This document shows, in pieces, positions 1 to 64,000 of a stretch of 64,000 bases of DNA; position 1 is the stretch's first letter, and each line of letters begins with the position of its first letter. The notes beneath the pieces were generated by a model. That model made no database searches. It was given only the letters and a program-made list of their open reading frames with translations, and was not told the origin of the DNA. The position numbers and the translations under genes are program-made. Source of the DNA: Mobula hypostoma (taxonomy: Eukaryota); contig NC_086101.1 in the NCBI RefSeq assembly GCF_963921235.1, forward strand, positions 27,962,001 to 28,026,000, written 5' to 3'.

Positions 1-1136
1 AAAGGAGGGAGGAGAAGATGGCGGCGCGACGCAGCGCAGGTGGCCGTTCTGAATGAATATCAATATGTGTAACTAGGGGGCCATGCACAATCCGGATTTG
101 ATGGTGTTACGTACCCCGTAACTGGGTTGCCAAACCAGCAGAAATGGATCACTCAGTTGGAGTCTGGAGTACTAGAACTAAGAAAGTTTTATTAAAGAAA
201 CAAGCAACACATTAATCGAAAGGATAATAAATGCAACAGTTCAGCGATGATAAACGCACATGTGCACAGAATTAAGATAACAGCATCAATCAAGCTCTGT
301 CGTTGTCTAGGGGTAAATGACCAATTTCAAAATGACTCAAAGTTCAGTCCAGTTTAGTAGTTCAGTTCGCAGTAATCGTTGCCATGGCGGTGGACAATGT
401 GGGGGAAGAGAGAGATAGAATAGGAACAACTCATCATTCAGAACGGCTTCACTCACAGACCAGCGAGATGGCTCACAAACAGCCTTTGGGCGGGTCCTTG
501 GTGATGTCACCTGAGGTCACCGACTGTGACCCCTCCTCCAGATGCGGTCGATCCTCTGCAGTGAACCCGGCACCCAGGCAAGGGCGGACACACACCGGGT
601 TCCCGCTGATCGTACCTTTCCACCCTGGTCGTTGTCTGGCACTTCTCACCCACTCGTGAGAAGCGTACCGCTTCCAGGGTCTCATTACCTCGGGTGGCGT
701 GTGTGTCTGTCTTAGCGAACCTGTCCCTTTTTATCCCCCTGCTGGGGTATCGCCTGTCCATCACTTCAAACAGTTCAGGGTTCAAAGGGGGGAGCCGCTC
801 CAGACAGCTCTTCCTCCCACATCCCTTCATTACACATCTCCAGACGCTGCTCCATTGTTCCTTATCTCTCCTTCCCCTGAGGGCAGGTGGCAGACCAACT
901 GCTGATGCCACTGATGCTAGCCCAGGCCAGCAAACATCTTAATCTTATGTGTATTCTCGTAACACTTCCCCCCTTTAAGGATTTTTACCGGGAGGTAAAA
1001 ATTACAAACATGACTACATTATCTGATACATACACAATATACATCTTTAACAGTTATTTAGCTAATACAGAGAATTTGAAGCTGTCAACACCTTGACAGA
1101 CAGTCATCACATTTTCTGTTCCTTTTACACGTGTTA

Positions 1137-3623
1137 TTAATAATCCCTTAGACCAGGCTCCAACTCAGCAAACTTCATAGTGGCCAAAAACACTGATGAA
1201 TTTCGACCAATGTAACCTCTCATTTGGTTTTGTCCCGGACCACAATAACAAGGGTCGTCCCATTCCGACTCAGTTTTCTCTCGCAAGGGCTTAGTAGGAG
1301 GGGGACGGGTATTGACCGCAGAGTTATTGCAAAACTTCCTGCAGTACCCCACCATCTCCAAGAGCCTTCTGAGGGCCCTCTTGTCTGTCGGGGTTGGGAG
1401 GTCAGCGATAGCCTGCACTGTAGCTTGCATCACTGCCAGCTGCCCCTGTGTCACCACAATTCCCAGGTAAGTGACTCTCGTGTGGCCGAATTCATTTTTT
1501 CCAAGGCTCACTATCACGCTGGCTTCAGACAGCCGTGTTAAATTGCCAATACACACCTCTGTGTTCATCAGCCCTTTAGTCACTGAATTACTCAAAAAAT
1601 ATGGGTGTTGTTTGCTTGGCTGCCCTATTGTAACCGACATAACCCAACGTCCCAGTTCTTTGCATTTCCTCGGGACAATCAAACACATGGGTGCGAGTCG
1701 TTTAATTACTCCTTCGGGGATTAAGGGAGAGACCTTATCAGTAGACCTGGCCAAAACAATAGCCTTCTCCCATCTGACCGATCCCATCCTAATCTTTTCA
1801 AAATGGTTTTTTCCTCTTATCAAGGGGCCCCTAGCTTCATTGATTTCCACGCTAACACCGACTAGGTTTGTTAGCATATCAAAAGCCGGTGACCGTCTCA
1901 GTTCGCGTCGGTCATGATCAATAACATTCTTCCCCCTGGGCAGCCGGTAAATCTCTTTCATGATTCCACCAACTGTTTCCTCCAGCACCGCAAAATGTCC
2001 ACCGGGGGGTACCTCGTGGGCCATGTTAAAAACCTCATCCCCATAACTCTTTTGCACCACCCCCCACTCCTCATCTGCGGGTACTGTACTTGATTTCCCT
2101 TTCTTCCTTAGCACTTCCTCGTCCGCACAATAGTTTGTCAAGGCTGTGTCAGAGAGAGCGGTCTCGGCAAAAACCATCAGCCCCTCGTCTCGCTCCTGCG
2201 TCTGCACAAATTCTTTCCTGGCTACTGCTACGTCCGTCCCAGCTCCCTCACTACCTCTTATCTCACTACACCCTGTCTCATACAAGGTTGGCAGAAATGT
2301 TTCAGCCAAATTCACCATCGCGGGCGGGGCCTCCATGCTGGCAGGCTGACCCGTCAATCTCACGACTGGGAACACGATTCCTCCGGCGATGTCATTACCG
2401 AGCAAGACTTCCACGTCTTTCATCGGTAATTCGGACCTCACCCCGATCGTGACTAGTCCAGAGACCAGGTTGCTCTGTAAATGTATCTGGTGCAAAGGGA
2501 CTGACTCTGTCCCTTCCCCAACACCTTTGACCTCTACCTCCCCAGTCTGGGTCTCTGAGCTAAACTCTAATACACTCTTCAGTATTAGTGACTGACACGC
2601 TCCCGTGTCTCTCCAGATCCGCACTGGAACTGGTTTTAACCTCTTTTTCACTGACACCAGTCCGGCCGAGATAAACCTCTCGCGCCCTTCCTGGACTTTT
2701 TCAGACCTGTCCTTCCCTAGCGGTTCGCTTAACAGCTCAATACAGCCATTCAAAATTTCCGCTTTTCCTTTCCCCGTCTCCTTCCTTGGGGCAAAGCACC
2801 TGGACGCAAAGTGTCCGACTTTCCCACAATTATAACAGACGACCCCAGGAGACTTCCTACCAGACTGCTCCCGGTCTACCTTATCCTTTTCACTAGTCCC
2901 CGGCTTACTTTCTGACTTTTCCGGCGGACTCTCCCCGCCGTCCTGACTACCCTTCTGGTAGCCTTTACTCGGGGCAAACTTCATTTTATGCGTCAACGCA
3001 TACTCATCCGCTAACTTAGCAGTTGCGGCTAACGTGGCTGCCTCTTTCTCATCGAGGTAGGGTCTCATACCCTCAGGGACACAACCTTTAAACTGCTCAA
3101 TCAGAATCAGCTGCAGCAGTCTGTCATAATCCCCCTCTACCCCTTTCGAGGCGCACCAACGCTCACAATATGTTTGCATCTCGCGAGCAAACTCCAAATA
3201 CGTGCGGTCCCACTGCTTCCTCGCATTCCGGAACCTCTGCCGGTATGCCTCCGGGACCAACTCATAAATCCTGAGGATGGCCTCCTTCACCACCTCATAC
3301 TTCTGGGCATCTTCCGCGGATAAAGCGGAGTAAGCTTGTTGGGCTTTCCCTTTCAGTACACTCTGAAGTAAAACAACCCACTTATCCCTCGGCCAGTCCT
3401 GACTTATAGCTACTTTTTCGAAGTGGAGAAAGTACCGATCCACATCGGTATCGTCAAATGGGGGAACCAGCCTAACCTCCTGGGTCGCCCGGAACCCTCC
3501 ACCTTGGTTCGGCACGAGCCCCTGCTCGGCCCTTATCTTTAACTTCTCCAGCTCAAATTCCCTTTCCCTCTGTTTCTCCTCTCTCTCCAACTGCCTGTCC
3601 CTCTCTCTCTCTTCTCTCTCCAA
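1137..3623 (-). CDS. Gag (SCAN-like + CCHC knuckle)-protease with degenerate integrase and RT remnants
   Basis: EAYRQRFR...LILIEQF SCAN-like block; CYNCGKVGHFASRC zinc knuckle; RDTGA protease motif; AHEVPPGGHF integrase Zn-region remnant precedes RT-thumb remnant (VTYLGIVV...RRLLEMVGYCRKFC), i.e. Gmr1 order; YxDD position reads CIGN. Confidence 0.85.
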   Translation of the reverse strand: MEREERERDRQLEREEKQREREFELEKLKIRAEQGLVPNQGGGFRATQEVRLVPPFDDTDVDRYFLHFEKVAISQDWPRDKWVVLLQSVLKGKAQQAYSALSAEDAQKYEVVKEAILRIYELVPEAYRQRFRNARKQWDRTYLEFAREMQTYCERWCASKGVEGDYDRLLQLILIEQFKGCVPEGMRPYLDEKEAATLAATAKLADEYALTHKMKFAPSKGYQKGSQDGGESPPEKSESKPGTSEKDKVDREQSGRKSPGVVCYNCGKVGHFASRCFAPRKETGKGKAEILNGCIELLSEPLGKDRSEKVQEGRERFISAGLVSVKKRLKPVPVRIWRDTGACQSLILKSVLEFSSETQTGEVEVKGVGEGTESVPLHQIHLQSNLVSGLVTIGVRSELPMKDVEVLLGNDIAGGIVFPVVRLTGQPASMEAPPAMVNLAETFLPTLYETGCSEIRGSEGAGTDVAVARKEFVQTQERDEGLMVFAETALSDTALTNYCADEEVLRKKGKSSTVPADEEWGVVQKSYGDEVFNMAHEVPPGGHFAVLEETVGGIMKEIYRLPRGKNVIDHDRRELRRSPAFDMLTNLVGVSVEINEARGPLIRGKNHFEKIRMGSVRWEKAIVLARSTDKVSPLIPEGVIKRLAPMCLIVPRKCKELGRWVMSVTIGQPSKQHPYFLSNSVTKGLMNTEVCIGNLTRLSEASVIVSLGKNEFGHTRVTYLGIVVTQGQLAVMQATVQAIADLPTPTDKRALRRLLEMVGYCRKFCNNSAVNTRPPPTKPLREKTESEWDDPCYCGPGQNQMRGYIGRNSSVFLATMKFAELEPGLRDY

Positions 3624-3700
3624 CTGTCTTTCTCTCTCTTGCCTTTCTACCTCTTTCTCTCTCTCCCGCCTTTCTAACTCTTTCTCTCTCTCCCGCCTTT

Positions 3701-4123
3701 CTAACTCTCTTTCTCCTGCCTTTCTAACTCTCTCTCTTTCTCCCGCCTTTCTAACTCTCTCTCCTGCCTTTCTAACTCTCTCTCTTTCTCCCGCCTTTCT
3801 AACTCTCTCTCCTGCCTTTCTAACTGCTTCTCTTCGTGTTCTAACTGCCGTACCCGGAACTCGTGCTCGAGTCTCAGTTTTTCAAGCTGTACCTGTACCG
3901 CGTCTCCAGCAGGTTTTTCAATAGACACCACCCCCAGCTCACCTTGGGGAAACACACCTTTAGATACATAGTGCTCTACAATAGCTCTGTGTATCTCCTC
4001 TCTCCTCATTGTCGACTTCACCTTAGCAAGATTCACCCGTTTGGCCACAGCTATCAATTCCGATTTCCTGGCATCCTCTAATGCCTCCAAGGTCGGCGCC
4101 TTTATAAATTCCTCAACCTCCAT
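3701..4123 (-). CDS. Retrotransposon gag N-terminal coiled-coil segment; separated from the main ORF by a frameshift in a CT-rich tandem repeat
   Basis: ORF MEVEEFIKAPTLEAL... ends in E/R-rich repeats that continue at the start of ORF 1137-3623. Confidence 0.75.
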   Translation of the reverse strand: MEVEEFIKAPTLEALEDARKSELIAVAKRVNLAKVKSTMRREEIHRAIVEHYVSKGVFPQGELGVVSIEKPAGDAVQVQLEKLRLEHEFRVRQLEHEEKQLERQERELERREKERELERQERELERREKERELERQEKES

Positions 4124-5879
4124 TTCTGCTGTTTGTCTTTTCTTTCTTTCGGGAATTTTAACCCAATCAATTTACTCCGTCCCAAATTTAGCGTTCAAAA
4201 TCGCGGACGAGAACCCCACTTATGTTACGTACCCCGTAACTGGGTTGCCAAACCAGCAGAAATGGATCACTCAGTTGGAGTCTGGAGTACTAGAACTAAG
4301 AAAGTTTTATTAAAGAAACAAGCAACACATTAATCGAAAGGATAATAAATGCAACAGTTCAGCGATGATAAACGCACATGTGCACAGAATTAAGATAACA
4401 GCATCAATCAAGCTCTATCGTTGTCTAGGGGTAAATGACCAATTTCAAAATGACTCAAAGTTCAGTCCAGTTTAGTAGTTCAGTTCGCAGTAATCGTTGC
4501 CATGGCGGTGGACAATGTGGGGGAAGAGAGAGATAGAATAGGAACAACTCATCATTCAGAACGGCTTCACTCACAGACCAGCGAGATGGCTCACAAACAG
4601 CCTTTGGGCGGGTCCTTGGTGATGTCACCTGAGGTCACCGACTGTGACCCCTCCTCCAGATGCGGTCGATCCTCTGCAGTGAACCCGGCACCCAGGCAAG
4701 GGCGGACACACACCGGGTTCCCGCTGATCGTACCTTTCCACCCTGGTCGTTGTCTGGCACTTCTCACCCACTCGTGAGAAGCGTACCGCTTCCAGGGTCT
4801 CATTACCTCGGGTGGCGTGTGTGTCTGTCTTAGCGAACCTGTCCCTTTTTATCCCCCTGCTGGGGTATCGCCTGTCCATCACTTCAAACAGTTCAGGGTT
4901 CAAAGGGGGGAGCCGCTCCAGACAGCTCTTCCTCCCACATCCCTTCATTACACATCTCCAGACGCTGCTCCATTGTTCCTTATCTCTCCTTCCCCTGAGG
5001 GCAGGTGGCAGACCAACTGCTGATGCCACTGATGCTAGCCCAGGCCAGCAAACATCTTAATCTTATGTGTATTCTCGTAACAATGGGGACAGCCTTGAGA
5101 AGTGCAGAGGAACATCTGGCGTAACTTCTGAAATGCCTGCTTCGCTGCCGCTGCTACTGTGCGATCGAGAATCTCCGGAGACGAAGGCCCCAAATCCTCG
5201 GCTTTGCGCATCGCCTGTTGCCGGGGTCAAAATGCTCAGCAGAGGTGGTGCTCGGTGCTCGGTGTCGAATAGGTGGTCGGAGGCTCAGAGTTTTTCGGAC
5301 AGACTCGGAGTCAGACTGTGGTCAGATGCTTCCAGGATGCTGCATCGGTAAGTTGGCTGCGCTGGAGGTTTACCGTCTGCGTGAGATGATGGGACTTTCG
5401 AGAGACTCTGAGACTTTTACTGTGTCATGTTCTGTTCTTATAAATTACGGTATTGCTTTGCACTGTTATAACTATATGTTATAATTATGTGGTTTTTGTT
5501 AGTTTTTAAGTCGGTTTGTCATGTGTTTTCGTGATATTATTCTGGAAAAACATTTTTATCATTTCTTAATGCATGTGTTACTAAATGACAATAAAAGGGG
5601 ACTGCTTGTCCTCATGATCATAATCATAATCATAATTAAATGCTGAGCTATAGTACAGCATCCTGACATAGGTGTTTGTGTTATCCAGGTGGTCTAAAGC
5701 CATGTGAAGAGCCATTGAGATTGCATCTGCTGTTGACCTATTGTGGCGATAGGCAAATTACAATGGGTCCAGGTTCTTGCTGAGGCAGGAGTTCAGTCTA
5801 GTCATGACCAACCTCTCAAAGCCTTTCATCGCTGTAGATGTGAGTGCTACCGGGCGATAGTCATTAAGGCAGCTCACGT

Positions 5880-6780
5880 TATTCTTCTGGCTGAAAATTT
5901 GGCTGAGTGGTGCCACAACAAAAACCGCTTACTCAATGTCAGCAAGACCAAGGAGCTGGTTAATGACTGGGGGGAGGAAACTGGAATCCATGAGCATGTC
6001 TTTATCAGAGAATCAGAGGTGGAGAAGGTGACCAACTCTGAATTCCTTGGTGTTATCCTTTCAGAGGACCTGTCCTGGGTGCAGTGTGTAAGTGCAATTT
6101 TGAAAAAAGTAAGGCAGCACATGTGCTTCCTTAGCAGTTTGTGAAGATTCGGCATAACGTCTAAAACTTTGTCAAATTTCTGTATGATGGAGAACATATT
6201 GACTGGCTGCATCACAGCCTGGTATGGAAACACCAATGCCCTAGATCGGAAAATCCTACAAAAAGTAATGGATACCAACCAGTCCATCATGGCTAAACCA
6301 CTCCCCACCACTCTACACATCTCTACAAAGTGCTATCGCAGGAAAGCAACATCCACCATCAGCAATCCCCACCACCTAGATCATGCTCTCGTTCCACTGC
6401 TGCTCTCAGGTGCAGGAGCCTCAGGACTCGCACCACCAGGTTATAGAACAGTTACTACTCCTCAACCATCAGGCTCTTGAACCAAAGAGAATATAGTAAA
6501 ATCACTCAAATTCACTTGCCCTTTTATTGAGATGTTCCCACAACCGATCGGCTCACATTCAAGGACTCTTCATCTCATGTTCTCAATATTTATTGCTTAT
6601 TTATTTATGTTATTATTATTATTATTATTATTTTTCTTTCTTTTCGTATTTGCAGTTTGTTGTCTTTTACATACAGTTTGTTGGTGCAGTCTTTCATTGA
6701 TTCTACTATGGTTATTAGATTTACCGAGTATGCCCACAAGAAAATGACTCTCAGGGTTGTATATGGTTACTTTGATAATC
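5880..6780 (+). mobile_element. Rex1/Babar-like LINE 3' fragment
   Basis: [17 protein letters not shown] and ENILTGCITAWYGNTNALDRKILQKV motifs, frameshifted. Confidence 0.75.
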
Positions 6781-7799
6781 AATTTACTTTGAACTTTGAA
6801 GTCAAGAGGAAGGCCTTATCTCTTGATGGATGTGCCCAGATGGTAGTAACGAGATGAGGGAGATGAGGGATGGTGAGGGTCCTTAATGAGGGGCACTGCC
6901 CAGTTCAGGCAGTGCCTCTTGAAAATGCCCTCAATGCTGGAGAGGCTCATGCCTGTGATGGTATGACCCTCAGCACAAAGAGAAAGTAAGCTAAAGTTGT
7001 AGAATCAAGCATTAGATGCAGAAGACTTCAACGTACCCAGATGGAAGGTGAGGTGCTGTTCCTCAACTTGCCCTGGGCTTTGTTGTGACAGAGTTTACAA
7101 ACAGAAAGGCCGGAGGGAGGGGAGTTGAGGTGGGACAGATCAAAGATATGAAGGCAAAGTCACTGAGCATTTTCAAGGCAAGCATTTGAACAAATCTGGG
7201 CGGAAATGGAGAGAGGGTGCTCTGGTGGTGCTGAAGCCGAGATTGGATCAACCATGACAGTACTGAGTGGTGGAACAGCTCAAAGGTATGACTGCTCGAG
7301 TTCAGAGTGGTGGGCTTCCCATTTCCCCTGGGGCTCCAGGATAGGAATGGAAGTGCCACTCAGGAACAGAGAATGATATCCCCAGGATCTTGTGGGAAGC
7401 CAACGCTCTCAAAAGTCAGCTCTGATGAGGGCTCATGAGCTGGGAGAGTTTGTGGCTGAGCCCAGTGAACAGATTGAGGCAACTACTGGCAACCAGGTGA
7501 CAGGGTGAAGACCAGCTTCTGAAGCTCGGAGCGACCTGTGGGCTGAGGAAGGGTTCAAGGGGGAGGAGGTGACAGAGAACTTCATCTCCAAGGCAGGGCA
7601 GAACACACTGTGGTCCCTAGAAAAGCTTAGTATCTGGACATTGGCTCAGGTGTTGGAGGAATGGGGTTCACTGTGCTTGCATGGGTTTGTGGGACTGTGA
7701 ATGGACGCCCTTTCTCCCAGAGCCTGTGTCCACTCCCCTTTCTTTACTACACACCCAAGAAGAGCCACAAAGTAAGGAGGTGGCAGCAATGAACTCCTG

Positions 7800-7925
7800 C
7801 AGGTTAGCACGGTGGCCCAACAGGTAGAGTTGCATCCTCATGACCCCCGAGACCTGCGTTCGATCCAAATACCTGGCACTGAATCTCTGGAGTTTTCATT
7901 TTCTCCCTATGACTGCGTGTGTTAC
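7800..7925 (+). mobile_element. tRNA-derived SINE 5' fragment
   Basis: GCACGGTGGCCCAACAGGTAGAG...GTTCGATCC box A/B-like head. Confidence 0.55.
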
Positions 7926-8454
7926 CATAAGAGCAGAAACGGGAGTTGACTTAGCCTGTTCAATCATGGTCTGCTCTGCTAGACGATCATGGCTGATTAT
8001 TTTTAACCCCATTCTCCACCTTCTCCTGGTAAAACTTAACCTTCTCACCAGTCAATAACATTTCAATCTCTGCCTTAAATCCATTCATTGACTTGGCCTC
8101 CACAGTCCTCTATGATAAGGAAATCCACAGATTCACCATTCGACTGAAGGAATCCCTCCTCATCTCCGTTCCAAAGGGACATCCCTTTATTCTGAGGCTG
8201 TGCCCTCTGATGCTCTCCATGGCCACTCCACACAGGCCTTTCAGTATCAAGTAGCTTTCAAGGAGATGCCACCTCCCCTCCAACTTTCTGAACTTCATCG
8301 AGTACAGGCCTGGAGGCATCAAACACCCTTCTTATGTTAAACCTTTCATCCTGGGATCATTCTCGTAAACCTTCTCTGGACCCTCCCCAACACCAGCACA
8401 TCCTTCATTAGATGCAGAGCCCAGAATTGATCACAATACTTCAAACGTGCATCA

Positions 8455-8785
8455 CAGTAGTTTAGCAGTCAGTGCTTCACTTTCGAGCACCAGCAGTTAT
8501 CAATTAGAGTTTGATTCTCGCCATTGTCCGAAAGGAGTTTGTATGTTCTCCCCATGACCGTGTGGGTTTCCTCCGGGTGCTCCAGTTTCCTCCCACATTC
8601 CTAAGTTGTGCAGGGTGGTAGATTAATTGGCCGCTGACCCAGAGTGTATTTGAAGGGTAGAACCTGAGGGGAAGTGATGGGAATGAGGGGAGAATAAAAA
8701 ACTATAGGATTAATGTAAATGGGTGGTTGAGGATCAGCACAAATCTGATGGGCTGAAGGGCCTGTTTTCAGGCTGTATATCTCTC
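8455..8785 (+). mobile_element. V-SINE/HE1-like SINE
   Basis: TTTGTATGTTCTCCCCATGACCGTGTGGGTTTCCTCCGGGTGCTCCAGTTTCCTCCCACA central domain and a CR1-like tail. Confidence 0.7.
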
Positions 8786-10227
8786 TGACCAGGAGGGAGG
8801 GGACGACTGGAACCTTCTCCCTCAGTATCTGTGGAGGCCACACAGGAACTTCTGACTCCAGGATCATGATGTGCACTTAAGAGCGAGGCTTGTAGAAATT
8901 TCTTCATGTTCAAGTCTATTGTTATCTCTCGCTGGCTATCCATCCCATAGGATGATGGTGGTTCCTTTCAGTCAGTTAGCGGGGTGGTACCCTGCTCCTC
9001 AGAAAGGAATGGCGTGTGCCTGAGTGGATTTTAGGTGAGTAGGGGGTTGCACAGGTCCAGACCCACCCTCTCGACATCCCCTCCCGGATCCAGCGGCATG
9101 GTGGGGTCCAAGATGGCTGGGGGAAGTTCTGTTGCAGTGAATGGCCAGACCAAGCTTCGATGTGAGGGATGCCCTTTCCGCGCTTTACGGCATGTGTTTG
9201 CTAGATGGCCGTCGACCCTACGAGAGGGTTCATCCGCCCTTTGACAGGTCTTGTTTTTCGTCCTGCAGGGTGTCTCGCCACCCTCCTCAGCAGGCAAGCC
9301 TATTGGGGGAGCCGGTTTAGACGCTGACCGCCGACCATGCGACGGGTAGTACTGGGTTCCGTGGTACCAGTAGCACTCAGACAAGTGACCTGACCTGGTT
9401 ATAGGCATTCTTACACAGGATAAATGCCATAAAATTATCATTGTGCAACAGTAACATGGTATGTTACAAGACAAGGATAAGCATAAGTTAACATAAATTT
9501 GAATTAACAGAAACTAAACAAAACTTGCATAAATGCAAGTATTTTAGTGACATACTGAATCTCCTTAAATTCTTAATGAAGTATAGCCATTGGCTTGCTA
9601 TCTTTAAGATTGCATTTAAGACTTCAATGGGCACTGGTGTGTGTTCTGACTTCCCCTCTTGAAGGCAAATTTCAGTTCCTTGATCATACTGATGTGTGCA
9701 AGCTTGTTGCCACACAATTCAACGATGCAATCTACCTCGCTCGTTGATTCTACCAACAGTGGCATCATCGGTGACGTTTGAGCTGTGCTTAGCCTCACAG
9801 TCAGTGTGCAGAGAGCGTAGAGCAGCGGGCTAAGCCCCCATACTGGAGGTATGCCTCTGCTGACTGTCAGTGAGGACATGTTATTTCCAATCTGGACTGA
9901 CTGTGGCCTCCCAATGAGGAAATCAAGGATCCAATTGCAGAGGTACAGAAGCCCAGGTTTTGAAGCCTGGTTGTAAGTACAGAGGGGATGGTGGTGTTGA
10001 ATGCCATTCTGTAAGTGGTCTGACATGGGTATTACAGTTGTCCAGGTGCTCCAAAGCAGTGTCACCAGTTGCAAGTAAAATTTTCATTGCACGCGTGCGT
10101 ATGTGTACTTGTATTTGTGTATATGGCAATAAACTTGATTTTGATTTTGACAACACAACAGAGGAAGCACAAATCAGGTCTCTGACTGTGTCTTTCAATC
10201 TCATTAGCAAACAAATTCCAGGCTCAA

Positions 10228-11045
10228 CAACAGGAATTCTGCAGATGCTGGAAATTCAAGCAACACACATCAAAGTTGCTGGTGAACGCAGCAGGCCAGG
10301 CAGCATCTGTAGGAAGAGGTGCAGTCGACGTTTCAGGCCGAGACCCTTTGTCAGGACTAACTGAAGGAAGAGTGAGTAAGGGATTTGAAAGTTGGAGGGG
10401 GAGGGGGAGATGCAAAATGATAGGAGAAGACAGGAGGGGGAGGGATAGAGCCAAGAGCTGGACAGGTGATAGGCAAAAGGGGATACGAGAGGATCATGGG
10501 ACAGGAGGTCCAGGAAGAAAGACAAGGGGGGGGGGACCCAGAGGATGGGCAAGAGGTATATTCAGAGGGACAGAGGGAGAAAAAGGAGAGTGAGAGAAAG
10601 AATGTGTGCATAAAAAACCACACTCAGGTTGGAGGAACAACACCTTATATTCCGTCTGGGTAGCCTCCAACCTGATGGCATGAACATCGACTTCTCTAAC
10701 TTCCGCTAAGGCCCCACCTCCCCCTTGTACCCCATCTGTTACTTATTTTTATGCACACTTTCTTTCTCTCACTCTCCTTTTTCTCCCTCTGTCCCTCTGA
10801 ATATACCTCTTGCCCATCCTCTGGGTCCTCCCCCCTTGTCTTTCTTCCCGGACCTCCTGTCCCATGATCCTCTCGTATCCCTTTTGCCAATCACCTGTCC
10901 AGCTCCTGGCTCCATCCCTCCCCCTCCTGTCTTCTCCTATCATTTTGGATCTCCCCCTCCCCCTCCCCCTCCAACTTTCAAATCCCTTACTCACTCTTCC
11001 TTCAGTTAGTCCTGACGAAGGGTCTCGGCCTGAAACGTCGACTGC
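10228..11045. mobile_element. Penelope-like element, inverted pair of terminal (pseudo-LTR) segments
   Basis: Minus copy then plus copy of the same terminus; 17-bp flanking duplication ACAAATTCCAGGCTCAA (10211-10227, 11046-11062). Confidence 0.85.
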
Positions 11046-11931
11046 ACAAATTCCAGGCTCAAATCTTTTGCCCATTCACAAAGACGTGGCAGCACTTCTA
11101 CTTTCATGGAAGTTCGTGCAGAGTCGGCATGTCATCTAGAACGCTGACCAGCCTTTGTGGATGCACTGTGGAGGGTACCCTGACTGGTTGCCTCACAGTG
11201 CAGTACAGGAACTCCAATGCCCAAGAATGGAAAAGCCTCCGAACAGTAGTGGATACAGTCCAGAGGAAAAGCCCTTCCCACCACTGAGCACATTTACAAG
11301 GAGCACTGCCACAAGAAAGCAGCATCTGCCATCTCGGAACCCCACAGTCTGGGCCAAGCTCTATTCTCACTGATGCCATTGGGAAGGAGGTACAGATATC
11401 TTAGGTCCCACACCGTCAGGTTCAGGAATAGTTACTACTCTTCAACAATCAGGCTCCTGATCCAGTGTGGATAACCTCACTCACTTCTGCACTGAACTGA
11501 TTCGCTAACCTGTGGGCTCACTTTCAAGGACTCTACAACTCAACTTATATCCTTGATATTACAAACGTTTGTATTTTATATTATTTTTGTACTGTATTTG
11601 CACAGTTTGCGATCTTTTGCACATTGGTTGTTGGTCAGTCTTTGTGTGTAATATTTTCAATGATTCGATTGTAATTCTTAACAGTACAAGGTACGTGGAG
11701 CTTAGAAAAATAGAGGGCTATGGGTAACCCGAGGTAACTTCTAAAGTACGTGTTCGGCACAGCATTGTGGGCCGAAGGGCCTGTATTGAGCTCCAGGTTT
11801 TCGATGTTTCTATGTTTATTTGTTCTACCCGCAAGAAACTGAATTTTAGAGTAGTATATGATGACACAACTTGCTTTGGTAATGAACTGATTTTGAAGTT
11901 TTGAGCTCACCGCTCCCTCAGTGCTCTTCTA

Positions 11932-11974
11932 CCCGGAGACTGGTGACACGCCGTCTACTGATGTTTCTGATTGG
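11932..11974 (+). promoter_or_regulatory. MHC-type X1-X2-Y promoter module of gene A
   Basis: CCCGGAGAC (X1-like), TGGTGACAC (X2/CRE-like), then CTGATTGG (Y box) starting 35 bp after X1; same motifs and spacing upstream of gene B. Confidence 0.75.
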
Positions 11975-12004
11975 ACCAAAACCTTATATGGTTATATGCC
12001 GGTT

Positions 12005-12016
12005 AGTTTCGCTTCT
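12005..12016 (+). promoter_or_regulatory. ISRE (interferon-stimulated response element) of gene A
   Basis: AGTTTCGCTTCT; one mismatch from the class I ISRE AGTTTCACTTCT; ends 26 bp before the ATG. Confidence 0.65.
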
Positions 12017-12042
12017 GTCGTGAATCTTTTCAGTTCCGAGAA

Positions 12043-12106
12043 ATGGAAGCGTCCTTGAGAGCGTTGTTGATAGTGTTCGTCTTCCAGCGTGGAGAGGCCT
12101 CCGCAT
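12043..12106 (+). CDS. Non-classical MHC class I gene A, exon 1 (signal peptide)
   Basis: MEASLRALLIVFVFQRGEASA, phase-1 donor T|GTGAGT; homologous to gene B leader (both end ASA); in frame with the alpha1 exon. Confidence 0.85.
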
Positions 12107-12747
12107 GTGAGTGATGGTGTGGGGAAGGGTCAGGGTCAGGGTCAGGGTCAGTGGGGGGGGGGGGGTCGAGCCTGGGGAAGGAGTTTCCTTTCACAGACAT
12201 CCCACCCTGCAAAAACTCATTTCAGGGAGGTAGCACTCCGCCGTCCGCAACCCCATATCTGCACCCCCCCCCCCCCCCCCCCGTCGACCTCGACCTTCAA
12301 GGATGTATGTAATACTTTGTTTAGTGATTTTGTCTAATCTGTAAACCAAATTGGGTATGTGTGACATTAAGATATGTACTTATATTATCATGTTTATTCT
12401 ATTACAACTTTAAGCTAGTCTACAGGGAGTTTGGCCTCATCACGTAGGACATCAATAGCGTAGCTCCGTGGCAGCTAGCCAGCTAGTTTAAATCAGGAGT
12501 CCCCAACCTTTTTTGCACCGCGCACCGGTTTAATATTGACAATATTCTTGCGGACCGGCCGACCCGGGGGTGGCGGGCGGGGCAGGTATTAAACGCGACC
12601 GGAATTTAGGTGATAAGTCAACTGTAAGTCACTTGTAAGTGGCTAATACACTCAATTTCGTTCCTAAAGGGGTTTAATCTAACGAATTTAATATTAAACA
12701 CACAGCACATATTTCCTCGCGTGAATGTATTGATAAGTCAATCATAA

Positions 12748-15700
12748 CAGTGGTCCCAAACCTCCGGGCCGTGAAGCATGTAGTGGTAGCCAGAACGCAC
12801 CCAGCACATCTTTAAGAAAAAAGCCGAAATAAACAAGCTAATTGATTAGGTGCCGCACTGCACGTAAATATCGGCCCAGATCAGAGACCGTGAAATCGGC
12901 AATCGCCTCTGATCTGGGCTGACATTTACATTCTGGGCGGCACCTAATTAATTAGCTTAATTAATCAAGATCCTACATCTACGGACTCCAGAGCCTGCCG
13001 GCCCCGACGCTAGCAGGCATGAACTTTCAATTGCGGCTCCTGCCATTGATCTCGGCGGCTCCAACACCTCAGGACATATTCAAAACCCGGACTCCAGCAA
13101 CGACCAGGGACACATTCGAAGTGATTGCGCAACCACCAACTGCGACTCCAGCCTTGATCTCCAGGCCGGGTCTTTATGTGCTGCTGTTGTGACTCCCGTC
13201 TCCCATTACCCCACCACCACTCCGCAGCCCCGTCTTCCTCAGATCCCACCGTCAGCTCCTGGGCCCTCAGAGGCTCCATCTTCCTCTCACCCCAACCCTC
13301 CCCTCTCCATTGACACACCCAGCCTCCCCCCCTCCCCCCTCTGATCCCAGCTCTCATCCGTGCCGGGTCTTTACCATCCCCTCCGACCTTCAACTGTCGG
13401 AGGCAGAACGCTCTGTTCTCAGTAAGGGCCTCACGTTTGTCCCCCTTCGCCCACACCTCAGCGAGTTCCGTGTTCGCCATGATGCGGAACTTTTCTTCCG
13501 CCGTCTCCGTCTCCGAGCCTACTTCTTCGGCAAGGACTCTTCCACCCCCACCGATGACCCCTTCTCCCGTTTTCATCCCTCCTCTTCTTCATGGACACCC
13601 CGCTCTGGTCTTCTGCCTGCTCTGGATCTCTTTATTGCCAACTGCCGACGGGACATCAACTGTCTCGACTTCACCGCACCTTGTCCCCATTCCAACCTCA
13701 CTCCTTCGGAACGCTCTGCTCTCCACTCCCTCCGCACTAATCCTAACCTTATTATTAAACCCGCTGATAAGGGGGGTGCTGTTGTAGTCTGGCATACTGA
13801 CCTCTACCTTGCCGAGGCACAGCGACAACTCGCGGATACCTCCTCTTATTTACCCCTCGATCGTGACCCCACTAAGGAGCACCAGGCCATTGTCTCCCAC
13901 ACTATCACCGACTTTATCCGCTCAGGGGATCTCCCATCCACTGCTACCAACCTTATAGTTCCCACACCCCGCACTTCCCGTTTCTACCTCCTACCCAAGA
14001 TCCACAAACCTGCCTGTCCTGGCCGACCTATTGTCTCAGCTTGCTCCTGCCCCACCGAACTCGTTTCTGCATACCTCGACACTGTTTTATCACCCCTTGT
14101 TCAATCCCTTCCGACCTATGTTCGTGATACTTCTCACGCTCTTAAACTTTTCGATGATTTTAAGTTCCCTGGCCCCCACCGCTTTATTTTCACCATGGAT
14201 GTCCAGTCCTTATATACTTCCATCCCCCATCAGGAAGGTCTCAAAGCTCTACGCTTCTTTTTGGATTCCAGACCTAATCAGTTCCCCTCTACCACCACTC
14301 TGCTCCGTCTAGCGGAATTAGTCCTTACTCTTAATAATTTCTCCTTTTGCTCCTCCCATTTCCTCCAAATTAAAGGTGTAGCTATGGGCACCCGTATGGG
14401 TCCTCGCTATGCCTGTCTTTTTGTTGGGTTTGTGGAACAATCTATGTTCCGTGCCTATTCTGGTATCTGTCCCCCACTTTTCCTTCGCTACATCGACGAC
14501 TGCATTGGCGCTGCTTCCTGCACGCATGCAGAACTCGTTGACTTTATTAACTTTGCCTCCAACTTTCACCCTGCCCTCAAGTTTACCTGGTCCATTTCCG
14601 ACACCTCCCTCCCCTTTCTAGATCTTTCTGTCTCTGTCTCTGGAGACAGCTTATCCACTGATGTCTACTATAAGCCTACTGACTCTCACAGCTATCTGGA
14701 CTATTCCTCTTCTCACCCTGTCTCTTGCAAAAACGCCATCCCCTTCTCGCAATTCCTCCGTCTCCGCCGCATTTGCTCTCAGGATGAGGCTTTTCATTCT
14801 AGGACCAGGGAGATGTCTTCATTTTTTAAAGAAAGGGGCTTCCCTTCCTCCACCATCAACTCTGCTCTTAAACGCATCTCCCCCATTTCACGTACATCTG
14901 CTCTCACTCCATCCTCCCACCACCCCACTAGGAATAGGGTTCCCCGGTCCTCACCTACCACCCCACCAGCCTCCGGGTCCAACATATTATTCTCCGTAAC
15001 TTCCGCCACCTCCAACGGGATCCCACCACTAAGCACATCTTTCCCTCCCCCCCTCTCTCTGCATTCTGCAGGGATCGCTCCCTACACAACTCCCTTGTCC
15101 ATTCGTCCCCCCCCATCCCTCCCCACTGATCTCCCTCCTGGCACTTATCCGTGTAAGCGGAACAAGTGCTACACATGCCCTTACACTTCCTCCCTTACCA
15201 CCATTCAGGGCCCCAAACAGTCCTTCCAGGTGAGGCATCACTTCACCTGTGAGTCGACTGGGGTGATATACTGTGTCCGGTGCTCCTGATGTGGCCTTTT
15301 ATATATTGGTGAGACCCGACGCAGACTGGGAGACCGCTTTGCTGAACATCTACGCTCTGTCCGCCAGAGAAAGCAGGATCTCCCAGTGGCCACACATTTT
15401 AATTCCACATCCCATTCCCATTCTGACATGTCTATCCACGGCCTCCTCTACTGTAAAGATGAAGCCACACTCAGGTTGGAGGAACAACACCTTATATTCC
15501 GTCTGGGTAGCCTCCAACCTGATGGCATGAACATCGACTTCTCTAACTTCCGCTAAGGCCCCACCTCCCCCTCGTATCCCATCTGTTACCCATTTTTATG
15601 CACATATTCTTTCTCTCACTCCTTATTCTCCCTCTGTCCCTCTGAATATACCTCTTGCCCATCCTCTGGGTCACCCCCCCCCTTGTCTTTCTTCCCGGAC

Positions 15701-16087
15701 CTCCTGTCCCATGATCCTCTCGTATCCCCTTTTGCCTATCACCTGTCCAGCTCTCGGCTCCATCCCTCCCACTCCTGTCTTCTCCTATCATTTTGCATCT
15801 CCCCCTCCCCCTCCAGCTTTCAAATCCCTTACTCACTCTTCCTTCAGTTAGTCCTGACGAAGGGTCTCGGCCTGAAACGTCGACTGCGCCTCTTCCTCTA
15901 GATGCTGCTTGGCCTGCTGCGTTCACCAGCAACTTTGATGTGTGTTGCTTGAATTTCCAGCATCTGCAGAATTCCTGTTGTTTGCATAATTAATTAGCTT
16001 GTTTACTTCGATTTTTTTCTTAAAGGTGTGCTGGGTGCGTTCCGGCCACCGCTGTATTCTTCATGGCCTGGAGGGTGGGGACCACTA
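12748..16087. mobile_element. Palindromic MITE-like element (about 300 bp when rejoined), interrupted by Penelope
   Basis: CAGTGGTCCC...GGGGACCACTA ends; arms are mutually reverse-complementary; same core at about 29742-30080. Confidence 0.65.
12959..15986 (+). mobile_element. Penelope-like retroelement, near full length (RT + GIY-YIG)
   Basis: ORF 13310-15289 with ADKGGAVV, GVAMGT, RYIDD; GIY-YIG (LYIGET...RLGDRFAEHL) continues after a TGA at 15287-15289; 14-bp flanking duplication TAATTAATTAGCTT (12945-12958, 15987-16000). Confidence 0.93.
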
Positions 16088-16949
16088 ATAAGTCACTTAT
16101 AAATCAATAGTATCATAACATTTTAAGTAACGTTTGGAGATTAAACACACCGCATATTTTCCTCATATGAACATATAAAATCATTCCCACACACCAATAT
16201 CGCTGAATCAGTGGGAGCCCTGAGCTTGTTTTCCTGCAACAAGATGATGCCATCGAGGGGTGAGGGGAGACAGTGATACTCGAAGGGCGTTCCTTATCTC
16301 CAGTCTATTCCGCAATTTAGTTTTCGTTGCATTCATTGCAGAAAACTCTGCTTCGCAGAAATATGTTGGAAATGGAAGCAACAATTTCAGTGCTTTCGTG
16401 GCTTTCTCAGGATATTCAGCCTTGGCTTTGATCCGGAATGCCGGCAGAGATGTTATGTCAAACATACTTTTCAGCCCACCGTCATTTGCAAGCTCGAGGA
16501 GTTGATCTTTTTCCCGCGCTGATGTGGATGATTCACTGGGGACATTCACAGACGGGTCACGGACCTATTTCTTTGCACGTCTTGGGTCACTGATGACCTC
16601 GCGTGCGTTAAAATTCAACAGTGCGTGACAGGGAATGAGGAAAGGTGCAGCTGACTCATATCGTTTCATATCACCAAATCATATCGTTTCCTCGCGGTCC
16701 AGTGGTTGGGGATCACTCTTAGCACAAAGAGAGACCAATCAGGATGCTCGCTCTCGCTCTCAAAAAAATCTATTTCTGGGATATTGTATATAATTTCCGG
16801 GTGTCAGGGAGCCACTATCGATATGCGCGAAACTCCTGGAACTTCTGGGAGAGGTGGGATGTCTGCTTTCAGACAAGTGTAAAGTGAGTGACGGGGCTGG
16901 GAGAGAGGCGAGATACAGCTGGAGACTGGAGCGGGAGAAAAGATGAGGC

Positions 16950-17241
16950 NNNNNNNNNNNNNNNNNNNNNNNNNNNNNNNNNNNNNNNNNNNNNNNNNNN
17001 NNNNNNNNNNNNNNNNNNNNNNNNNNNNNNNNNNNNNNNNNNNNNNNNNNNNNNNNNNNNNNNNNNNNNNNNNNNNNNNNNNNNNNNNNNNNNNNNNNNN
17101 NNNNNNNNNNNNNNNNNNNNNNNNNNNNNNNNNNNNNNNNNNNNNNNNNNNNNNNNNNNNNNNNNNNNNNNNNNNNNNNNNNNNNNNNNNNNNNNNNNNN
17201 NNNNNNNNNNNNNNNNNNNNNNNNNNNNNNNNNNNNNNNNN
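16950..17241. other. Assembly gap (run of N) within intron 1 of gene A
   Basis: 292 consecutive N. Confidence 0.99.
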
Positions 17242-18220
17242 GAGAGAGTGTGAGTATGTGTGTGTGTGTGTGTGTTTCACCATGGACCGGCTCTATCCTC
17301 AGTGAAGTCCGGTATTGGACGAGGGTGTGTAGTGTCATTTCCCTGAGGACCCACTTTTCTCTGATGTTGCATCTCGTTCCAACGAACTGACCACCAGAGC
17401 TGATCTCCCCAAGGGCTCACAGGGAGACCCTGGAAAATGGATTACTTCCCTTGTGCCAGAAAATAGCACTTGGTGACGGCAAACGTGGAGAATGGTACCT
17501 CGCCCTCTGTGAGCAGAACAAGAGTTGGTCAATCAGGAAAAGGGAAGGGTGGGTGAAGATCAAGGCTACAGACGTGGCATAAAACTTGTGGTTGACTGGA
17601 CAACAGTGACCCCTGCCCTCGTGTGTGCTTCTGAAACGTGGGGCTACTCATCTCCTGGCGCTGGAAAACACCACCAACACCATCACCACAGAATCCCCTG
17701 AACCCACAGGAAGGGTCAGGGAACTGGCATTAGCGACCCATCCCAGACATGCATCCTCATCCCACGACCCTGGTCACACTGAGTCCGCTCTGATGAGGCA
17801 AGTCACCTCATTCACAAGTCCTACCCCAGACCCCGTCCCAAGCTCTGTCCAGGAGATCAGATCTCCGAGTGGGCAGAGGAAAAGGTTCAAGGGTAAGCTC
17901 CAAGACTCAGTGAGGAGATGCAACATTCCCTACTGACTCTTGGGAATGTCTGATCTGCCTCTGCTCAATGTGAGGAAAGAAAACTAGGGATGGGATTGGG
18001 AGCCTTAAGTGTGTGTCTTTGGTGCATACTGAGGTCAGGGGGAAGGTACACAGCACCAGACAGACTACCCACCCCGCCATTCACACCCTGCCCCATCTGT
18101 TGAAGAGACGGGGTGCTGTACCCCCATCTCTTCACCTGTCACAGACTGTGACTTGGTGTCTGCATCTTGACACGTTATCTCATTCAGTGAACTGATTGCA
18201 TTTCATCCCCTCTTTTTCAG

Positions 18221-18478
18221 CCTCTCATCTCCTCCAATTTTTTGTGACCTCCTCATTTGAGATTCCCGACTTCCCGCAGTTTCTGTCTGTCGGCTATGTG
18301 GACGGCGTCAAGTTCATGACCTACAACAGTGATCGGCCGTTGGTTCTCCAGGACCAGTGGATGAGTAAGAGTGAGGGGGTCAAGTGGTGGAGGAGGAAGC
18401 TGGAATTTGTCAAGAGTCGGCAGATTACACTGAAACAATTTGCTTCATTCATAATGTCTCAAACCAATCATTCACGTG
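18221..18478 (+). CDS. Gene A exon 2 (MHC class I alpha1 domain)
   Basis: TTTTTCAG acceptor, G|GTGAGT donor, 258 bp phase 1-1; SHLLQFFVT...FPQFLSVGYVDGVKFMTYNSD...QWM...QTNHSR. Confidence 0.92.
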
Positions 18479-19039
18479 GTGAGTCCCCCATCTCCAATGT
18501 TTATTCCCATTTTACCAATTGAAGCCATCCTGAGGCTGAATCTGTGCTTTTTGGGCTGCAGTCAGAGCGCGAGGTCATTTGTTGGTGATACAGTATGAGG
18601 TTTAAAAGGAGCTTGGGAGAATTTGGTTTTCTTTTGCAGGCTTCAATCAGCGCAAGAAGTCTTCAATGATAATGCAGCACAAGGTTTAAGAAGAGTTCAG
18701 GTGCTTTTGGCTTTTGTTTTGGGCAGGCTACGATCAGTGCAAGGCCAATAAATAGAAAGGTGTAAGCAGAGTGGACCTTGTTGGAGCGGGGCAGTGTTGG
18801 AGTGATCCAGCTTTGGCTTAACAGACAGCGGTGAGAACAGATTTGGACAAGCACAGATGCAGGCTCTAAGTAATTTCTGATCAGTGTTTTTTTCCCTTCT
18901 GATGATACATATCTAGTGCACTGAGAATGGAGCTGAGGTAGTGGAATGTTCTTTATTTGAGATGTGGGAACTCTGAGAGACTACCAGTCACCCTGATAAC
19001 TACAACTACACAAAATGCATTGAGCCACTTCTCCTTAGA

Positions 19040-22000
19040 GACCATGTTAAGAAACTGGGGATGCAGATAGATGAACTGCACCTTATACAGACGTGATAGA
19101 TAGGAGCTCCAGAGAGGTAGTCACCCCTAAGTTGCAGGAGACCGGTACCTGGGTGACTGTCAGGAGAGGGAGAGAGAATAGGCAGCCAGTGCTATTCCCC
19201 TCTCTAATAAGTGTACTGCTTTGGATGGCGCCCCAGGGACAGCTGCAGTGACCAGGTCTCTGGCACTGAGTATGACTGTAGCTTAGAGAGGAAGGTGGGA
19301 GAAGAGGAATGTAGTAGTAATAGGACATTCCTTAATTAGAGGAGCAGAAAGCAGATTTCGTGGATCTGAAAGAGACACCTGGACGGCATATTGCCTCCTA
19401 GATGCCGTGATCAGAGATGTCTCAGATAGGGTCCATTGTATTCTGAAGGGGAAATTGAACAGCTGGAAGTCATGATACCTATTGGTACCAACAACTTAAG
19501 TGGGAAAAGGGAGGAAGTCCTGAAGAGAGAATATAGGGAGGTAGGTGGAAAGCTGAAAAGCTGGACCTCCGGGGTGGCAAACTTGATTGCTGCTTATGTC
19601 ACATGTAAGCAGAGGGAAGAACATGATGATGTAGTAGATGAATGTGTGGCTGAGGAATTAGTGCAGGGGCTAGAGTTTCAGATTTTTGGATCATTGGGCT
19701 CTCTTCTGGGGAAGGTATGACTTGTACAAAAAGGACAAGTTACACTGGAACCCAAGGGGGACCAATAGTCTTGTGGGCAGTGTTACGTACCCCGTAACTG
19801 GGTTGCCAAACCAGCAGAAATGGATCACTCAGTTGGAGTCTGGAGTACTAGAACTAAGAAAGTTTTATTAAAGAAACAAGCAACACAGTAATCGAAAGGA
19901 TAATAAATGCAACAGTTCAGCGATGATAAACACACATGTGCACAGAATTAAGATAACAGCATCAATCAAGCTCTATCGTTGTCTAGGGGTAAATGACCAA
20001 ACTTCAAAGTGACTCAAAGTTCAGTCCAGTTTAGTAGTTCAGTTCGCAGTAATCGTTGCCATGGCGACAGACAACGTTGGGGGAGAGAGAGAGAGAACAG
20101 GAACAACTGATCATTCAGACACGGCTTCACTCACAGACCGGCGATATTGCTCACAAGCAGCTTTTGGGCAGATCCTTGGTGATGTCACCTGAGGTCACCG
20201 ACTGTGACCCCTCCTCCAGATGCGGTCGATCCTCTGCAGTGAACCCAGCACCCAGGCAAGGGCGGACACACACCGGGTTCCCGCTGATCGTACCTTTCCA
20301 CCCTGGCCGTTGTCTGGTACTTCCCACCGACTCGTGAGAGGCATACCGCTTCCAGGGTCTCGTTACCTCGGGTGGCGTGTGTGTCCTGCCTTAGTGAACC
20401 GGTCCCTTTTTATCCCCCTGCTGGGGTATCGCCTGTCCATCACTTCAAACAGTTCAAGGTTCAAAGGGGGGGAGCCGCTCCAGACAGCTCTCTACACATC
20501 TCCAGGTGCTGTTTCATTGTGTCCCTTATCTCTCTCTTGAAGACAGGTGGCAGACCAACTGCTGATCACACTGGACAGCTAACACCTTATCTATGTGTAT
20601 TCATCACAGCAGGTTTGCTAGAGTTGTTGGGGAGGATCTAAACTGATTAGGCAGGAGGGTGGGAGCTGGACTGATAGGGCTGAGGATGGGGAATCGGTAT
20701 ACAACTGGATGCAGTGAGACCGTGAAAAAGGACAGGCAAATGATGGGGCAAAATCACAGTCAGTGGAATGGGTTAAAGTTTAACAAGGGCCAAAATCAAG
20801 AAGATTGAGGAACACAGGACTGAAGGTGTTATATTTGAATGCATGCAGTATACGGAATAAGGTAGCTGATCTTGAAGTGCAGTTAGAGATTGGCAGGTAT
20901 GATGTTGTGAGCATCACTCAGTATTGGCTAAAAGAGGATCATAGTTGGGAGCTTAACGTCCAAGGATATACGTTGTATTGAAAGGACAGCCAGATAGGCA
21001 GAAGGGCTGGGGTGGTTCTGTGGGTAAAAAATGAAATCAAATCCTGAGACAGAGGTGACATAGGATTGGAAGGTATAGAATCCTTGTAGGTGGAGTTAAG
21101 AAATTGCAAGTATAAAAGGACCCTGGTGGAAGTTATATGTAAGCCTCTGAACAGTAGCCAGGATGAGGGTCACAAGTTACAATGAGAGATAGAAATGGCA
21201 TGCAAAAAGGACAATGTAATGATAGTAATGAGGGATTTCAATATGTTGGTAGATTGTGCTGGATTTCAAGAGAGGGGATTTGTAGAATGCATATGAGATT
21301 GATTTTTAGCGCAGCTTGTAATTGACCTCAATAGGGAATGGCAATTCTGGATTGTGCGTTACATTATGGCCTAGATTTGATTAGGGAGCTTAACGTAAAG
21401 GAACACTTAGGAGAGAGTGATCACAATATGATAGAATTTACCCTGCAGTTTGAGAAGGAGCTAAGGTACGACGTGTCAGTATTACAGTGTAGGACAGGCA
21501 ATTACAGAGGCATGAGAGAGGAGCTGGCCAAAATTGATCGTAACGGGTCACTAGCAGAGATAACAGCTGAACAGCAATGGCTGGAGTTACTGGGGGAAAT
21601 TCAGAAGATGCAGGAAAGATACATCCTACAGACAAAGAAGTATTCTAAAGAGAGGATGAAGTAACTGTGGCTGACAGGAAATCAAATTCAGCATAAAAAC
21701 TAAAGTGGGTGCATATAATATATGTAGCAAAAATTATGGGGAAGATAGAGGATTTGGGAGCTTTCAAAAGCCAACCGAAGGCAACTAAAAAGGCCATAAA
21801 GAGAGAAAAGATGAATTATGAAGATAAGGTAGCCAATAATATAAAAGAGGATGCAACATGTTTTTTTAGATGTATAAAGGGTAAAAGGAGAGAGAAGAGT
21901 AGATATCAGACTACTGGAAAATGACACTGGAAATAGTGGACGAACTTAGTATGTATTTTGCATCAGTCTTCACTGTGGAAGACACTAGCAGATTGCCAGA

Positions 22001-23533
22001 AATGAGAGAGTGTCAGGAGGCAGAAGTGAGTGTCATTGCTATTACTAAGTGTAGGGTGCTGAAAAGTCTGAAGGAAGATAAGTCACCTGGACCAAATGGA
22101 CTACACCCCAGGGTTCTAAAAGAGTTACTTGAGATTATGAAGGCATTAGTAATGATCATTCAAAAATCAATCGATTCTGGAATGATTCCTGAGGACTAGA
22201 AAATTACAAATGTCACTCCATTCTTTTGGAAGGAGGGAAACAGAAGAAAGGAAATTATCTGCCAGACTGACTTCAGTGGTTGGAAAGATGTTGGAGGCTA
22301 TTATTAAGGATGGTGTTTCAGGGTACTTGGACATACGTGATAAAATAGACCAAAGTTGGCATGGTTTCCTCAAGAGGAAATCTTACCTGACAAATCTGTT
22401 GGAATTCTTTGAGGAAATACCAAGCAGTATAGACAAAGGAAAGTCAGTAGATTGTGTTTTCTTGGACTTTCAAAGGCCTTTGACAAGGTGCCACACATGA
22501 GACTGCTTAACATGATAAGAGCCCATGGTATTACAGGAAAGATACTAGCATGGATAGAACACTGACTGCCTGGCAGGAGTCAAAGAGCAGAAATAAAGGG
22601 GGCCTTTTCTGGTTGGCAGCCGATGACAAGTGGTGTAATGCAGGGGTTGGTCCTAGGACTTTTTTATGTTATATGTCAATGATTTGGATGAAGAAATTGA
22701 TGGCTTTGTGGATAGCTAGATGGGTGGATAGGGTTAAAGAAGCACAGTGTCTGCTGAAGCTCTGAAGCAGATTGGGAGAATGGGCAAAGGAGTGGTATAT
22801 GAAATATAGTATAGGGAAGTGCATGGTCATGCTCTTTACAAGAAGGAGAAAGTGTGTGGACTGTTTTCTAAATGGGAGAAGATTTAAAAATCAGAAGTCC
22901 AAATTGACTTGGGAGACATCGTGCAGGGTTCCTTAAAGGTTAATTTGCAGAATGGGTCTGTGGTGAGGAGGGCAAGTGTAATATTAGCATTCATTTTGAG
23001 AGGATGAGTATACAAAAGCAAGGATGTAATGTCGTGGCTTTATGAGGCATTGATCAGACTACGCTTGAAGTATTGGAGATGGTGAGAGGAGGTTCATGAG
23101 AACAATCCCAGGAATGAAAGGGTTAATTCATTAGAAGCATTTGATGGTTCTGGGCCTGTAATTTAGAAGAATGAGTGGGGATCTCATTGAAACAAATAAA
23201 ATATAAAAAGACCTGGATAAAGTGGATGTGGAGAGGATGTTTCCTATTGTGGGAGAGTCAAGGGCCAGAGGGCACAGTCTCAAAAGTGAGGGATGAGGAA
23301 AAATTTCTTTAGCCACAGGAATCTATGGAATTCATTGCCACAGCCAGCTGTGTAGGCCAAGCCACTGGGTATATTCAAGGCAGAGGCAGAAAGTTCTTGA
23401 TTAATCAGGGTGCCAAAGATTACCAGAAGAAGACAGGAGAACTGGGTTGAGAGAGATAATAAATCAGCCATAATGGAATGGTGGCAGATGCAATGGGCCG
23501 AATGGCCTAATTCTGCTCCTATATGTTATGGTC
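19040..23533 (+). mobile_element. CR1 LINE, long and degenerate (ORF1 esterase region, EN, RT), interrupted by a solo LTR; ends approximate
   Basis: VMIPIGTNN, HLGESDHNMIEF, KSPGPNGLHPRVLKE, LTSVVGKMLE, SYLTNLLEFFEE motifs with many stops and frameshifts. Confidence 0.85.
19781..20608 (-). mobile_element. Solo LTR of the same family as 105-964
   Basis: TGTTACGTACCCC start, high identity to LTR 105-964, ends ...CATCACA; 4-bp TSD GCAG (19777-19780, 20609-20612). Confidence 0.92.
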
Positions 23534-24050
23534 TTATTAGGTACACACTGTATGCCTGCTCTTTAATGCAAGTACCTAATTAGTCAATCATGTGGCAGCA
23601 CCTCGATGCATAAAAGCATGCAGACATGGTCAACAGGTTCAGTTGTTTTTCAGACCAAACACCAGAATGGGGAAGAAATGTGATCTGAGCGACTTTGACC
23701 ATGAAAATGATTGTTGGTGCCAGATGGGGTGGTCTGACTATCTCAGAAACTGCTGATCTCCTGGGGTTTTCATGTGCAACAGTCTCCAGAAGTTACAGAG
23801 AATGGTGCGAAAAACAAAAAGCATCCAGTGAGCAGCTGTTCTGTGGGTGAAAATGCCGTGTTAATGAGAGAGGTCAGAGGAGAATGGCCGGACTGGTTCA
23901 AGTTGACAGGGAGGTAACAGTTGCTCAAATAATCAACGTTTCAACAGTGGTGCGCAAAAGAGCATCTCTGAACGCGCAGCACGTAGACCCTTGAAGCGGG
24001 TTGGCCTGTGGGGCGGCAGCAGAGCAACACACCAGGTTCCACTGAGTGTA
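23534..24050 (+). mobile_element. Tc1-like deletion derivative
   Basis: TTATTAGGTACAC start, transposase N-terminal remnant, CCACTGAGTGTA end; second copy at 52480-53004. Confidence 0.7.
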
Positions 24051-25064
24051 GGTGATCCCAGGTTTCCCAGTCATTTCAGTGGGTAGGTGGGTAGAGGACA
24101 GAACAAAGCAGTACAGGAACAGGCCCTTTAACCCGATATATTGGTGCCGTACACAACGTTGAACTAAGTTAAAACACTTTTGCCTCTTTATAAGAGACTA
24201 TAAAATATATAGGAACAGAATTTGGCCATTTCACTCCTCAAATCTGCTCTGCTATTCAGTTCTGACCAACGTTTTTCAGCTCCATTTGCCTGCTTTCTCA
24301 ATGTAATGCTTAACTCCTCACCTATCCACTTACCAAACTCTGCCTTAAATACACCCAGTGGCTTGGCCTCCGCAGTCCTCTGAGACAATTGATTACTCTT
24401 ATTCTGCCCCTCATATTATCTTTCCACTTTCCCCTTTTTACCTTGCTTGCATAATTTTAGAACCTCTTGCAGTTCTCCCCACAGCTTCCGATGCTCCAAA
24501 GAGAACAATCCCAAGTTCGTTGAATTTCCGCTTAACGGCAAATATCCTCTTTCCGGGAAGCATCCTGGTGATCATCTTCTGCGCCTTCTCCAAAGCCTCC
24601 ACATCTTTCCTATAATGGGGCAATCAGAATTGTACACAATACTGCAAGTGCAGCCTAATCTTTCTTCATAACTCCTTTAGTCTTAAACTCAATACCCTGA
24701 ACAATGAAGGAAAGCCATCTTTTCCAGACTATACTGAGAAATTTCTTTCTGTAAGCTTAAACTCCAAAATCCTCCTGCCATTAAGGTGCAAGATACATGT
24801 ATTCGAAAAACAAAGAAACACTCAAATGGCAAAATAGTACAACTGTGACTGACAAGGGAAGTCAAAACTAATGTAAAAGCAAAAGAGAGGGCATACAACA
24901 AAGCAAAATTTAGTCAGAAGCCAGAGGATGTCGTTTAAAGTTAAATTAGATAGATATATGGATAGGAAAGGAATGGAGGGTTATGGGCTGAGTGCAGGTC
25001 AGTGGGAATAGGATAGGGTAAGAGTTCGGCACAGACAGAAAGGGACGAGATGGCCTGTTTCCGT

Positions 25065-26002
25065 TGTCATGTGTGAAGCCAAGCAGAGCTGCAGACGGAT
25101 GATGTTAATGAGAGAGATAACGAGAGACAACGGAGAGCCATTCAAAATGCTAATAAGAGAGAAGAGAGAGATAATGAGAGAGAGACACATAATTCAGTAT
25201 GTTGGCGTCTGCCACAGACAGTTTGCTTTGAACCTGAACTGAATCCTGCTGAGACAATAGGAAGTGTGAAGTTTGATGGACAGGTGATAGCCCATCAGGG
25301 GGATAAAAATAGCGGGTTTTCTAAGGCACGGGACACACGCCACGAGACCCTGGAAAGAGCATTGTGCCCCACAAGTTGGTGGGAGTTTGGAAGACCGATT
25401 CGTGGGAATCGGTCAGAGGCTCACAGGGTGTAAAGGTACGACCAGTGGGGAGATGTTGTGTGTCCGCCCTTGCCTGGGTGCCGGCTTCACCATGGAAGAA
25501 CGGTCGCATCCGGACCGGAGGGGTCACAGTCGGTGACCACAGCGGGATCGGAAGGCGTCGAAAGGTTTGCCTGAAACCTCATCTATCTATCTATCTGTCT
25601 ATCTATCTATCTATCTGTCTTTCTGTCTATCTCTCTCTCTATCTCTCTATCCCTCTCCCTCCCTCCCTCCCTCCCTCCCCCCTCCCCCCTCCCCCCTCCC
25701 TCCCCCTCCCCCCCCAACTGTGCAACAACAGCGATTATTTCGAACTGCACTACACTGAACTGAACTCTGCTTCACCTAAGTCTGATCATTTTACCCCTAG
25801 ACTGCGATAGAGCTTGGTTGATTCCTATTACCCTGTGTCTGTGTATACTATCATTGCTAACCTGTTACATTTATATCCTTGCGGTTAGTGTACTGTATTA
25901 CTTATTTTTGTTAATAAAACTTTATTAGTTTCTAGTAATCACAGACTCCAACGAGTGTTCCATTTCTACTGGTTTGACAACCCAGTTACGGGGTATGTAA
26001 CA
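25065..26002 (+). mobile_element. Solo LTR, diverged family member, opposite orientation, inserted in a CR1 3' tail
   Basis: TGTCATG...TGTAACA; right end is the reverse complement of the LTR start at 105; 4-bp TSD CCGT (25061-25064, 26003-26006). Confidence 0.88.
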
Positions 26003-27909
26003 CCGTGCTGTAATTGTTATATGGTAATATAGGATTAGGAAGCTTTTAGAAACCTACAAGGAGCAATTAAAAGAGTCATTAGAAGGGAAAAGATGAAATA
26101 TGAAAGCAAGCTAGCAAATAATATCAAAGCGGATAATGAAAGCTTTTTCAAGAATGTAAAAAAATATAAGAGAGATGAGAGTAGCTATAGGGCTGGAAGA
26201 GAAATAACGGGGGACAAGCAGATAGCTGATGAACTAAATGAGTATTTTGTGTCAGTCTTCACTGTGGAAGACACTAGCAGTGTGCCAGATGTTGAAGGGT
26301 GTGAGGGAAGAGAAGTGAGTGCAGTTACTATTACAAGGTGCACAAAAAGCTGAAAGACCCAAGGCTACATAAGTTACCGGGACCAGATGAACTGCACCCT
26401 CGGGTTCTGAAAGAGGTAGCAGTTGAGATTGTGGAGGCGTTATTAATGATCTTCCAAATGTCATTGGACTCTGACATGACTTGAGGAAGCTGATGAAGGT
26501 GATTGATGAGAACAGTACAGTAATTGTCTACATAAACTTGCAGTAGCATTTGACAAGATCTCTCATTGGAGGCTGATCCAGAAAATTAAGATGCAGGGGA
26601 TCTAATTTGATCTGCCCCAATTTAATTCTTCTCAAGGTCCAGATTTATCCATAACTATCTTAAACTGTGAGGAACACACACAATATGCTGGAGGGACTCA
26701 GCAGGCTAGGCAGCATCTATGGGAAAAGAACAAGCAGTTGACGTTTTGGGCCAAGAGCCTTGGCCAGGACTGGTAAAGGAAGAGGTCAGACTGAGAAGGT
26801 GGGGGGAGGGAAGGAAGACGTACAAAGCGGAAGGTGAAAGATGAAACCTGGATAGGGGGAGGGGTGAAGTAAAGAGCTGGGAAGTTGATTAGGGAAAGAG
26901 ATAAAAGGCTGGAGAAGGGGGAATCTGATAGGAGAGGATAGAAGACCATGGAAGAAAAGGAAGAGGGAAGAGTACCAGCAGGAGGTGATGGACAGGTAAG
27001 GAGACTAGGTGAGAGAGGGTAACAGGAATGGGAAATGGTTTTACCTATCACCTCCACCTTGTACGTCTTCCTCCCCTCCCCCCACCTTCTTACTCTGACT
27101 TCTCTTTCTTTTCAGTCTTGATGAAGGGTCTCGGTCTGAAACGTCAACTATACTCTTTTCCATAGATTCTGCTTTAGTCTGCTGAGTTCCTCCAGTACTT
27201 TGGGTGTGTTGTTTTGGATTTCCAGCATTTACAGATTTTCTTGTGTTTGTAAAAACCTTAAGGAGTTGTGATCACACTTCCCAAAATACCCTCTGATTAA
27301 AAGACAGGATCGGTGCTTCAAATGTAGTAGTGTAGTGGGTGAGACTTTGGACCAGGGGTTCCCAACTCGGGGTCCACTGACCCCTTGCTCGATGGTATTG
27401 GTCCATGGTGTAAAAAAGATTGGTAGCCCCTGCAGTCACAGTTCTGCAGACACATTGCTTATAATTTGAAAGCTAAATTTTATTCATGAAAAGGTATTTA
27501 GGGAATGGTAGATAATAAAACTTTTCTCATGGCATAAGGCTGAGATTTAGGGGGACAGCTGAGAGGTTTAGAGTGGACCTGGGAAGGATTTTTTTCACCC
27601 AGAAGCGGCTTGGAAGCCAGAGCATACTGCCTGAGGGGGTGGTGGAGACAGTGACTGTCATAAATGCTAAAAAAAAGTCTGGACCAGCTCTAAAATCACT
27701 AAGACACTGAAGGTTACAGATCAAATGCTGATAAATCGGGTCTGTATTTATTAGATCAGCATGGAGATGGTGGGCCAAATGGGCTTTTCCTCTGCTCTGC
27801 AATTCCATACGGATAGTCTTGTTTTTTAGACGATGTGGCTGCTTCTCAAAACACACAGAACAAGTTCCAAATCATGGTAAACACCCATCGACTGTTTGTG
27901 TGCTGACAG

Positions 27910-28182
27910 GTTTCCATACCCTGCAGCAGATATTTGGCTGTGAACTGAAGGAGGACGGGACCTCAAGTGGCTTCTCCCATTACAGCTGGGACGGCGAGGA
28001 TGTGATGCGCTTTGACCAGGGCCACATGTTCTGGGTGACACCATCATCGTGGGCACAGAACATTAAAAACCAGTGCACTGGTGATGAGGTCCGTGTTAAG
28101 AGACTGAAGGACTTCCTGGAGAAGGAGTGTCTGCAGTGGCTGCAGAGATACACAGAATACGGAGAGAGGGAATCGCGAGTGG
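27910..28182 (+). CDS. Gene A exon 3 (MHC class I alpha2 domain)
   Basis: GACAG acceptor, G|GTGAGT donor, 273 bp; FHTLQQIFGCEL...YSWDGED...FLEKECLQWLQRY with the C101-C164 pair. Confidence 0.95.
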
Positions 28183-28780
28183 GTGAGTGGTGGCGAGGGG
28201 TAGATCCCAGGGTTGTGGGTCAGGAAATGAAACAATGAGGGTGGGGGGAGGTGAGTTCTAACAGTGATGGAGTGAGGGATGGGAGAGTGGTGATTGCTGA
28301 GAGGGTCTCTCTCTGAGTGGTATGAGAGTGTTGGGGGAATCCTGTCTGTAGGGGATTCTCTCTCTCTGTCTGGGTTGGGCTCTACCAGATTCTCTGTTCC
28401 TCTCAGACTCTGTGTGGGTGGGGTGTTCACTGTCTCTCCATCTCTCTCTCTCTCACCATCCCGCCCTCAGTCGCCATCTCTCCCTCTTCCTGTCCCTCAC
28501 ACTCTTCCTGTCGTTGAACCTGCAAACTTCTGTCACCTGCCTTGTCCCTGCCCTATTCCTTAACAGCAGCTCAAGTATCGCCCACTCTCTCATTGCGACT
28601 TCTATGTACTGAGCAAGGAAGCTTTCCTGAATACATTTGATAAACTCTATCACATCCAGTCCTTTTACAGTAGAAGTCCCAGTCAATCTGTAGAAAATTA
28701 AAGTCACCTCTATCTTGATCTCTAAACATTCTTTTCTTTTCTCCCCCTCCCCCTCCTTCTATCTCTCTTCCGTTCCCCAG

Positions 28781-29044
28781 TGCCTCCCCAGATGACGATC
28801 ACGCCTTCGGCCAACAGCCTGCACCTCTCCTGCTTGGCCACCGGCTTCCACCCCCCATCTATCGAGGTGACCCTGTTGAGGAATGGGACCATCTTACCCG
28901 AGACCCAATCCAGTGGGCTCCTGCCCAATCACGACGGCACCCACCAGATCCAGAAGTGGGTGCTGGTGGACCCCGCGGACCCGGGCCCGTTCTCCTGTCG
29001 GGTGGAGCACAGCGGACTGGAGGACGCCGTCACCCGGATTTACA
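28781..29044 (+). CDS. Gene A exon 4 (alpha3, Ig C1 domain)
   Basis: CCCCAG acceptor, A|GTGAGT donor, 264 bp; LSCLATGFHP...LPNHDGTHQ...FSCRVEHSGL. Confidence 0.95.
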
Positions 29045-29222
29045 GTGAGTTGATCGGTCATCCTGAGGGAGGGTCCGGCTGCACTCGCGGGTGAGGAGTG
29101 GGAGTTGTGTGGGGAGGTGTCTGAGGGGGGCCCACAGCTGTGCAGGGGGAGATTCTCAAACACCTCACAAAGGGAGGTCGAGCCAAGGGTGTCCTGGGAC
29201 AGGACAGAGCAGGGCTGGTATA

Positions 29223-30792
29223 CAGGTTTCCCCCGCCATCCGAAGGTAGAGTGTTCCTATGAAACGGTTTGTAAGCCGAAATGTCATAAAGCAAAGAAGC
29301 AATTACCATTTATTTACATGGGAAAATTTTGTGAGCGTTCGCAAACCCAAAAACAACCTACCAAATCATGCCAAATAACATATAAAACCTAAAATAACAG
29401 TAACATATAGTAAAAGCAGGAATGATATGATAAGTACACAGTCTATATAAAGTAGAAATACTTCTCTACAACGATTGCCTGCACAGATCTCCGTAGTGAA
29501 AATCTCACGTAAGTGCTTTCAGCAGAAAATCTCACGCAAGCGCTGTTGGCATAAATGCGCTCTCCAGTAACCTGTAAACTATGAAGCTGCCAAATCTACC
29601 AAATAACACATAAAAATACACAGCCTATATAAAGTAGAAATAATGTATGTACAGTGAGTATCACTTACCGGAATTGGGAAAACAGTGCTGAGCACACTGA
29701 TGATGGTGTGTTAGGCTGAGTCGTCGCAGGCTGGGTGGTGCAGTGGCCCCCACCCTCCGGGCCGCCGACCCGATACATTGCCGCGAAGAACACAGCGGTA
29801 GCCGGGAGGCAAACAGCACATCGTTAAGAAAAAAGCCAAAATAAATATGCTAATTAATTAGGTGCTGCCCGGCACGTAAATGTCGGCGCAGATTGCCAAT
29901 TGCATCGCCTCTGATCTGGGTCGACAATTACGTGCCAGGCGGCACCTAATTATTTAGCATGTTTATTTGGGCTTTTTTCTTAAAGATTTGCTGTGTGCCT
30001 CCCAGCTACCACTGCGTTCTTCGCGAGTCGGTACAGTATCTGTCCGGGGCCCGGCTGTCGGGGTGGTGGGACACGGGGGTGTCATCTCATCGTCGATCAG
30101 GGCAGGCAACTCATCTTCTCCTATGACTGCCCGCCTCGATGTCGAAGGTCGAGGTTCGTCGTCTGCTGTGGCTGATGTGGAAGGCTTGCTTGACTGCTGA
30201 GCCTCGCGCATTTTTCTATCATACAGTTGTTTGTAAGCACTCAAACCATCCTGCAAATATCCCCTAAAGCTACGTACCCTTTCAAAATTAAAGTCGTACT
30301 TTATCATTGCAGCGAAAATCTCACGCAGCTGCTTCACTTTCTGCATTCGGTTTCGATTGTTATCCTTTCCTCTTCCAATTGCATCAGCTCTTCATCTATC
30401 AGTTCTTGGTCATGGGATGCCAAAACCTCTTCAACATCATCTTCGTCAACTTCCACAAGCCAAACTCACTTTGTCCTTGCTTTGTTCACCACGATCGAAA
30501 TGCTTATTTATGTCTAGTTTTACGCTAAGTGTAACACCCTTACTCTTTCAGGCTTTTCCGACACCTTAGAACTCATCTTGCTAACGGTTGCTCAATGCAA
30601 CGTCTTTAAGCAATGCCGTTGCGAATCCGGGGCAGAGCTGCCCCTTTTATGGCGCGCTGTTTTTTTTGTCGCGCGCTGCCTTTCTTCGTAACAGTGAAAA
30701 CACCTTCTGAAAGCGAAAACAGGGTACTAATGTAGGTCTTTCGTAACAGTGAGGTTTCGTAAAGTGAACGTTCAAAAAGCGGGGGACACCTG
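29223..30792 (-). mobile_element. Tigger/pogo-like DNA transposon
   Basis: TIR CAGGTTTCCCCCGC / GCGGGGGACACCTG (1 mismatch), TA on both sides, transposase C-terminal remnant (about 30100-30570, minus). Confidence 0.85.
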
Positions 30793-31022
30793 TATCCTAA
30801 ATTATTTCAGTGCAGGTCAGTGGGTTATTCCAGGGCAGATTGGTGTATTCCGTATTCTGACAGGTGGCCAGACCTTGGTCATTACAGTCTGATCTGGTGT
30901 GCTGTGTTATTACAGTCGTGGCCAGTGCTTCTTGGCAAATTACCACACAGGGTGGTGTGCCCTTGGTGATTGTGGCCTGTGTAACTGTGAACTTCCTACA
31001 CCCTCTCCAATTCTCTCCCCAG

Positions 31023-31118
31023 AGCGGGAAGCTCAATCCCGGATCCTATTAATAGTCGGGCTCCTGGCCATCCTTGTGGTTCTCGCCATCACCATTGGTG
31101 CTGTGTACAGGTGGCGAG
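31023..31118 (+). CDS. Gene A exon 5 (transmembrane)
   Basis: CTCCCCAG acceptor, G|GTAGGG donor, 96 bp; KREAQSRILLIVGLLAILVVLAITIGAVYRWR. Confidence 0.92.
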
Positions 31119-31149
31119 GTAGGGCTGGGGAGAACTGAGCATGGGGGGG

Positions 31150-31560
31150 GTGGGAGAAATGGGGGGAGAATCTGTTGGGGTAGTGTGAGGGTTCCAAAGA
31201 GGGGTTGGGAGAGATGAGGGGAGGATCTGTTGGGGGAGGGGGAGGGTTGGGAGAGATGAGGGGAGGAACTGTTGGGGGAGGGGGAGGGTTGGGAGAGATG
31301 AGGGGAGGATCTGTTAGAGGGGGAGGGTTGGGAGAGATGAGGGGAGAATCTGTTGGGAGAGGGGGGGGTTGGGAGAGATGAGGGGAGAATCTGTTGGGGG
31401 AGGGGGAGTGTTGGGAGAGATGAGGGGAGAATCTGTTGGGGGAGGGGGAGGGTTAGGAGAGATGAGGGGAGGGTCTGTTGGGGGTGTGAGGGTTCTAAAG
31501 GGGAGTTGGAAGAGATGGGGGGAGCATCCTTTGGGGGAGTGTGAGCGTTCTAAATGGAGA
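31150..31560 (+). repeat. G-rich 42-bp minisatellite in gene A intron 5
   Basis: GAGATG recurs at 31211, 31253, 31295, 31334, 31375, 31417, 31459. Confidence 0.9.
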
Positions 31561-31670
31561 GAGATGGGGCAGAGTGTGAGGATCCTAAAGGGAGGGGTGG
31601 AGTCTGTGGGGGTCAGTTTTGTCTATCCCAGTCCATCAGCCGCACTCACCAGGTCTCCTTGTTTTCGCAG

Positions 31671-31703
31671 TGGGAGTGAAGAGGAAGTACAATGCCACAC
31701 GGA
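31671..31703 (+). CDS. Gene A exon 6 (cytoplasmic, Tyr-containing)
   Basis: TTGTTTTCGCAG acceptor, A|GTAAGT donor, 33 bp; VGVKRKYNATR. Confidence 0.85.
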
Positions 31704-32398
31704 GTAAGTTCAATATCAGTGCTCCTCTCCTCCCCCTTGATTATGTGACGATAAACTCCTTGTGGGTCTGTGTGTCTGTCTCTCCCTCTCTCAGTGGAGC
31801 CATGAGACAAGTTCCGGAGTTGCGGGGGGGGGGGGTCACACAACTCGGGGAAGATCAAAGGGCTTCAGAACAGTTCACCTCAGGGGTTCCAGAATGGGGA
31901 ACGTTGCTGCTGGGGATGGAATGGAGAAGCCAGGTTGTTGTTTAGGGAACAGAGGGAGAAGGGTGAGACATGGATTAAAAGTGATGAACTGTGTGGGGCA
32001 TGTGGGGAGGGACAGTTCCCACTGCGGGAGTGGTCAGGAACCAGGGGTCAGAGAATGTTTCTGATCAGCCAAAGAATCAAGTGTGGTCTGGGGAAATATG
32101 TACACAAGTAAGTTGTTAGGCTGGGGAATACAGCCCCTAGGGGATGGGGAGCACAGCACCCCCCCCCCCGGAGGGGACGGGGAGCTGAGCGCCCCTGGGG
32201 ACACACAAGGGACACACAGAAAGGAATTATTCAGGGGAATGGTTTCCACCCATCGGGCACCTACTGTGGTTCTCTCTCTATTTCCAAGCCCCTCTCCCTG
32301 ATTCTTTCCCAGTCCATGGTCAGTGACTCCCTCCCTCTCCTACCCCCTCTCCGTCCCTGACAGTGAACGGATTCTAACTCTTGCCCTTCCATTCGCAG

Positions 32399-32446
32399 CC
32401 ACAGATGATGCAGGATTTGCGGCAAGTTCCCTCAGCAGTACTTCAG
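32399..32446 (+). CDS. Gene A exon 7 (cytoplasmic, Ser-rich)
   Basis: CTTCCATTCGCAG acceptor, G|GTAGGA donor, 48 bp; TTDDAGFAASSLSSTS. Confidence 0.8.
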
Positions 32447-33350
32447 GTAGGAATGGTGTTGATTGACACTCGGCTCCCAACCGGCTCATTACAGATGCTC
32501 CTTACTGTATCAGCTCTGTGTGCCCCTCCTTTGCCTCCGTAGTGTGGTGAGGGGTAGAAAATTGGAATGTGGGGCCAATGGGTTAGTGAGACAATGAGAT
32601 TACTCCATCAGCTGGTAAGCACTAAATGAGCCAAATAGTCTCCATCAGTAGTGTAAGGAAATATTGATCTATATGAAATATCTTCAAATCCCTTAATTCC
32701 TCTAATATCCAACGATCTGTTGAACCCAGTCATGGATACACACCCAATCCTATCGGGAGGAAAATTCCGCTGGCTCAGGATGGTGACATCTTGTTCTCAT
32801 CTCCTAGGTCTCAACTGGTGTAGACCCTAACAGCAAGGAAGCATGTCCTTTGGCTCATTGCATCTGCACCAACCAACAAACACGCACACGTACATTCTAA
32901 GCATTCACAGTCGAAGCATTAAATATGCAGAGTAACAGAGTACAGAAGCAGCCAGTCTCGTCAATGCCAACCATGGTGTCCATTTGACCAACATCTCATG
33001 TATTGGACCAAATGTTATCGTATCCTCTGGCAGCTCGTACCAAATTCCCATCACCCTCTGTGTCCTGAAGTTGCTCTTTCCTCTCTCACCTTTAAACTCT
33101 GCCCTCTGGTTTTTGATTCCCTTTCCCTGGGTCTGATGGGCTTCACTGGGATTGGGGCTGGGGGGTGGGGGGGAGGAGACGTTGCTGATGGGGTTTTCCG
33201 GGGAGTGCCAGTGATGGAAGCCGAGAGATGGTGGGGGGGAGAGGGAGTGTCTGAGGGAGGGGTGGGGAATGGGGTGGTGCACAGGAAGTCCAGTTGACTC
33301 TGGGCCCAATGGTTTGCTTAACTCTGATGTGACTGATCTCTCTTCTGCAG

Positions 33351-33442
33351 TGATCTCACTGGCAGTCAGTGAGGACGAGAAGTTGTCCGAGGAGAGGACT
33401 GAGAGACTATGGGGACATTTCCTATGGGGGGGATCTTATTGA
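33351..33442 (+). CDS. Gene A terminal exon; stop codon supplied by the inserted CR1
   Basis: CTCTTCTGCAG acceptor; VISLAVSEDEKLSEERTERLWGHFLWGGSY*; homologous to gene B 61507-61584. Confidence 0.72.
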
Positions 33443-33822
33443 AACGTATAAAATCCTAAAGGGATTGGACAGGCTAGATGCAGGAAGATTGTTCCCCATG
33501 TTGGGGAAGTCCAGAATGAGGGGTCACAGTTTGAGGATAAAGGGGAAACCTTTTAGGACTGAGATTAGGAAAAACTTCTTCACACAGAGAGTGGTGAATC
33601 TGTGGAATTCCCTGCCACAGGAAACAGTTGAGGCCAGTTCATTGGCTATATTTAAGAGGGAGTTAGATATGGCCCTTGCGGCTAAAGGAATCGGGGGTAT
33701 GGAGGGAAGGCTGGTACAGGGTTCTGAGTTGGATGATCAGCCATGATCATACTGAATGGCGGTGCAGGCTCGAAGGGCCAAATGGCCTACTCCTGCACCT
33801 ATTTTCTATGTTTCTATGTTTC
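33422..33822 (+). mobile_element. 5'-truncated CR1 3' end inserted in gene A's last coding exon
   Basis: GDLIETYKILKGLDRLD...GHSLRI...NLWNSLP; (TTTCTATG)n tail; TTTC on both sides. Confidence 0.9.
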
Positions 33823-34559
33823 AGCTCATCGCTTCAAGTCAACACTGCTTGATTCTGGATTGGGTCTCTGTGGATCTGTGCTGGTACCATCAGCTCCCAC
33901 ACACTGCAGTTACTGTACATAACATGCCAGATGCATGTCGCTTATTCACAAATCACACGACCAGTCCAAACCTGTATATCCTCCCTTCATGCTGTGCAGA
34001 ACCAGATGGGATTTGTCCACCTTCAACACCCTCTCTCTCCGTCTCCAACCTCTCCCTCCGTCTCCAACCTCTCCCTTCCACATTGCCACAGCTTTTGTTT
34101 TCAAATCCTTCCCAATTCTAATAGGAGAGTCATTAGTTTAAAATGTTAATCAATTCCTCCCCCTAATGCCTGCCTCTGCACTTTCGACTGGAACCTTATC
34201 TTGCCATTTGTAAACTCTCTGAGCCAGATAATATGTATAACCCAAATGCGTTTTGGTATGTCTTGTATTCCTGTAGTTGTGTTGGTCCACTGAACTGTCT
34301 ACAATTTAAAACCAATACACCTTTCAAGATAGGACCCTCAAGGGCTAGGGTGGGCTGTGGACAGTGATAATTGTAACTGTAAATAGTGGTATTTATGAAA
34401 TATTGAGATGTGTATAATAAGAGTATTGTTGCGATATTGTATCCATTTGTATAAACGTAGCTATACAATTTTAAAAACAGCTGGTGTAGGTTTGATGGGC
34501 TGAATGGCCTTTTCTGTGTCAAAAGGAACCATGGGAAACAGCAATCACAGGTGTCCTGT

Positions 34560-36480
34560 ATTGACTAGCTTAGGTTTGGATTTATATCCTTGTGGGTAGG
34601 TTTGCTAGAGTTGTTCAGCAGGGTTTAAAATAATTTGGCAGGGGGATAGGAACTGGAGTGATGGTGCTGAGGATGAGTTTACGAGAGAGGCAATATAGCC
34701 ACTTCGGTGATGAATATCTGTTATCTGTCAAATAGGGGACCGTGCACAATTTTGATTTGATGGAGACAGACGTGAGAACATCTGGAAAACTTCTGAAATG
34801 CCGCTTTGCTGCCGCTTTGCTGCCGCTGCTACTGTGTGGTAACCGGAATCTCCGGAGCTGAAGGCCCCAAAATCCTCAGCTTTGCATGTTTCAGCGGCCA
34901 GGGAGAGGTCGAAGGCGCTCGGCAGAGGATGGCGTTCGGGAGGCTGTATCAGAGAGACTGGTCAGAAGCGCCAAGTTTTCGCACGGACGGACTCAGTGTC
35001 GGCTGGGGTCGGCTGCTTCCAAGGTATCGGCAAGTTGACGGTGCCTGGAGGTTTATGGCAAGGAGTTTCTCACTTTTGCCGCCTGCTATCGGGGACTCGG
35101 GAGTCGATCGACTCGGGACTTTGAGGCTTTTTTTACTGTTCCCATGGTCTGTTCTTTATCAAATTATGGTATTGCTTTGCACTGCTGTAACTATATGTTA
35201 TAATTATTTGGTTCTGTCAGTGTTAGTCTTTGGTCCAGCTTGTTTTCCGTGACATCACTCTAGAGAAACATTGTATCATTTCTTAATGCATGTATGCATT
35301 TCTAAATGACAATAAAAGATGACTGAGTGTTCTCATAATCTAAGTATGTAGTGAGACTCCTAGGAATGAGAGACTGATGATGGGGCAAGATTGTAGACAA
35401 CGGGATGAGTTACAATGTAAAAGGCAGACAAAATGGAAAAGGATGAATACAGGACTGAAGGTGTTATATTTGAATGTGTGCAGTATATGGAATAAGGTAG
35501 ATAAGCTTGTAGCCCAGTTATAGGTTGACATGTGATGTTGAAGCCATCACTGAGTCATGGCTGAAGGAAGATGATCGAAGGCACAGGATACATACATCCC
35601 AAAGAGGAAGAAGTATTCTAAAGGCAAGATGACATAACCGTAGCTAACAAGAGAAGTAAAAATCAATATAAAGTCTAAACAGAGGGCTACAATAGAGAAA
35701 AATCTGTGGGAAGTTAGGATTGGGATGCTTCTAAAAACCAACAGCAGGCAACCTAAAAAAAGTCGTTAATTAAGAAGGTAAAGATGGAATACAAAAGTAA
35801 TCTAGCCAACAAGATTAAAGAGGATAACAAAAGTTTCCTCAGATATATAAAGTGTAAAAGAAAGGTGAGAGTGGATATCGGACCATTGGAAAATGATGCT
35901 GGTGAGGTAGTAATGGGACACAAGGAAATGCTGGGTGAATGGACTGAACCTTTTGCACCAGTCTTCATTGTGAATCACACCAGCAGTGTGGTGGAATTTC
36001 TAGATGTAAGGGGTCAGAAGTGTGTGAAGTTGCCATTATTAGGGAGAAGGTTCTTGGGAAACTGAAAGGTCTGAAAGCAATTTAGTCACCTGAACCAGAT
36101 GGGGTACACCCCAGAACTAGCATCTTAACAGCAAGGATATAATGTGATGTTGAGACTTTATAAGGCATTGGTGAGGGCTCTCTTGGAGTATTGTGAGCTC
36201 TTATCTTAGAATGGACTTGCTGAAGCTGGAGAGGATAAAAGCAGGTTGATGAAAATGATTCCAGGATTGAACAGCTTGTCATGTGAAGAGCGTTTGATGG
36301 CTCAGGGTTAGCATTCGCTAGAATTCAGAAGAACAAGTCGTCAGCTCATTGCTGCCTATCAAACGGTGAGAGGCCTTGAGGGAGTGGATGTGGAGAGGAT
36401 GTTTCCTATGGTGGAAGTGTAAGACCAGAAGACGCGGCCTGGGAATAGAGGTTCATCCTTTGAGAACAGAGATAGGGCAT
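34560..36480 (+). mobile_element. Degenerate CR1 fragments with an embedded unclassified repeat (about 34695-35340)
   Basis: YKSNLANKIKEDNKSFLRYIK and related CR1 motifs. Confidence 0.65.
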
Positions 36481-36624
36481 ACCCAGCCTCTAGTGAAAGC
36501 ACATGCCCTCTAATCCAGGCAGCATCCAGGTAAACATCTTCTGCACCCTCTCCAAAGCCTCAACATCCTTCCTGTAGTGGGGCAATCAGAACTGTATGCA
36601 ATATATTCTATGTTTTATCACTGC

Positions 36625-39600
36625 TTTCTTTTTCAATCTTTTTATTAATTTCAAAATACAGAAACAGAACATAGCCATAATACAAATAGAAGGAGATGTA
36701 AGGTTACACTTAAAAAAATTAATTGCAAAACCAAGTAGTGGAAATTAACAAAGCTCCCAAACATGTGGAACTAACCACGGATAATACAAAATAAAAAAAA
36801 ACTGGAAAAAAAATGAAAAAGAGAAAAAACAAAACAAAAAAAAACCCATCCCCAAAGAAAAACAAAATTAATCAACTAACCTAAAAGACTTGGGCAAAAC
36901 TAACAACTTAAAAATGGAAAAGAAGAAAACCTTAGTGTCGACGACTCCATTCCCCTCCAACAACAGTACAGGGAGATAAAACAAGTTTGGAAATGATCAA
37001 ATTACATCAAATGAAAATGCTGAATAAATGGCCTCCAAGTTTTTTCAAACTTAATAGAAGGGTCATAAACTGCACTTCTAATTTTCTCCAAGTTCAAACA
37101 CACCATAGTTTGTGAAAACCAGTGAAATACAGTAGGAGGGTTGATCTCTTTCCAATTCAACAAAATGGACCTTCTAGCTATTAAAGTAAGAAATGCAATC
37201 ATCCTTCGTGATGAAGAGGTTAAATTATTTAAGTCTTTCATTGGTAGTCCAAAGATAGCAGTAATTGGATGAGGTTGTAAGTCTATATTCAGGACCGTTG
37301 AAATAATATCGAAAATATCTTTCCAATATTTCTCCAACAAGGGACATGACCAGAACATGTGGGTTAAAGAAGCTATCTCGGAATGACATCTGTCACATAT
37401 TGGATTAATATAAGAGTAATAACGAGATAGTTTATCTTTGGACATATGAGCCCTGTGCAGTACTTTAAACTGTATCAATCTATGCTTAGCACATACAGAA
37501 GATGAATTCACCAACTGAAGAATTTCTTCCCATTTTTCAGTCGGTATAATAATCTCAAGTTCTCTTTCCCAGTCAGCTTTGCTTTTATTAGAAGCATCAG
37601 GACATAGATTCATAATTATATTATATATAATTGCTACTACACTTTTCTGAGAGAGATTTAAATCTAAGATTTTTTCCAAAGTGTCCATTGGATATGGATG
37701 TGGAAAATTAGGAGAGACAGTAATTAAAAAGTTTCTAATCTGTAGATGTCTAAAAAAGTGAGATCTGAGTAAGTTATATTTATTAGAGAGTTGATCAAAA
37801 GACATAAAACAGTTATCCAAGAATAAATCGCGAAAAGATATTATACCTTTGGTTTTCCAATCAAAGTAACCTTGATCCATCGTAGAAGGTTGAAAAAGAA
37901 AATTTGATATAATAGGACTTGCTAGAATAAATTGATTAAACCCAAAAAATCTTCGGAATTGAAACCATATACGTAAAGTATGCTTAACTATTGGGTTGTT
38001 CATTTGTTTATATGATTTAAAAGAAGTAAAAGGAAGTAAAGTTCCTAAAACCGAACCCAAGGAGAACCCTTGTAATGAATTAGATTCAAGATTTACCCAA
38101 TGAGGGTTTAAAGATGCGTCCAAATCTTGTAACCAGAATTTTAAATATCGAATATTAATTGCCCAATAATAGAATCTAAAATTCGGGAGGGCGAGCCCCC
38201 CCTCCTTTTTAGATTTCTGTAGGTACCTTTTACCTAACCTAGGATTTTTATTCTGCCAAATATAAGAGGAAATTTTTGAATCTACGTTATCAAAAAAAGA
38301 TTTTGGGATAAAAATCGGAACCGATTGGAATATATACAAAAATTTAGGCAAAATGATCATCTTAATAGCATTAATCTGACCAATCAAAGACAAAGAGATT
38401 GGGGACCATTTGGTAAATAAAAGTTTAATCTGATCAATTAAAGGTAAAAAAATTAGCTTTAAATAAATCTTTATACTTTTTCGTAATTGTTATCCCTAAA
38501 TATATAAATGAATCAGTAACCAATTTAAATGGTAAACGTCCATAAATAGGTACATGCTTATTTAAAGGGAATAATTCACTCTTACTAAGATTCAATTTAT
38601 AACCAGAGAAGTTACTAAATTGAGCTAACAGATCTAGGATAGCAGGAATTGACTTCTCCGGGTTAGAGATGTATAACAACAAATCATCTGCATATAATGA
38701 TAATTTATGTATTTCATTTCCACGGGTAATACCAACAATATTTGGGGACTCACGAATAGCAATTGCTAAAGGTTCAAGGGCAATATTAAATAGTAAAGGA
38801 CTAAGAGGGCAACCTTGCCTAGTACCACGAAAAAGAGGGAAAAAAGGAGATCTATAATTATTTGTACAAACCGAGGCTACCGGGGAGTAATATAACAATT
38901 TAATCCAAGATATAAATGTCAAATTAAAATTAAGTTTCTCAAGAACATTAAATAAATAAGGCTATTCAACTCTGTCAAAGGCTTTCTCGGCATCTAATGA
39001 GATAATACATTCCGGGGTAGTAAATGAGGGGGTATAAACAATATTCATTAACCTCCTAATATTAAAGGATGAATAGCGATTTTTAATAAATCCGGTTTGA
39101 TCCATAGAAATAATTTGAGGTAACACCTTCTCCAGTCTAGTTGCTAGAATTTTTGAAAAAATTTTAGAGTCTACATTCAGAAGAGATATCGGTCTGTATG
39201 ATGCACAGTCAGTAGGATCTTTATTCTTTTTAAGAATTTAGGAAATAGAGGCTTCATAAAACGATTGTGGTAATTTACCTAAGCTGATTGCTTCCTTGAA
39301 TATTCTAGACAACTTAGAAGAAAGAATGGAGGAAAAAAATTTTTTAAATTCCACTGTAAACCCATCCGGACCGCGTGCTTTACCGGAATTCAATGATGAG
39401 ATTGCAGTTATTATTTCTTCCTCTGAAATGGAAGTTTCTAATGATAGGCAATCTTCGGGTGATAGTTTCGGAAAACTCAATTTACTTAAAAAATCATGCA
39501 TGAGATTAGAATCATGAGGAAAATCAGAGTGATATAAAGAGGTATAAAATTCTTGAAAGGTTTGGTTTATCCCAACATGATCAACTGTGAAAGTATCATC

Positions 39601-40600
39601 CTGTTTACGAATCTTAGTAATTTGACGTTTAGCCGAATCAAATTTCAATTGTTTAGCCAGTAATTTACCCGATTTATCACTATGAATATAAAAATCACTT
39701 CTAGTTCTCATTAATTGATTTTCAATCGAGGATGTTAATAATAAGCAACATACATCAAAGTTGCTGGTGAACGCAGCAGGCCAGGCAGCATCTATAGGAA
39801 GAGGCGCAGTCGACGTTTCAGGCCGAGACCCTTCGTCAGGACTAACTGAAGGAAGAGTGAGAAAGGGATTTGAAAGTGGGAGGGGGAGAGGGAGATGCAA
39901 AATGATAGGAGAAGACAGGAGGCGGAGGGATAGAGCCGAGAGCTGGACAGGTGATTGGCAAAAGGGATATGAGAGGATCATGGGACAGGAGGTCACCCCC
40001 CACCTTGTCTTTCTCCCCGGACCTCCTGTCCCATGATCCTCTCGTATCCCCTTTTGCCTATCACCTGTCCAGCTCTTGGCTCTATCCCTCCCCCTCCTGT
40101 CTTCTCCTATCATTTTGCATCTCCCCCTCCCCCTCCAACTTTCAAATCCCTTACTCACTCTTCCTTCAGTTAGTCCTGACGAAGGGTCTCCGCCTGAAAG
40201 GTCGACTGCACCTCTTCCTACAGATGCTGCCTGGCCTGCTGCGTTCACCAGCAACTTTGATGTGTGTTGCTTGAATTTCCAGCATCTGCAGAATTCCTGT
40301 TGTTTATGTTAATAATAAGCTATGTTCTAATTGGAGTTCAACTCCGTGTTTGTACAGCTCCTTACTGGGAGAAATAGCATATTTTTTATCGACTTCATTA
40401 ATTTTATCAACCAACAGAAGTATTTCATTGTTAATACGTCTTTTCAAACCAGCCGAATAGGAAATAATTTGACCACGGATATAAGCTTTAAAGGCGTCCC
40501 AAACAGTTCCGTTGGAAACTTCTTCCGTAGTATTAGTTGAAAAGAAGAAATCAATCTGCTCCTTTACAAATTTGACAAAGTCCTGATCACTGCTAATGGC
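36625..40600 (-). mobile_element. L1 LINE, 5'-truncated ORF2 (frameshifted), interrupted by Penelope; ends approximate
   Basis: ORFs 37002-38393, 38434-38922 (GTRQGCPLSP, LYADD) and 40304-40600; SLTHMFWSC; A-rich 3' end on the minus strand. Confidence 0.9.
39747..40305. mobile_element. Penelope-like inverted terminal pair inside L1 ORF2
   Basis: Inverted structure; 15-bp duplication ATGTTAATAATAAGC (39732-39746, 40306-40320). Confidence 0.88.
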
Positions 40601-41272
40601 TCCATAATCTCTTCCGTTTCCTTTTTCAGAATTTAACACGAGAAAATCTGCAGATAGTATGCTGCTTTTTCATAACGGAATTGCTTTTTAGATGCATCCC
40701 GTGCATTGTTAAAAGCTTCCGAATACTCTAGCTTTCCATTATTTTTTGCTATATTTTATGCCCTCTCTTTTGGTTTTGTGCTGTCTTTGTCTTCCCCTTG
40801 CCAGTCGCGGGTAAGTCACCCGCCCTTTAAAATACTACTTCTTTGGGATGAACTGACGCGGTATCTTCCGAGTTACTCCCGGAATCTCCAGCCATTGCTG
40901 CTCTACCGTCATCCCTGCTAGTGTCCGCTTCCAAACAACTTTGGCCAGCTCTTTTCTCACGTCTTTCTCATATCTTTACTCGGTTGCGATACCGATGCAT
41001 CCAATTTTAGCTTCGTGCCCGTGATATACAGGGCTGCGTATTCTTTTCGGCTGCTTTGCTCCCGCGCGTTCGCAGTTCCAGACCGTGATGCAGCCAGTCG
41101 GTACACTTTCAACAGGTAATGTATGTGGAAGTTTATTCGGTGACAAGCCGAACAGGTCATCGCTGCGAGTAAGTTTTACATTGCGCTTGTGCATAAATAC
41201 GCGTGAATATTTGGCAAGAAATACATCGGGTGTTCGAGCCTCTGACTGGGAAACTTCTTCAGCGCTCTTTTA

Positions 41273-41315
41273 CCCGGAGACTGGTGACACGCCACTTGGC
41301 GACGTTTCTGATTGG
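41273..41315 (+). promoter_or_regulatory. MHC-type X1-X2-Y promoter module of gene B
   Basis: CCCGGAGACTGGTGACACGCC identical to gene A; CTGATTGG starts 35 bp after X1; ISRE position degenerate (AGTTACACTTG, 41330-41340). Confidence 0.75.
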
Positions 41316-41358
41316 ATACAAACCTCAGTAGTTACACTTGACCATCTGGGTCCCAGAT

Positions 41359-41431
41359 ATGGAGCGGACGAGTTCTCGCAGAGTGGTGGGGCTGATAGTG
41401 TTGGCCTTCCTGTGCGACGCCGCCTCCGCAG
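41359..41431 (+). CDS. Non-classical MHC class I gene B, exon 1 (signal peptide)
   Basis: MERTSSRRVVGLIVLAFLCDAASA, phase-1 donor G|GTGGGT; in frame with the alpha1 exon. Confidence 0.87.
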
Positions 41432-42114
41432 GTGGGTGACAGGGTGGGAGGGTTTCAGAGGCTGAGCAAAGTGTTTCCCTCCGACAGCGAGGGGGGGAGT
41501 TAGGATTGTCATGCTAGGGTGAATGACAGGGGGTCCGAACGGAGACGAGCTGACCATCGAAATGGAGCTTGAAACCGGAGCGTGCGTGGGGAAGAGAGAT
41601 GGGGAGAGGGAGTGGAGAAGGTCAGTGGACCAGTGTGTGTATGTCTGTATGTGTTTTCTTGTTCTAATTATGTTCTTTTTGCATAATCTGTGTGTGGGTG
41701 TGTGTGTGTATGTATATGTATATATATGTTTTTCTTGTGAAGCTTGCGTCTCGGATGCTATATGCCCGTGATGCTGCTGGAACTAAGTTTGTCACTGCAA
41801 CTGAGCTCACCCGTACTTGTGCGGATGAAAATAAACTCAACTTTCACTTTAACATCAGCGGACAGAGGGCCCTGACTGGCTCTTTCATTCTAATGAACAT
41901 ATTCCAACTCAAAACTTCATCCTCGCAACACTCTGAGACAGGTAACACACAACCTACTTCTGATTGGACACCAGCCCCCCACCCCTATCAGTTACAGCAA
42001 CTTGTTACTTCCACTTCACGTCGAGAGGGGAGGGTGTCGGTGGTGAGGGGCTTGAGGATGAGGGTATGTGTGTGAGCGTGCTTGTGTATTTGTGTATAGA
42101 AACATTGTAATATA

Positions 42115-44130
42115 GAAAACCTACAGCACAACACAGGCTCTTCGGCCCACAAAGTTGTGCCGACCATGTCCCTACCTTAGAAATTACAAGGCTTACCTAT
42201 AGCCCTCTATTTTTCTAAGCTCCATGTACCTATCCAAAAGTTTCTTAAAAGACCCTATCGTATCCGCCTCCACCACCATTGCTGGCAGCCCATTCCACGC
42301 ACTCAGCATTCTCTGCATAAAAAAACTTACCCCTGATATCTCCTCTGTACCTACTCCCCAGCACCTTAAACCTGTGCCCTCTTGTGGCAACCATTTCAAC
42401 CCTGGGGAAAAGCCTCTTACGATCCACACGATCAATACCTCTCATCCTATACAACTCTATCAGGTCACTTCTCATCCTCTGTCGTTCCAAGGAGAAAAGG
42501 CCAAGTTCACTCAACCTATTCTCATATGGCATGCTCCCCAATCCAGGCAACATCCTTGTAGATCTCCTCTGCACCCTTTCTATGGCTTCCACATCCTTCC
42601 TGCGGTGAGGCGACCAGAACTGAGCACAGTACTGCAAGTGGGGTCTGACCAGGGTCCTATATAACTGCAACATTACCTCTTGGCTCATAAATTCGATTCC
42701 ACGATTGATGAAGGCCAATACACTGTATGCCTTCTTAACCACAGCGTCAACCTGCGCAACTGCTTTGAACGTCCTATGGACTCGGACCCCAAGATCCCTC
42801 TGATCCTCCACACTGCCAAGAGTCTTACCATTCATACCATATTCTGCCATCAAATTTGACCTGCCAAAATGAACCACTTCACACTTATCTGGGTTGAACT
42901 CCATCTGCCACTTCTCAGCCCAGTTTTGCATCCTATCAATGTCCCGCTGTAACCTTTGACAGCCCTCCACACTATCCACAATACTTCCAGCCTTTGTGTC
43001 ATCAGCAAACTTACCAACCCATCCCTCTACTTCCTCATCCAGGTCATTTATAAAAATCACGAAGAGTAAGGGTCCCAGAACAGATCCCTGAGGCACACCA
43101 CTGGTCACCGACGTCCATGCAAAATATGACCCGTCTACAACCACTCTTTGCCTTCCGTGGGCAAGCCAATTCTGGATCCAGAAAGCAATGTCCCCTTGGA
43201 TCCCATGCCTCCTTACTTTCTCAGTAAGCCTTGTATGGGGTACCTTATCAAATGCCTTGCTGAAATCCATATACACTACAGCTACTGCTCTACCATCATC
43301 AATGTGTTTAGTCACATCCTCAAAAAATTCAATCAGGCTCGTAAGGCATGACCTGCCCTTGACAAAGCCATGCTGACTATCCTTAATCATATTATACCTC
43401 TCCAAATGTTCATAAATCCTGCCTCTCAGGATCTTCTCTATCAACTTACCAAGCACTGAAGTAAGACTCAGTGGTCTATAATTTCCTGGGCTATCCCTAC
43501 TCCCTTTCTTGAATAAAGGAACAACATCCACAACCCTCCAATCCTCTGGAACCTCTCCCGTCCCCATTGATGATGCAAAGATTATCGCCAGAGGCTCAGC
43601 AATCTCCTCCCTTGCCTCCCACAGTAGCCTGGGGCACATCTCATTCGGTCCCAGTGACTTATACAACTTGATGCTTTCCAAAAGCTCCAGCACATCCTCT
43701 TTCTTAATATCTACATGCTCAAGCTTTTCAGTCCACTGCAAGTCATCACTGCAATCACCAAGATCCTTTTCCACAGTGAATACTGAAGCAAAGTATTCAG
43801 TAAGTACCTCTGCTATTTCTTCCGGTTCCATACGCACTTTCTCACTGTCACACTTGATAGGTCCTGTTCTTTCACATCTTATCCTCTTGCTCTTCACATA
43901 CTTGTAGAATGCCTTGGGGTTTCCCTTAATCCTGCCCACCAAGGCTTTCTCATGGCTCCTTCTGGCTCTCCCAATTTCCTTCTTAAGCTCCTTCCTGTTA
44001 GCCTTATAATCTTCTAGATCTCTAAATCTCTGAACCTTTTGTTAGCTTTTCTTTTCTTCTTGACTAGATTTATTCCAGCCTTTGTACATCATGGTGCCTG
44101 TACCCCACCATAACTTCCCTGTCTAATTGG
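42115..44130 (-). mobile_element. CR1 LINE, 5'-truncated, RT largely open (ORF 42245-43942), in gene B intron 1; ends approximate
   Basis: QHGFVKGRSCLT, GVPQGSVLGP, KFADDTK. Confidence 0.92.
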
Positions 44131-44475
44131 AACGGGAATATGTGTGACAATCTGTGTGTTGAGCGTGTGCGTGCGCATCCCGACCTACAGCAACCTCTGT
44201 GAAGACCAACGTCGGATAAGGCTGTGTCGTTGCCCCAGTGACATGTTCCTTATTGTGACGTTACGTCTCGTCTCCAACAAACTGACCACTGGAGCAAAGG
44301 GCTTCAGACGGGACCACGGAAATCATCGACTACTTCCCTGTGTTAGGAGGCTGACAGCAGACGGGGATAATGGAACCCAGTAAGGAACCGGCCTGTGACT
44401 TTGTCTCTGCATTGTATCGGCTGCGATAGGTTACCTTGTTTTGTGCCCTGATTTTCCCCTCTCTCTTTGTTTCAG

Positions 44476-44730
44476 AATCTCACTCTCTCCGAATTCTCCT
44501 GACGTCCACGACTGAGATTCTGGATTTTCCACAGTTAGTGGCTGTCACTAATGTGGATAGTGTCCAGTTTGTGGTTTACGACAGTAAGCGGAAGTTGGTT
44601 CCCCAGGAGCAGTGGATGGTGAAGAGCGAGGGGGCCGAATGGCATAAGAAGTTGTCACTTGCTGAGGAGTGGGAGAGGACCCAGAAAAAACTTATTCTCT
44701 TCATAATGTCTTTGACCAATCAGTTGGGTG
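44476..44730 (+). CDS. Gene B exon 2 (alpha1 domain)
   Basis: TTTGTTTCAG acceptor, G|GTGAGT donor, 255 bp; ESHSLRILLT...FPQLVAVTNVDSVQFVVYDS...QWM...LTNQLG. Confidence 0.92.
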
Positions 44731-45764
44731 GTGAGTCCCTATCTGACTAGTTTAATTTCAGCGTGACTTTTATAAATTGGGGTTGAATCTTTGCATCAAG
44801 TCAGTCAACACATGTTTCCCAGTGATTAGATTTAAGTGAGTGGCTGGTCAGTGCTTCAAACGTGGCGGAGTGACGGGCAAGAATTGAACCTGCAGACAAC
44901 TTGGTTTTAATTTCAAAATTAACTTTTATTCATAAAATTATTCAGAGTGAGCACAATGCCCATCAGTACATTCACCGTGTTATCCAGTTAATGAGGCACC
45001 AATGCCACTCATGGTGGTCTATTTGAACCAAGTGTTGTGAGACTCTCTCATAGGACACAGGCCCTTAGGTTACACGTGTCCCCTCCCCCAAAAAATTATG
45101 GGGTGACTAATATTGAATGTCAGGATATGTACTTCTATAAGTATTCAGAATGGAAGTGACAAATATCTGGAATTCTCCCTCAGCAGCAGAGTGACACCAC
45201 AAGTAGAGGTAATTTACTGAGATTCTAGAAGTAAAAGAGCAAAAGGCTAACCAAGGACAGGATAGTCCCTTTTAGGTTCGGTGTGGTCATCATTCTGAAG
45301 TGCCACGGGAGATGGCCAAGGTGCTAAATGAATATTTTTCATCTGTATTTGCGGAGAATGTTTTGGAAGTTAATGAGTGAAGGGAAATGAGCAGAAGAGG
45401 ATTGATAAGGGGAGGGTGGTAGATGTTGTCAACATGTATTTTAAATTTAAAAGTTCAAACTACATTTATTATCAAAGTACATGTACATTATCATACGTCC
45501 TTGGAAGTAAGTCTACAGTTTGTGGGAAGAGTTCAGTGATGGGGCGAGTGAAGCTGAGTGAAGTTATCCCCTCTTGCTCAAGAACCTGATGGCTGAGGGG
45601 TAATAACTGTTTCTAAACATAGTGTTTTGGGTCCTGAAGCTCCAGACCAATGTTCCCTCTAATTTTTAGTAGTCAGTGTACGCAAAAATCTTATGTTGTG
45701 CAAATCTTTTTCCTGTGACAAAAGTATGTGCGCACTGAATGCACACATGGGACAGTTTATTTAA

Positions 45765-47775
45765 AAATGTAAACACGACGAACTCTGAAGATGCTGGAAA
45801 TTCAAGCAACACACATCAAAGTTGCTGGTGAACACAGCAGGCCAGGTAACATCTCTAGGAAGAGGTACAGTCGACGTTTCGGGCTGAGACCCTTCGTCAG
45901 GACTAACTGAAGGAAGATCTAGCAAGAGACTTGAAAATGGGAGGGAGAGGGGGAGATCCAAAATGATAGGAGAAGACAGGAGGGGGAGGGATGGAGCCAA
46001 GAGCTGGACAGGTGATTGGCAAAATGGATATGAGAGGATCATGGGACAGGAGGCCCAGGGAGAAGGAAAAGGGGGGAGGGGGGGAAAAACCCAGAGGATG
46101 GGTAAGGGGTATAGTCAGAGGGATAGAGGGAGAAAAAGGAGAGAAAGAAAAGAATGTGTGTATATAAATAAATAACGGATGGGGTACGAGGGGGAGGTGG
46201 GGTATTAGCGGAAGTTTGAGAAGTCAACGTTCATGCCATCAGGTTGGAGGCTACCCAAACGGAATATAAGGTGCTGTTCCTCCAACCTGAGTGTGGCTTC
46301 TCTTTACAGTAGAGGAGGCCATGGATAGACATGTCAGAATGGGAATGACATGTGGAATTAAAATGTGTGGCCACTGGGAGATCCTGCTTTCTCACCCTGC
46401 CCTCAAGTTTACCTGGTCCATTTCCGACACCTCCCTCCCCTTTCTAGATCTTTCTGTCTCTGTCTCTGGAGACAGCTTATCTACTGATGTCTACTATAAG
46501 CCTACTGACTCTCACAGCTATCTGGACTACTCCTCTTCTCACCCTGTCTCTTGCAAAAATGCAATCCCCTTCTCGCAATTCCTCCGTCTCTGCCGCATCT
46601 GCTCTCAGGATGAGGCTTTTCATTCCAGGACGAGGGAGATGTCCTCCTTTTTTAAAGAAAGGGGCTTCCCCTCCTCCACCATCAACTCTGCTCTCAAACG
46701 CATCTCCCCCATTTCACGCACATCTGCTCTCACTCCATCCTCCCGTCACCCCACTAGGAATAGGGTTCCCCTGGTCCTCACCTACCAACCCACCAGCCTC
46801 TGGGTCCAACATATTATTCTCCATAACTTCCGCCACCTCCAACGGGACCCCACCACTAAGCACATCTTTCCCTCCCCCCTCTCTCTGCTTTCCGCAGGGA
46901 TCGCTCCCTACATGACTCACTTGTCCATTCGTCCCCCCTATCCCTCCCCACTGATCTCCCTCCTGGCACTTATCCTTGTAAGCGGAACAAGTGCTACACA
47001 TGCCCTTACACTTCCTCCCTCACCACCATTCAGGGCCCCAAACAGTCCTTCCAGGTGAGGCGACACTTCACCTGTGAGTCAGCTGGGGTGATATACTGCA
47101 TCCGGTGCTCCGATGTGGCCTTCTATATATTGGTGAGACCCGACGCAGACTGGGAGATCGTATTGCTGAACACCTACGTTCTGTCTGCCAGAGAAAGCAG
47201 GATCTCCCAGTAGCCACACATTTTAATTCTACATCCCATTCCCATTCTGATATGTCTGTCCACGGCCTCCTCTACTGTCAAGATGAAGCCACACTCAGGT
47301 TGGAGGAACAACACCTTATATTCCGTCTGGGTAGCCTCCAACCTGATGGCATGAATATTGACTTCTCTAACTTCCACTAATGCCCCACCTCCCCCTCATA
47401 ACCCATCCGTTATTTATTTATATACACAAATTCTTTCTCTCTCTCTCCTTTTTCTCCCTCTGTCCCTCTCACTATACCCCTTGCCCATCCTCTGGGCTTT
47501 TCCCCCCTCCCCCTTTTCCTTCTCCCTGGGCCTCCTGTCCCATGATCCTCTGATATCCCTTTTGCCAATCACTTGTCCAGCTCTTGGCTTTATCCCACCC
47601 TCTCCTGTCTTCTCCTATCATTTTGAATCTCCCCCTCCCCCTCCCACTTTCAAATCTCTTACTAGCTCTTCCTTCAGTTAGTCCTGACGAAGGGTCTTGG
47701 CCCGCAACGTCGACTGCACCTCTTCCTAGAGATGCTGCCTGGCCTGCTGCGTTCACCAGCAACTTTGATGTGTGT
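45765..47775. mobile_element. Penelope-like element: inverted terminus plus + strand RT C-terminus and GIY-YIG
   Basis: HPALKFTWSIS...; intact GIY-YIG ORF 47105-47380 (LYIGETRRRLGDRIAEHL). Confidence 0.88.
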
Positions 47776-47862
47776 TGGTGGGATAGTTTATGTAGGTTTA
47801 CAAAATACTTGACATAAAAGTGCACAGAATAACAACAAAATAACATACATATTTAAGTCACA

Positions 47863-48338
47863 CACACAAAAAATGCTGGTGAACACAGCAGGCCAGGCAG
47901 CATCTATAGGAAGAGGTACATTTGACGTTTCGGGCCGAGACCCTTCGTCAGGACTAACTGAAAGAAGAGATAGTAAGAGATTTGAAAGTGGGATGGGGAG
48001 GGGGAGATCCAAAATGATAGGAGAAGACAGGAAGGGGAGGGAATGAAGCTAAGAGCTGGGAAGTTGATCGGCAAAAGGGATACGAGGCTGGAGAAGGGAG
48101 AGGATCATGGGATGGGAGGCCTAGGGAGAAAGAAAGGGAGAGAGGGGAAGCCCAGAGGATGGGCAAGGAGTTATAGTGAGAGGGACAGAGGGAGGAAAAA
48201 GAGAGAAAAAAAGGGAAAGAAAAAAAAAATCATAATAATAAATAAATAAGGGATGGGGTACGAACGGGCGGAGGGGCATTAACGGAGGTTAAAGAAGTCA
48301 ATGTTCATGCCATCAAGTTGGAAATATTTAATTTTTAT
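47863..48338 (-). mobile_element. Penelope-like terminal fragment
   Basis: Same terminus family; 15-bp duplication CATATTTAAGTCACA (47848-47862, 48339-48353). Confidence 0.75.
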
Positions 48339-49595
48339 CATATTTAAGTCACAGTTATTTTTTTCTCTCTCCTGTCTTTGGCATTTACCCATTCCTTGTA
48401 AACTCTATCGCGACTAATAGAACTTCCATCGCATTGATAGCTTTTGATGCTCATTAACATATCAAATGACATTCACCTAAATGGTTTCTCAGTTTGTTTT
48501 TGAGTTGATTCATTAGGCTAAAACCTCACTCACAGTCTGCACTCGACGCGAGAAAGGTTCCCCCAATGTCCATCAACTGTGCAAGGTCGCAAAACTGTTC
48601 ATTTTGAAGTACAAATGCCACCATCTGAGAAAAGTTTGAAATCGGTTTGGATTTAATTTTTTCTTGCACAGAAAATTTGAAATCATTAAACTGTCTAACT
48701 ATTACAATATTTTCAGCTAGAAAATCATGATATTTTAGACATAAGACAATAGCTTGTTCATCGCCAAATGTAAAGTCAGAATCTGCAATTGCGGAGAGAT
48801 CAAAAGCTGACCATTCTTGTACCTCAATTTTGATCTCCTCTGGGTTTGATCGTTTTCGCTCTCGCTCATCTGCGCTCAACCATAACATGCGTAGCACTCC
48901 TGTAACAGGTAATGACAGGTTCTGTTGCCTGAGCTTTTGTACACCGTCCAAATGCGATTTACTTGCCAAGTGACGCTTCAAAAAGTCAAGTTTCCAAATA
49001 TCATCCCACTTCTTCCCACTAGCAAGTTCTCCAGCAACTTTCGCATCACGACAATACAAACATAACTCCAGTTTCCGAATCATACATAAATATTTCTCGT
49101 AGCTGAACGTTCGTGACCTCATGAGCTTTTGGTGTAACAGTTTCTACTATTTTGTTAAGCCATTCAACTTTAAACAAATTTGCAGTTGTTTTGTGCTTCA
49201 CGCCCTTCACTTCTTTTGAATTCGAAATAGTGAATCAATATTTTTTCCAATAAAAACTTAGTAAGCTATCTACAGGATTTGAAACAGATCTTTGTAAACT
49301 TTTCGATATGAACACTGTCCGTCAAAGATGGCTGCCGCCGTGATGCAGCTGTACAAACCGGAACAGGAAAGGTGAGGTGACGTAAATTAGTGACGTGCAT
49401 TGTGGTATTTGAAAAACCAACTAACTAGGTAACAGAAACAGTTAGCTAAAAGATTAGTTTCAATAAGTATAATTATTAATTACTACATTATTTTAGGTAA
49501 GTAACCTTTTGTGCGTGCATTAATTTCCTTTGTGCGCTGGTTGAAAAACGTGTGTGCACACACACACACAGCTTAGAGGGAACTATGCTCCAGAC

Positions 49596-50220
49596 CCTTC
49601 TTCCCAATTGCAGCAGCAAGAAGAGAGCATGGCTGGTTGGGCTGTGGGAGGTTTCTTGATGATGGGTGCTGCTTTCCTACAAGAACAGTCTGTGTAGATG
49701 TGCTCATTTGCGGGGAGGGCTTTACCCATGAGGGACTGGCCCATATCCACTACTCTTTGTAAGACTTTCCATTCAAGGGCATTGGTGTTTCCATACCAGG
49801 CCATAATGCAGCCAGTCAATATACTCTCCACCATACATTTATAGAAGTTTTTTAAAGTTTTAGATTTTATGCCGAATCTTCACAAACTTCTAAGTGTGCT
49901 TTCTTCATAATTACACATACTTGCTGGGCCCAAGACAGATCCTATGAAATGATAACACTGAGGAATTTAAAGTTGTTGGCCCTCTCCTTCCGGTCCCCCG
50001 GTGAGGACGGGCTCATGGACCTGCAGTTTCCTCCTCCTGACGTCAATAATCAGCTCTTTGGTCTCGCTGACACTGAGTGACAGGTTATTGTTGTGGCACC
50101 GCTCAGCCAGATCTTCAGCCTCATCCTATATGCTGACTCATCACCACCTCCAATCTGGCCAGTGACTGTGGTGTCACCAGCAAACTTAAATCATGGCTTT
50201 GGAGCTGTGTTTAGCCTCCC
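49596..50220 (-). mobile_element. Rex1/Babar-like LINE fragment (host of the hAT insertion)
   Basis: VESILTGCIMAWYGNTNALEWKVLQRVV. Confidence 0.75.
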
Positions 50221-50939
50221 CACCATAAGCGGGAGGAGAAGATGGCAGCACAACGCAGCGCGCACAGCTCTCCGGTGAAATGATATCGTATCTGTTAAAT
50301 AGGGGACGTGGACAATTCTGATTTGATGGAGACAGACGTGAGAGCACAGAGGAACATCTGGAGAAATTTCTGAAATGCCCGGTTCACTGCCGCTGCTACT
50401 GTGTGATCGAGAATCTCTGGAGGGAAGGCCCCAAAATCCCCGGCTTTGTCTGCTGCTGGCGACCGAGACTGAGGTCGAAGCGTTCGCATAGAGATGGTGC
50501 TCGGTACTCGGTGGCGGAGGGCTGATCGGAGGCTCGAGGTTTTCGGACGACTCAGAGTCGGACTGTGGTCGGGCATGGCAGTGAGGGTTTTCTTCCTTCT
50601 ACCGTCTGCGTGAGGTGTGGGACATTCGAGAAACTTTGAACTTTTTTAGATACCTGGAGCATCTGTGGCAGAGGTGACCTGCTCTTTATCTGGACGGGAA
50701 CTGATATCCTGGCTGGGAAGTTTGGTCATGTTACTCTGGAAGATTTAAACTGTTTTTCTTGGGGTGGGGAGGGGAAAACAAGAGCAACAAGTCAGAAGAT
50801 GGAGGGATTGACTGGAAGGTAGATGAGCAGTAATTCAGGAGCAAGGTAATGGTCACGATGGAATGAATGGGTGGAAATGTGTTTACTTTAGCGCCAGGGA
50901 TATTAGTGGTAAGGTTACGGAGCATGCATCTGTACGTGA

Positions 50940-52070
50940 ATCTTTACAGGGTGCCGTGAGAGTTTGTTGGGGGTTCTGCGAGAGATCATGATTAAAAATA
51001 AACATAGTTTTCTGAACTTCATGCGACGCATGATGCTAGCACTCGGAGTGGTGGGCAGTGACTAAGCAGCACTGTTAGCAATCATGTTGGAGAGCTCACA
51101 GCCCAGTATGGCAGTGCTCTCCCTCCCGAATTACGTCCCCCAACTTCCTGTTGTGCACCGACGACTGACTTATGGGAGTGAACAGACTCTACAGGTGTAG
51201 TAGAAAATTGGAGGGAACTTTTTATTCTAAAGACAGTCCAATGTGCCAATTTTTGAAGAGAAGGTGTGAGATGGAAGAGGAGGATACTAGGCCTAGGCCT
51301 ATGGACAATTCTGATAAGGTTAATGATGAAGAATTACAATCTTCTGAGTCATTTAACTGCACTATTTACCACAACAGACACAAAAAAGTGCCTCTTTGCA
51401 ATGAAAGCTGCTTATCAATGGGGTCTTCATGGACTGGTGATCCAAGTTGTCCTATTCCATTGTGCCTAGTCTGTGGCAAACAACAAGCACGGGTTTCACA
51501 TGCTGGGCCTATAATTGAGCCTGATCCTGTCACTTAGTAAGAAAATGTTTTTTCAAAGTCCTGTATACAATTGTGTCTTAGGCTATATTTTTATTCATAT
51601 TGCTTTGGCTTATAGTTTTTAGTAACTTTACCATTCAACATTGTCAATAAATTTTCATGTTGTAAATAGCACTGATTAAAAGCAACTTACAAGCTTTATT
51701 TAAATTAAATCTACCGAGCCTATCTTTAGGAAAATTTAAGTCCCATTTTGGCTTAAGCCAGCTATTTAACAGAAATTCATTATGTTTGCTTTATGAGTTT
51801 TTAAAATTTGTGAAAGGGAAAGAAAGAGATTAATTTCAAGAAAGGTAGGCTAAGCTTAATTACCTGTTTTATTTTTGAGGAAGTTTGGTGAAAAATTGAT
51901 TCTCTATTCAAAAGAGCATTGACTATTATTTTTGGATAATTATATCTACAAATTACTGATCACACTAACGTACCGTGAGCTGTAGATATAATAATTTTTA
52001 TACAGGGGTTCCCTGAGATCTGAAAACTATTTCAACGGTTTCTCCAGGGCAAGGAGGTTGAGAAAGGCTG
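50940..52070 (+). mobile_element. hAT-Charlie-like deletion derivative; left end uncertain
   Basis: WTGDPSCPIPLCLVCGKQ BED-region remnant; right end GGTTGAGAAAGGCTG. Confidence 0.55.
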
Positions 52071-52479
52071 TGCTAGACAATATTTCTAGTTAGGCTCACC
52101 ATTGAGCACTGAATCTCGGTTCAGGTCTCTTTAAGTACTGAATTCTTGGTGCCCAAACCATGATTGCTAGTTAGCAGGATAGTCCTGAACTCTTAAAGGG
52201 GCCGCGCCAGCTAGCCATATTCCAGAGAGTTAGAGGTCTAAATGTTGGAAGCTGGAGCAGTTGGGTGTGTATCATAACAGAATGGGAGGTCAATGAGAGC
52301 AAGAGTCTACGGAAGGGAATGAACGGTTGACATTTTGGGCCAAGACCCTTCCATCATGAGCGAGAAGCCAGAATGAGAAGCTAAAGGAGGGCCAAGAGCT
52401 GCAATATTAATCGGGGACAATATCACAGCAGAGTGTTCAGAGGGGACATCACTGAGGGCTCATCCACTGAGTCTAACTT

Positions 52480-53004
52480 CAGTTGCCACTTTATTAGGTA
52501 CACTTAATGATGCAAATATCTAATCAGCCAATCATGTGGTAGCAACTCAATGCATAAAAGCATGCAGACATGGTCAAAAGGTTCAGTTGTTGCTCAGATC
52601 AAACATCAGATTTGGGAAGAAATGTGATCTAAATGACTTTGACCGTGGAATGATTGTTGGTGTCAGACTGGATGGTTTGAGTATCTCAGAAAGCGATCTC
52701 CTGGGATTTTCACTCACAACGTTCTCTAGAGTTTACAGAGGATGGCGTGAAAAACAGAAAACATCCAGTGGGAGGCATTCTGTGACTGAAATTGCCTTGT
52801 TAATGAGGGAAGTCAGAGGAGATTGTCAAGACAGGTTCAAGCAGAAAAGGAAGGATACAGTAACCCTAACCATGTGTTACCATAGTGGCTTACAGAAGGG
52901 CATCTCTGAACACACATCACCTCAAACCCTAAAATGGTTAGGATACAGCAGCAGCACCCCTGTCTGAGGTACAAGACATATCTCATGAAGTGGCCACTGA
53001 GTGT
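52480..53004 (+). mobile_element. Tc1-like deletion derivative
   Basis: GKKCDLNDFDRGMIVG...FSRVY; CCACTTTATTAGGTACAC and GAAGTGGCCACTGAGTGTA ends. Confidence 0.75.
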
Positions 53005-54612
53005 ACAGGAATAAAACTCAAAATAAGAAAGGTGCAAGCAACCTAATGGGACAACAAACAATAGACCCTTCAATAGCCATTGAGAAACAGGCATGCAGGC
53101 AGATTCAGGGAAGACGGGAAAACAAAAGGTTTTGTTGTTGGGAGTTACTTCAGTTTCCTCAATATAGACGGGGACCTCCTTAGTGCATGGGGTTTATTTG
53201 TTAGGGACAACCGGGGATGGGTCCTTAAGTAAGTGTAAATAGTCCAACTAAAGGAGGGGATATATGGCATCCGAGGCTGCAAAGTCAGCCTGGTCAGGTG
53301 ACTGACCTTTCTGTGGGAAAACGTTTAAGCAATGGAGATCACTGTTCCTTAAGTTTTAAGAGAGCTATAGATAAGGAGAAGTGTAGACCCTGCAGGAGGG
53401 TATGAAATTGGGGCAGTGCAAATTACGGGAGATTCAGTTGCAGTCACTCTGTTGTGGTAAGGATATGGAGACTTTGCAGCCGGCGCAGAAGATGTTTGCC
53501 ACAATGCCGCCTGGATTAGAGGCCACATGCTGTAAGGAAAGGTGAGACAAACTTGGGTTGTTTTCTCTGGACAGTGGAGGCAGAGGGAAGCCCTGATTTA
53601 CCGTATGTTTACAAGAGGTATAAATGGAGAGACAGATAGCATCTTGCTCCCAGGGTCGAAAAGCATGCATTCCAGGTGGGAGGGGTAAGTTGAAAGGAGA
53701 TGTGCATGGTGAGTGGTGGGTGTCTGAAAACCACTGCCTGCAGTGGTGACCAAGGCAGAAATACTGGAGCTGCTGAAGAGACTCTTCGTAGGTACATGAT
53801 TGTGCTGGGAATTGGAGGATTCGGTTGTTGTGAAGGCAGAGGGCATTAATTTAGTTTAGGCATGCAATTAATAGATTAGTTAGCTGTCCACAACATTAAT
53901 TCTCTGGGTGAGCACTTGAATTGTAAGGCAGAAGGCAGTTATGGACCAAGTACTGGGAACACACCAGTCCTCACCGAAAGGCTTACGTGAAGGGTCATTG
54001 AAGCAACATCTCAGAGGGTCTATCCTGAAGCCAGCACTTAGATGCAACCGTCAATGAGAGCATGCCAACGTCCCTCCTTTCTTAAAAGTTTAGGTGATTC
54101 TGCACTTCACCAAAGACTCTGACAAACCTCTGCCGATGTACGGTGGAAAGCATCACTGCCTGGTATGAAAGAACTCCAGTACACAGGAACACAAGAGGAT
54201 GCAGAGAGAGGTAAACTCAGCCAGTTCTATCACAGGTACAGCCCTTCACACCATCAAGGACATCTACAAGAGGACTGTATTTCTTTTCTCCATCAGCTTG
54301 TACTAGTGTCCTTATGTTTAGTGGTGCATAATTTATGTTAATTCAAGTACATGTTAAACTATCTCCATTGTGTTTTTCATGTGCTGTGCTCCTGCTGCAC
54401 AAAGTATTGATACCCTGGGTAAAATGAACTTAAGCGGGATGAGTCATCAGCATAGATGTGATGGGCCGAAAGGCCTTTTTCTAGCTGTGTGAGTCCATAC
54501 AGATGGTCTCATTTATTTAAGGGTCCTTTGACTGGACACGTGTGCTTCTCTGAACACGGAACAAGGACCATGAGTTTCGTTAAACATTCGCCGACTTCTT
54601 ATGTTTTGACAG

Positions 54613-54885
54613 AAATCCACACACTCCAGCAGGTGATTGGCTGTGACCTGAGGGAGGATGGGACCACGAAAGGCTTCACTCAGTACAGCTGGGATGGAGA
54701 GGACCTGCTGAGCCTGGACAAGGACCACACAGAGTGGGACACATTTGTAATGTGGGCAGAGAGAATTAAACACCAGTGGGATCAGGACATGGTCAACATT
54801 GGGAAATGGAAGTACTTCCTGAAGGTGGACTGTGTCCGGTGGCTGAGGAAGTTCCTGGCTTACGGAAGGAGGCAACTGCGAGTGG
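54613..54885 (+). CDS. Gene B exon 3 (alpha2 domain)
   Basis: TTTTGACAG acceptor, G|GTGAGT donor, 273 bp; IHTLQQVIGCDL...YSWDGED...FLKVDCVRWLRKF. Confidence 0.95.
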
Positions 54886-55283
54886 GTGAGTGGTCGGGGG
54901 AGGTTGCGATTCCGGGATATTGGGGTAGGGAACTGAACATCACTGATGAGGATGGTGGGTTGTAGTGAATGGGGGGGGTGAAGGGGTGACGGGGGGCAGT
55001 TAGGAAGAAAGTGTGGGGGAGGCGGGAGTGAGAGGTATGTGAGGGTGTGGGGTTCTGGGAGCAGAGATGAGAAATTGTCTCCAGTTGTGTGCATGCGTAT
55101 GCGTGTGTGCGCGTTAGAGTATCATAAAGAGATAGGATTGGGTGGTCTCTATCGATCTGTGTGTGTGTGATGGACTCCACCATGTTCCCCCTCTTTGGGG
55201 TCTCTTGCTCTCTTTCTGTCTCTCTGGTTGGGGGTGTCTCTATCCCTATAGACTCCACACTGACTCACCTTCCTTCCCCCCAG

Positions 55284-55547
55284 AACCTCCCCAGGTGACC
55301 TTCACCCTGTCAGCCAAAACCAGCACCCTCTCCTGCTTGGCCACTGGCTTCCGCCCCTCATCCATTGAGGTGACCCTGTGGAAGAATGGGACCATCCTCC
55401 CTGAGGCACACTCCACTGGGCTCCTGCCCAATCACAATGGCACATACCAGATCCGGAAGTGGGTGCAGATTGATCCCGCGGACCCGGCATCATTCTCCTG
55501 CCGGGTGGGGCACAGCGGACTGAAGGATCCCATCATCTGGAATGACG
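55284..55547 (+). CDS. Gene B exon 4 (alpha3, Ig C1 domain)
   Basis: CCCCCCAG acceptor, G|GTGAGC donor, 264 bp; LSCLATGFRP...LPNHNGTYQ...FSCRVGHSGL. Confidence 0.95.
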
Positions 55548-55689
55548 GTGAGCTGGTCGGTTGCCATGGGGGAGGGTCCAAGAGCACACGTGTGCGCTCA
55601 CGGGTGGGGCAGTCTGTGGTGGGGGCGAGGTGTCTGAGGGTCCCAGAGTTGTGCTGGGGGAGATCCTCAGATACTCAGGTAGAGTCACA

Positions 55690-58600
55690 GAAAAGCAGAG
55701 CATAGAAACTGGCCCTTCGGGCCATCTAGTTCATGCTGAGCCATTGGAACTGCCAACTCCCATCGACCTGCACAGGGACCATAGCCCTTCTTATCCCTAC
55801 TATCCAAACTTCTCTTAAACATTGAAATCGAGCTTGCATACACCACTTGTGCTGGCAGCTCATTCCATATTCTCACCACCCTCTGAGTGAAGTTTCCCTT
55901 CATGTTCCCCTTAAACTCTTCACCTTTCACCCTTAACCCATGACCTTTAGTAGTCCCACCTAACCTCAGTGGAAAAAGCCTGCTTGCATTTGCCCTGTCT
56001 ATACCCTCATAATTTTGTATACCTTTATTAAATCTCCTCGCAATCTGTTACATTCCAAGGAATAAAGTCCTAACCTATTTAACATTTCCTTATAACTCAG
56101 ATCTTCCAGGCATGGCAACATCCTTGAAAATCTTCTGTCTCTTTCAACCTTAGTTCATCTTTTCTGTAGGTAGGTGACCTGAACTGCACATAATGCTCCA
56201 AATAAGGTCGCACTAACGTCCTATACAACTTCAACATAACACTCAGTACATTGATTTACAAAGGCCAATGTGCCAAAAGCTTTCTTTATGACCCTATCTA
56301 CCTATGATGCCACTTTCAATGAATTGTGGTCTCCATTCACAAATCCTTTTGTTCTACCGCACTCCTCAGTGCCCTAACATTCATTCTATAAAGCCTACCC
56401 TGGTTGGTCCTACCAAAGTACAACACCTCGTACTTGTCTGCATTAAATTCCATCAGTCCATTTTTCCAGATGGCCTGCAATCTATTTCAAGTACCGAGAG
56501 TCTTCCTCGCTGTCCGCTACAACCCAGTCTTGGTGTCATCTGCAAATTTGCTGATTCAGTTAACCACATTTTCATCCAGATCATTGATTGATATAGGTGA
56601 GAAACAACATTAGACCCAGCACTGATCCCTGCAACACTTTACTAGTCACAGGCCATCAGTCAGAGATGCAACTGTATACTACCACTCTCTGGCTTCTCCC
56701 ACAGCCAATGTCTAATCCAATTTACTACCTCATCTTGAATGCCAACCGACTGAACCTTCTTGACCAACCTCCCATGTGGGACCTTATCAAATACCTTACT
56801 AAAGTCCATGTAGACAACATCCACTGCAATGCCTTCATCAATTTTCCTGGTAACTTCCTCAAAAAATTCTGTAAGATTGGTTAGACACTACCTACCATGC
56901 ACAAAACCATGCTGATTATACTTAGTAAGTCCATATCTATCCAAATACTTATATATCCAGTCCTTTGGAATACTTTCCAATAACCTTCCCACTACTGATG
57001 TCAGGCTCACCGGCCTATAATTTCCTGGTTTCTGTTTAGAACCTTTCTTAAACAGCAGAACAATATTGACTATCCTCCAATCCTCTGGTACCTCTCCGTC
57101 ACTAAGAATGATTTAAATATATCACCTAGGGCCCAGCAATTTCAGCACTTGCCTCCCATAGGGTCTGAGGAAACACCCTGTCAGGGCCAGGGGATTTTAA
57201 TTTTTAATTTATACTTTATACTTTATTGTCGCCAAACAATTGATACTAGAACGTACAATCATCACAGCGATATTTGATTCTGTGCTTCCTGCTCCCTGGA
57301 TTACAAATATTAAATATTAAAAACAGTAAAAATTAGTAAATATAAAAAAATTAAATTATAAATCATAAATAGAAAATAGAAAAATGGAAAGTAAGGTAGT
57401 GCAAAAAAAACCAAGAGGCAGGTCTGGATATTTGGAGGGTACGGCCCAGATCCAGGTCAGGATCCGTTCAGCAGTCTTATCACAGTTGGAAAGAAGCAGT
57501 TCCCAAATCTGGCTGTACGAGTCTTCAAGCTCCTGAGCCTTCTCCCGGAGGGAAGAGGGACGAAAAGTGTGTTGGCTGGCTGGGTCGTGTCCTTGATTAT
57601 CCTGGCAGCACTGCTCCGACAGTGTGCAGTGTAAAGTGAGTCCAAGGACAGAAGATTGGTTTTTGTGATGTGCTGCGCCATGTTCACGATCTTCTGCAGC
57701 TTCTTTCGGCCTTGGACAGGACAATTTGCCCTAAGGACAGCAAACACAACTTCCTCTGTAATCTATACAGGGTTATACAGAGTCCATGAAGTTGATGCTA
57801 CTCTGCTTCACTTCTATTGACTCTGTGTCCGTCTCCTGAGTAAAAACAGATGCAAAGAATTCATTTAAGATCTCCCCCACCTCTTTTGCTCTGTGGAATT
57901 CCTTGGGATTCTTCTTCACCTTGTCTGCCAGAGGAACTTTCTGCCTTCTTTTACCCTTCCCAATTTCTTTCTTAGGTGTTCTCTTTCATTTCTTGTACTC
58001 CATAAGCTCCTCATTTGTTCCTCCCTGTCTATACCTGCTTTTCTTAACCAGGGCCTCAATATCTCTTAAAAACCAAGGTTCCCTGCCCTGTTATCTTTAC
58101 CTTTTATTCTGACAGGCACATACAAGCTTTCTACTCTAAGGGTTTCACTTTTCAAGGCATCACGCCTTTACCAGAAAATAGCCTGTCCCAATTCACACTT
58201 GCCAGATCCTTTCTGATGCCATCAAATTTGGCCTTTCTTCAATTTAGGATCACAATCTGCAGACCAGACCTGTCTTTTTGCATATTGACTTTGAAGCAAA
58301 TGGCAGTATGATCACTAGATGCAAAGCGTTTCCCTACACAAACTTCTGTCGCCTGCCCTGTCTCATTCCCTAATAGCTGATCAATTATTGCACACTCTCT
58401 CATTGGGACTTTTATGTACTGATTAAGGACACGTTCCTTACGACATTTGACAAATTCTATCCCATCTAGTAACTTTACAGTATGGGAATATTTGGAAAGT
58501 TAAAAATCACCTACTAAAACAATCTTATATTTCTTGCAACAGTCTGCAATCTCTCTACAAATTTGTTCCTCTAAATCCCTCAGACTGTTGGGTGATCTGT

Positions 58601-60290
58601 AATATAGCCACATTTATATGGTCTTGTTACTCAGTACCACCCACAACACCTCACTAGGTGAGTTCTCCAGTCTGTCCTGACTGAGCACTGCCTTGATATT
58701 TTCCCTGACCAATAACGCCACCCCTCCTTGTTTAATCCCCCCCACCATTCTGTCACATCTAAAATAATGGAACCCCAGAATATTGAGCTGGCAGTCCTGC
58801 CCCTCCTGCAACCAAGTCTCACTCATGGCTAGCTTATCATAATTCCATATGTTGATCCAAGCCCTGCAGTCATCTGCCTTTCCTATAAACTTCTTGCATT
58901 GAAATATACAAGCTCAGAACATTAGTCACATCATGTTCAATCTTTTGATTCCTGACTATATCTGAGGTCTTTATAACAACGTATCTCCACAATCTCTGCA
59001 CTATCTGCTCTGGCACTCTGGTTCACATCCCCCTACAACTCTAGTTTTAGCACCCCGCCCCCTTCCCGTGCAGTATGGCAAACTTTCCCATTAGGATATT
59101 AGTCCCCATCCAGTTCAGGTGCAAACAATCTCTTCTAAACAGAACCCAGCTTCCTTGGAAGAGAGCCCAATGATCCAAAGCTCTAATGTCCTGCCTCCTT
59201 CACCAGCTCCTCAGCCGCATATTAAGTTATATATTCTTCCTATTTCTGGCCTCAGTAGCACGTGGTGGAGGTAGCAATCCTGAGATCACAAGCCTGGAGG
59301 TCTGCCAACTCCCAACTCCCTGAGCTCACTTTGCAGACCCTCGTCACTCGTCCTACCCCTGTCATTGGTACCTACATGGACCAGAACCTCTGGCTATTCA
59401 TCCCCTCACTTAAGAATGCTGAGAACTCAATCCAAGATATCCCAGACCCTAGCACCCGGGAGGCAACATACCATCCAAGAATCTCATTCTCGTTCACGGA
59501 ACTTCCTTTCTGTTCTCCTAACTAATGTATCGCCTGTCACCACAGCTTGCTTCTTCTTCCCCACCCCCCCTTCCCATTTGAGTTTCAGTGCCAGAGACCT
59601 GACCGCTGTGACTTTCCTCTGCTAGGTCAACCCCTCGAACAGTATCTAAAGAGATATACCTGTTGTTGATGGGGATGCCTTGGGGTACTCTGCACTGGCT
59701 GTTTAACCCCTTTCTCCCTCCTGACTGTCACCCAGTTTCCGGTGTCCTGCACCTTGAGTGTAACTACCTCTCTATTAGTCCTGTCTATCACCCCCTCAGC
59801 CTCTCAAATGATCCAGAGTTCATCCAGTTCCAGCTCCAACCCCTCAATGCGGATTGCTAGAAACCGCAGCAGGATGCACTTGTCATCAGGGTCACTGGAG
59901 GTCTCCCTGCCTTCCCACACCACTCAAGAGGAGCATGCCACTATTCTGCCTGGCATCTCTACTGTGCTAACTCAGCAAATGTAAAGAAGGAAGAACAATA
60001 AACTGTTGGGTGGGGGTGGAAACTCTATCTACAGCTTTTTTGCCTTCTCTGACTGAAGCCTCACCTGATGAAGCCTTGAAGAGCTAAAATGTGACCACTC
60101 CAACAGTGGGCACTCTGCTTGCCCCTGCCTTAATTTAATTTGTTCTTGCCAATCTATCCCAAATGCTGATAGGCCACTGCTCAAAGCACTAAACTGCCAT
60201 GAGTCGCTAGCTTTTCGACTCAGTTGGCAAGCCTGAGTGAGCTGCGTCTTCTCAGGGTTCTGATCTCCAGTTTGCTGCTGCTCAAAGTGA
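55690..60290 (-). mobile_element. Degenerate CR1 LINE segments (with an embedded Rex-like piece at about 57230-57720) in gene B intron 4
   Basis: CR1 3' end at about 55690, RT remnants, SETWLQEG endonuclease motif (58614-58826), ORF1 remnants. Confidence 0.75.
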
Positions 60291-60420
60291 GGTCAAGTCC
60301 CTGGTATCCAGGAACAGGATAGAGCAGGGCTTGGTTTATCCTGCGACAGGGCAGAGCTGTATCTGGGGACAGTACGGAGCAGTGGCAGTTGTATCCGAGG
60401 TGATTACTGCACAGGGTAGA

Positions 60421-60790
60421 GTTCCCTGTGATATTACAGTATAGGGCAGTGTACCCTGTAATATAACAGTATGGTGCCGTGTACCCTGTGATATTTCAGT
60501 ACAGGGCAGTGTACCCTGTATTATTACAGTACAGTGCCGTGTACCCTATATTATTGCAGTACAGTGCAATGTACCCTCTAATATTATGGTACAGGGCAGT
60601 GGGCCCTGTATTATTACAGTACAGGGCAGTGTGCCCTGTAATATTACCATATGGTGCAGTGTACCCTGTAATATTACTGTACGGTGTACTGTACCACTTG
60701 ATATTACAGTACGGGCCAGTGTGCCCCATGGCATTACTGCACGGGGCAGTGTGCCCTGTAATGTTACCACACGGGGCAGCGTACCCTGTG
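60421..60790 (+). repeat. 30-bp minisatellite (about 12 units) just upstream of gene B's TM exon
   Basis: Unit about GTACCCTGTAATATTACAGTACAGGGCAGT, in register every 30 bp. Confidence 0.95.
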
Positions 60791-60838
60791 TGATTGTGGG
60801 GCCTGTGTCTCAGACACCCTCTCTGATTCTTTCTCCAG

Positions 60839-60985
60839 TGCAGGGAACTCAACCCTGGATACAGCCTAACCTGCTGAGTAGCTCCAGCATTTTCAGTGGG
60901 TTGTGCTGGATTCCACTCTTCTTCGGGATCAGGGCCATTTCCGTCATCATTATCCTCATTATCGGTGCCAGCTGCAGAAGGCGAG
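60839..60985 (+). CDS. Gene B exon 5 (connecting peptide + transmembrane) with a 51-bp in-frame insertion
   Basis: CTTTCTCCAG acceptor, G|GTATGG donor, 147 bp = 96 + 51; aligns without gaps to gene A's TM exon outside 60865-60915. Confidence 0.85.
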
Positions 60986-61080
60986 GTATGGCTGGGAAGG
61001 GAACTGGGCAGAGGGAGCAGGGAGGGTGTGGGGAAGGGATAGCTGAGGGTCTGTGGGGGTAGGGGAAGGTTCTGATGCAG

Positions 61081-61112
61081 GAGAGTATCAGCGGCAGCAC
61101 GCTGGTGTACTG
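61081..61112 (+). CDS. Gene B putative exon 6 (cytoplasmic mini-exon, phase 1 to 0)
   Basis: GEYQRQHAGVL, strong donor CTG|GTAAGT, codon-wise similar to gene A exon 6; weak purine-rich acceptor. Confidence 0.5.
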
Positions 61113-61506
61113 GTAAGTGTAATGCTGTTCAGGGCCAGCTACACAGGTTCAGTTACGTGGCTGTCTGTGCGGAGTTCGTCCGTTCTCCCTGTGACCGTGT
61201 GGGTTTCCTTGGGATGTTACAGTTTCTTCCTGCATTACAGAAGTGTACAGATTGGAATTAGTAGGTTGGGGACATGGTATGTGAGTGCTGAAAGCACATC
61301 AACACCTGCAGGCTGCCCCAGTACATATTTGTACTGTGTCTGTCATGGATGTACTTCGCTGTCTGCTTCGAAGGTTACCAGGGAGTGCCGGTATGGGAGG
61401 AGGGGGACGATGGGGCAGGTCGAGTGGAAGGGGACGGGTCTGAGGGAGGTGGGATGGAAAGGTGCAGTTGACCCTGGATCTGATGTGACCAATTTTGCTT
61501 CCCCAG

Positions 61507-61584
61507 ACTAGTGGTTCCATTAGGATAAGGACCAAGAGACTCCAGGGCTGTACCAGCTCATCATTCCAAGCCAACGCTCCTTGA
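61507..61584 (+). CDS. Gene B terminal exon
   Basis: TTTTGCTTCCCCAG acceptor; TSGSIRIRTKRLQGCTSSSFQANAP* in phase 0 (D* if entered in phase 1); homologous to gene A's interrupted last exon. Confidence 0.62.
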   Translation, partial: TSGSIRIRTKRLQGCTSSSFQANAP

Positions 61585-61810
61585 TTTGAGAAGGCCTCTG
61601 CATGTTTTCTTCTGGAACTGGAATGGAAGGCTGGTGTTATGGACATCTCCAGCAAGTCAGATTGTACTAGAGCCGAGACATCATGTTAACAGCCAGAACT
61701 GTCCAACACAGAGACAACAAAAGAGTGTGTATCCTGTCAGATGTCAGAAATGTACGATTACAAATATGTCAGATTGTAGATTTGGCATATTGCTGATGTG
61801 TAGCACTACA

Positions 61811-62085
61811 GGCATGTGGCCAAGTGGTTAAGGTGTTTGTCTAGTGATCTGCAGGTCACTAGTTCGAGCCTTGGCTGGGGCAGCGCGTTGTGTCCTTGAG
61901 CAAGGCACTTAACCACACATTGCGCTGTGACAACACCGGTGCCAAGCTTAATGCCCTTCCCCTTGGACAACATCGGTGGCGTGGAGAGGGGAGACTTGCA
62001 GCGTGGGCAACTGCTGGTCTCCATGCAACCTTGCCCAGGCCTGTGCCCTGGAAACCTTCCAAGGTGCAAATCCATGGTCTCATGA
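61811..62085 (+). mobile_element. tRNA-derived SINE
   Basis: Box A TGGCCAAGTGG, box B GTTCGAGCC, body TGTGTCCTTGAGCAAGGCACTT. Confidence 0.75.
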
Positions 62086-63169
62086 GACCACAAGATAAGA
62101 GTTATAAAGTGTAATTATTTAATCGTTTATTGTGTGTACTGTCTGATATTTTGCATTGTGGGTTTGATCCGGGGTGTATTACACAGCATCTACGTAAACA
62201 TGAGTGCACAGTTTGGCGGGGCAGATGGCACTTTCCCTGAGATGAACGTGAGTTAATCGAGCCATGTGTTACACCTGGGATTACGTGTGTGTGGGATTAG
62301 CGATATGTGAGATGCACATGTGGTATTGCTGAGTTGTCCCCTTGTGACCATGTGGAATTTCAGATGTGCATGTATGAGATTGCAGACTTGTCTGATTCTG
62401 GATGTGCCCAAACATGAGTTTGTGGATGTGGATATGGGTAGTATAGAGAGATTAATAAAAGAATGTGTTAACCATCGTACTTCATCATCCATGATCCTAC
62501 TGACAATGAGGTGGTGCTGGCAAATTTAAAACATGTTAAGACTTATCACGGAGGATAAATTCTCTTGGTTCATACCAAATGTATCTGAGCACATTGTTGG
62601 AAGCCAGAGAAGAAATTGCTGGGTGTTGTTGGAGATGCTTGTAAATACGTTAGCCACACAGAGAGGGGCCGGGGTGACTGAAGGGTGCCTAATACTGTGA
62701 GGGCAAGCCAAGAAACCACAGGCCAGTGAGCCCGGCATCAGTGTGGGAAGGCAAGGATTTGGGTTGCTCAGTATGGCATTGCGTGTGTGGGGAAAATCAT
62801 ATCTCATGAATGTGACTGAGTTTATTTTTGAAGAAGTGATCTGGGTCTGCCGAGTGCGATATGACTCATATCATCTTCACGGGCCTTTGACGAGGTCCCA
62901 GATTGGAGGCTGTTCCAGAAGGATAGATCACATAAGGATTGAGCGTGTGCTAGCCAATTAGGTAATAAATTGGCTTGGTGGTACGAGTCATAGTGGACAC
63001 TGCTGAAGGAATGAGCTGCCGGAGGAAGTGACTGGGAAAGGTCCAGAATCAGATTCAATTGTCACCGGCATTCATCGTGAACTGTGATAACTTTACGGCA
63101 GCAATACAATGAAATACGTGATAAACTGATATAGAAAAGAAAACTATTATACTAAGGAAATGTGTGTCT

Positions 63170-64000
63170 GTTAAAGTTAAGTTAAAATTTAAAATAAAGA
63201 AAATAAAAAAAAGTAATGAGGTAGTCTTCGTGGGTTAATGTCCATTTAGAAATCAGGTGGCAAAGTGGAAGAAGCTGTTCCTGAATTGCTGTGTGTGCAT
63301 TCAGACTTCTGTACCTCCCACTCCATGGTAACAATGAAAAATGGACGTATCCCGGGTAGTGGAGGGTGGGTGGTCCTAAATGATGGACACCTCCTTTCTC
63401 AGGCACTGCTCCTTGAAGATGCCTTGGAGACTGTGGAGGCTTGTACCCATGATGGAGCTGAGTAATTTTACAACTTTCTGCAGTTTATTTTAATCCTGTA
63501 CAGTAGACACTCCGCCTCCCCCACCCCTTGTACTATATGGTGATGCAGCCAGTCAGAATGCTCTCCACAGTACATCTGTTGAAGTATTTGAGTGTTTTAG
63601 TTAAGAAACCAAATCTCAAACGTTAATGAAATATAGCCACTGTCTTGCCGCCTTTATAGCTGCATCAATATGTTGCGTCCAGGTTAGGTCCTCAGATGTT
63701 GACACCCAGGAATTTGAAATTGCTCACTCTCTCCATGTCTGACCCCTCTATGAGGATTGGTGTGCATTCCCTCGTCTTGCCCTTCCTGCAGTCCACAATC
63801 AGCTCTTTGGTCTTGCTGACGCTGAGTACCAGGTTGTTGCGGAAACACCACTCAACTAACTGGAATATGTCACTCCTGTATGCCTTCTCATCACCATCTG
63901 AAATTCTGCCAACAATAGTTGTGTTGTCAGCTGGCATTTGAGCTGTGCCTAGCCACACAGTCATGGTGTAGGGAGTGTGGAGCAGTGGGCTAAGCACACA
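63170..64000 (-). mobile_element. Rex1/Babar-like LINE fragment
   Basis: ADNTTIVGRISDGDEKAYR...WCFRNNLVLSVSKTKELIVD. Confidence 0.8.

Follow-up and report, generated by a model that had tools for sequence, protein, structure and literature searches.

Organization of the locus

The window, a stretch of 64,000 nucleotides of Mobula hypostoma DNA (contig NC_086101.1, positions 27,962,001 to 28,026,000), contains two complete MHC class I genes, which lie in tandem on the plus strand and are free of stop codons. Both gene A and gene B have the full class I build of leader, alpha1, alpha2, Ig-like alpha3 and membrane anchor, and Pfam recognizes each of the four alpha1/alpha2 exons as MHC_I and the two alpha3 exons as C1-set. 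The introns are rich in transposons, all splice borders follow AG/GT, and phase 1 is kept by every internal intron as far as the transmembrane exon. Judged by these borders, the phase and RNA, the in-frame exon sets lie where a first-pass annotation of the letters had placed them, apart from the 3' ends.

Gene A begins with a leader exon at 12043–12106 (21 codons plus one base, from ATG to a phase 1 GT donor), the N-terminus of which is the same as in the NCBI models P0329 and P0333. It is followed by alpha1 at 18221–18478 (MHC_I, E = 1e-9), alpha2 at 27910–28182 (MHC_I, E = 1e-18; covered by RNA contigs with 0 mismatches), alpha3 at 28781–29044 (Ig C1-set), and an exon for the connecting peptide and the transmembrane helix, visible as a hydrophobic stretch, at 31023–31118. 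The cytoplasmic tail is encoded by a 33-nt exon at 31671–31703, a Ser-rich exon at 32399–32446, and the coding part of exon 8 at 34736–34755, which holds the last six codons and the TGA at 34753–34755 and continues into the 3' UTR. Five exon joints of gene A are found in RNA contigs with 0 mismatches, and splicing is as predicted. The joints 28182/28781, 29044/31023, 31118/31671 and 31703/32399 appear in two runs, those flanking the 33-nt exon in four, and the loose contig ends at 27909 and past 32447 correspond to the 3' end of the alpha1 exon and to 34737 in exon 8, respectively. A short last exon right after 31703 is wrong, and the RNA moves the 3' end to two extra exons, which gives a protein of 351 aa; P0333, the orthologue in M. 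birostris, is equally long. The usual N86 glycan site is retained in gene A, as is a cytoplasmic tail of the usual kind, and position 147 is a free Cys.

The first intron of gene A contains an assembly gap (N) at 16950–17241, 4.8 kb past the leader and 1 kb ahead of alpha1; it touches no exon, and the letters of the window alone cannot show continuity across it. Several observations support this continuity: an RNA contig extends 352 nt upstream of alpha2, which equals alpha1 (258), the leader (64) and 30 further nucleotides; in the NCBI models of two Mobula species, alpha1 is spliced to this same leader; and gene B has the same leader/alpha1 layout without a gap.

Gene B consists of a leader exon at 41359–41431 (identical to residues 401–424 of P0329), alpha1 at 44476–44730 (MHC_I; contiguous with alpha2 in P0329, P0299 and P0275), alpha2 at 54613–54885 (MHC_I, E = 4e-20), alpha3 at 55284–55547 (C1-set, E = 2e-14), and a fifth exon at 60839–60985 that encodes a long connecting peptide and a transmembrane stretch with an internal Arg. 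This exon is 51 nt longer than its counterpart in gene A, and the 17 extra residues recur in P0275, the stingray orthologue, and in the transcript P0277. In the automatic NCBI model the last coding piece lies at 61507–61511, where it completes an Asp before a TAG and yields a tail ending in …RRRD, rather than at 61584 as annotated at first; P0329 ends in …CRRRD and matches gene B at 100% over 337 aa. The M. birostris orthologue spans 20.4 kb, which would place the end near 61.77 kb in the window. The N86 glycan site is lost in gene B, and in Mobula the cytoplasmic exons are lost as well, leaving four cytoplasmic residues. The splicing check by RNA that had been called for confirms five joints of gene A, and covers gene B at the level of the alpha2 and alpha3 exons only, where RNA runs contain 0.45 of the words of 54560–55600, about the exon share. 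Both genes are intact and transcribed.

In M. hypostoma, NCBI merges the two genes into a single 738-aa model; the first 347 residues of P0329 are identical to gene A, and gene B is contained in it at 100%. In M. birostris they are annotated apart, with 94% and 95% identity and amino-acid differences of 4.5–6%, and isoforms devoid of the transmembrane segment are predicted for both. The gene A orthologue is labelled 'zinc-alpha-2-glycoprotein-like', an automatic name only.

Both genes carry an MHC-type promoter module, which consists of an X-box-like element with TGACACGC followed by an inverted CCAAT (Y box). It lies on the plus strand at 11935–11975, 68 bp before the ATG of gene A, and at 41276–41316, 43 bp before that of gene B. 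The window contains the 41-nt pattern exactly two times, ahead of gene A and ahead of gene B, where shuffled sequences give an expectation of 0, and the two blocks are 82% identical.

Anchor residues and the groove

Alignment to the nurse-shark structure 6LUP confirms that both genes are strongly non-classical, since seven of the eight classical peptide-terminus anchors are replaced in each. Gene A has F7, W59, Q84, I143, Q146, C147, F159 and Y171, of which Y171 is classical, and gene B has I7, L84, I143, Q146, W147, F159 and F171, of which W147 is classical. The residues listed in the first-pass annotation and its count of one anchor kept per gene hold, except for the 'W59' of gene B: because this gene has a one-residue deletion at position 59/60, and W60 is conserved everywhere, its lone W is most simply read as W60. 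The W139 noted as shared by the two genes is indeed present, but it is also found in classical shark genes and is nothing special to this pair. W167 is retained in both. The replacements are mostly Phe, Ile, Leu, Trp, Gln or Cys, and with seven of eight hydrogen-bonding anchors gone, neither groove should be able to clamp both peptide ends in the classical manner. They may still bind peptides, because Tyr-to-Phe changes keep the shape of the pocket.

Aliphatic or aromatic residues abound in the groove lining and charged ones are few, in line with the hydrophobic grooves reported initially. Over 34 pocket positions, the hydrophobic fraction, a sequence proxy over related sequences rather than a measured pocket, rises from 0.43–0.47 in classical genes of sharks and rays to 0.57 in the UBA genes of sharks and 0.68 in those of rays; gene A has 0.62 and gene B 0.70, from which we infer that both linings are probably more hydrophobic than that of every classical relative. 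In gene B the groove is 94% identical to the stingray orthologues, while the remaining alpha1-alpha2 is 80% identical, a pattern opposite to that of classical class I.

As noted previously, the beta2m-contact residues Q96, D119, G120 and D122 and the C101-C164 pair are kept in both genes, and both disulphides are retained. Because these contacts are conserved, each chain is predicted to pair with beta2-microglobulin and to reach the cell surface. AlphaFold models (pLDDT 90) have the class I fold with confidently modelled helices of normal length, and their top solved match is 6LUP. The two genes are 47% identical in alpha1, 47% in alpha2 and 66% in alpha3, which agrees with the original remark that alpha1 has diverged while alpha3 stays similar.

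Lineage and closest relatives

In our careful tree, genes A and B fall in a ray-only clade of seven sequences (100/100), which lies inside a clade of 31 sequences (99/98) that includes the UBA references of Heterodontus francisci (O19480) and Ginglymostoma cirratum (O19479) (Bartl et al. 1997). A tree of alpha1-alpha2 alone places the ray clade in UBA in the same way. Within the UBA clade the rays join carpet-shark sequences and are not sister to all sharks, which may be a long-branch effect. The trees contained no labelled UCA, UDA, UEA, UFA or UGA sequences, and these lineages are excluded because of the strong grouping with UBA and the map position. Regarding the latter, a C4-like gene (MG1-4, ANATO and TED domains) lies on the opposite strand 3–9 kb downstream of the orthologues in M. 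birostris, Hemitrygon and Pristis; in M. hypostoma this neighbour would fall outside the window, so the synteny is known from the orthologous loci only. The UBA cluster has been mapped with c4 on one side and rxrb on the other (Verissimo et al. 2023, PMC10751288), and Supplemental File 3 of that work shows a sawfish gene labelled 'MHC-Ib' beside 'C4'. By sequence, the two genes thus belong to the already described UBA lineage. The first-pass annotation had left open a new lineage and had stated that nesting inside a described one would remove the novelty; since the genes nest in UBA and their orthologues lie beside C4, most of that novelty is removed.

Shark UBA shares with the ray genes the nesting in alpha1-alpha2, linkage to the MHC, adjacency to C4, tandem copies and the same exon build, and its references are 45–54% identical to them. 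Those references, however, keep five of the eight anchors (Y7, R84, W147, Y159 and Y171). Gene B goes beyond shark UBA in its 17 extra residues, membrane Arg and lost N86 site, and Mobula has only two copies here, whereas Mustelus has at least a dozen. Among named sequences, gene A is closest to LOC127586083/XP_051899850 (61%) and LOC127585956 (59%) of the sawfish Pristis pectinata, both entered as 'MHC-Ib' (PMC10751288 Supplemental File 3). They share its position relative to C4 and its kind of tail, and XP_051899850 also has its F7, W59, Q84, I143, Q146, C147 and F159. Sequence divergence is about 40%. The gene adjacent to C4 is of the A type in sawfish, but of the B type in Mobula and Hemitrygon.

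The best solved relative is classical shark UAA (6LUP; E = 1.5e-65 for the gene B orthologue, 38–43% identity), which resembles both genes in fold, disulphides, beta2m contacts and promoter type. UAA, however, has all eight end-anchors and a groove that varies between alleles. MR1 comes just behind 6LUP in sequence and fold searches, at about 33% identity, which is the usual level for non-mammalian class I; classical class I of birds or fish is also among the best solved relatives. At the aligned pocket position there is no sign of the ligand-binding lysine of MR1 (Val at position 45), and a review reports no MR1 in cartilaginous fish (PMC12562908). Several relatives of the two genes are named 'MR1-like' by NCBI. 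The likeness to CD1 suggested at first has nothing specific behind it, as CD1 is absent from the top 50–60 sequence and predicted-fold matches. CD1, UFA and UGA are non-classical, beta2m-type molecules with hydrophobic grooves, and the resemblance is a functional analogy only; the CD1-like UFA and UGA are other genes elsewhere in the shark and ray MHC (2025 review PMC12562908), and map alongside UDA and UEA to the other class Ib cluster (PMC12562908; PMC10751288).

Origin, ligand and function

Two rival accounts concern the origin and integrity of the genes. A ray-specific lineage that arose from the rays' own classical-like genes and became UBA-like by convergence would fit the weak grouping of alpha3 alone with those genes (66), the long stem of the ray clade (0.41), and a loss of anchors beyond that of any shark UBA; when alpha3 is added to the AU test, a single ray origin is only nearly rejected (p = 0.059). 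We consider this highly improbable, since the AU test on alpha1-alpha2 rejects one shared origin with the classical-like genes of rays (delta lnL 70.7, p = 0.007), the clade with the UBA references is strongly supported, the position beside C4 is that of the published cluster, rays and shark UBA have in common Ile143 and the loss of Lys146 and Tyr59, and a signal such as that of alpha3 is to be expected from exchange between linked genes. That one or both genes are expressed pseudogenes drifting without function has only the slightest chance of being correct. The terminal branch of gene A (0.46, compared to 0.20 in its sawfish relative), the differences between the two Mobula species, the lost cytoplasmic exons of gene B and the transposon-filled introns point in that direction. 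Against them stand full open frames in two Mobula species, intact gene B orthologues in three further rays, precise splicing of gene A, the nearly invariant groove of gene B among rays, and the kept cysteines and beta2m contacts. The dN/dS comparison proposed earlier gives a crude pN/pS of about 0.4 rather than 1 for gene A between the Mobula species, which is based on 14 differences and is not significant.

The nature of the ligand is less firmly indicated, and a non-peptide ligand is a tentative reading of the sequence that we hold at somewhat under even chances. Some class Ib molecules bind no more than a handful of conserved peptides, of self or leader type, and the N86 glycan serves chaperone-assisted class I loading. 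Presentation of peptides in an unconventional way, with termini unclamped or bulging or with a repertoire of this restricted kind, agrees with the nearest sequence and fold relatives being peptide binders (6LUP, chicken BF2 and fish class I), the many Tyr-to-Phe replacements, the retained Y171 (A), W147 (B) and W167 (both), and the N86 site of gene A. It seems rather doubtful in view of the lost end-anchors, which include K146, T143 and residue 84 at the C-terminal end, the missing N86 sequon of gene B and the poorly charged groove rich in aliphatic and aromatic residues. Mammalian class I-like proteins such as MIC, ZAG, HFE and FcRn serve NK-type or other receptors as surface ligands without carrying a ligand themselves, or have non-immune jobs, and a comparable role is conceivable here given the vanished anchor set, the four-residue tail and membrane Arg of Mobula gene B, the predicted M. 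birostris isoforms without a transmembrane segment, and the automatic NCBI name of the gene A orthologue. Such a role is unlikely, as the gene B pocket is conserved above the rest of its domain, a hint that it binds something, the helices are predicted to be of normal length and are modelled with confidence, and the MHC-type promoter module is retained.

To conclude, genes A and B are very probably both UBA-lineage class Ib genes of the lesser devil ray Mobula hypostoma, arranged in tandem just upstream of complement C4. They are unusual members of the known shark and ray UBA family, and not a novel type of MHC molecule. We propose that each may present either a conserved ligand that is largely hydrophobic or a peptide held in an unusual way, and that the complex would be recognized by an innate-like T-cell or NK-type receptor.

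Gene structure and transcription

Two sets of class I exons lie in the window, both on the plus strand, as found by motif scans and a six-frame comparison of the window halves, and tblastn with genes A and B and three relatives as queries returned no further class I exons in the 64 kb. Both genes have the class I build, namely an alpha1-alpha2 platform and an Ig C1-set alpha3 domain, each on its own exon, followed by a transmembrane (TM) exon. Pfam assigns the alpha1 and alpha2 exons of both genes to MHC_I and their alpha3 exons to C1-set. All splice borders are AG/GT and the internal introns are of phase 1 up to the transmembrane exon, in keeping with the first-pass annotation, which had described two complete exon sets, in frame and free of stops, with TE-rich introns.

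The window is ordinary vertebrate DNA with a single N run (16950-17241), which falls inside intron 1 of gene A, between the leader exon (12043-12106, plus strand, 64 nt) and the alpha1 exon (18221-18478, plus strand, 258 nt), and leaves the exons untouched. Continuity across this gap cannot be read from the window sequence, but it is supported by three observations: an RNA contig carrying gene A extends 352 nt before alpha2, equal to alpha1 (258), the leader (64) and a further 30 nt; the leader is joined to alpha1 in the NCBI models of two Mobula species; and the same layout is found, uninterrupted, in gene B.

The exons of gene A are present in RNA-type runs of one organism with 0 mismatches and no intron sequence, and in runs of a second organism with about 2-4% differences, which match the M. 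birostris protein. Four exon joints (28182|28781, 29044|31023, 31118|31671 and 31703|32399, all GT..AG) were read in RNA contigs, so that splicing, which had been proposed as a check on the gene models, is confirmed for gene A. Of the loose ends in this RNA, the one at 27909 consists of the final 30 bases of the alpha1 exon and the one behind 32447 maps to 34737. From the joints and the latter end, gene A has eight coding exons and 351 codons, with the stop at 34753-34755, and the joints rule out a short closing exon at 31795-31805. A crude pN/pS of about 0.4 between M. hypostoma and M. birostris argues against decay of gene A, but comes from 14 changes.

RNA runs of the same organism contain 0.43-0.45 of the words sampled from 54560-55600 in gene B, a stretch in which exons account for 0.47-0.52. 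The gene had been annotated as ending at 61584; in the NCBI model, which is fused with gene A, the transmembrane exon is spliced to 61507, adds an Asp and stops at TAG 61509-61511. The additional exons suggested at 61081-61112 and 61507-61584 have an open frame, yet they are unused by the NCBI models, and a remnant of a cytoplasmic exon was not found 3' of the transmembrane exon.

The fused model is P0329 (XP_062905765.1, M. hypostoma, 738 aa, 'uncharacterized protein LOC134347296'). It is identical to the first 347 of the 351 residues of gene A, to the end of exon 7, and matches gene B with 100% identity over 337 residues, ending in …CRRRD, and these identities place the window in M. hypostoma. 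Its residues 348-400, about 53 residues from otherwise non-coding sequence, bridge exon 7 of gene A to the ATG of gene B (window about 32446-41358), and the junction reflects either genuine transcriptional read-through or an error of annotation. In M. birostris the genes are annotated separately, gene A as P0333 (351 aa, 94% identical, named 'zinc-alpha-2-glycoprotein-like') and gene B as P0299 (341 aa, 95% identical). Three further M. birostris models, P0328, P0330 and P0331, are predicted isoforms of both genes that lack the transmembrane exon, from which secreted forms would result. Taken at face value, the fused protein and the zinc-alpha-2-glycoprotein label would mislead gene counts.

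Assignment to the UBA lineage

An exhaustive search with alpha2 of gene A as the sole query yielded representatives of at most 48% identity together with many fused multi-gene models, and the true relatives of both genes were recovered only by a second search seeded with shark and ray matches. These are two sawfish genes for gene A (61% and 59% identity), and a red stingray gene (78%) and a ray transcript from a public run (80%) for gene B. Both genes are 45-54% identical to a shark multicopy family, including Heterodontus O19480 and Ginglymostoma O19479, and 38-43% identical to the classical genes of Triakis. The two named shark sequences were published in 1997, in a paper to which a 2025 review refers for the UBA family (PMC12562908).

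Genes A and B are UBA genes, on the agreement of the tree, the shared substitutions and the position against C4. In a maximum-likelihood tree of 85 sequences over alpha1-alpha3, both genes and five ray sequences form a single clade (100/100) within a 31-sequence clade that holds both UBA references (99/98), with the classical clade apart, and the same UBA grouping is recovered from alpha1-alpha2 with support of 92-97. Phylogeny, which the first pass had called for as a check, nests the pair with the shark UBA references. An AU test on alpha1-alpha2 rejects the union of the clade with the classical-like genes of rays (delta lnL 70.7, p = 0.007), and the test is borderline when alpha3 is included (p = 0.059). 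In the alpha3-only tree there is a weak grouping with the ray classical-like genes, and gene A is joined to the B branch. This pattern looks like exchange between linked genes, which would also explain why alpha3, as had been remarked earlier, stayed similar between the two copies. With the shark UBA sequences the ray genes share I143 and the absence of K146 and of Y59.

The map position was read in the orthologous loci of M. birostris, Hemitrygon and Pristis, as C4 lies beyond the end of the window. The M. birostris orthologue of gene A (351 aa) is directly upstream of that of gene B, and 7.7 kb downstream of the latter, on the opposite strand, is a 1685-aa protein with MG1-4, ANATO, A2M and TED domains. 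The same C4-like neighbour lies 3.3 kb downstream of the stingray orthologue and 8.6 kb downstream of the sawfish relative. This sawfish relative, LOC127586083, is listed as 'MHC-Ib' next to a neighbour listed as 'C4' (Supplemental File 3, PMC10751288). The same paper places the multicopy UBA cluster between c4 and rxrb, and UDA, UEA and CD1-like UFA in a different class Ib cluster (PMC10751288). The tandem multicopy layout of UBA is also seen here, with two copies in the window and at least three models in the sawfish cluster. The trees covered UBA and classical references, and the genes would be set apart from UCA, UDA, UEA, UFA and UGA indirectly, by map cluster and by their strong grouping with UBA; a literature search found no primary paper on UFA or UGA.

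The class I gene that adjoins C4 is of the A type in the sawfish (Pristis pectinata CM019888.1:12348574-12378791) and of the B type in the other two genera, Mobula and Hemitrygon. The sawfish matches, among which an upstream 1296-aa merged model was left whole, contained no sequence of the B type.

Anchor residues, groove and fold

The residues that clamp peptide termini were read from an alignment to 6LUP, the solved classical class I molecule of the nurse shark, and to other shark and ray genes. Gene A has F7, W59, Q84, I143, Q146, C147, F159 and Y171, and gene B has I7, a deletion at 59, L84, I143, Q146, W147, F159 and F171. Accordingly, only Y171 of the classical (UAA) set of eight is kept in gene A and only W147 in gene B, a loss of seven of eight compared to three of eight in the shark UBA references. 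The first-pass list had counted one of eight in each gene and holds for all residues except W59 of gene B, which is lost to a one-residue deletion at 59/60; the single Trp nearby is most simply the universal W60. F7, W59, Q84 and C147 of gene A are common to the sawfish gene.

Other hallmarks of class I are retained in both genes, including the disulphides C101-C164 and C203-C259 and the beta2-microglobulin-contact residues Q96, D119, G120 and D122. The retention of the beta2-microglobulin contacts and of C101-C164 had been noted before and is upheld by the alignment to 6LUP; the contact residues suggest that both chains would pair with beta2-microglobulin. The N86 sequon is kept in gene A (N-H-S) and is absent in gene B and its orthologues (N-Q-L).

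The hydrophobic fraction of the groove was scored at 34 positions of the HLA-A2 pockets, mapped through 6LUP. It is 0.43-0.47 in classical shark and ray genes, 0.57 in shark UBA and 0.68 in the ray clade, with 0.62 in gene A and 0.70 in gene B, in line with the hydrophobic grooves described in the first pass; as the rows are related sequences, p-values overstate this contrast. Between gene B and its stingray orthologues the pocket positions are 94% identical and the rest of the domain 80%, whereas classical pairs show the reverse (62-65% in the groove, 78-86% in the rest). Gene B therefore lacks, in this comparison between species, the classical hallmark of a groove more variable than the rest, and the B-type sequences of devil ray and stingray have 31 of 33 pocket positions in common. 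In gene A, pocket positions show no such excess of conservation over the remainder of the domain.

AlphaFold models of both ectodomains have the class I fold (pLDDT 90), with the shark classical molecule as the best fold match, followed by MR1 and classical molecules of birds and fish. CD1 is absent among the 60 best PDB sequence matches and the 50 best fold matches, and a likeness to CD1 is rejected since peptide-binding class I molecules are closer in both sequence and fold.

The membrane exon of gene B

The transmembrane exon of gene B contains 51 nt that are absent from gene A (60865-60915) and encode 17 residues. The red stingray orthologue and a ray transcript carry these residues too, which makes the segment old and rules out a recent insertion as its source. 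Over its first 26 nt the segment is similar (88%, E = 0.008) to the terminus of a repeat copy on the opposite strand (26685-26710), and it could be an old exonised repeat end. The membrane stretch itself (60930-60985) has an Arg in mid-span (…FFGIRAISVII…), which is found in the stingray orthologue and not in the other ray transcript. The Mobula chain stops four residues past the membrane, and that of the stingray continues into a complete Ser-rich tail. In combining a membrane charge with a very short tail, gene B of Mobula is reminiscent of receptors that signal through adaptor chains.

Promoters and repeats

An identical promoter core precedes both genes (11935-11975 and 41276-41316), 43-68 bp before each ATG, and consists of GGAGACTGGTGACACGCC, 11 nt and TTTCTGATTGGA. 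It contains an inverted CCAAT box and a CRE-like TGACACGC in the layout of MHC X-Y modules. Between core and ATG, an ISRE-like stretch, AGTTTCGCTTCT, is present in gene A but not in gene B.

The introns reach 9.9 kb and hold reverse-transcriptase ORFs, a Tc1-type remnant and several repeat families. Collinear Tc1/mariner-type transposase remnants, 78% identical, lie in intron 2 of both genes (about 23560-23990 and 52500-52930), and the insertion therefore either predates the A/B duplication or was copied along with it; the 78% DNA match between 23566-23991 and 52510-52930 belongs to this transposase remnant and not to alpha1. The last coding exon of gene A with the start of its 3' UTR (34722-35340) has two copies of 70-74% identity on the same strand, at 50289-50572 in intron 2 of gene B and at 5110-5619 upstream of gene A. 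This region, in three copies of about 0.3-0.6 kb, probably represents an interspersed repeat or else the remains of earlier gene copies, and the last six codons of gene A may derive from it. The copy at 50289-50572 might have marked gene B as a chimera; this was rejected, as it is one of three repeat copies and carries no extra class I exons. At about 300-5100, near-identical blocks (ORFs 384-942 and 4502-5060) surround an 828-codon ORF on the minus strand that encodes a SCAN domain and a zinc knuckle; the whole looks like an LTR retroelement with a gag-like gene.

Interpretation

Genes A and B are MHC-linked class I genes, both intact and transcribed, and each has a promoter module of the MHC type. 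Judging from their sequence, the chains would pair with beta2-microglobulin and be displayed on the cell surface, with a groove predicted to be unable to clamp peptide ends. The ligand would be either a conserved hydrophobic one or an oddly held peptide, and innate-like T cells or NK-type receptors may recognise it. A more specific reading can be put together, although we regard it as rather unlikely as a whole. The ray-specific B branch would present a fixed ligand, or itself serve as a receptor ligand, and have a cell biology of its own; it has persisted at least since devil rays and stingrays split, and its marks are a near-invariant oily groove, the lack of the N86 glycan, the 17-residue insert and the membrane-span Arg. 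The A branch would hold its ligand covalently through the conserved free Cys147 in the F-pocket region; and UBA would have given rise to non-peptide presenters independently of CD1, UFA and UGA.

The UBA lineage, its map position in a ray and the automatic gene models were already known. The additions are modest, namely the extent of anchor loss in rays, the split into A and B branches with distinct tails, membrane parts and glycan sites, the groove frozen in B, and the annotation error that fuses the two genes.

The MHC goes back to cartilaginous fish, the oldest animals that have one, and how early class I genes branched into non-peptide or innate-type presenters is a question now being answered for the CD1-like lineages UFA and UGA. 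UBA is thought of as a recent offshoot of the classical genes, and the ray members of this younger lineage are much further from peptide clamping than their shark relatives. After the loss of the anchors, one ray branch froze its groove, and this combination makes genes A and B reasonable candidates for ligand elution and structure work.

Follow-up and report, generated by a model that had tools for sequence, protein, structure and literature searches.

A 51-bp coding insertion resembling a Penelope-like element terminus in the membrane exon of an MHC class I gene shared by devil rays and stingrays

Gene B, one of two tandem MHC class I genes in the window (the whole 64,000-nucleotide stretch of Mobula hypostoma DNA that was analysed), contains 51 extra base pairs within its connecting-peptide/transmembrane (TM) exon. 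An origin of this segment from a transposable element (TE) is well supported by the sequence comparisons below. We favour, with some caution, the reading that it is an old, fixed insertion of a fragment of a Penelope-like element (PLE), which most likely arose by abortive, 5′-truncated retrotransposition. The segment is translated as part of the protein and occurs at the same place in class I proteins of other rays.

The tandem class I genes and the extra 51 bp

Genes A and B are paralogues that both lie on the + strand of the window. Their exons were located by self-comparison, splice sites and tblastn with database homologues, as follows.

12043-12105, 18221-18478, 27910-28182, 28781-29044 and 31023-31118 (+): gene A exons
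31023-31118 (+), 96 nt: gene A connecting-peptide/TM exon, which stands in for the insertion-free site
41359-41431 (+): gene B leader exon (tblastn 24/24 to the M. birostris leader)
44476-44730 (+): gene B alpha-1 exon
54613-54885 (+): gene B alpha-2 exon (Pfam MHC_I, E 3.5e-20; best PDB match 6lup)
55284-55547 (+): gene B alpha-3 exon (Pfam C1-set, E 1.8e-14)
60839-60985 (+), 147 nt, phase 1 at both ends: gene B connecting-peptide/TM exon, with junctions as in mRNA contig L001
61507-61511 (+): coding start of the gene B last exon, which completes an Asp codon and is followed by TAG

The exon plan is one domain per exon with phase-1 introns, followed by the connecting-peptide/TM exon. Pfam MHC_I, the peptide-binding-type domain formed by alpha-1 and alpha-2, was matched at E 3.5e-20 by gene B and at E 1.4e-18 by gene A, and the membrane-proximal Ig domain of alpha-3 (Pfam C1-set) at E 1.8e-14 and E 2.2e-12, respectively; the top PDB match was the MHC class I chain 6lup_A (E 3.8e-21). 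Each protein is ∼50% identical to shark class I proteins. The last exon of gene B was located through L001 and the M. birostris protein P0266, and the cytoplasmic exons of the two genes share a weak 33-bp match at most. The assembled gene B open reading frame (338 aa) is identical to residues 401-738 of the M. hypostoma RefSeq protein XP_062905765.1 (P0269), and the translation of its TM exon is identical to the end of that model. Position 7 of alpha-1, inspected by eye, is Phe in gene A and Leu in gene B, not Tyr. In classical (class Ia) MHC class I molecules, which are polymorphic, conserved residues such as Tyr7 hold the peptide termini.

Several features of the locus were recorded alongside the genes. 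In XP_062905765.1 (738 aa, 'uncharacterized protein') the two class I genes (12043-31118 and 41359-61511) are fused, whereas the M. birostris annotation gives two genes; the fusion probably stems from read-through in the annotation. A run of 292 N lies at 16950-17241, inside the first long intron of gene A. In M. birostris and Hemitrygon akajei a C3/C4-like complement gene is located on the opposite strand downstream of the gene B orthologue, a neighbour that fits the reported C4-class I linkage in elasmobranchs (PMC10751288).

The earlier note on this DNA had reported that the TM exons of the two genes align without gaps except for one 51-bp (17-codon) block in gene B. This was reproduced, with the exon limits corrected to 60839-60985 in gene B and 31023-31118 in gene A. 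The parts of the block are listed here.

60865-60915 (+): the 17 extra codons as first placed, translating as PNLLSSSSIFSGLCWIP
60864-60905 (+), 42 bp: core attributed to the PLE 3′ terminus; orientation sense with respect to the element
60855-60863 (+): direct repeat copy 1, CTGGATACA, aligned to the single CGGATCC of gene A
60906-60915 (+): direct repeat copy 2, CTGGATTCCA, at a spacing of 51 nt from copy 1; a candidate target-site duplication

Placement of the insert within the direct repeat is ambiguous, and 60865-60915 is one choice. The extra 51 bp are made up of the 42-bp core and one copy of the 9-bp direct repeat. The flanking repeats that had been described as microhomology, CTGGATACA and CTGGATTCCA, are present, share 8 letters and are spaced by exactly 51 nt; they are better read as an 8–9-bp target-site duplication or as part of a copied template.

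A 30-bp minisatellite with a palindromic unit (12.9 copies, 60403-60789, + strand) ends ∼50 bp 5′ of the acceptor of the gene B TM exon and is context, not part of the insertion. Units akin to it precede the gene A TM exon at ∼30880-30990, and the array is ∼210 bp shorter in a DNA contig of one further organism.

Resemblance of the insert to a Penelope-like terminus

Two copies of the putative source element are central to the comparison.

26646-27246 (no single strand): inverted, outward-facing pair of PLE 3′ ends; the copy most like the insert
13310-15983 (+), 2.7 kb: nearly full PLE copy with an RT-like ORF (659 aa), an in-frame stop, a GIY-YIG-like segment and a 3′ terminus

The match that the earlier note had counted between 60864-60902 and the reverse complement of 26673-26711, 32/39 positions without gaps, is exact as claimed. 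It extends to 36/45 when 60858-60902 is compared with the copy at 26673-26717, and this closest copy is thus 80% identical to the insert over 45 bp. Within the window, blastn gave E 6e-6 to the arm at 26673; the resemblance to the other arm was likewise borne out, with 33/42 positions matching at 27179-27220 (blastn E 2.6e-4). When the 61-mer was compared with 2000 dinucleotide-preserving shuffles, 0/2000 reached the real score of 41.9 bits (mean 23.2, maximum 34.6). The reverse-complement relation merely reflects the inverted, outward-facing arrangement of the pair at 26646-27246, and the insert is in the sense orientation of the element.

The PLE family was sampled as nine termini within the window, and the whole window was searched with three nhmmer profiles built from their last ∼110 bp, with the following results for the gene B exon.

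Profile from the two arms of the best-matching element: E 9e-8, span 60851-60915
Profile from all nine termini: E 2e-4, span 60857-60926
Profile from the seven copies without the best-matching element: E 2.6e-3, span 60857-60922

The exon was the top match outside the family for all three profiles, which argues for homology to the family and not to one lucky copy. The blastn, shuffle and profile results agree with the proposal that a Penelope-type terminus was the source of the extra 51 bp. In two DNA runs compared with 55440-61439, read depth in the 200-bp bin 60840-61039 was hundreds-fold above that of adjacent single-copy bins, and its ratio to the next bin varied among runs; this is suggestive of a high-copy segment in the exon, with a second repeat just downstream as a confounding source of depth.

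The arms of the pair at 26646-27246 are 78.8% alike over 179 bp, and the nhmmer termini within it are located at 26746-26646 (−) and 27138-27246 (+). Seven more terminus copies in the window belong to a sister subfamily of this module. Inverted terminus pairs are found at 26646-27246, 10226-11054, 39726-40305 and 45770-47781; PLE termini are known to form tandem or inverted pairs, with hammerhead motifs paired on opposite strands 100–700 bp apart (PMC4209133). The pair at 10226-11054 is flanked by a 17-bp direct repeat, ACAAATTCCAGGCTCAA, at 10211-10227 and 11046-11062, which is a clear target-site duplication for the PLE family.

The terminus of the copy at 13310-15983 is a module of the insert type, with hammerhead-like boxes and a tail. 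The ORF of this copy matched RVT_1 at E 8.8e-4, below the Pfam cut-off, and the nearest Atlas clusters to it (score 0.97), which carry HTH_animal, DUF8422 and RVT_1, are animal RT families. Pfam GIY-YIG was matched at E 0.013, also below the cut-off; a ...YIGET...R... motif is visible after the in-frame stop, and GIY-YIG is present in 11% of the members of one lower Atlas cluster (rank 24, score 0.93). CTGA(C/T)GA ... GAAAC boxes occur in the termini. The Rfam hammerhead models gave no match to the termini at gathering or permissive thresholds, even at E 10; metazoan PLE hammerheads are minimal variants unlike the canonical ones (PMC4209133). Five of the nine termini have a ∼35-bp tail, three end before the tail at ...GTGTGTTG, and the arm at 26747 is uncertain. 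An optional 30–40-bp 3′ tail, giving two alternative 3′ ends, is a PLE signature (PMC11167929), and the published PLE layout combines RT and GIY-YIG with minimal hammerhead-type boxes in terminal repeats, inverted pairs and the optional tail (PMC4209133, PMC8557442, PMC11167929). Assignment of the terminus as Penelope-type is probable, several of its defining features resting on sub-threshold scores.

Other repeats were seen in the window. A partial copy of the element at 13310-15983 lies at 46392-47777 (92.6% identical). Two 860-bp direct repeats (105-964 and 4223-5082, 99.9% identical) enclose an ORF at 1140-3623 (−) with SCAN and zinc-knuckle domains, an arrangement suggestive of a young LTR retroelement that carries a gag-like gene; a third copy of the 860-bp repeat is located at 19780-20573 (91% identical).

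Carriers, age and route of insertion

The 17 residues are present in 3 of the ∼270 class I proteins that were collected.

M. birostris XP_072115087 (P0266): 95% identical to gene B
Hemitrygon akajei XP_072892083 (P0242): 80% identical to gene B
Product of Logan contig L001, SRR6291316 (P0244), from a further ray: 80% identical to gene B

The insert is absent from gene A, its M. birostris orthologue, two sawfish genes and all shark and other ray class I sequences examined, and a protein search restricted to the TM region of P0266 returned that protein alone. DNA contigs of two further organisms span the gene B exon without a 51-bp gap and thus contain the insert. For a maximum-likelihood tree the TM region was trimmed from most rows (six rows were aligned at full length owing to a mismatch in the trimming pattern). 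The four carriers, including gene B, formed one clade in this tree (100/100), and its sister clade consisted of gene A, the M. birostris orthologue of gene A and the two sawfish genes, all without the insert. A single gain therefore suffices. The pre-insertion state is taken from the paralogues, as an insert-free orthologue of the B lineage (a true empty site) was not found. Gene A, the outgroup proteins and the tree agree with the earlier reading of an insertion in the B lineage rather than a deletion elsewhere. From the single gain, the shared carriers, the synteny and the further contigs we conclude that the insertion is derived, and its distribution among the sequences places it after the A/B duplication and before the split between devil rays and whiptail stingrays. 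The window and L001 show a synonymous divergence of 0.22. A recent insertion is ruled out, as the event predates the Mobula-Hemitrygon split.

We infer the following course of events. The last ∼42 bp of the element, with the tail-less 3′ end, would have been inserted with duplication of an 8–9-bp target, CTGGATNC, most likely through abortive and extremely 5′-truncated target-primed retrotransposition. Because 51 bp amount to 17 codons with no in-frame stop, the gene would have survived. Today the segment is constitutive coding sequence by way of the normal acceptor, and it has drifted at about the pace of the remainder of a loosely constrained exon. Retrotransposition is favoured by three observations taken together: the core homology ends at ...GGGTTGTG, within a few bases of the tail-less terminus end ...GTGTGTTG; either repeat copy can be aligned with the one CGGATCC site of gene A, in keeping with a target-site duplication; and the family has left a 17-bp duplication elsewhere in the window.

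The same PLE terminus could have supplied the 51 bp by another route, as a templated copy made during break repair or template switching (polymerase-theta-type end joining or MMBIR). The GGAT of the exon would have paired with AGAT and GGAT/GAAT, which lie 51–52 nt apart in the terminus, with neither retrotransposition nor a true duplication taking place. We consider such a patch possible, if the less probable route. It would account for an nhmmer alignment that is colinear from 60857 to ∼60922 through both repeats, and for the spacing from AGAT to G(G/A)AT, which equals the length of the indel (51 nt for the main subfamily, 52 nt for the 27138 arm). Repeat copy 2 (CTGGATTCCA) is also similar to the start of the optional PLE tail and matches the tail start of the 27138 arm at 9/10 letters, a likeness left unexplained under pure retrotransposition because reverse transcription of PLEs is published to begin at a site that lacks homology to the target (PMC11167929). 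However, the match within the repeats is short and partly forced, as the exon already had GGAT (gene A). The core also stops where tail-less copies naturally end, which a random template switch need not do, and both repeat copies fit the single site of gene A equally, as expected for a target duplication. The TE-like alignment extends weakly into both direct repeats, as either a templated copy or a target-site duplication would allow, and sequence alone cannot decide between retrotransposition and a templated patch.

Two explanations that dispense with a PLE insertion were rejected. The resemblance could be due to chance, the 17 codons having come from local duplication, slippage or capture from another gene. 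The identity is after all 80% over 45 bp, a good match is found to one element alone in the window, and a version of the motif with 22 specified bases also has a chance match in one bacterial-looking metagenome contig. This origin is nonetheless very unlikely given the window-wide E of 6e-6, the failure of all 2000 shuffles to reach the score, and the independent seven-copy profile, for which the exon is the best non-family match at E 2.6e-3. In addition, nothing else in the window is similar to the insert, and at the 13 sites that differ between Mobula and L001 the TE agrees with one of them at 11. An ancestral origin of the 17 codons, with loss from gene A and from the remaining class I lineages, is in our judgement extremely unlikely: a deletion could also be mediated by the flanking direct repeat, but independent and identical 51-bp losses would be needed in the gene A clade, in sawfish and in all shark and other ray class I examined, and the similarity to a mobile element would be left unexplained.

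The insert is a new example of a known phenomenon and involves no new kind of mechanism. TE exonization into coding exons, such as that of Alu/SINE elements in mammals, usually proceeds from an intronic element that provides new splice sites and an alternative exon. Gene B resembles these cases in that mobile-element DNA is translated in a host protein and retained across species. It differs in that the fragment landed in frame inside an existing constitutive coding exon and in having a Penelope-like donor in place of a SINE or LINE. As in 5′-truncated target-primed insertions of the LINE-1 type (for PLEs, PMC11167929 and PMC8557442), the 3′ end alone is present with a short direct target repeat, and the insert ends at the tail-less form, one of the two natural PLE 3′ ends. 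Unlike these insertions it is extremely short (42 bp), and retrotransposition is here the proposed route; the target duplication would be 8–9 bp, in contrast to 17 bp in the clear PLE example in the window. Templated insertions at repaired breaks, through polymerase theta end joining or MMBIR/FoSTeS, are usually copied from nearby sequence. They share with gene B a short stretch copied from elsewhere and microhomology at both junctions, but such patches have no reason to end at the natural terminus of a transposon.

Gene B offers a clean and datable case of a rare route, direct insertion into a constitutive coding exon rather than intronic recruitment, and Penelope-like elements are seldom credited with coding contributions. 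The insert is a shared derived character of one class I lineage in devil rays and stingrays, and it could help to bring order to the confusing set of nonclassical class I genes in cartilaginous fish.

Splicing and the membrane anchor

Contig L001 is intron-free and joins the leader, alpha-1, alpha-2, alpha-3, the TM exon with its insert, and the last exon, which span >20 kb of the window; it therefore represents a spliced mRNA in which the normal acceptor is used. The insert is included in the RefSeq models of M. hypostoma, M. birostris and H. akajei. Preservation of the frame, as had been claimed, is confirmed by these models of three rays and by the one spliced mRNA contig, all of which are translated from the upstream acceptor. 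Words from alpha-2 and alpha-3 occur at about exonic share in RNA-like runs of the source species.

The insert had also been thought to bring a cryptic acceptor (CATTTTCAG, AG at 60895-60896) whose use would give a product without a TM segment. The AG is present and would shift the frame, but its use is unsupported: it was found in 0/5 M. birostris isoforms and not in L001, and the 20 nt upstream of it are ∼60% pyrimidine as against ∼90% at the real acceptor. Membrane-less isoforms are indeed annotated, but they arise through exon skipping or through an acceptor 5 nt downstream of the normal one (+5 acceptor), not through 60895-60896. Two sites are relevant to the latter.

60842-60843 (+): AG of the alternative acceptor, shifted 5 nt downstream from the normal acceptor, whose reading frame matches the C-terminus of isoform X4 (P0270)
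60867-60869 (+): TAA in the TE-derived core, which terminates the +5-acceptor isoform

M. birostris isoform X4 (P0270), which uses the +5 acceptor, ends ...GNSTLDTA and then stops, and in M. birostris isoform X5 the whole TM exon is skipped. Across the M. birostris models P0268, P0270 and P0271, skipping of the TM exon is annotated for the gene A orthologue as well as the gene B orthologue, and the +5 acceptor for the latter. Since skipping is also annotated for the gene A orthologue (P0268), it is independent of the insert. Isoforms that skip the exon or use the +5 acceptor would yield membrane-less class I chains. MHC class I, to which the host gene belongs, is an immune gene family in which the membrane-proximal region influences display at the cell surface and shedding. 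The length of the connecting-peptide/TM exon varies within the MHC class I family, an example being the GCT repeat in MICA exon 5. There, as in gene B, the equivalent exon tolerates in-frame length change and soluble isoforms arise by skipping, whereas the extra length in gene B has a mobile-element origin and is a fixed feature of more than one genus, unlike a polymorphic microsatellite.

A sequence scan bore out the expectation that both the stalk and the hydrophobic stretch are longer with the insert. By the Kyte-Doolittle scale the best 19-residue membrane core stays in the original part, IPLFFGIRAISVIIILIIG, and the insert contributes ∼10 polar, Ser-rich stalk residues and ∼7 hydrophobic residues ahead of the original membrane helix. 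The added Cys that had been predicted is present in Mobula and confined to it; H. akajei has Arg at this position, and the mRNA contig has Cys one residue earlier. In comparison with L001, dN/dS was 0.74 for the insert and 0.75 for the remaining exon sequence, as against 0.41 for the ectodomain, values that are based on small numbers. As the insert evolves about as loosely as the remainder of the exon, it looks tolerated like its surroundings rather than strongly selected or specially conserved.

Within 60916-60985 the membrane helix of gene B contains an Arg, in the motif GIRAIS, which is common to M. birostris and H. akajei. The cytoplasmic tail is RRRD in the window, where TAG lies two codons into the last exon, RRRDWWFD in M. 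birostris, and long and Ser-rich in H. akajei. An Arg in the TM segment together with a short tail recalls adaptor-coupled receptors. With the TE-derived extension of the stalk and hydrophobic segment, the GIRAIS Arg and a tail of 4–8 residues, the Mobula protein has the layout of a charged-TM adaptor receptor, and the PLE fragment might on this ground have had a part in reshaping the membrane anchor in a nonclassical class I lineage specific to rays, beyond being merely tolerated; we regard this as very unlikely. If it were true, a scrap of a retroelement would have helped to turn a molecule of the antigen-presenting type into an adaptor-coupled or shed one. The PLE fragment also provides the stop codon of one annotated membrane-less isoform.
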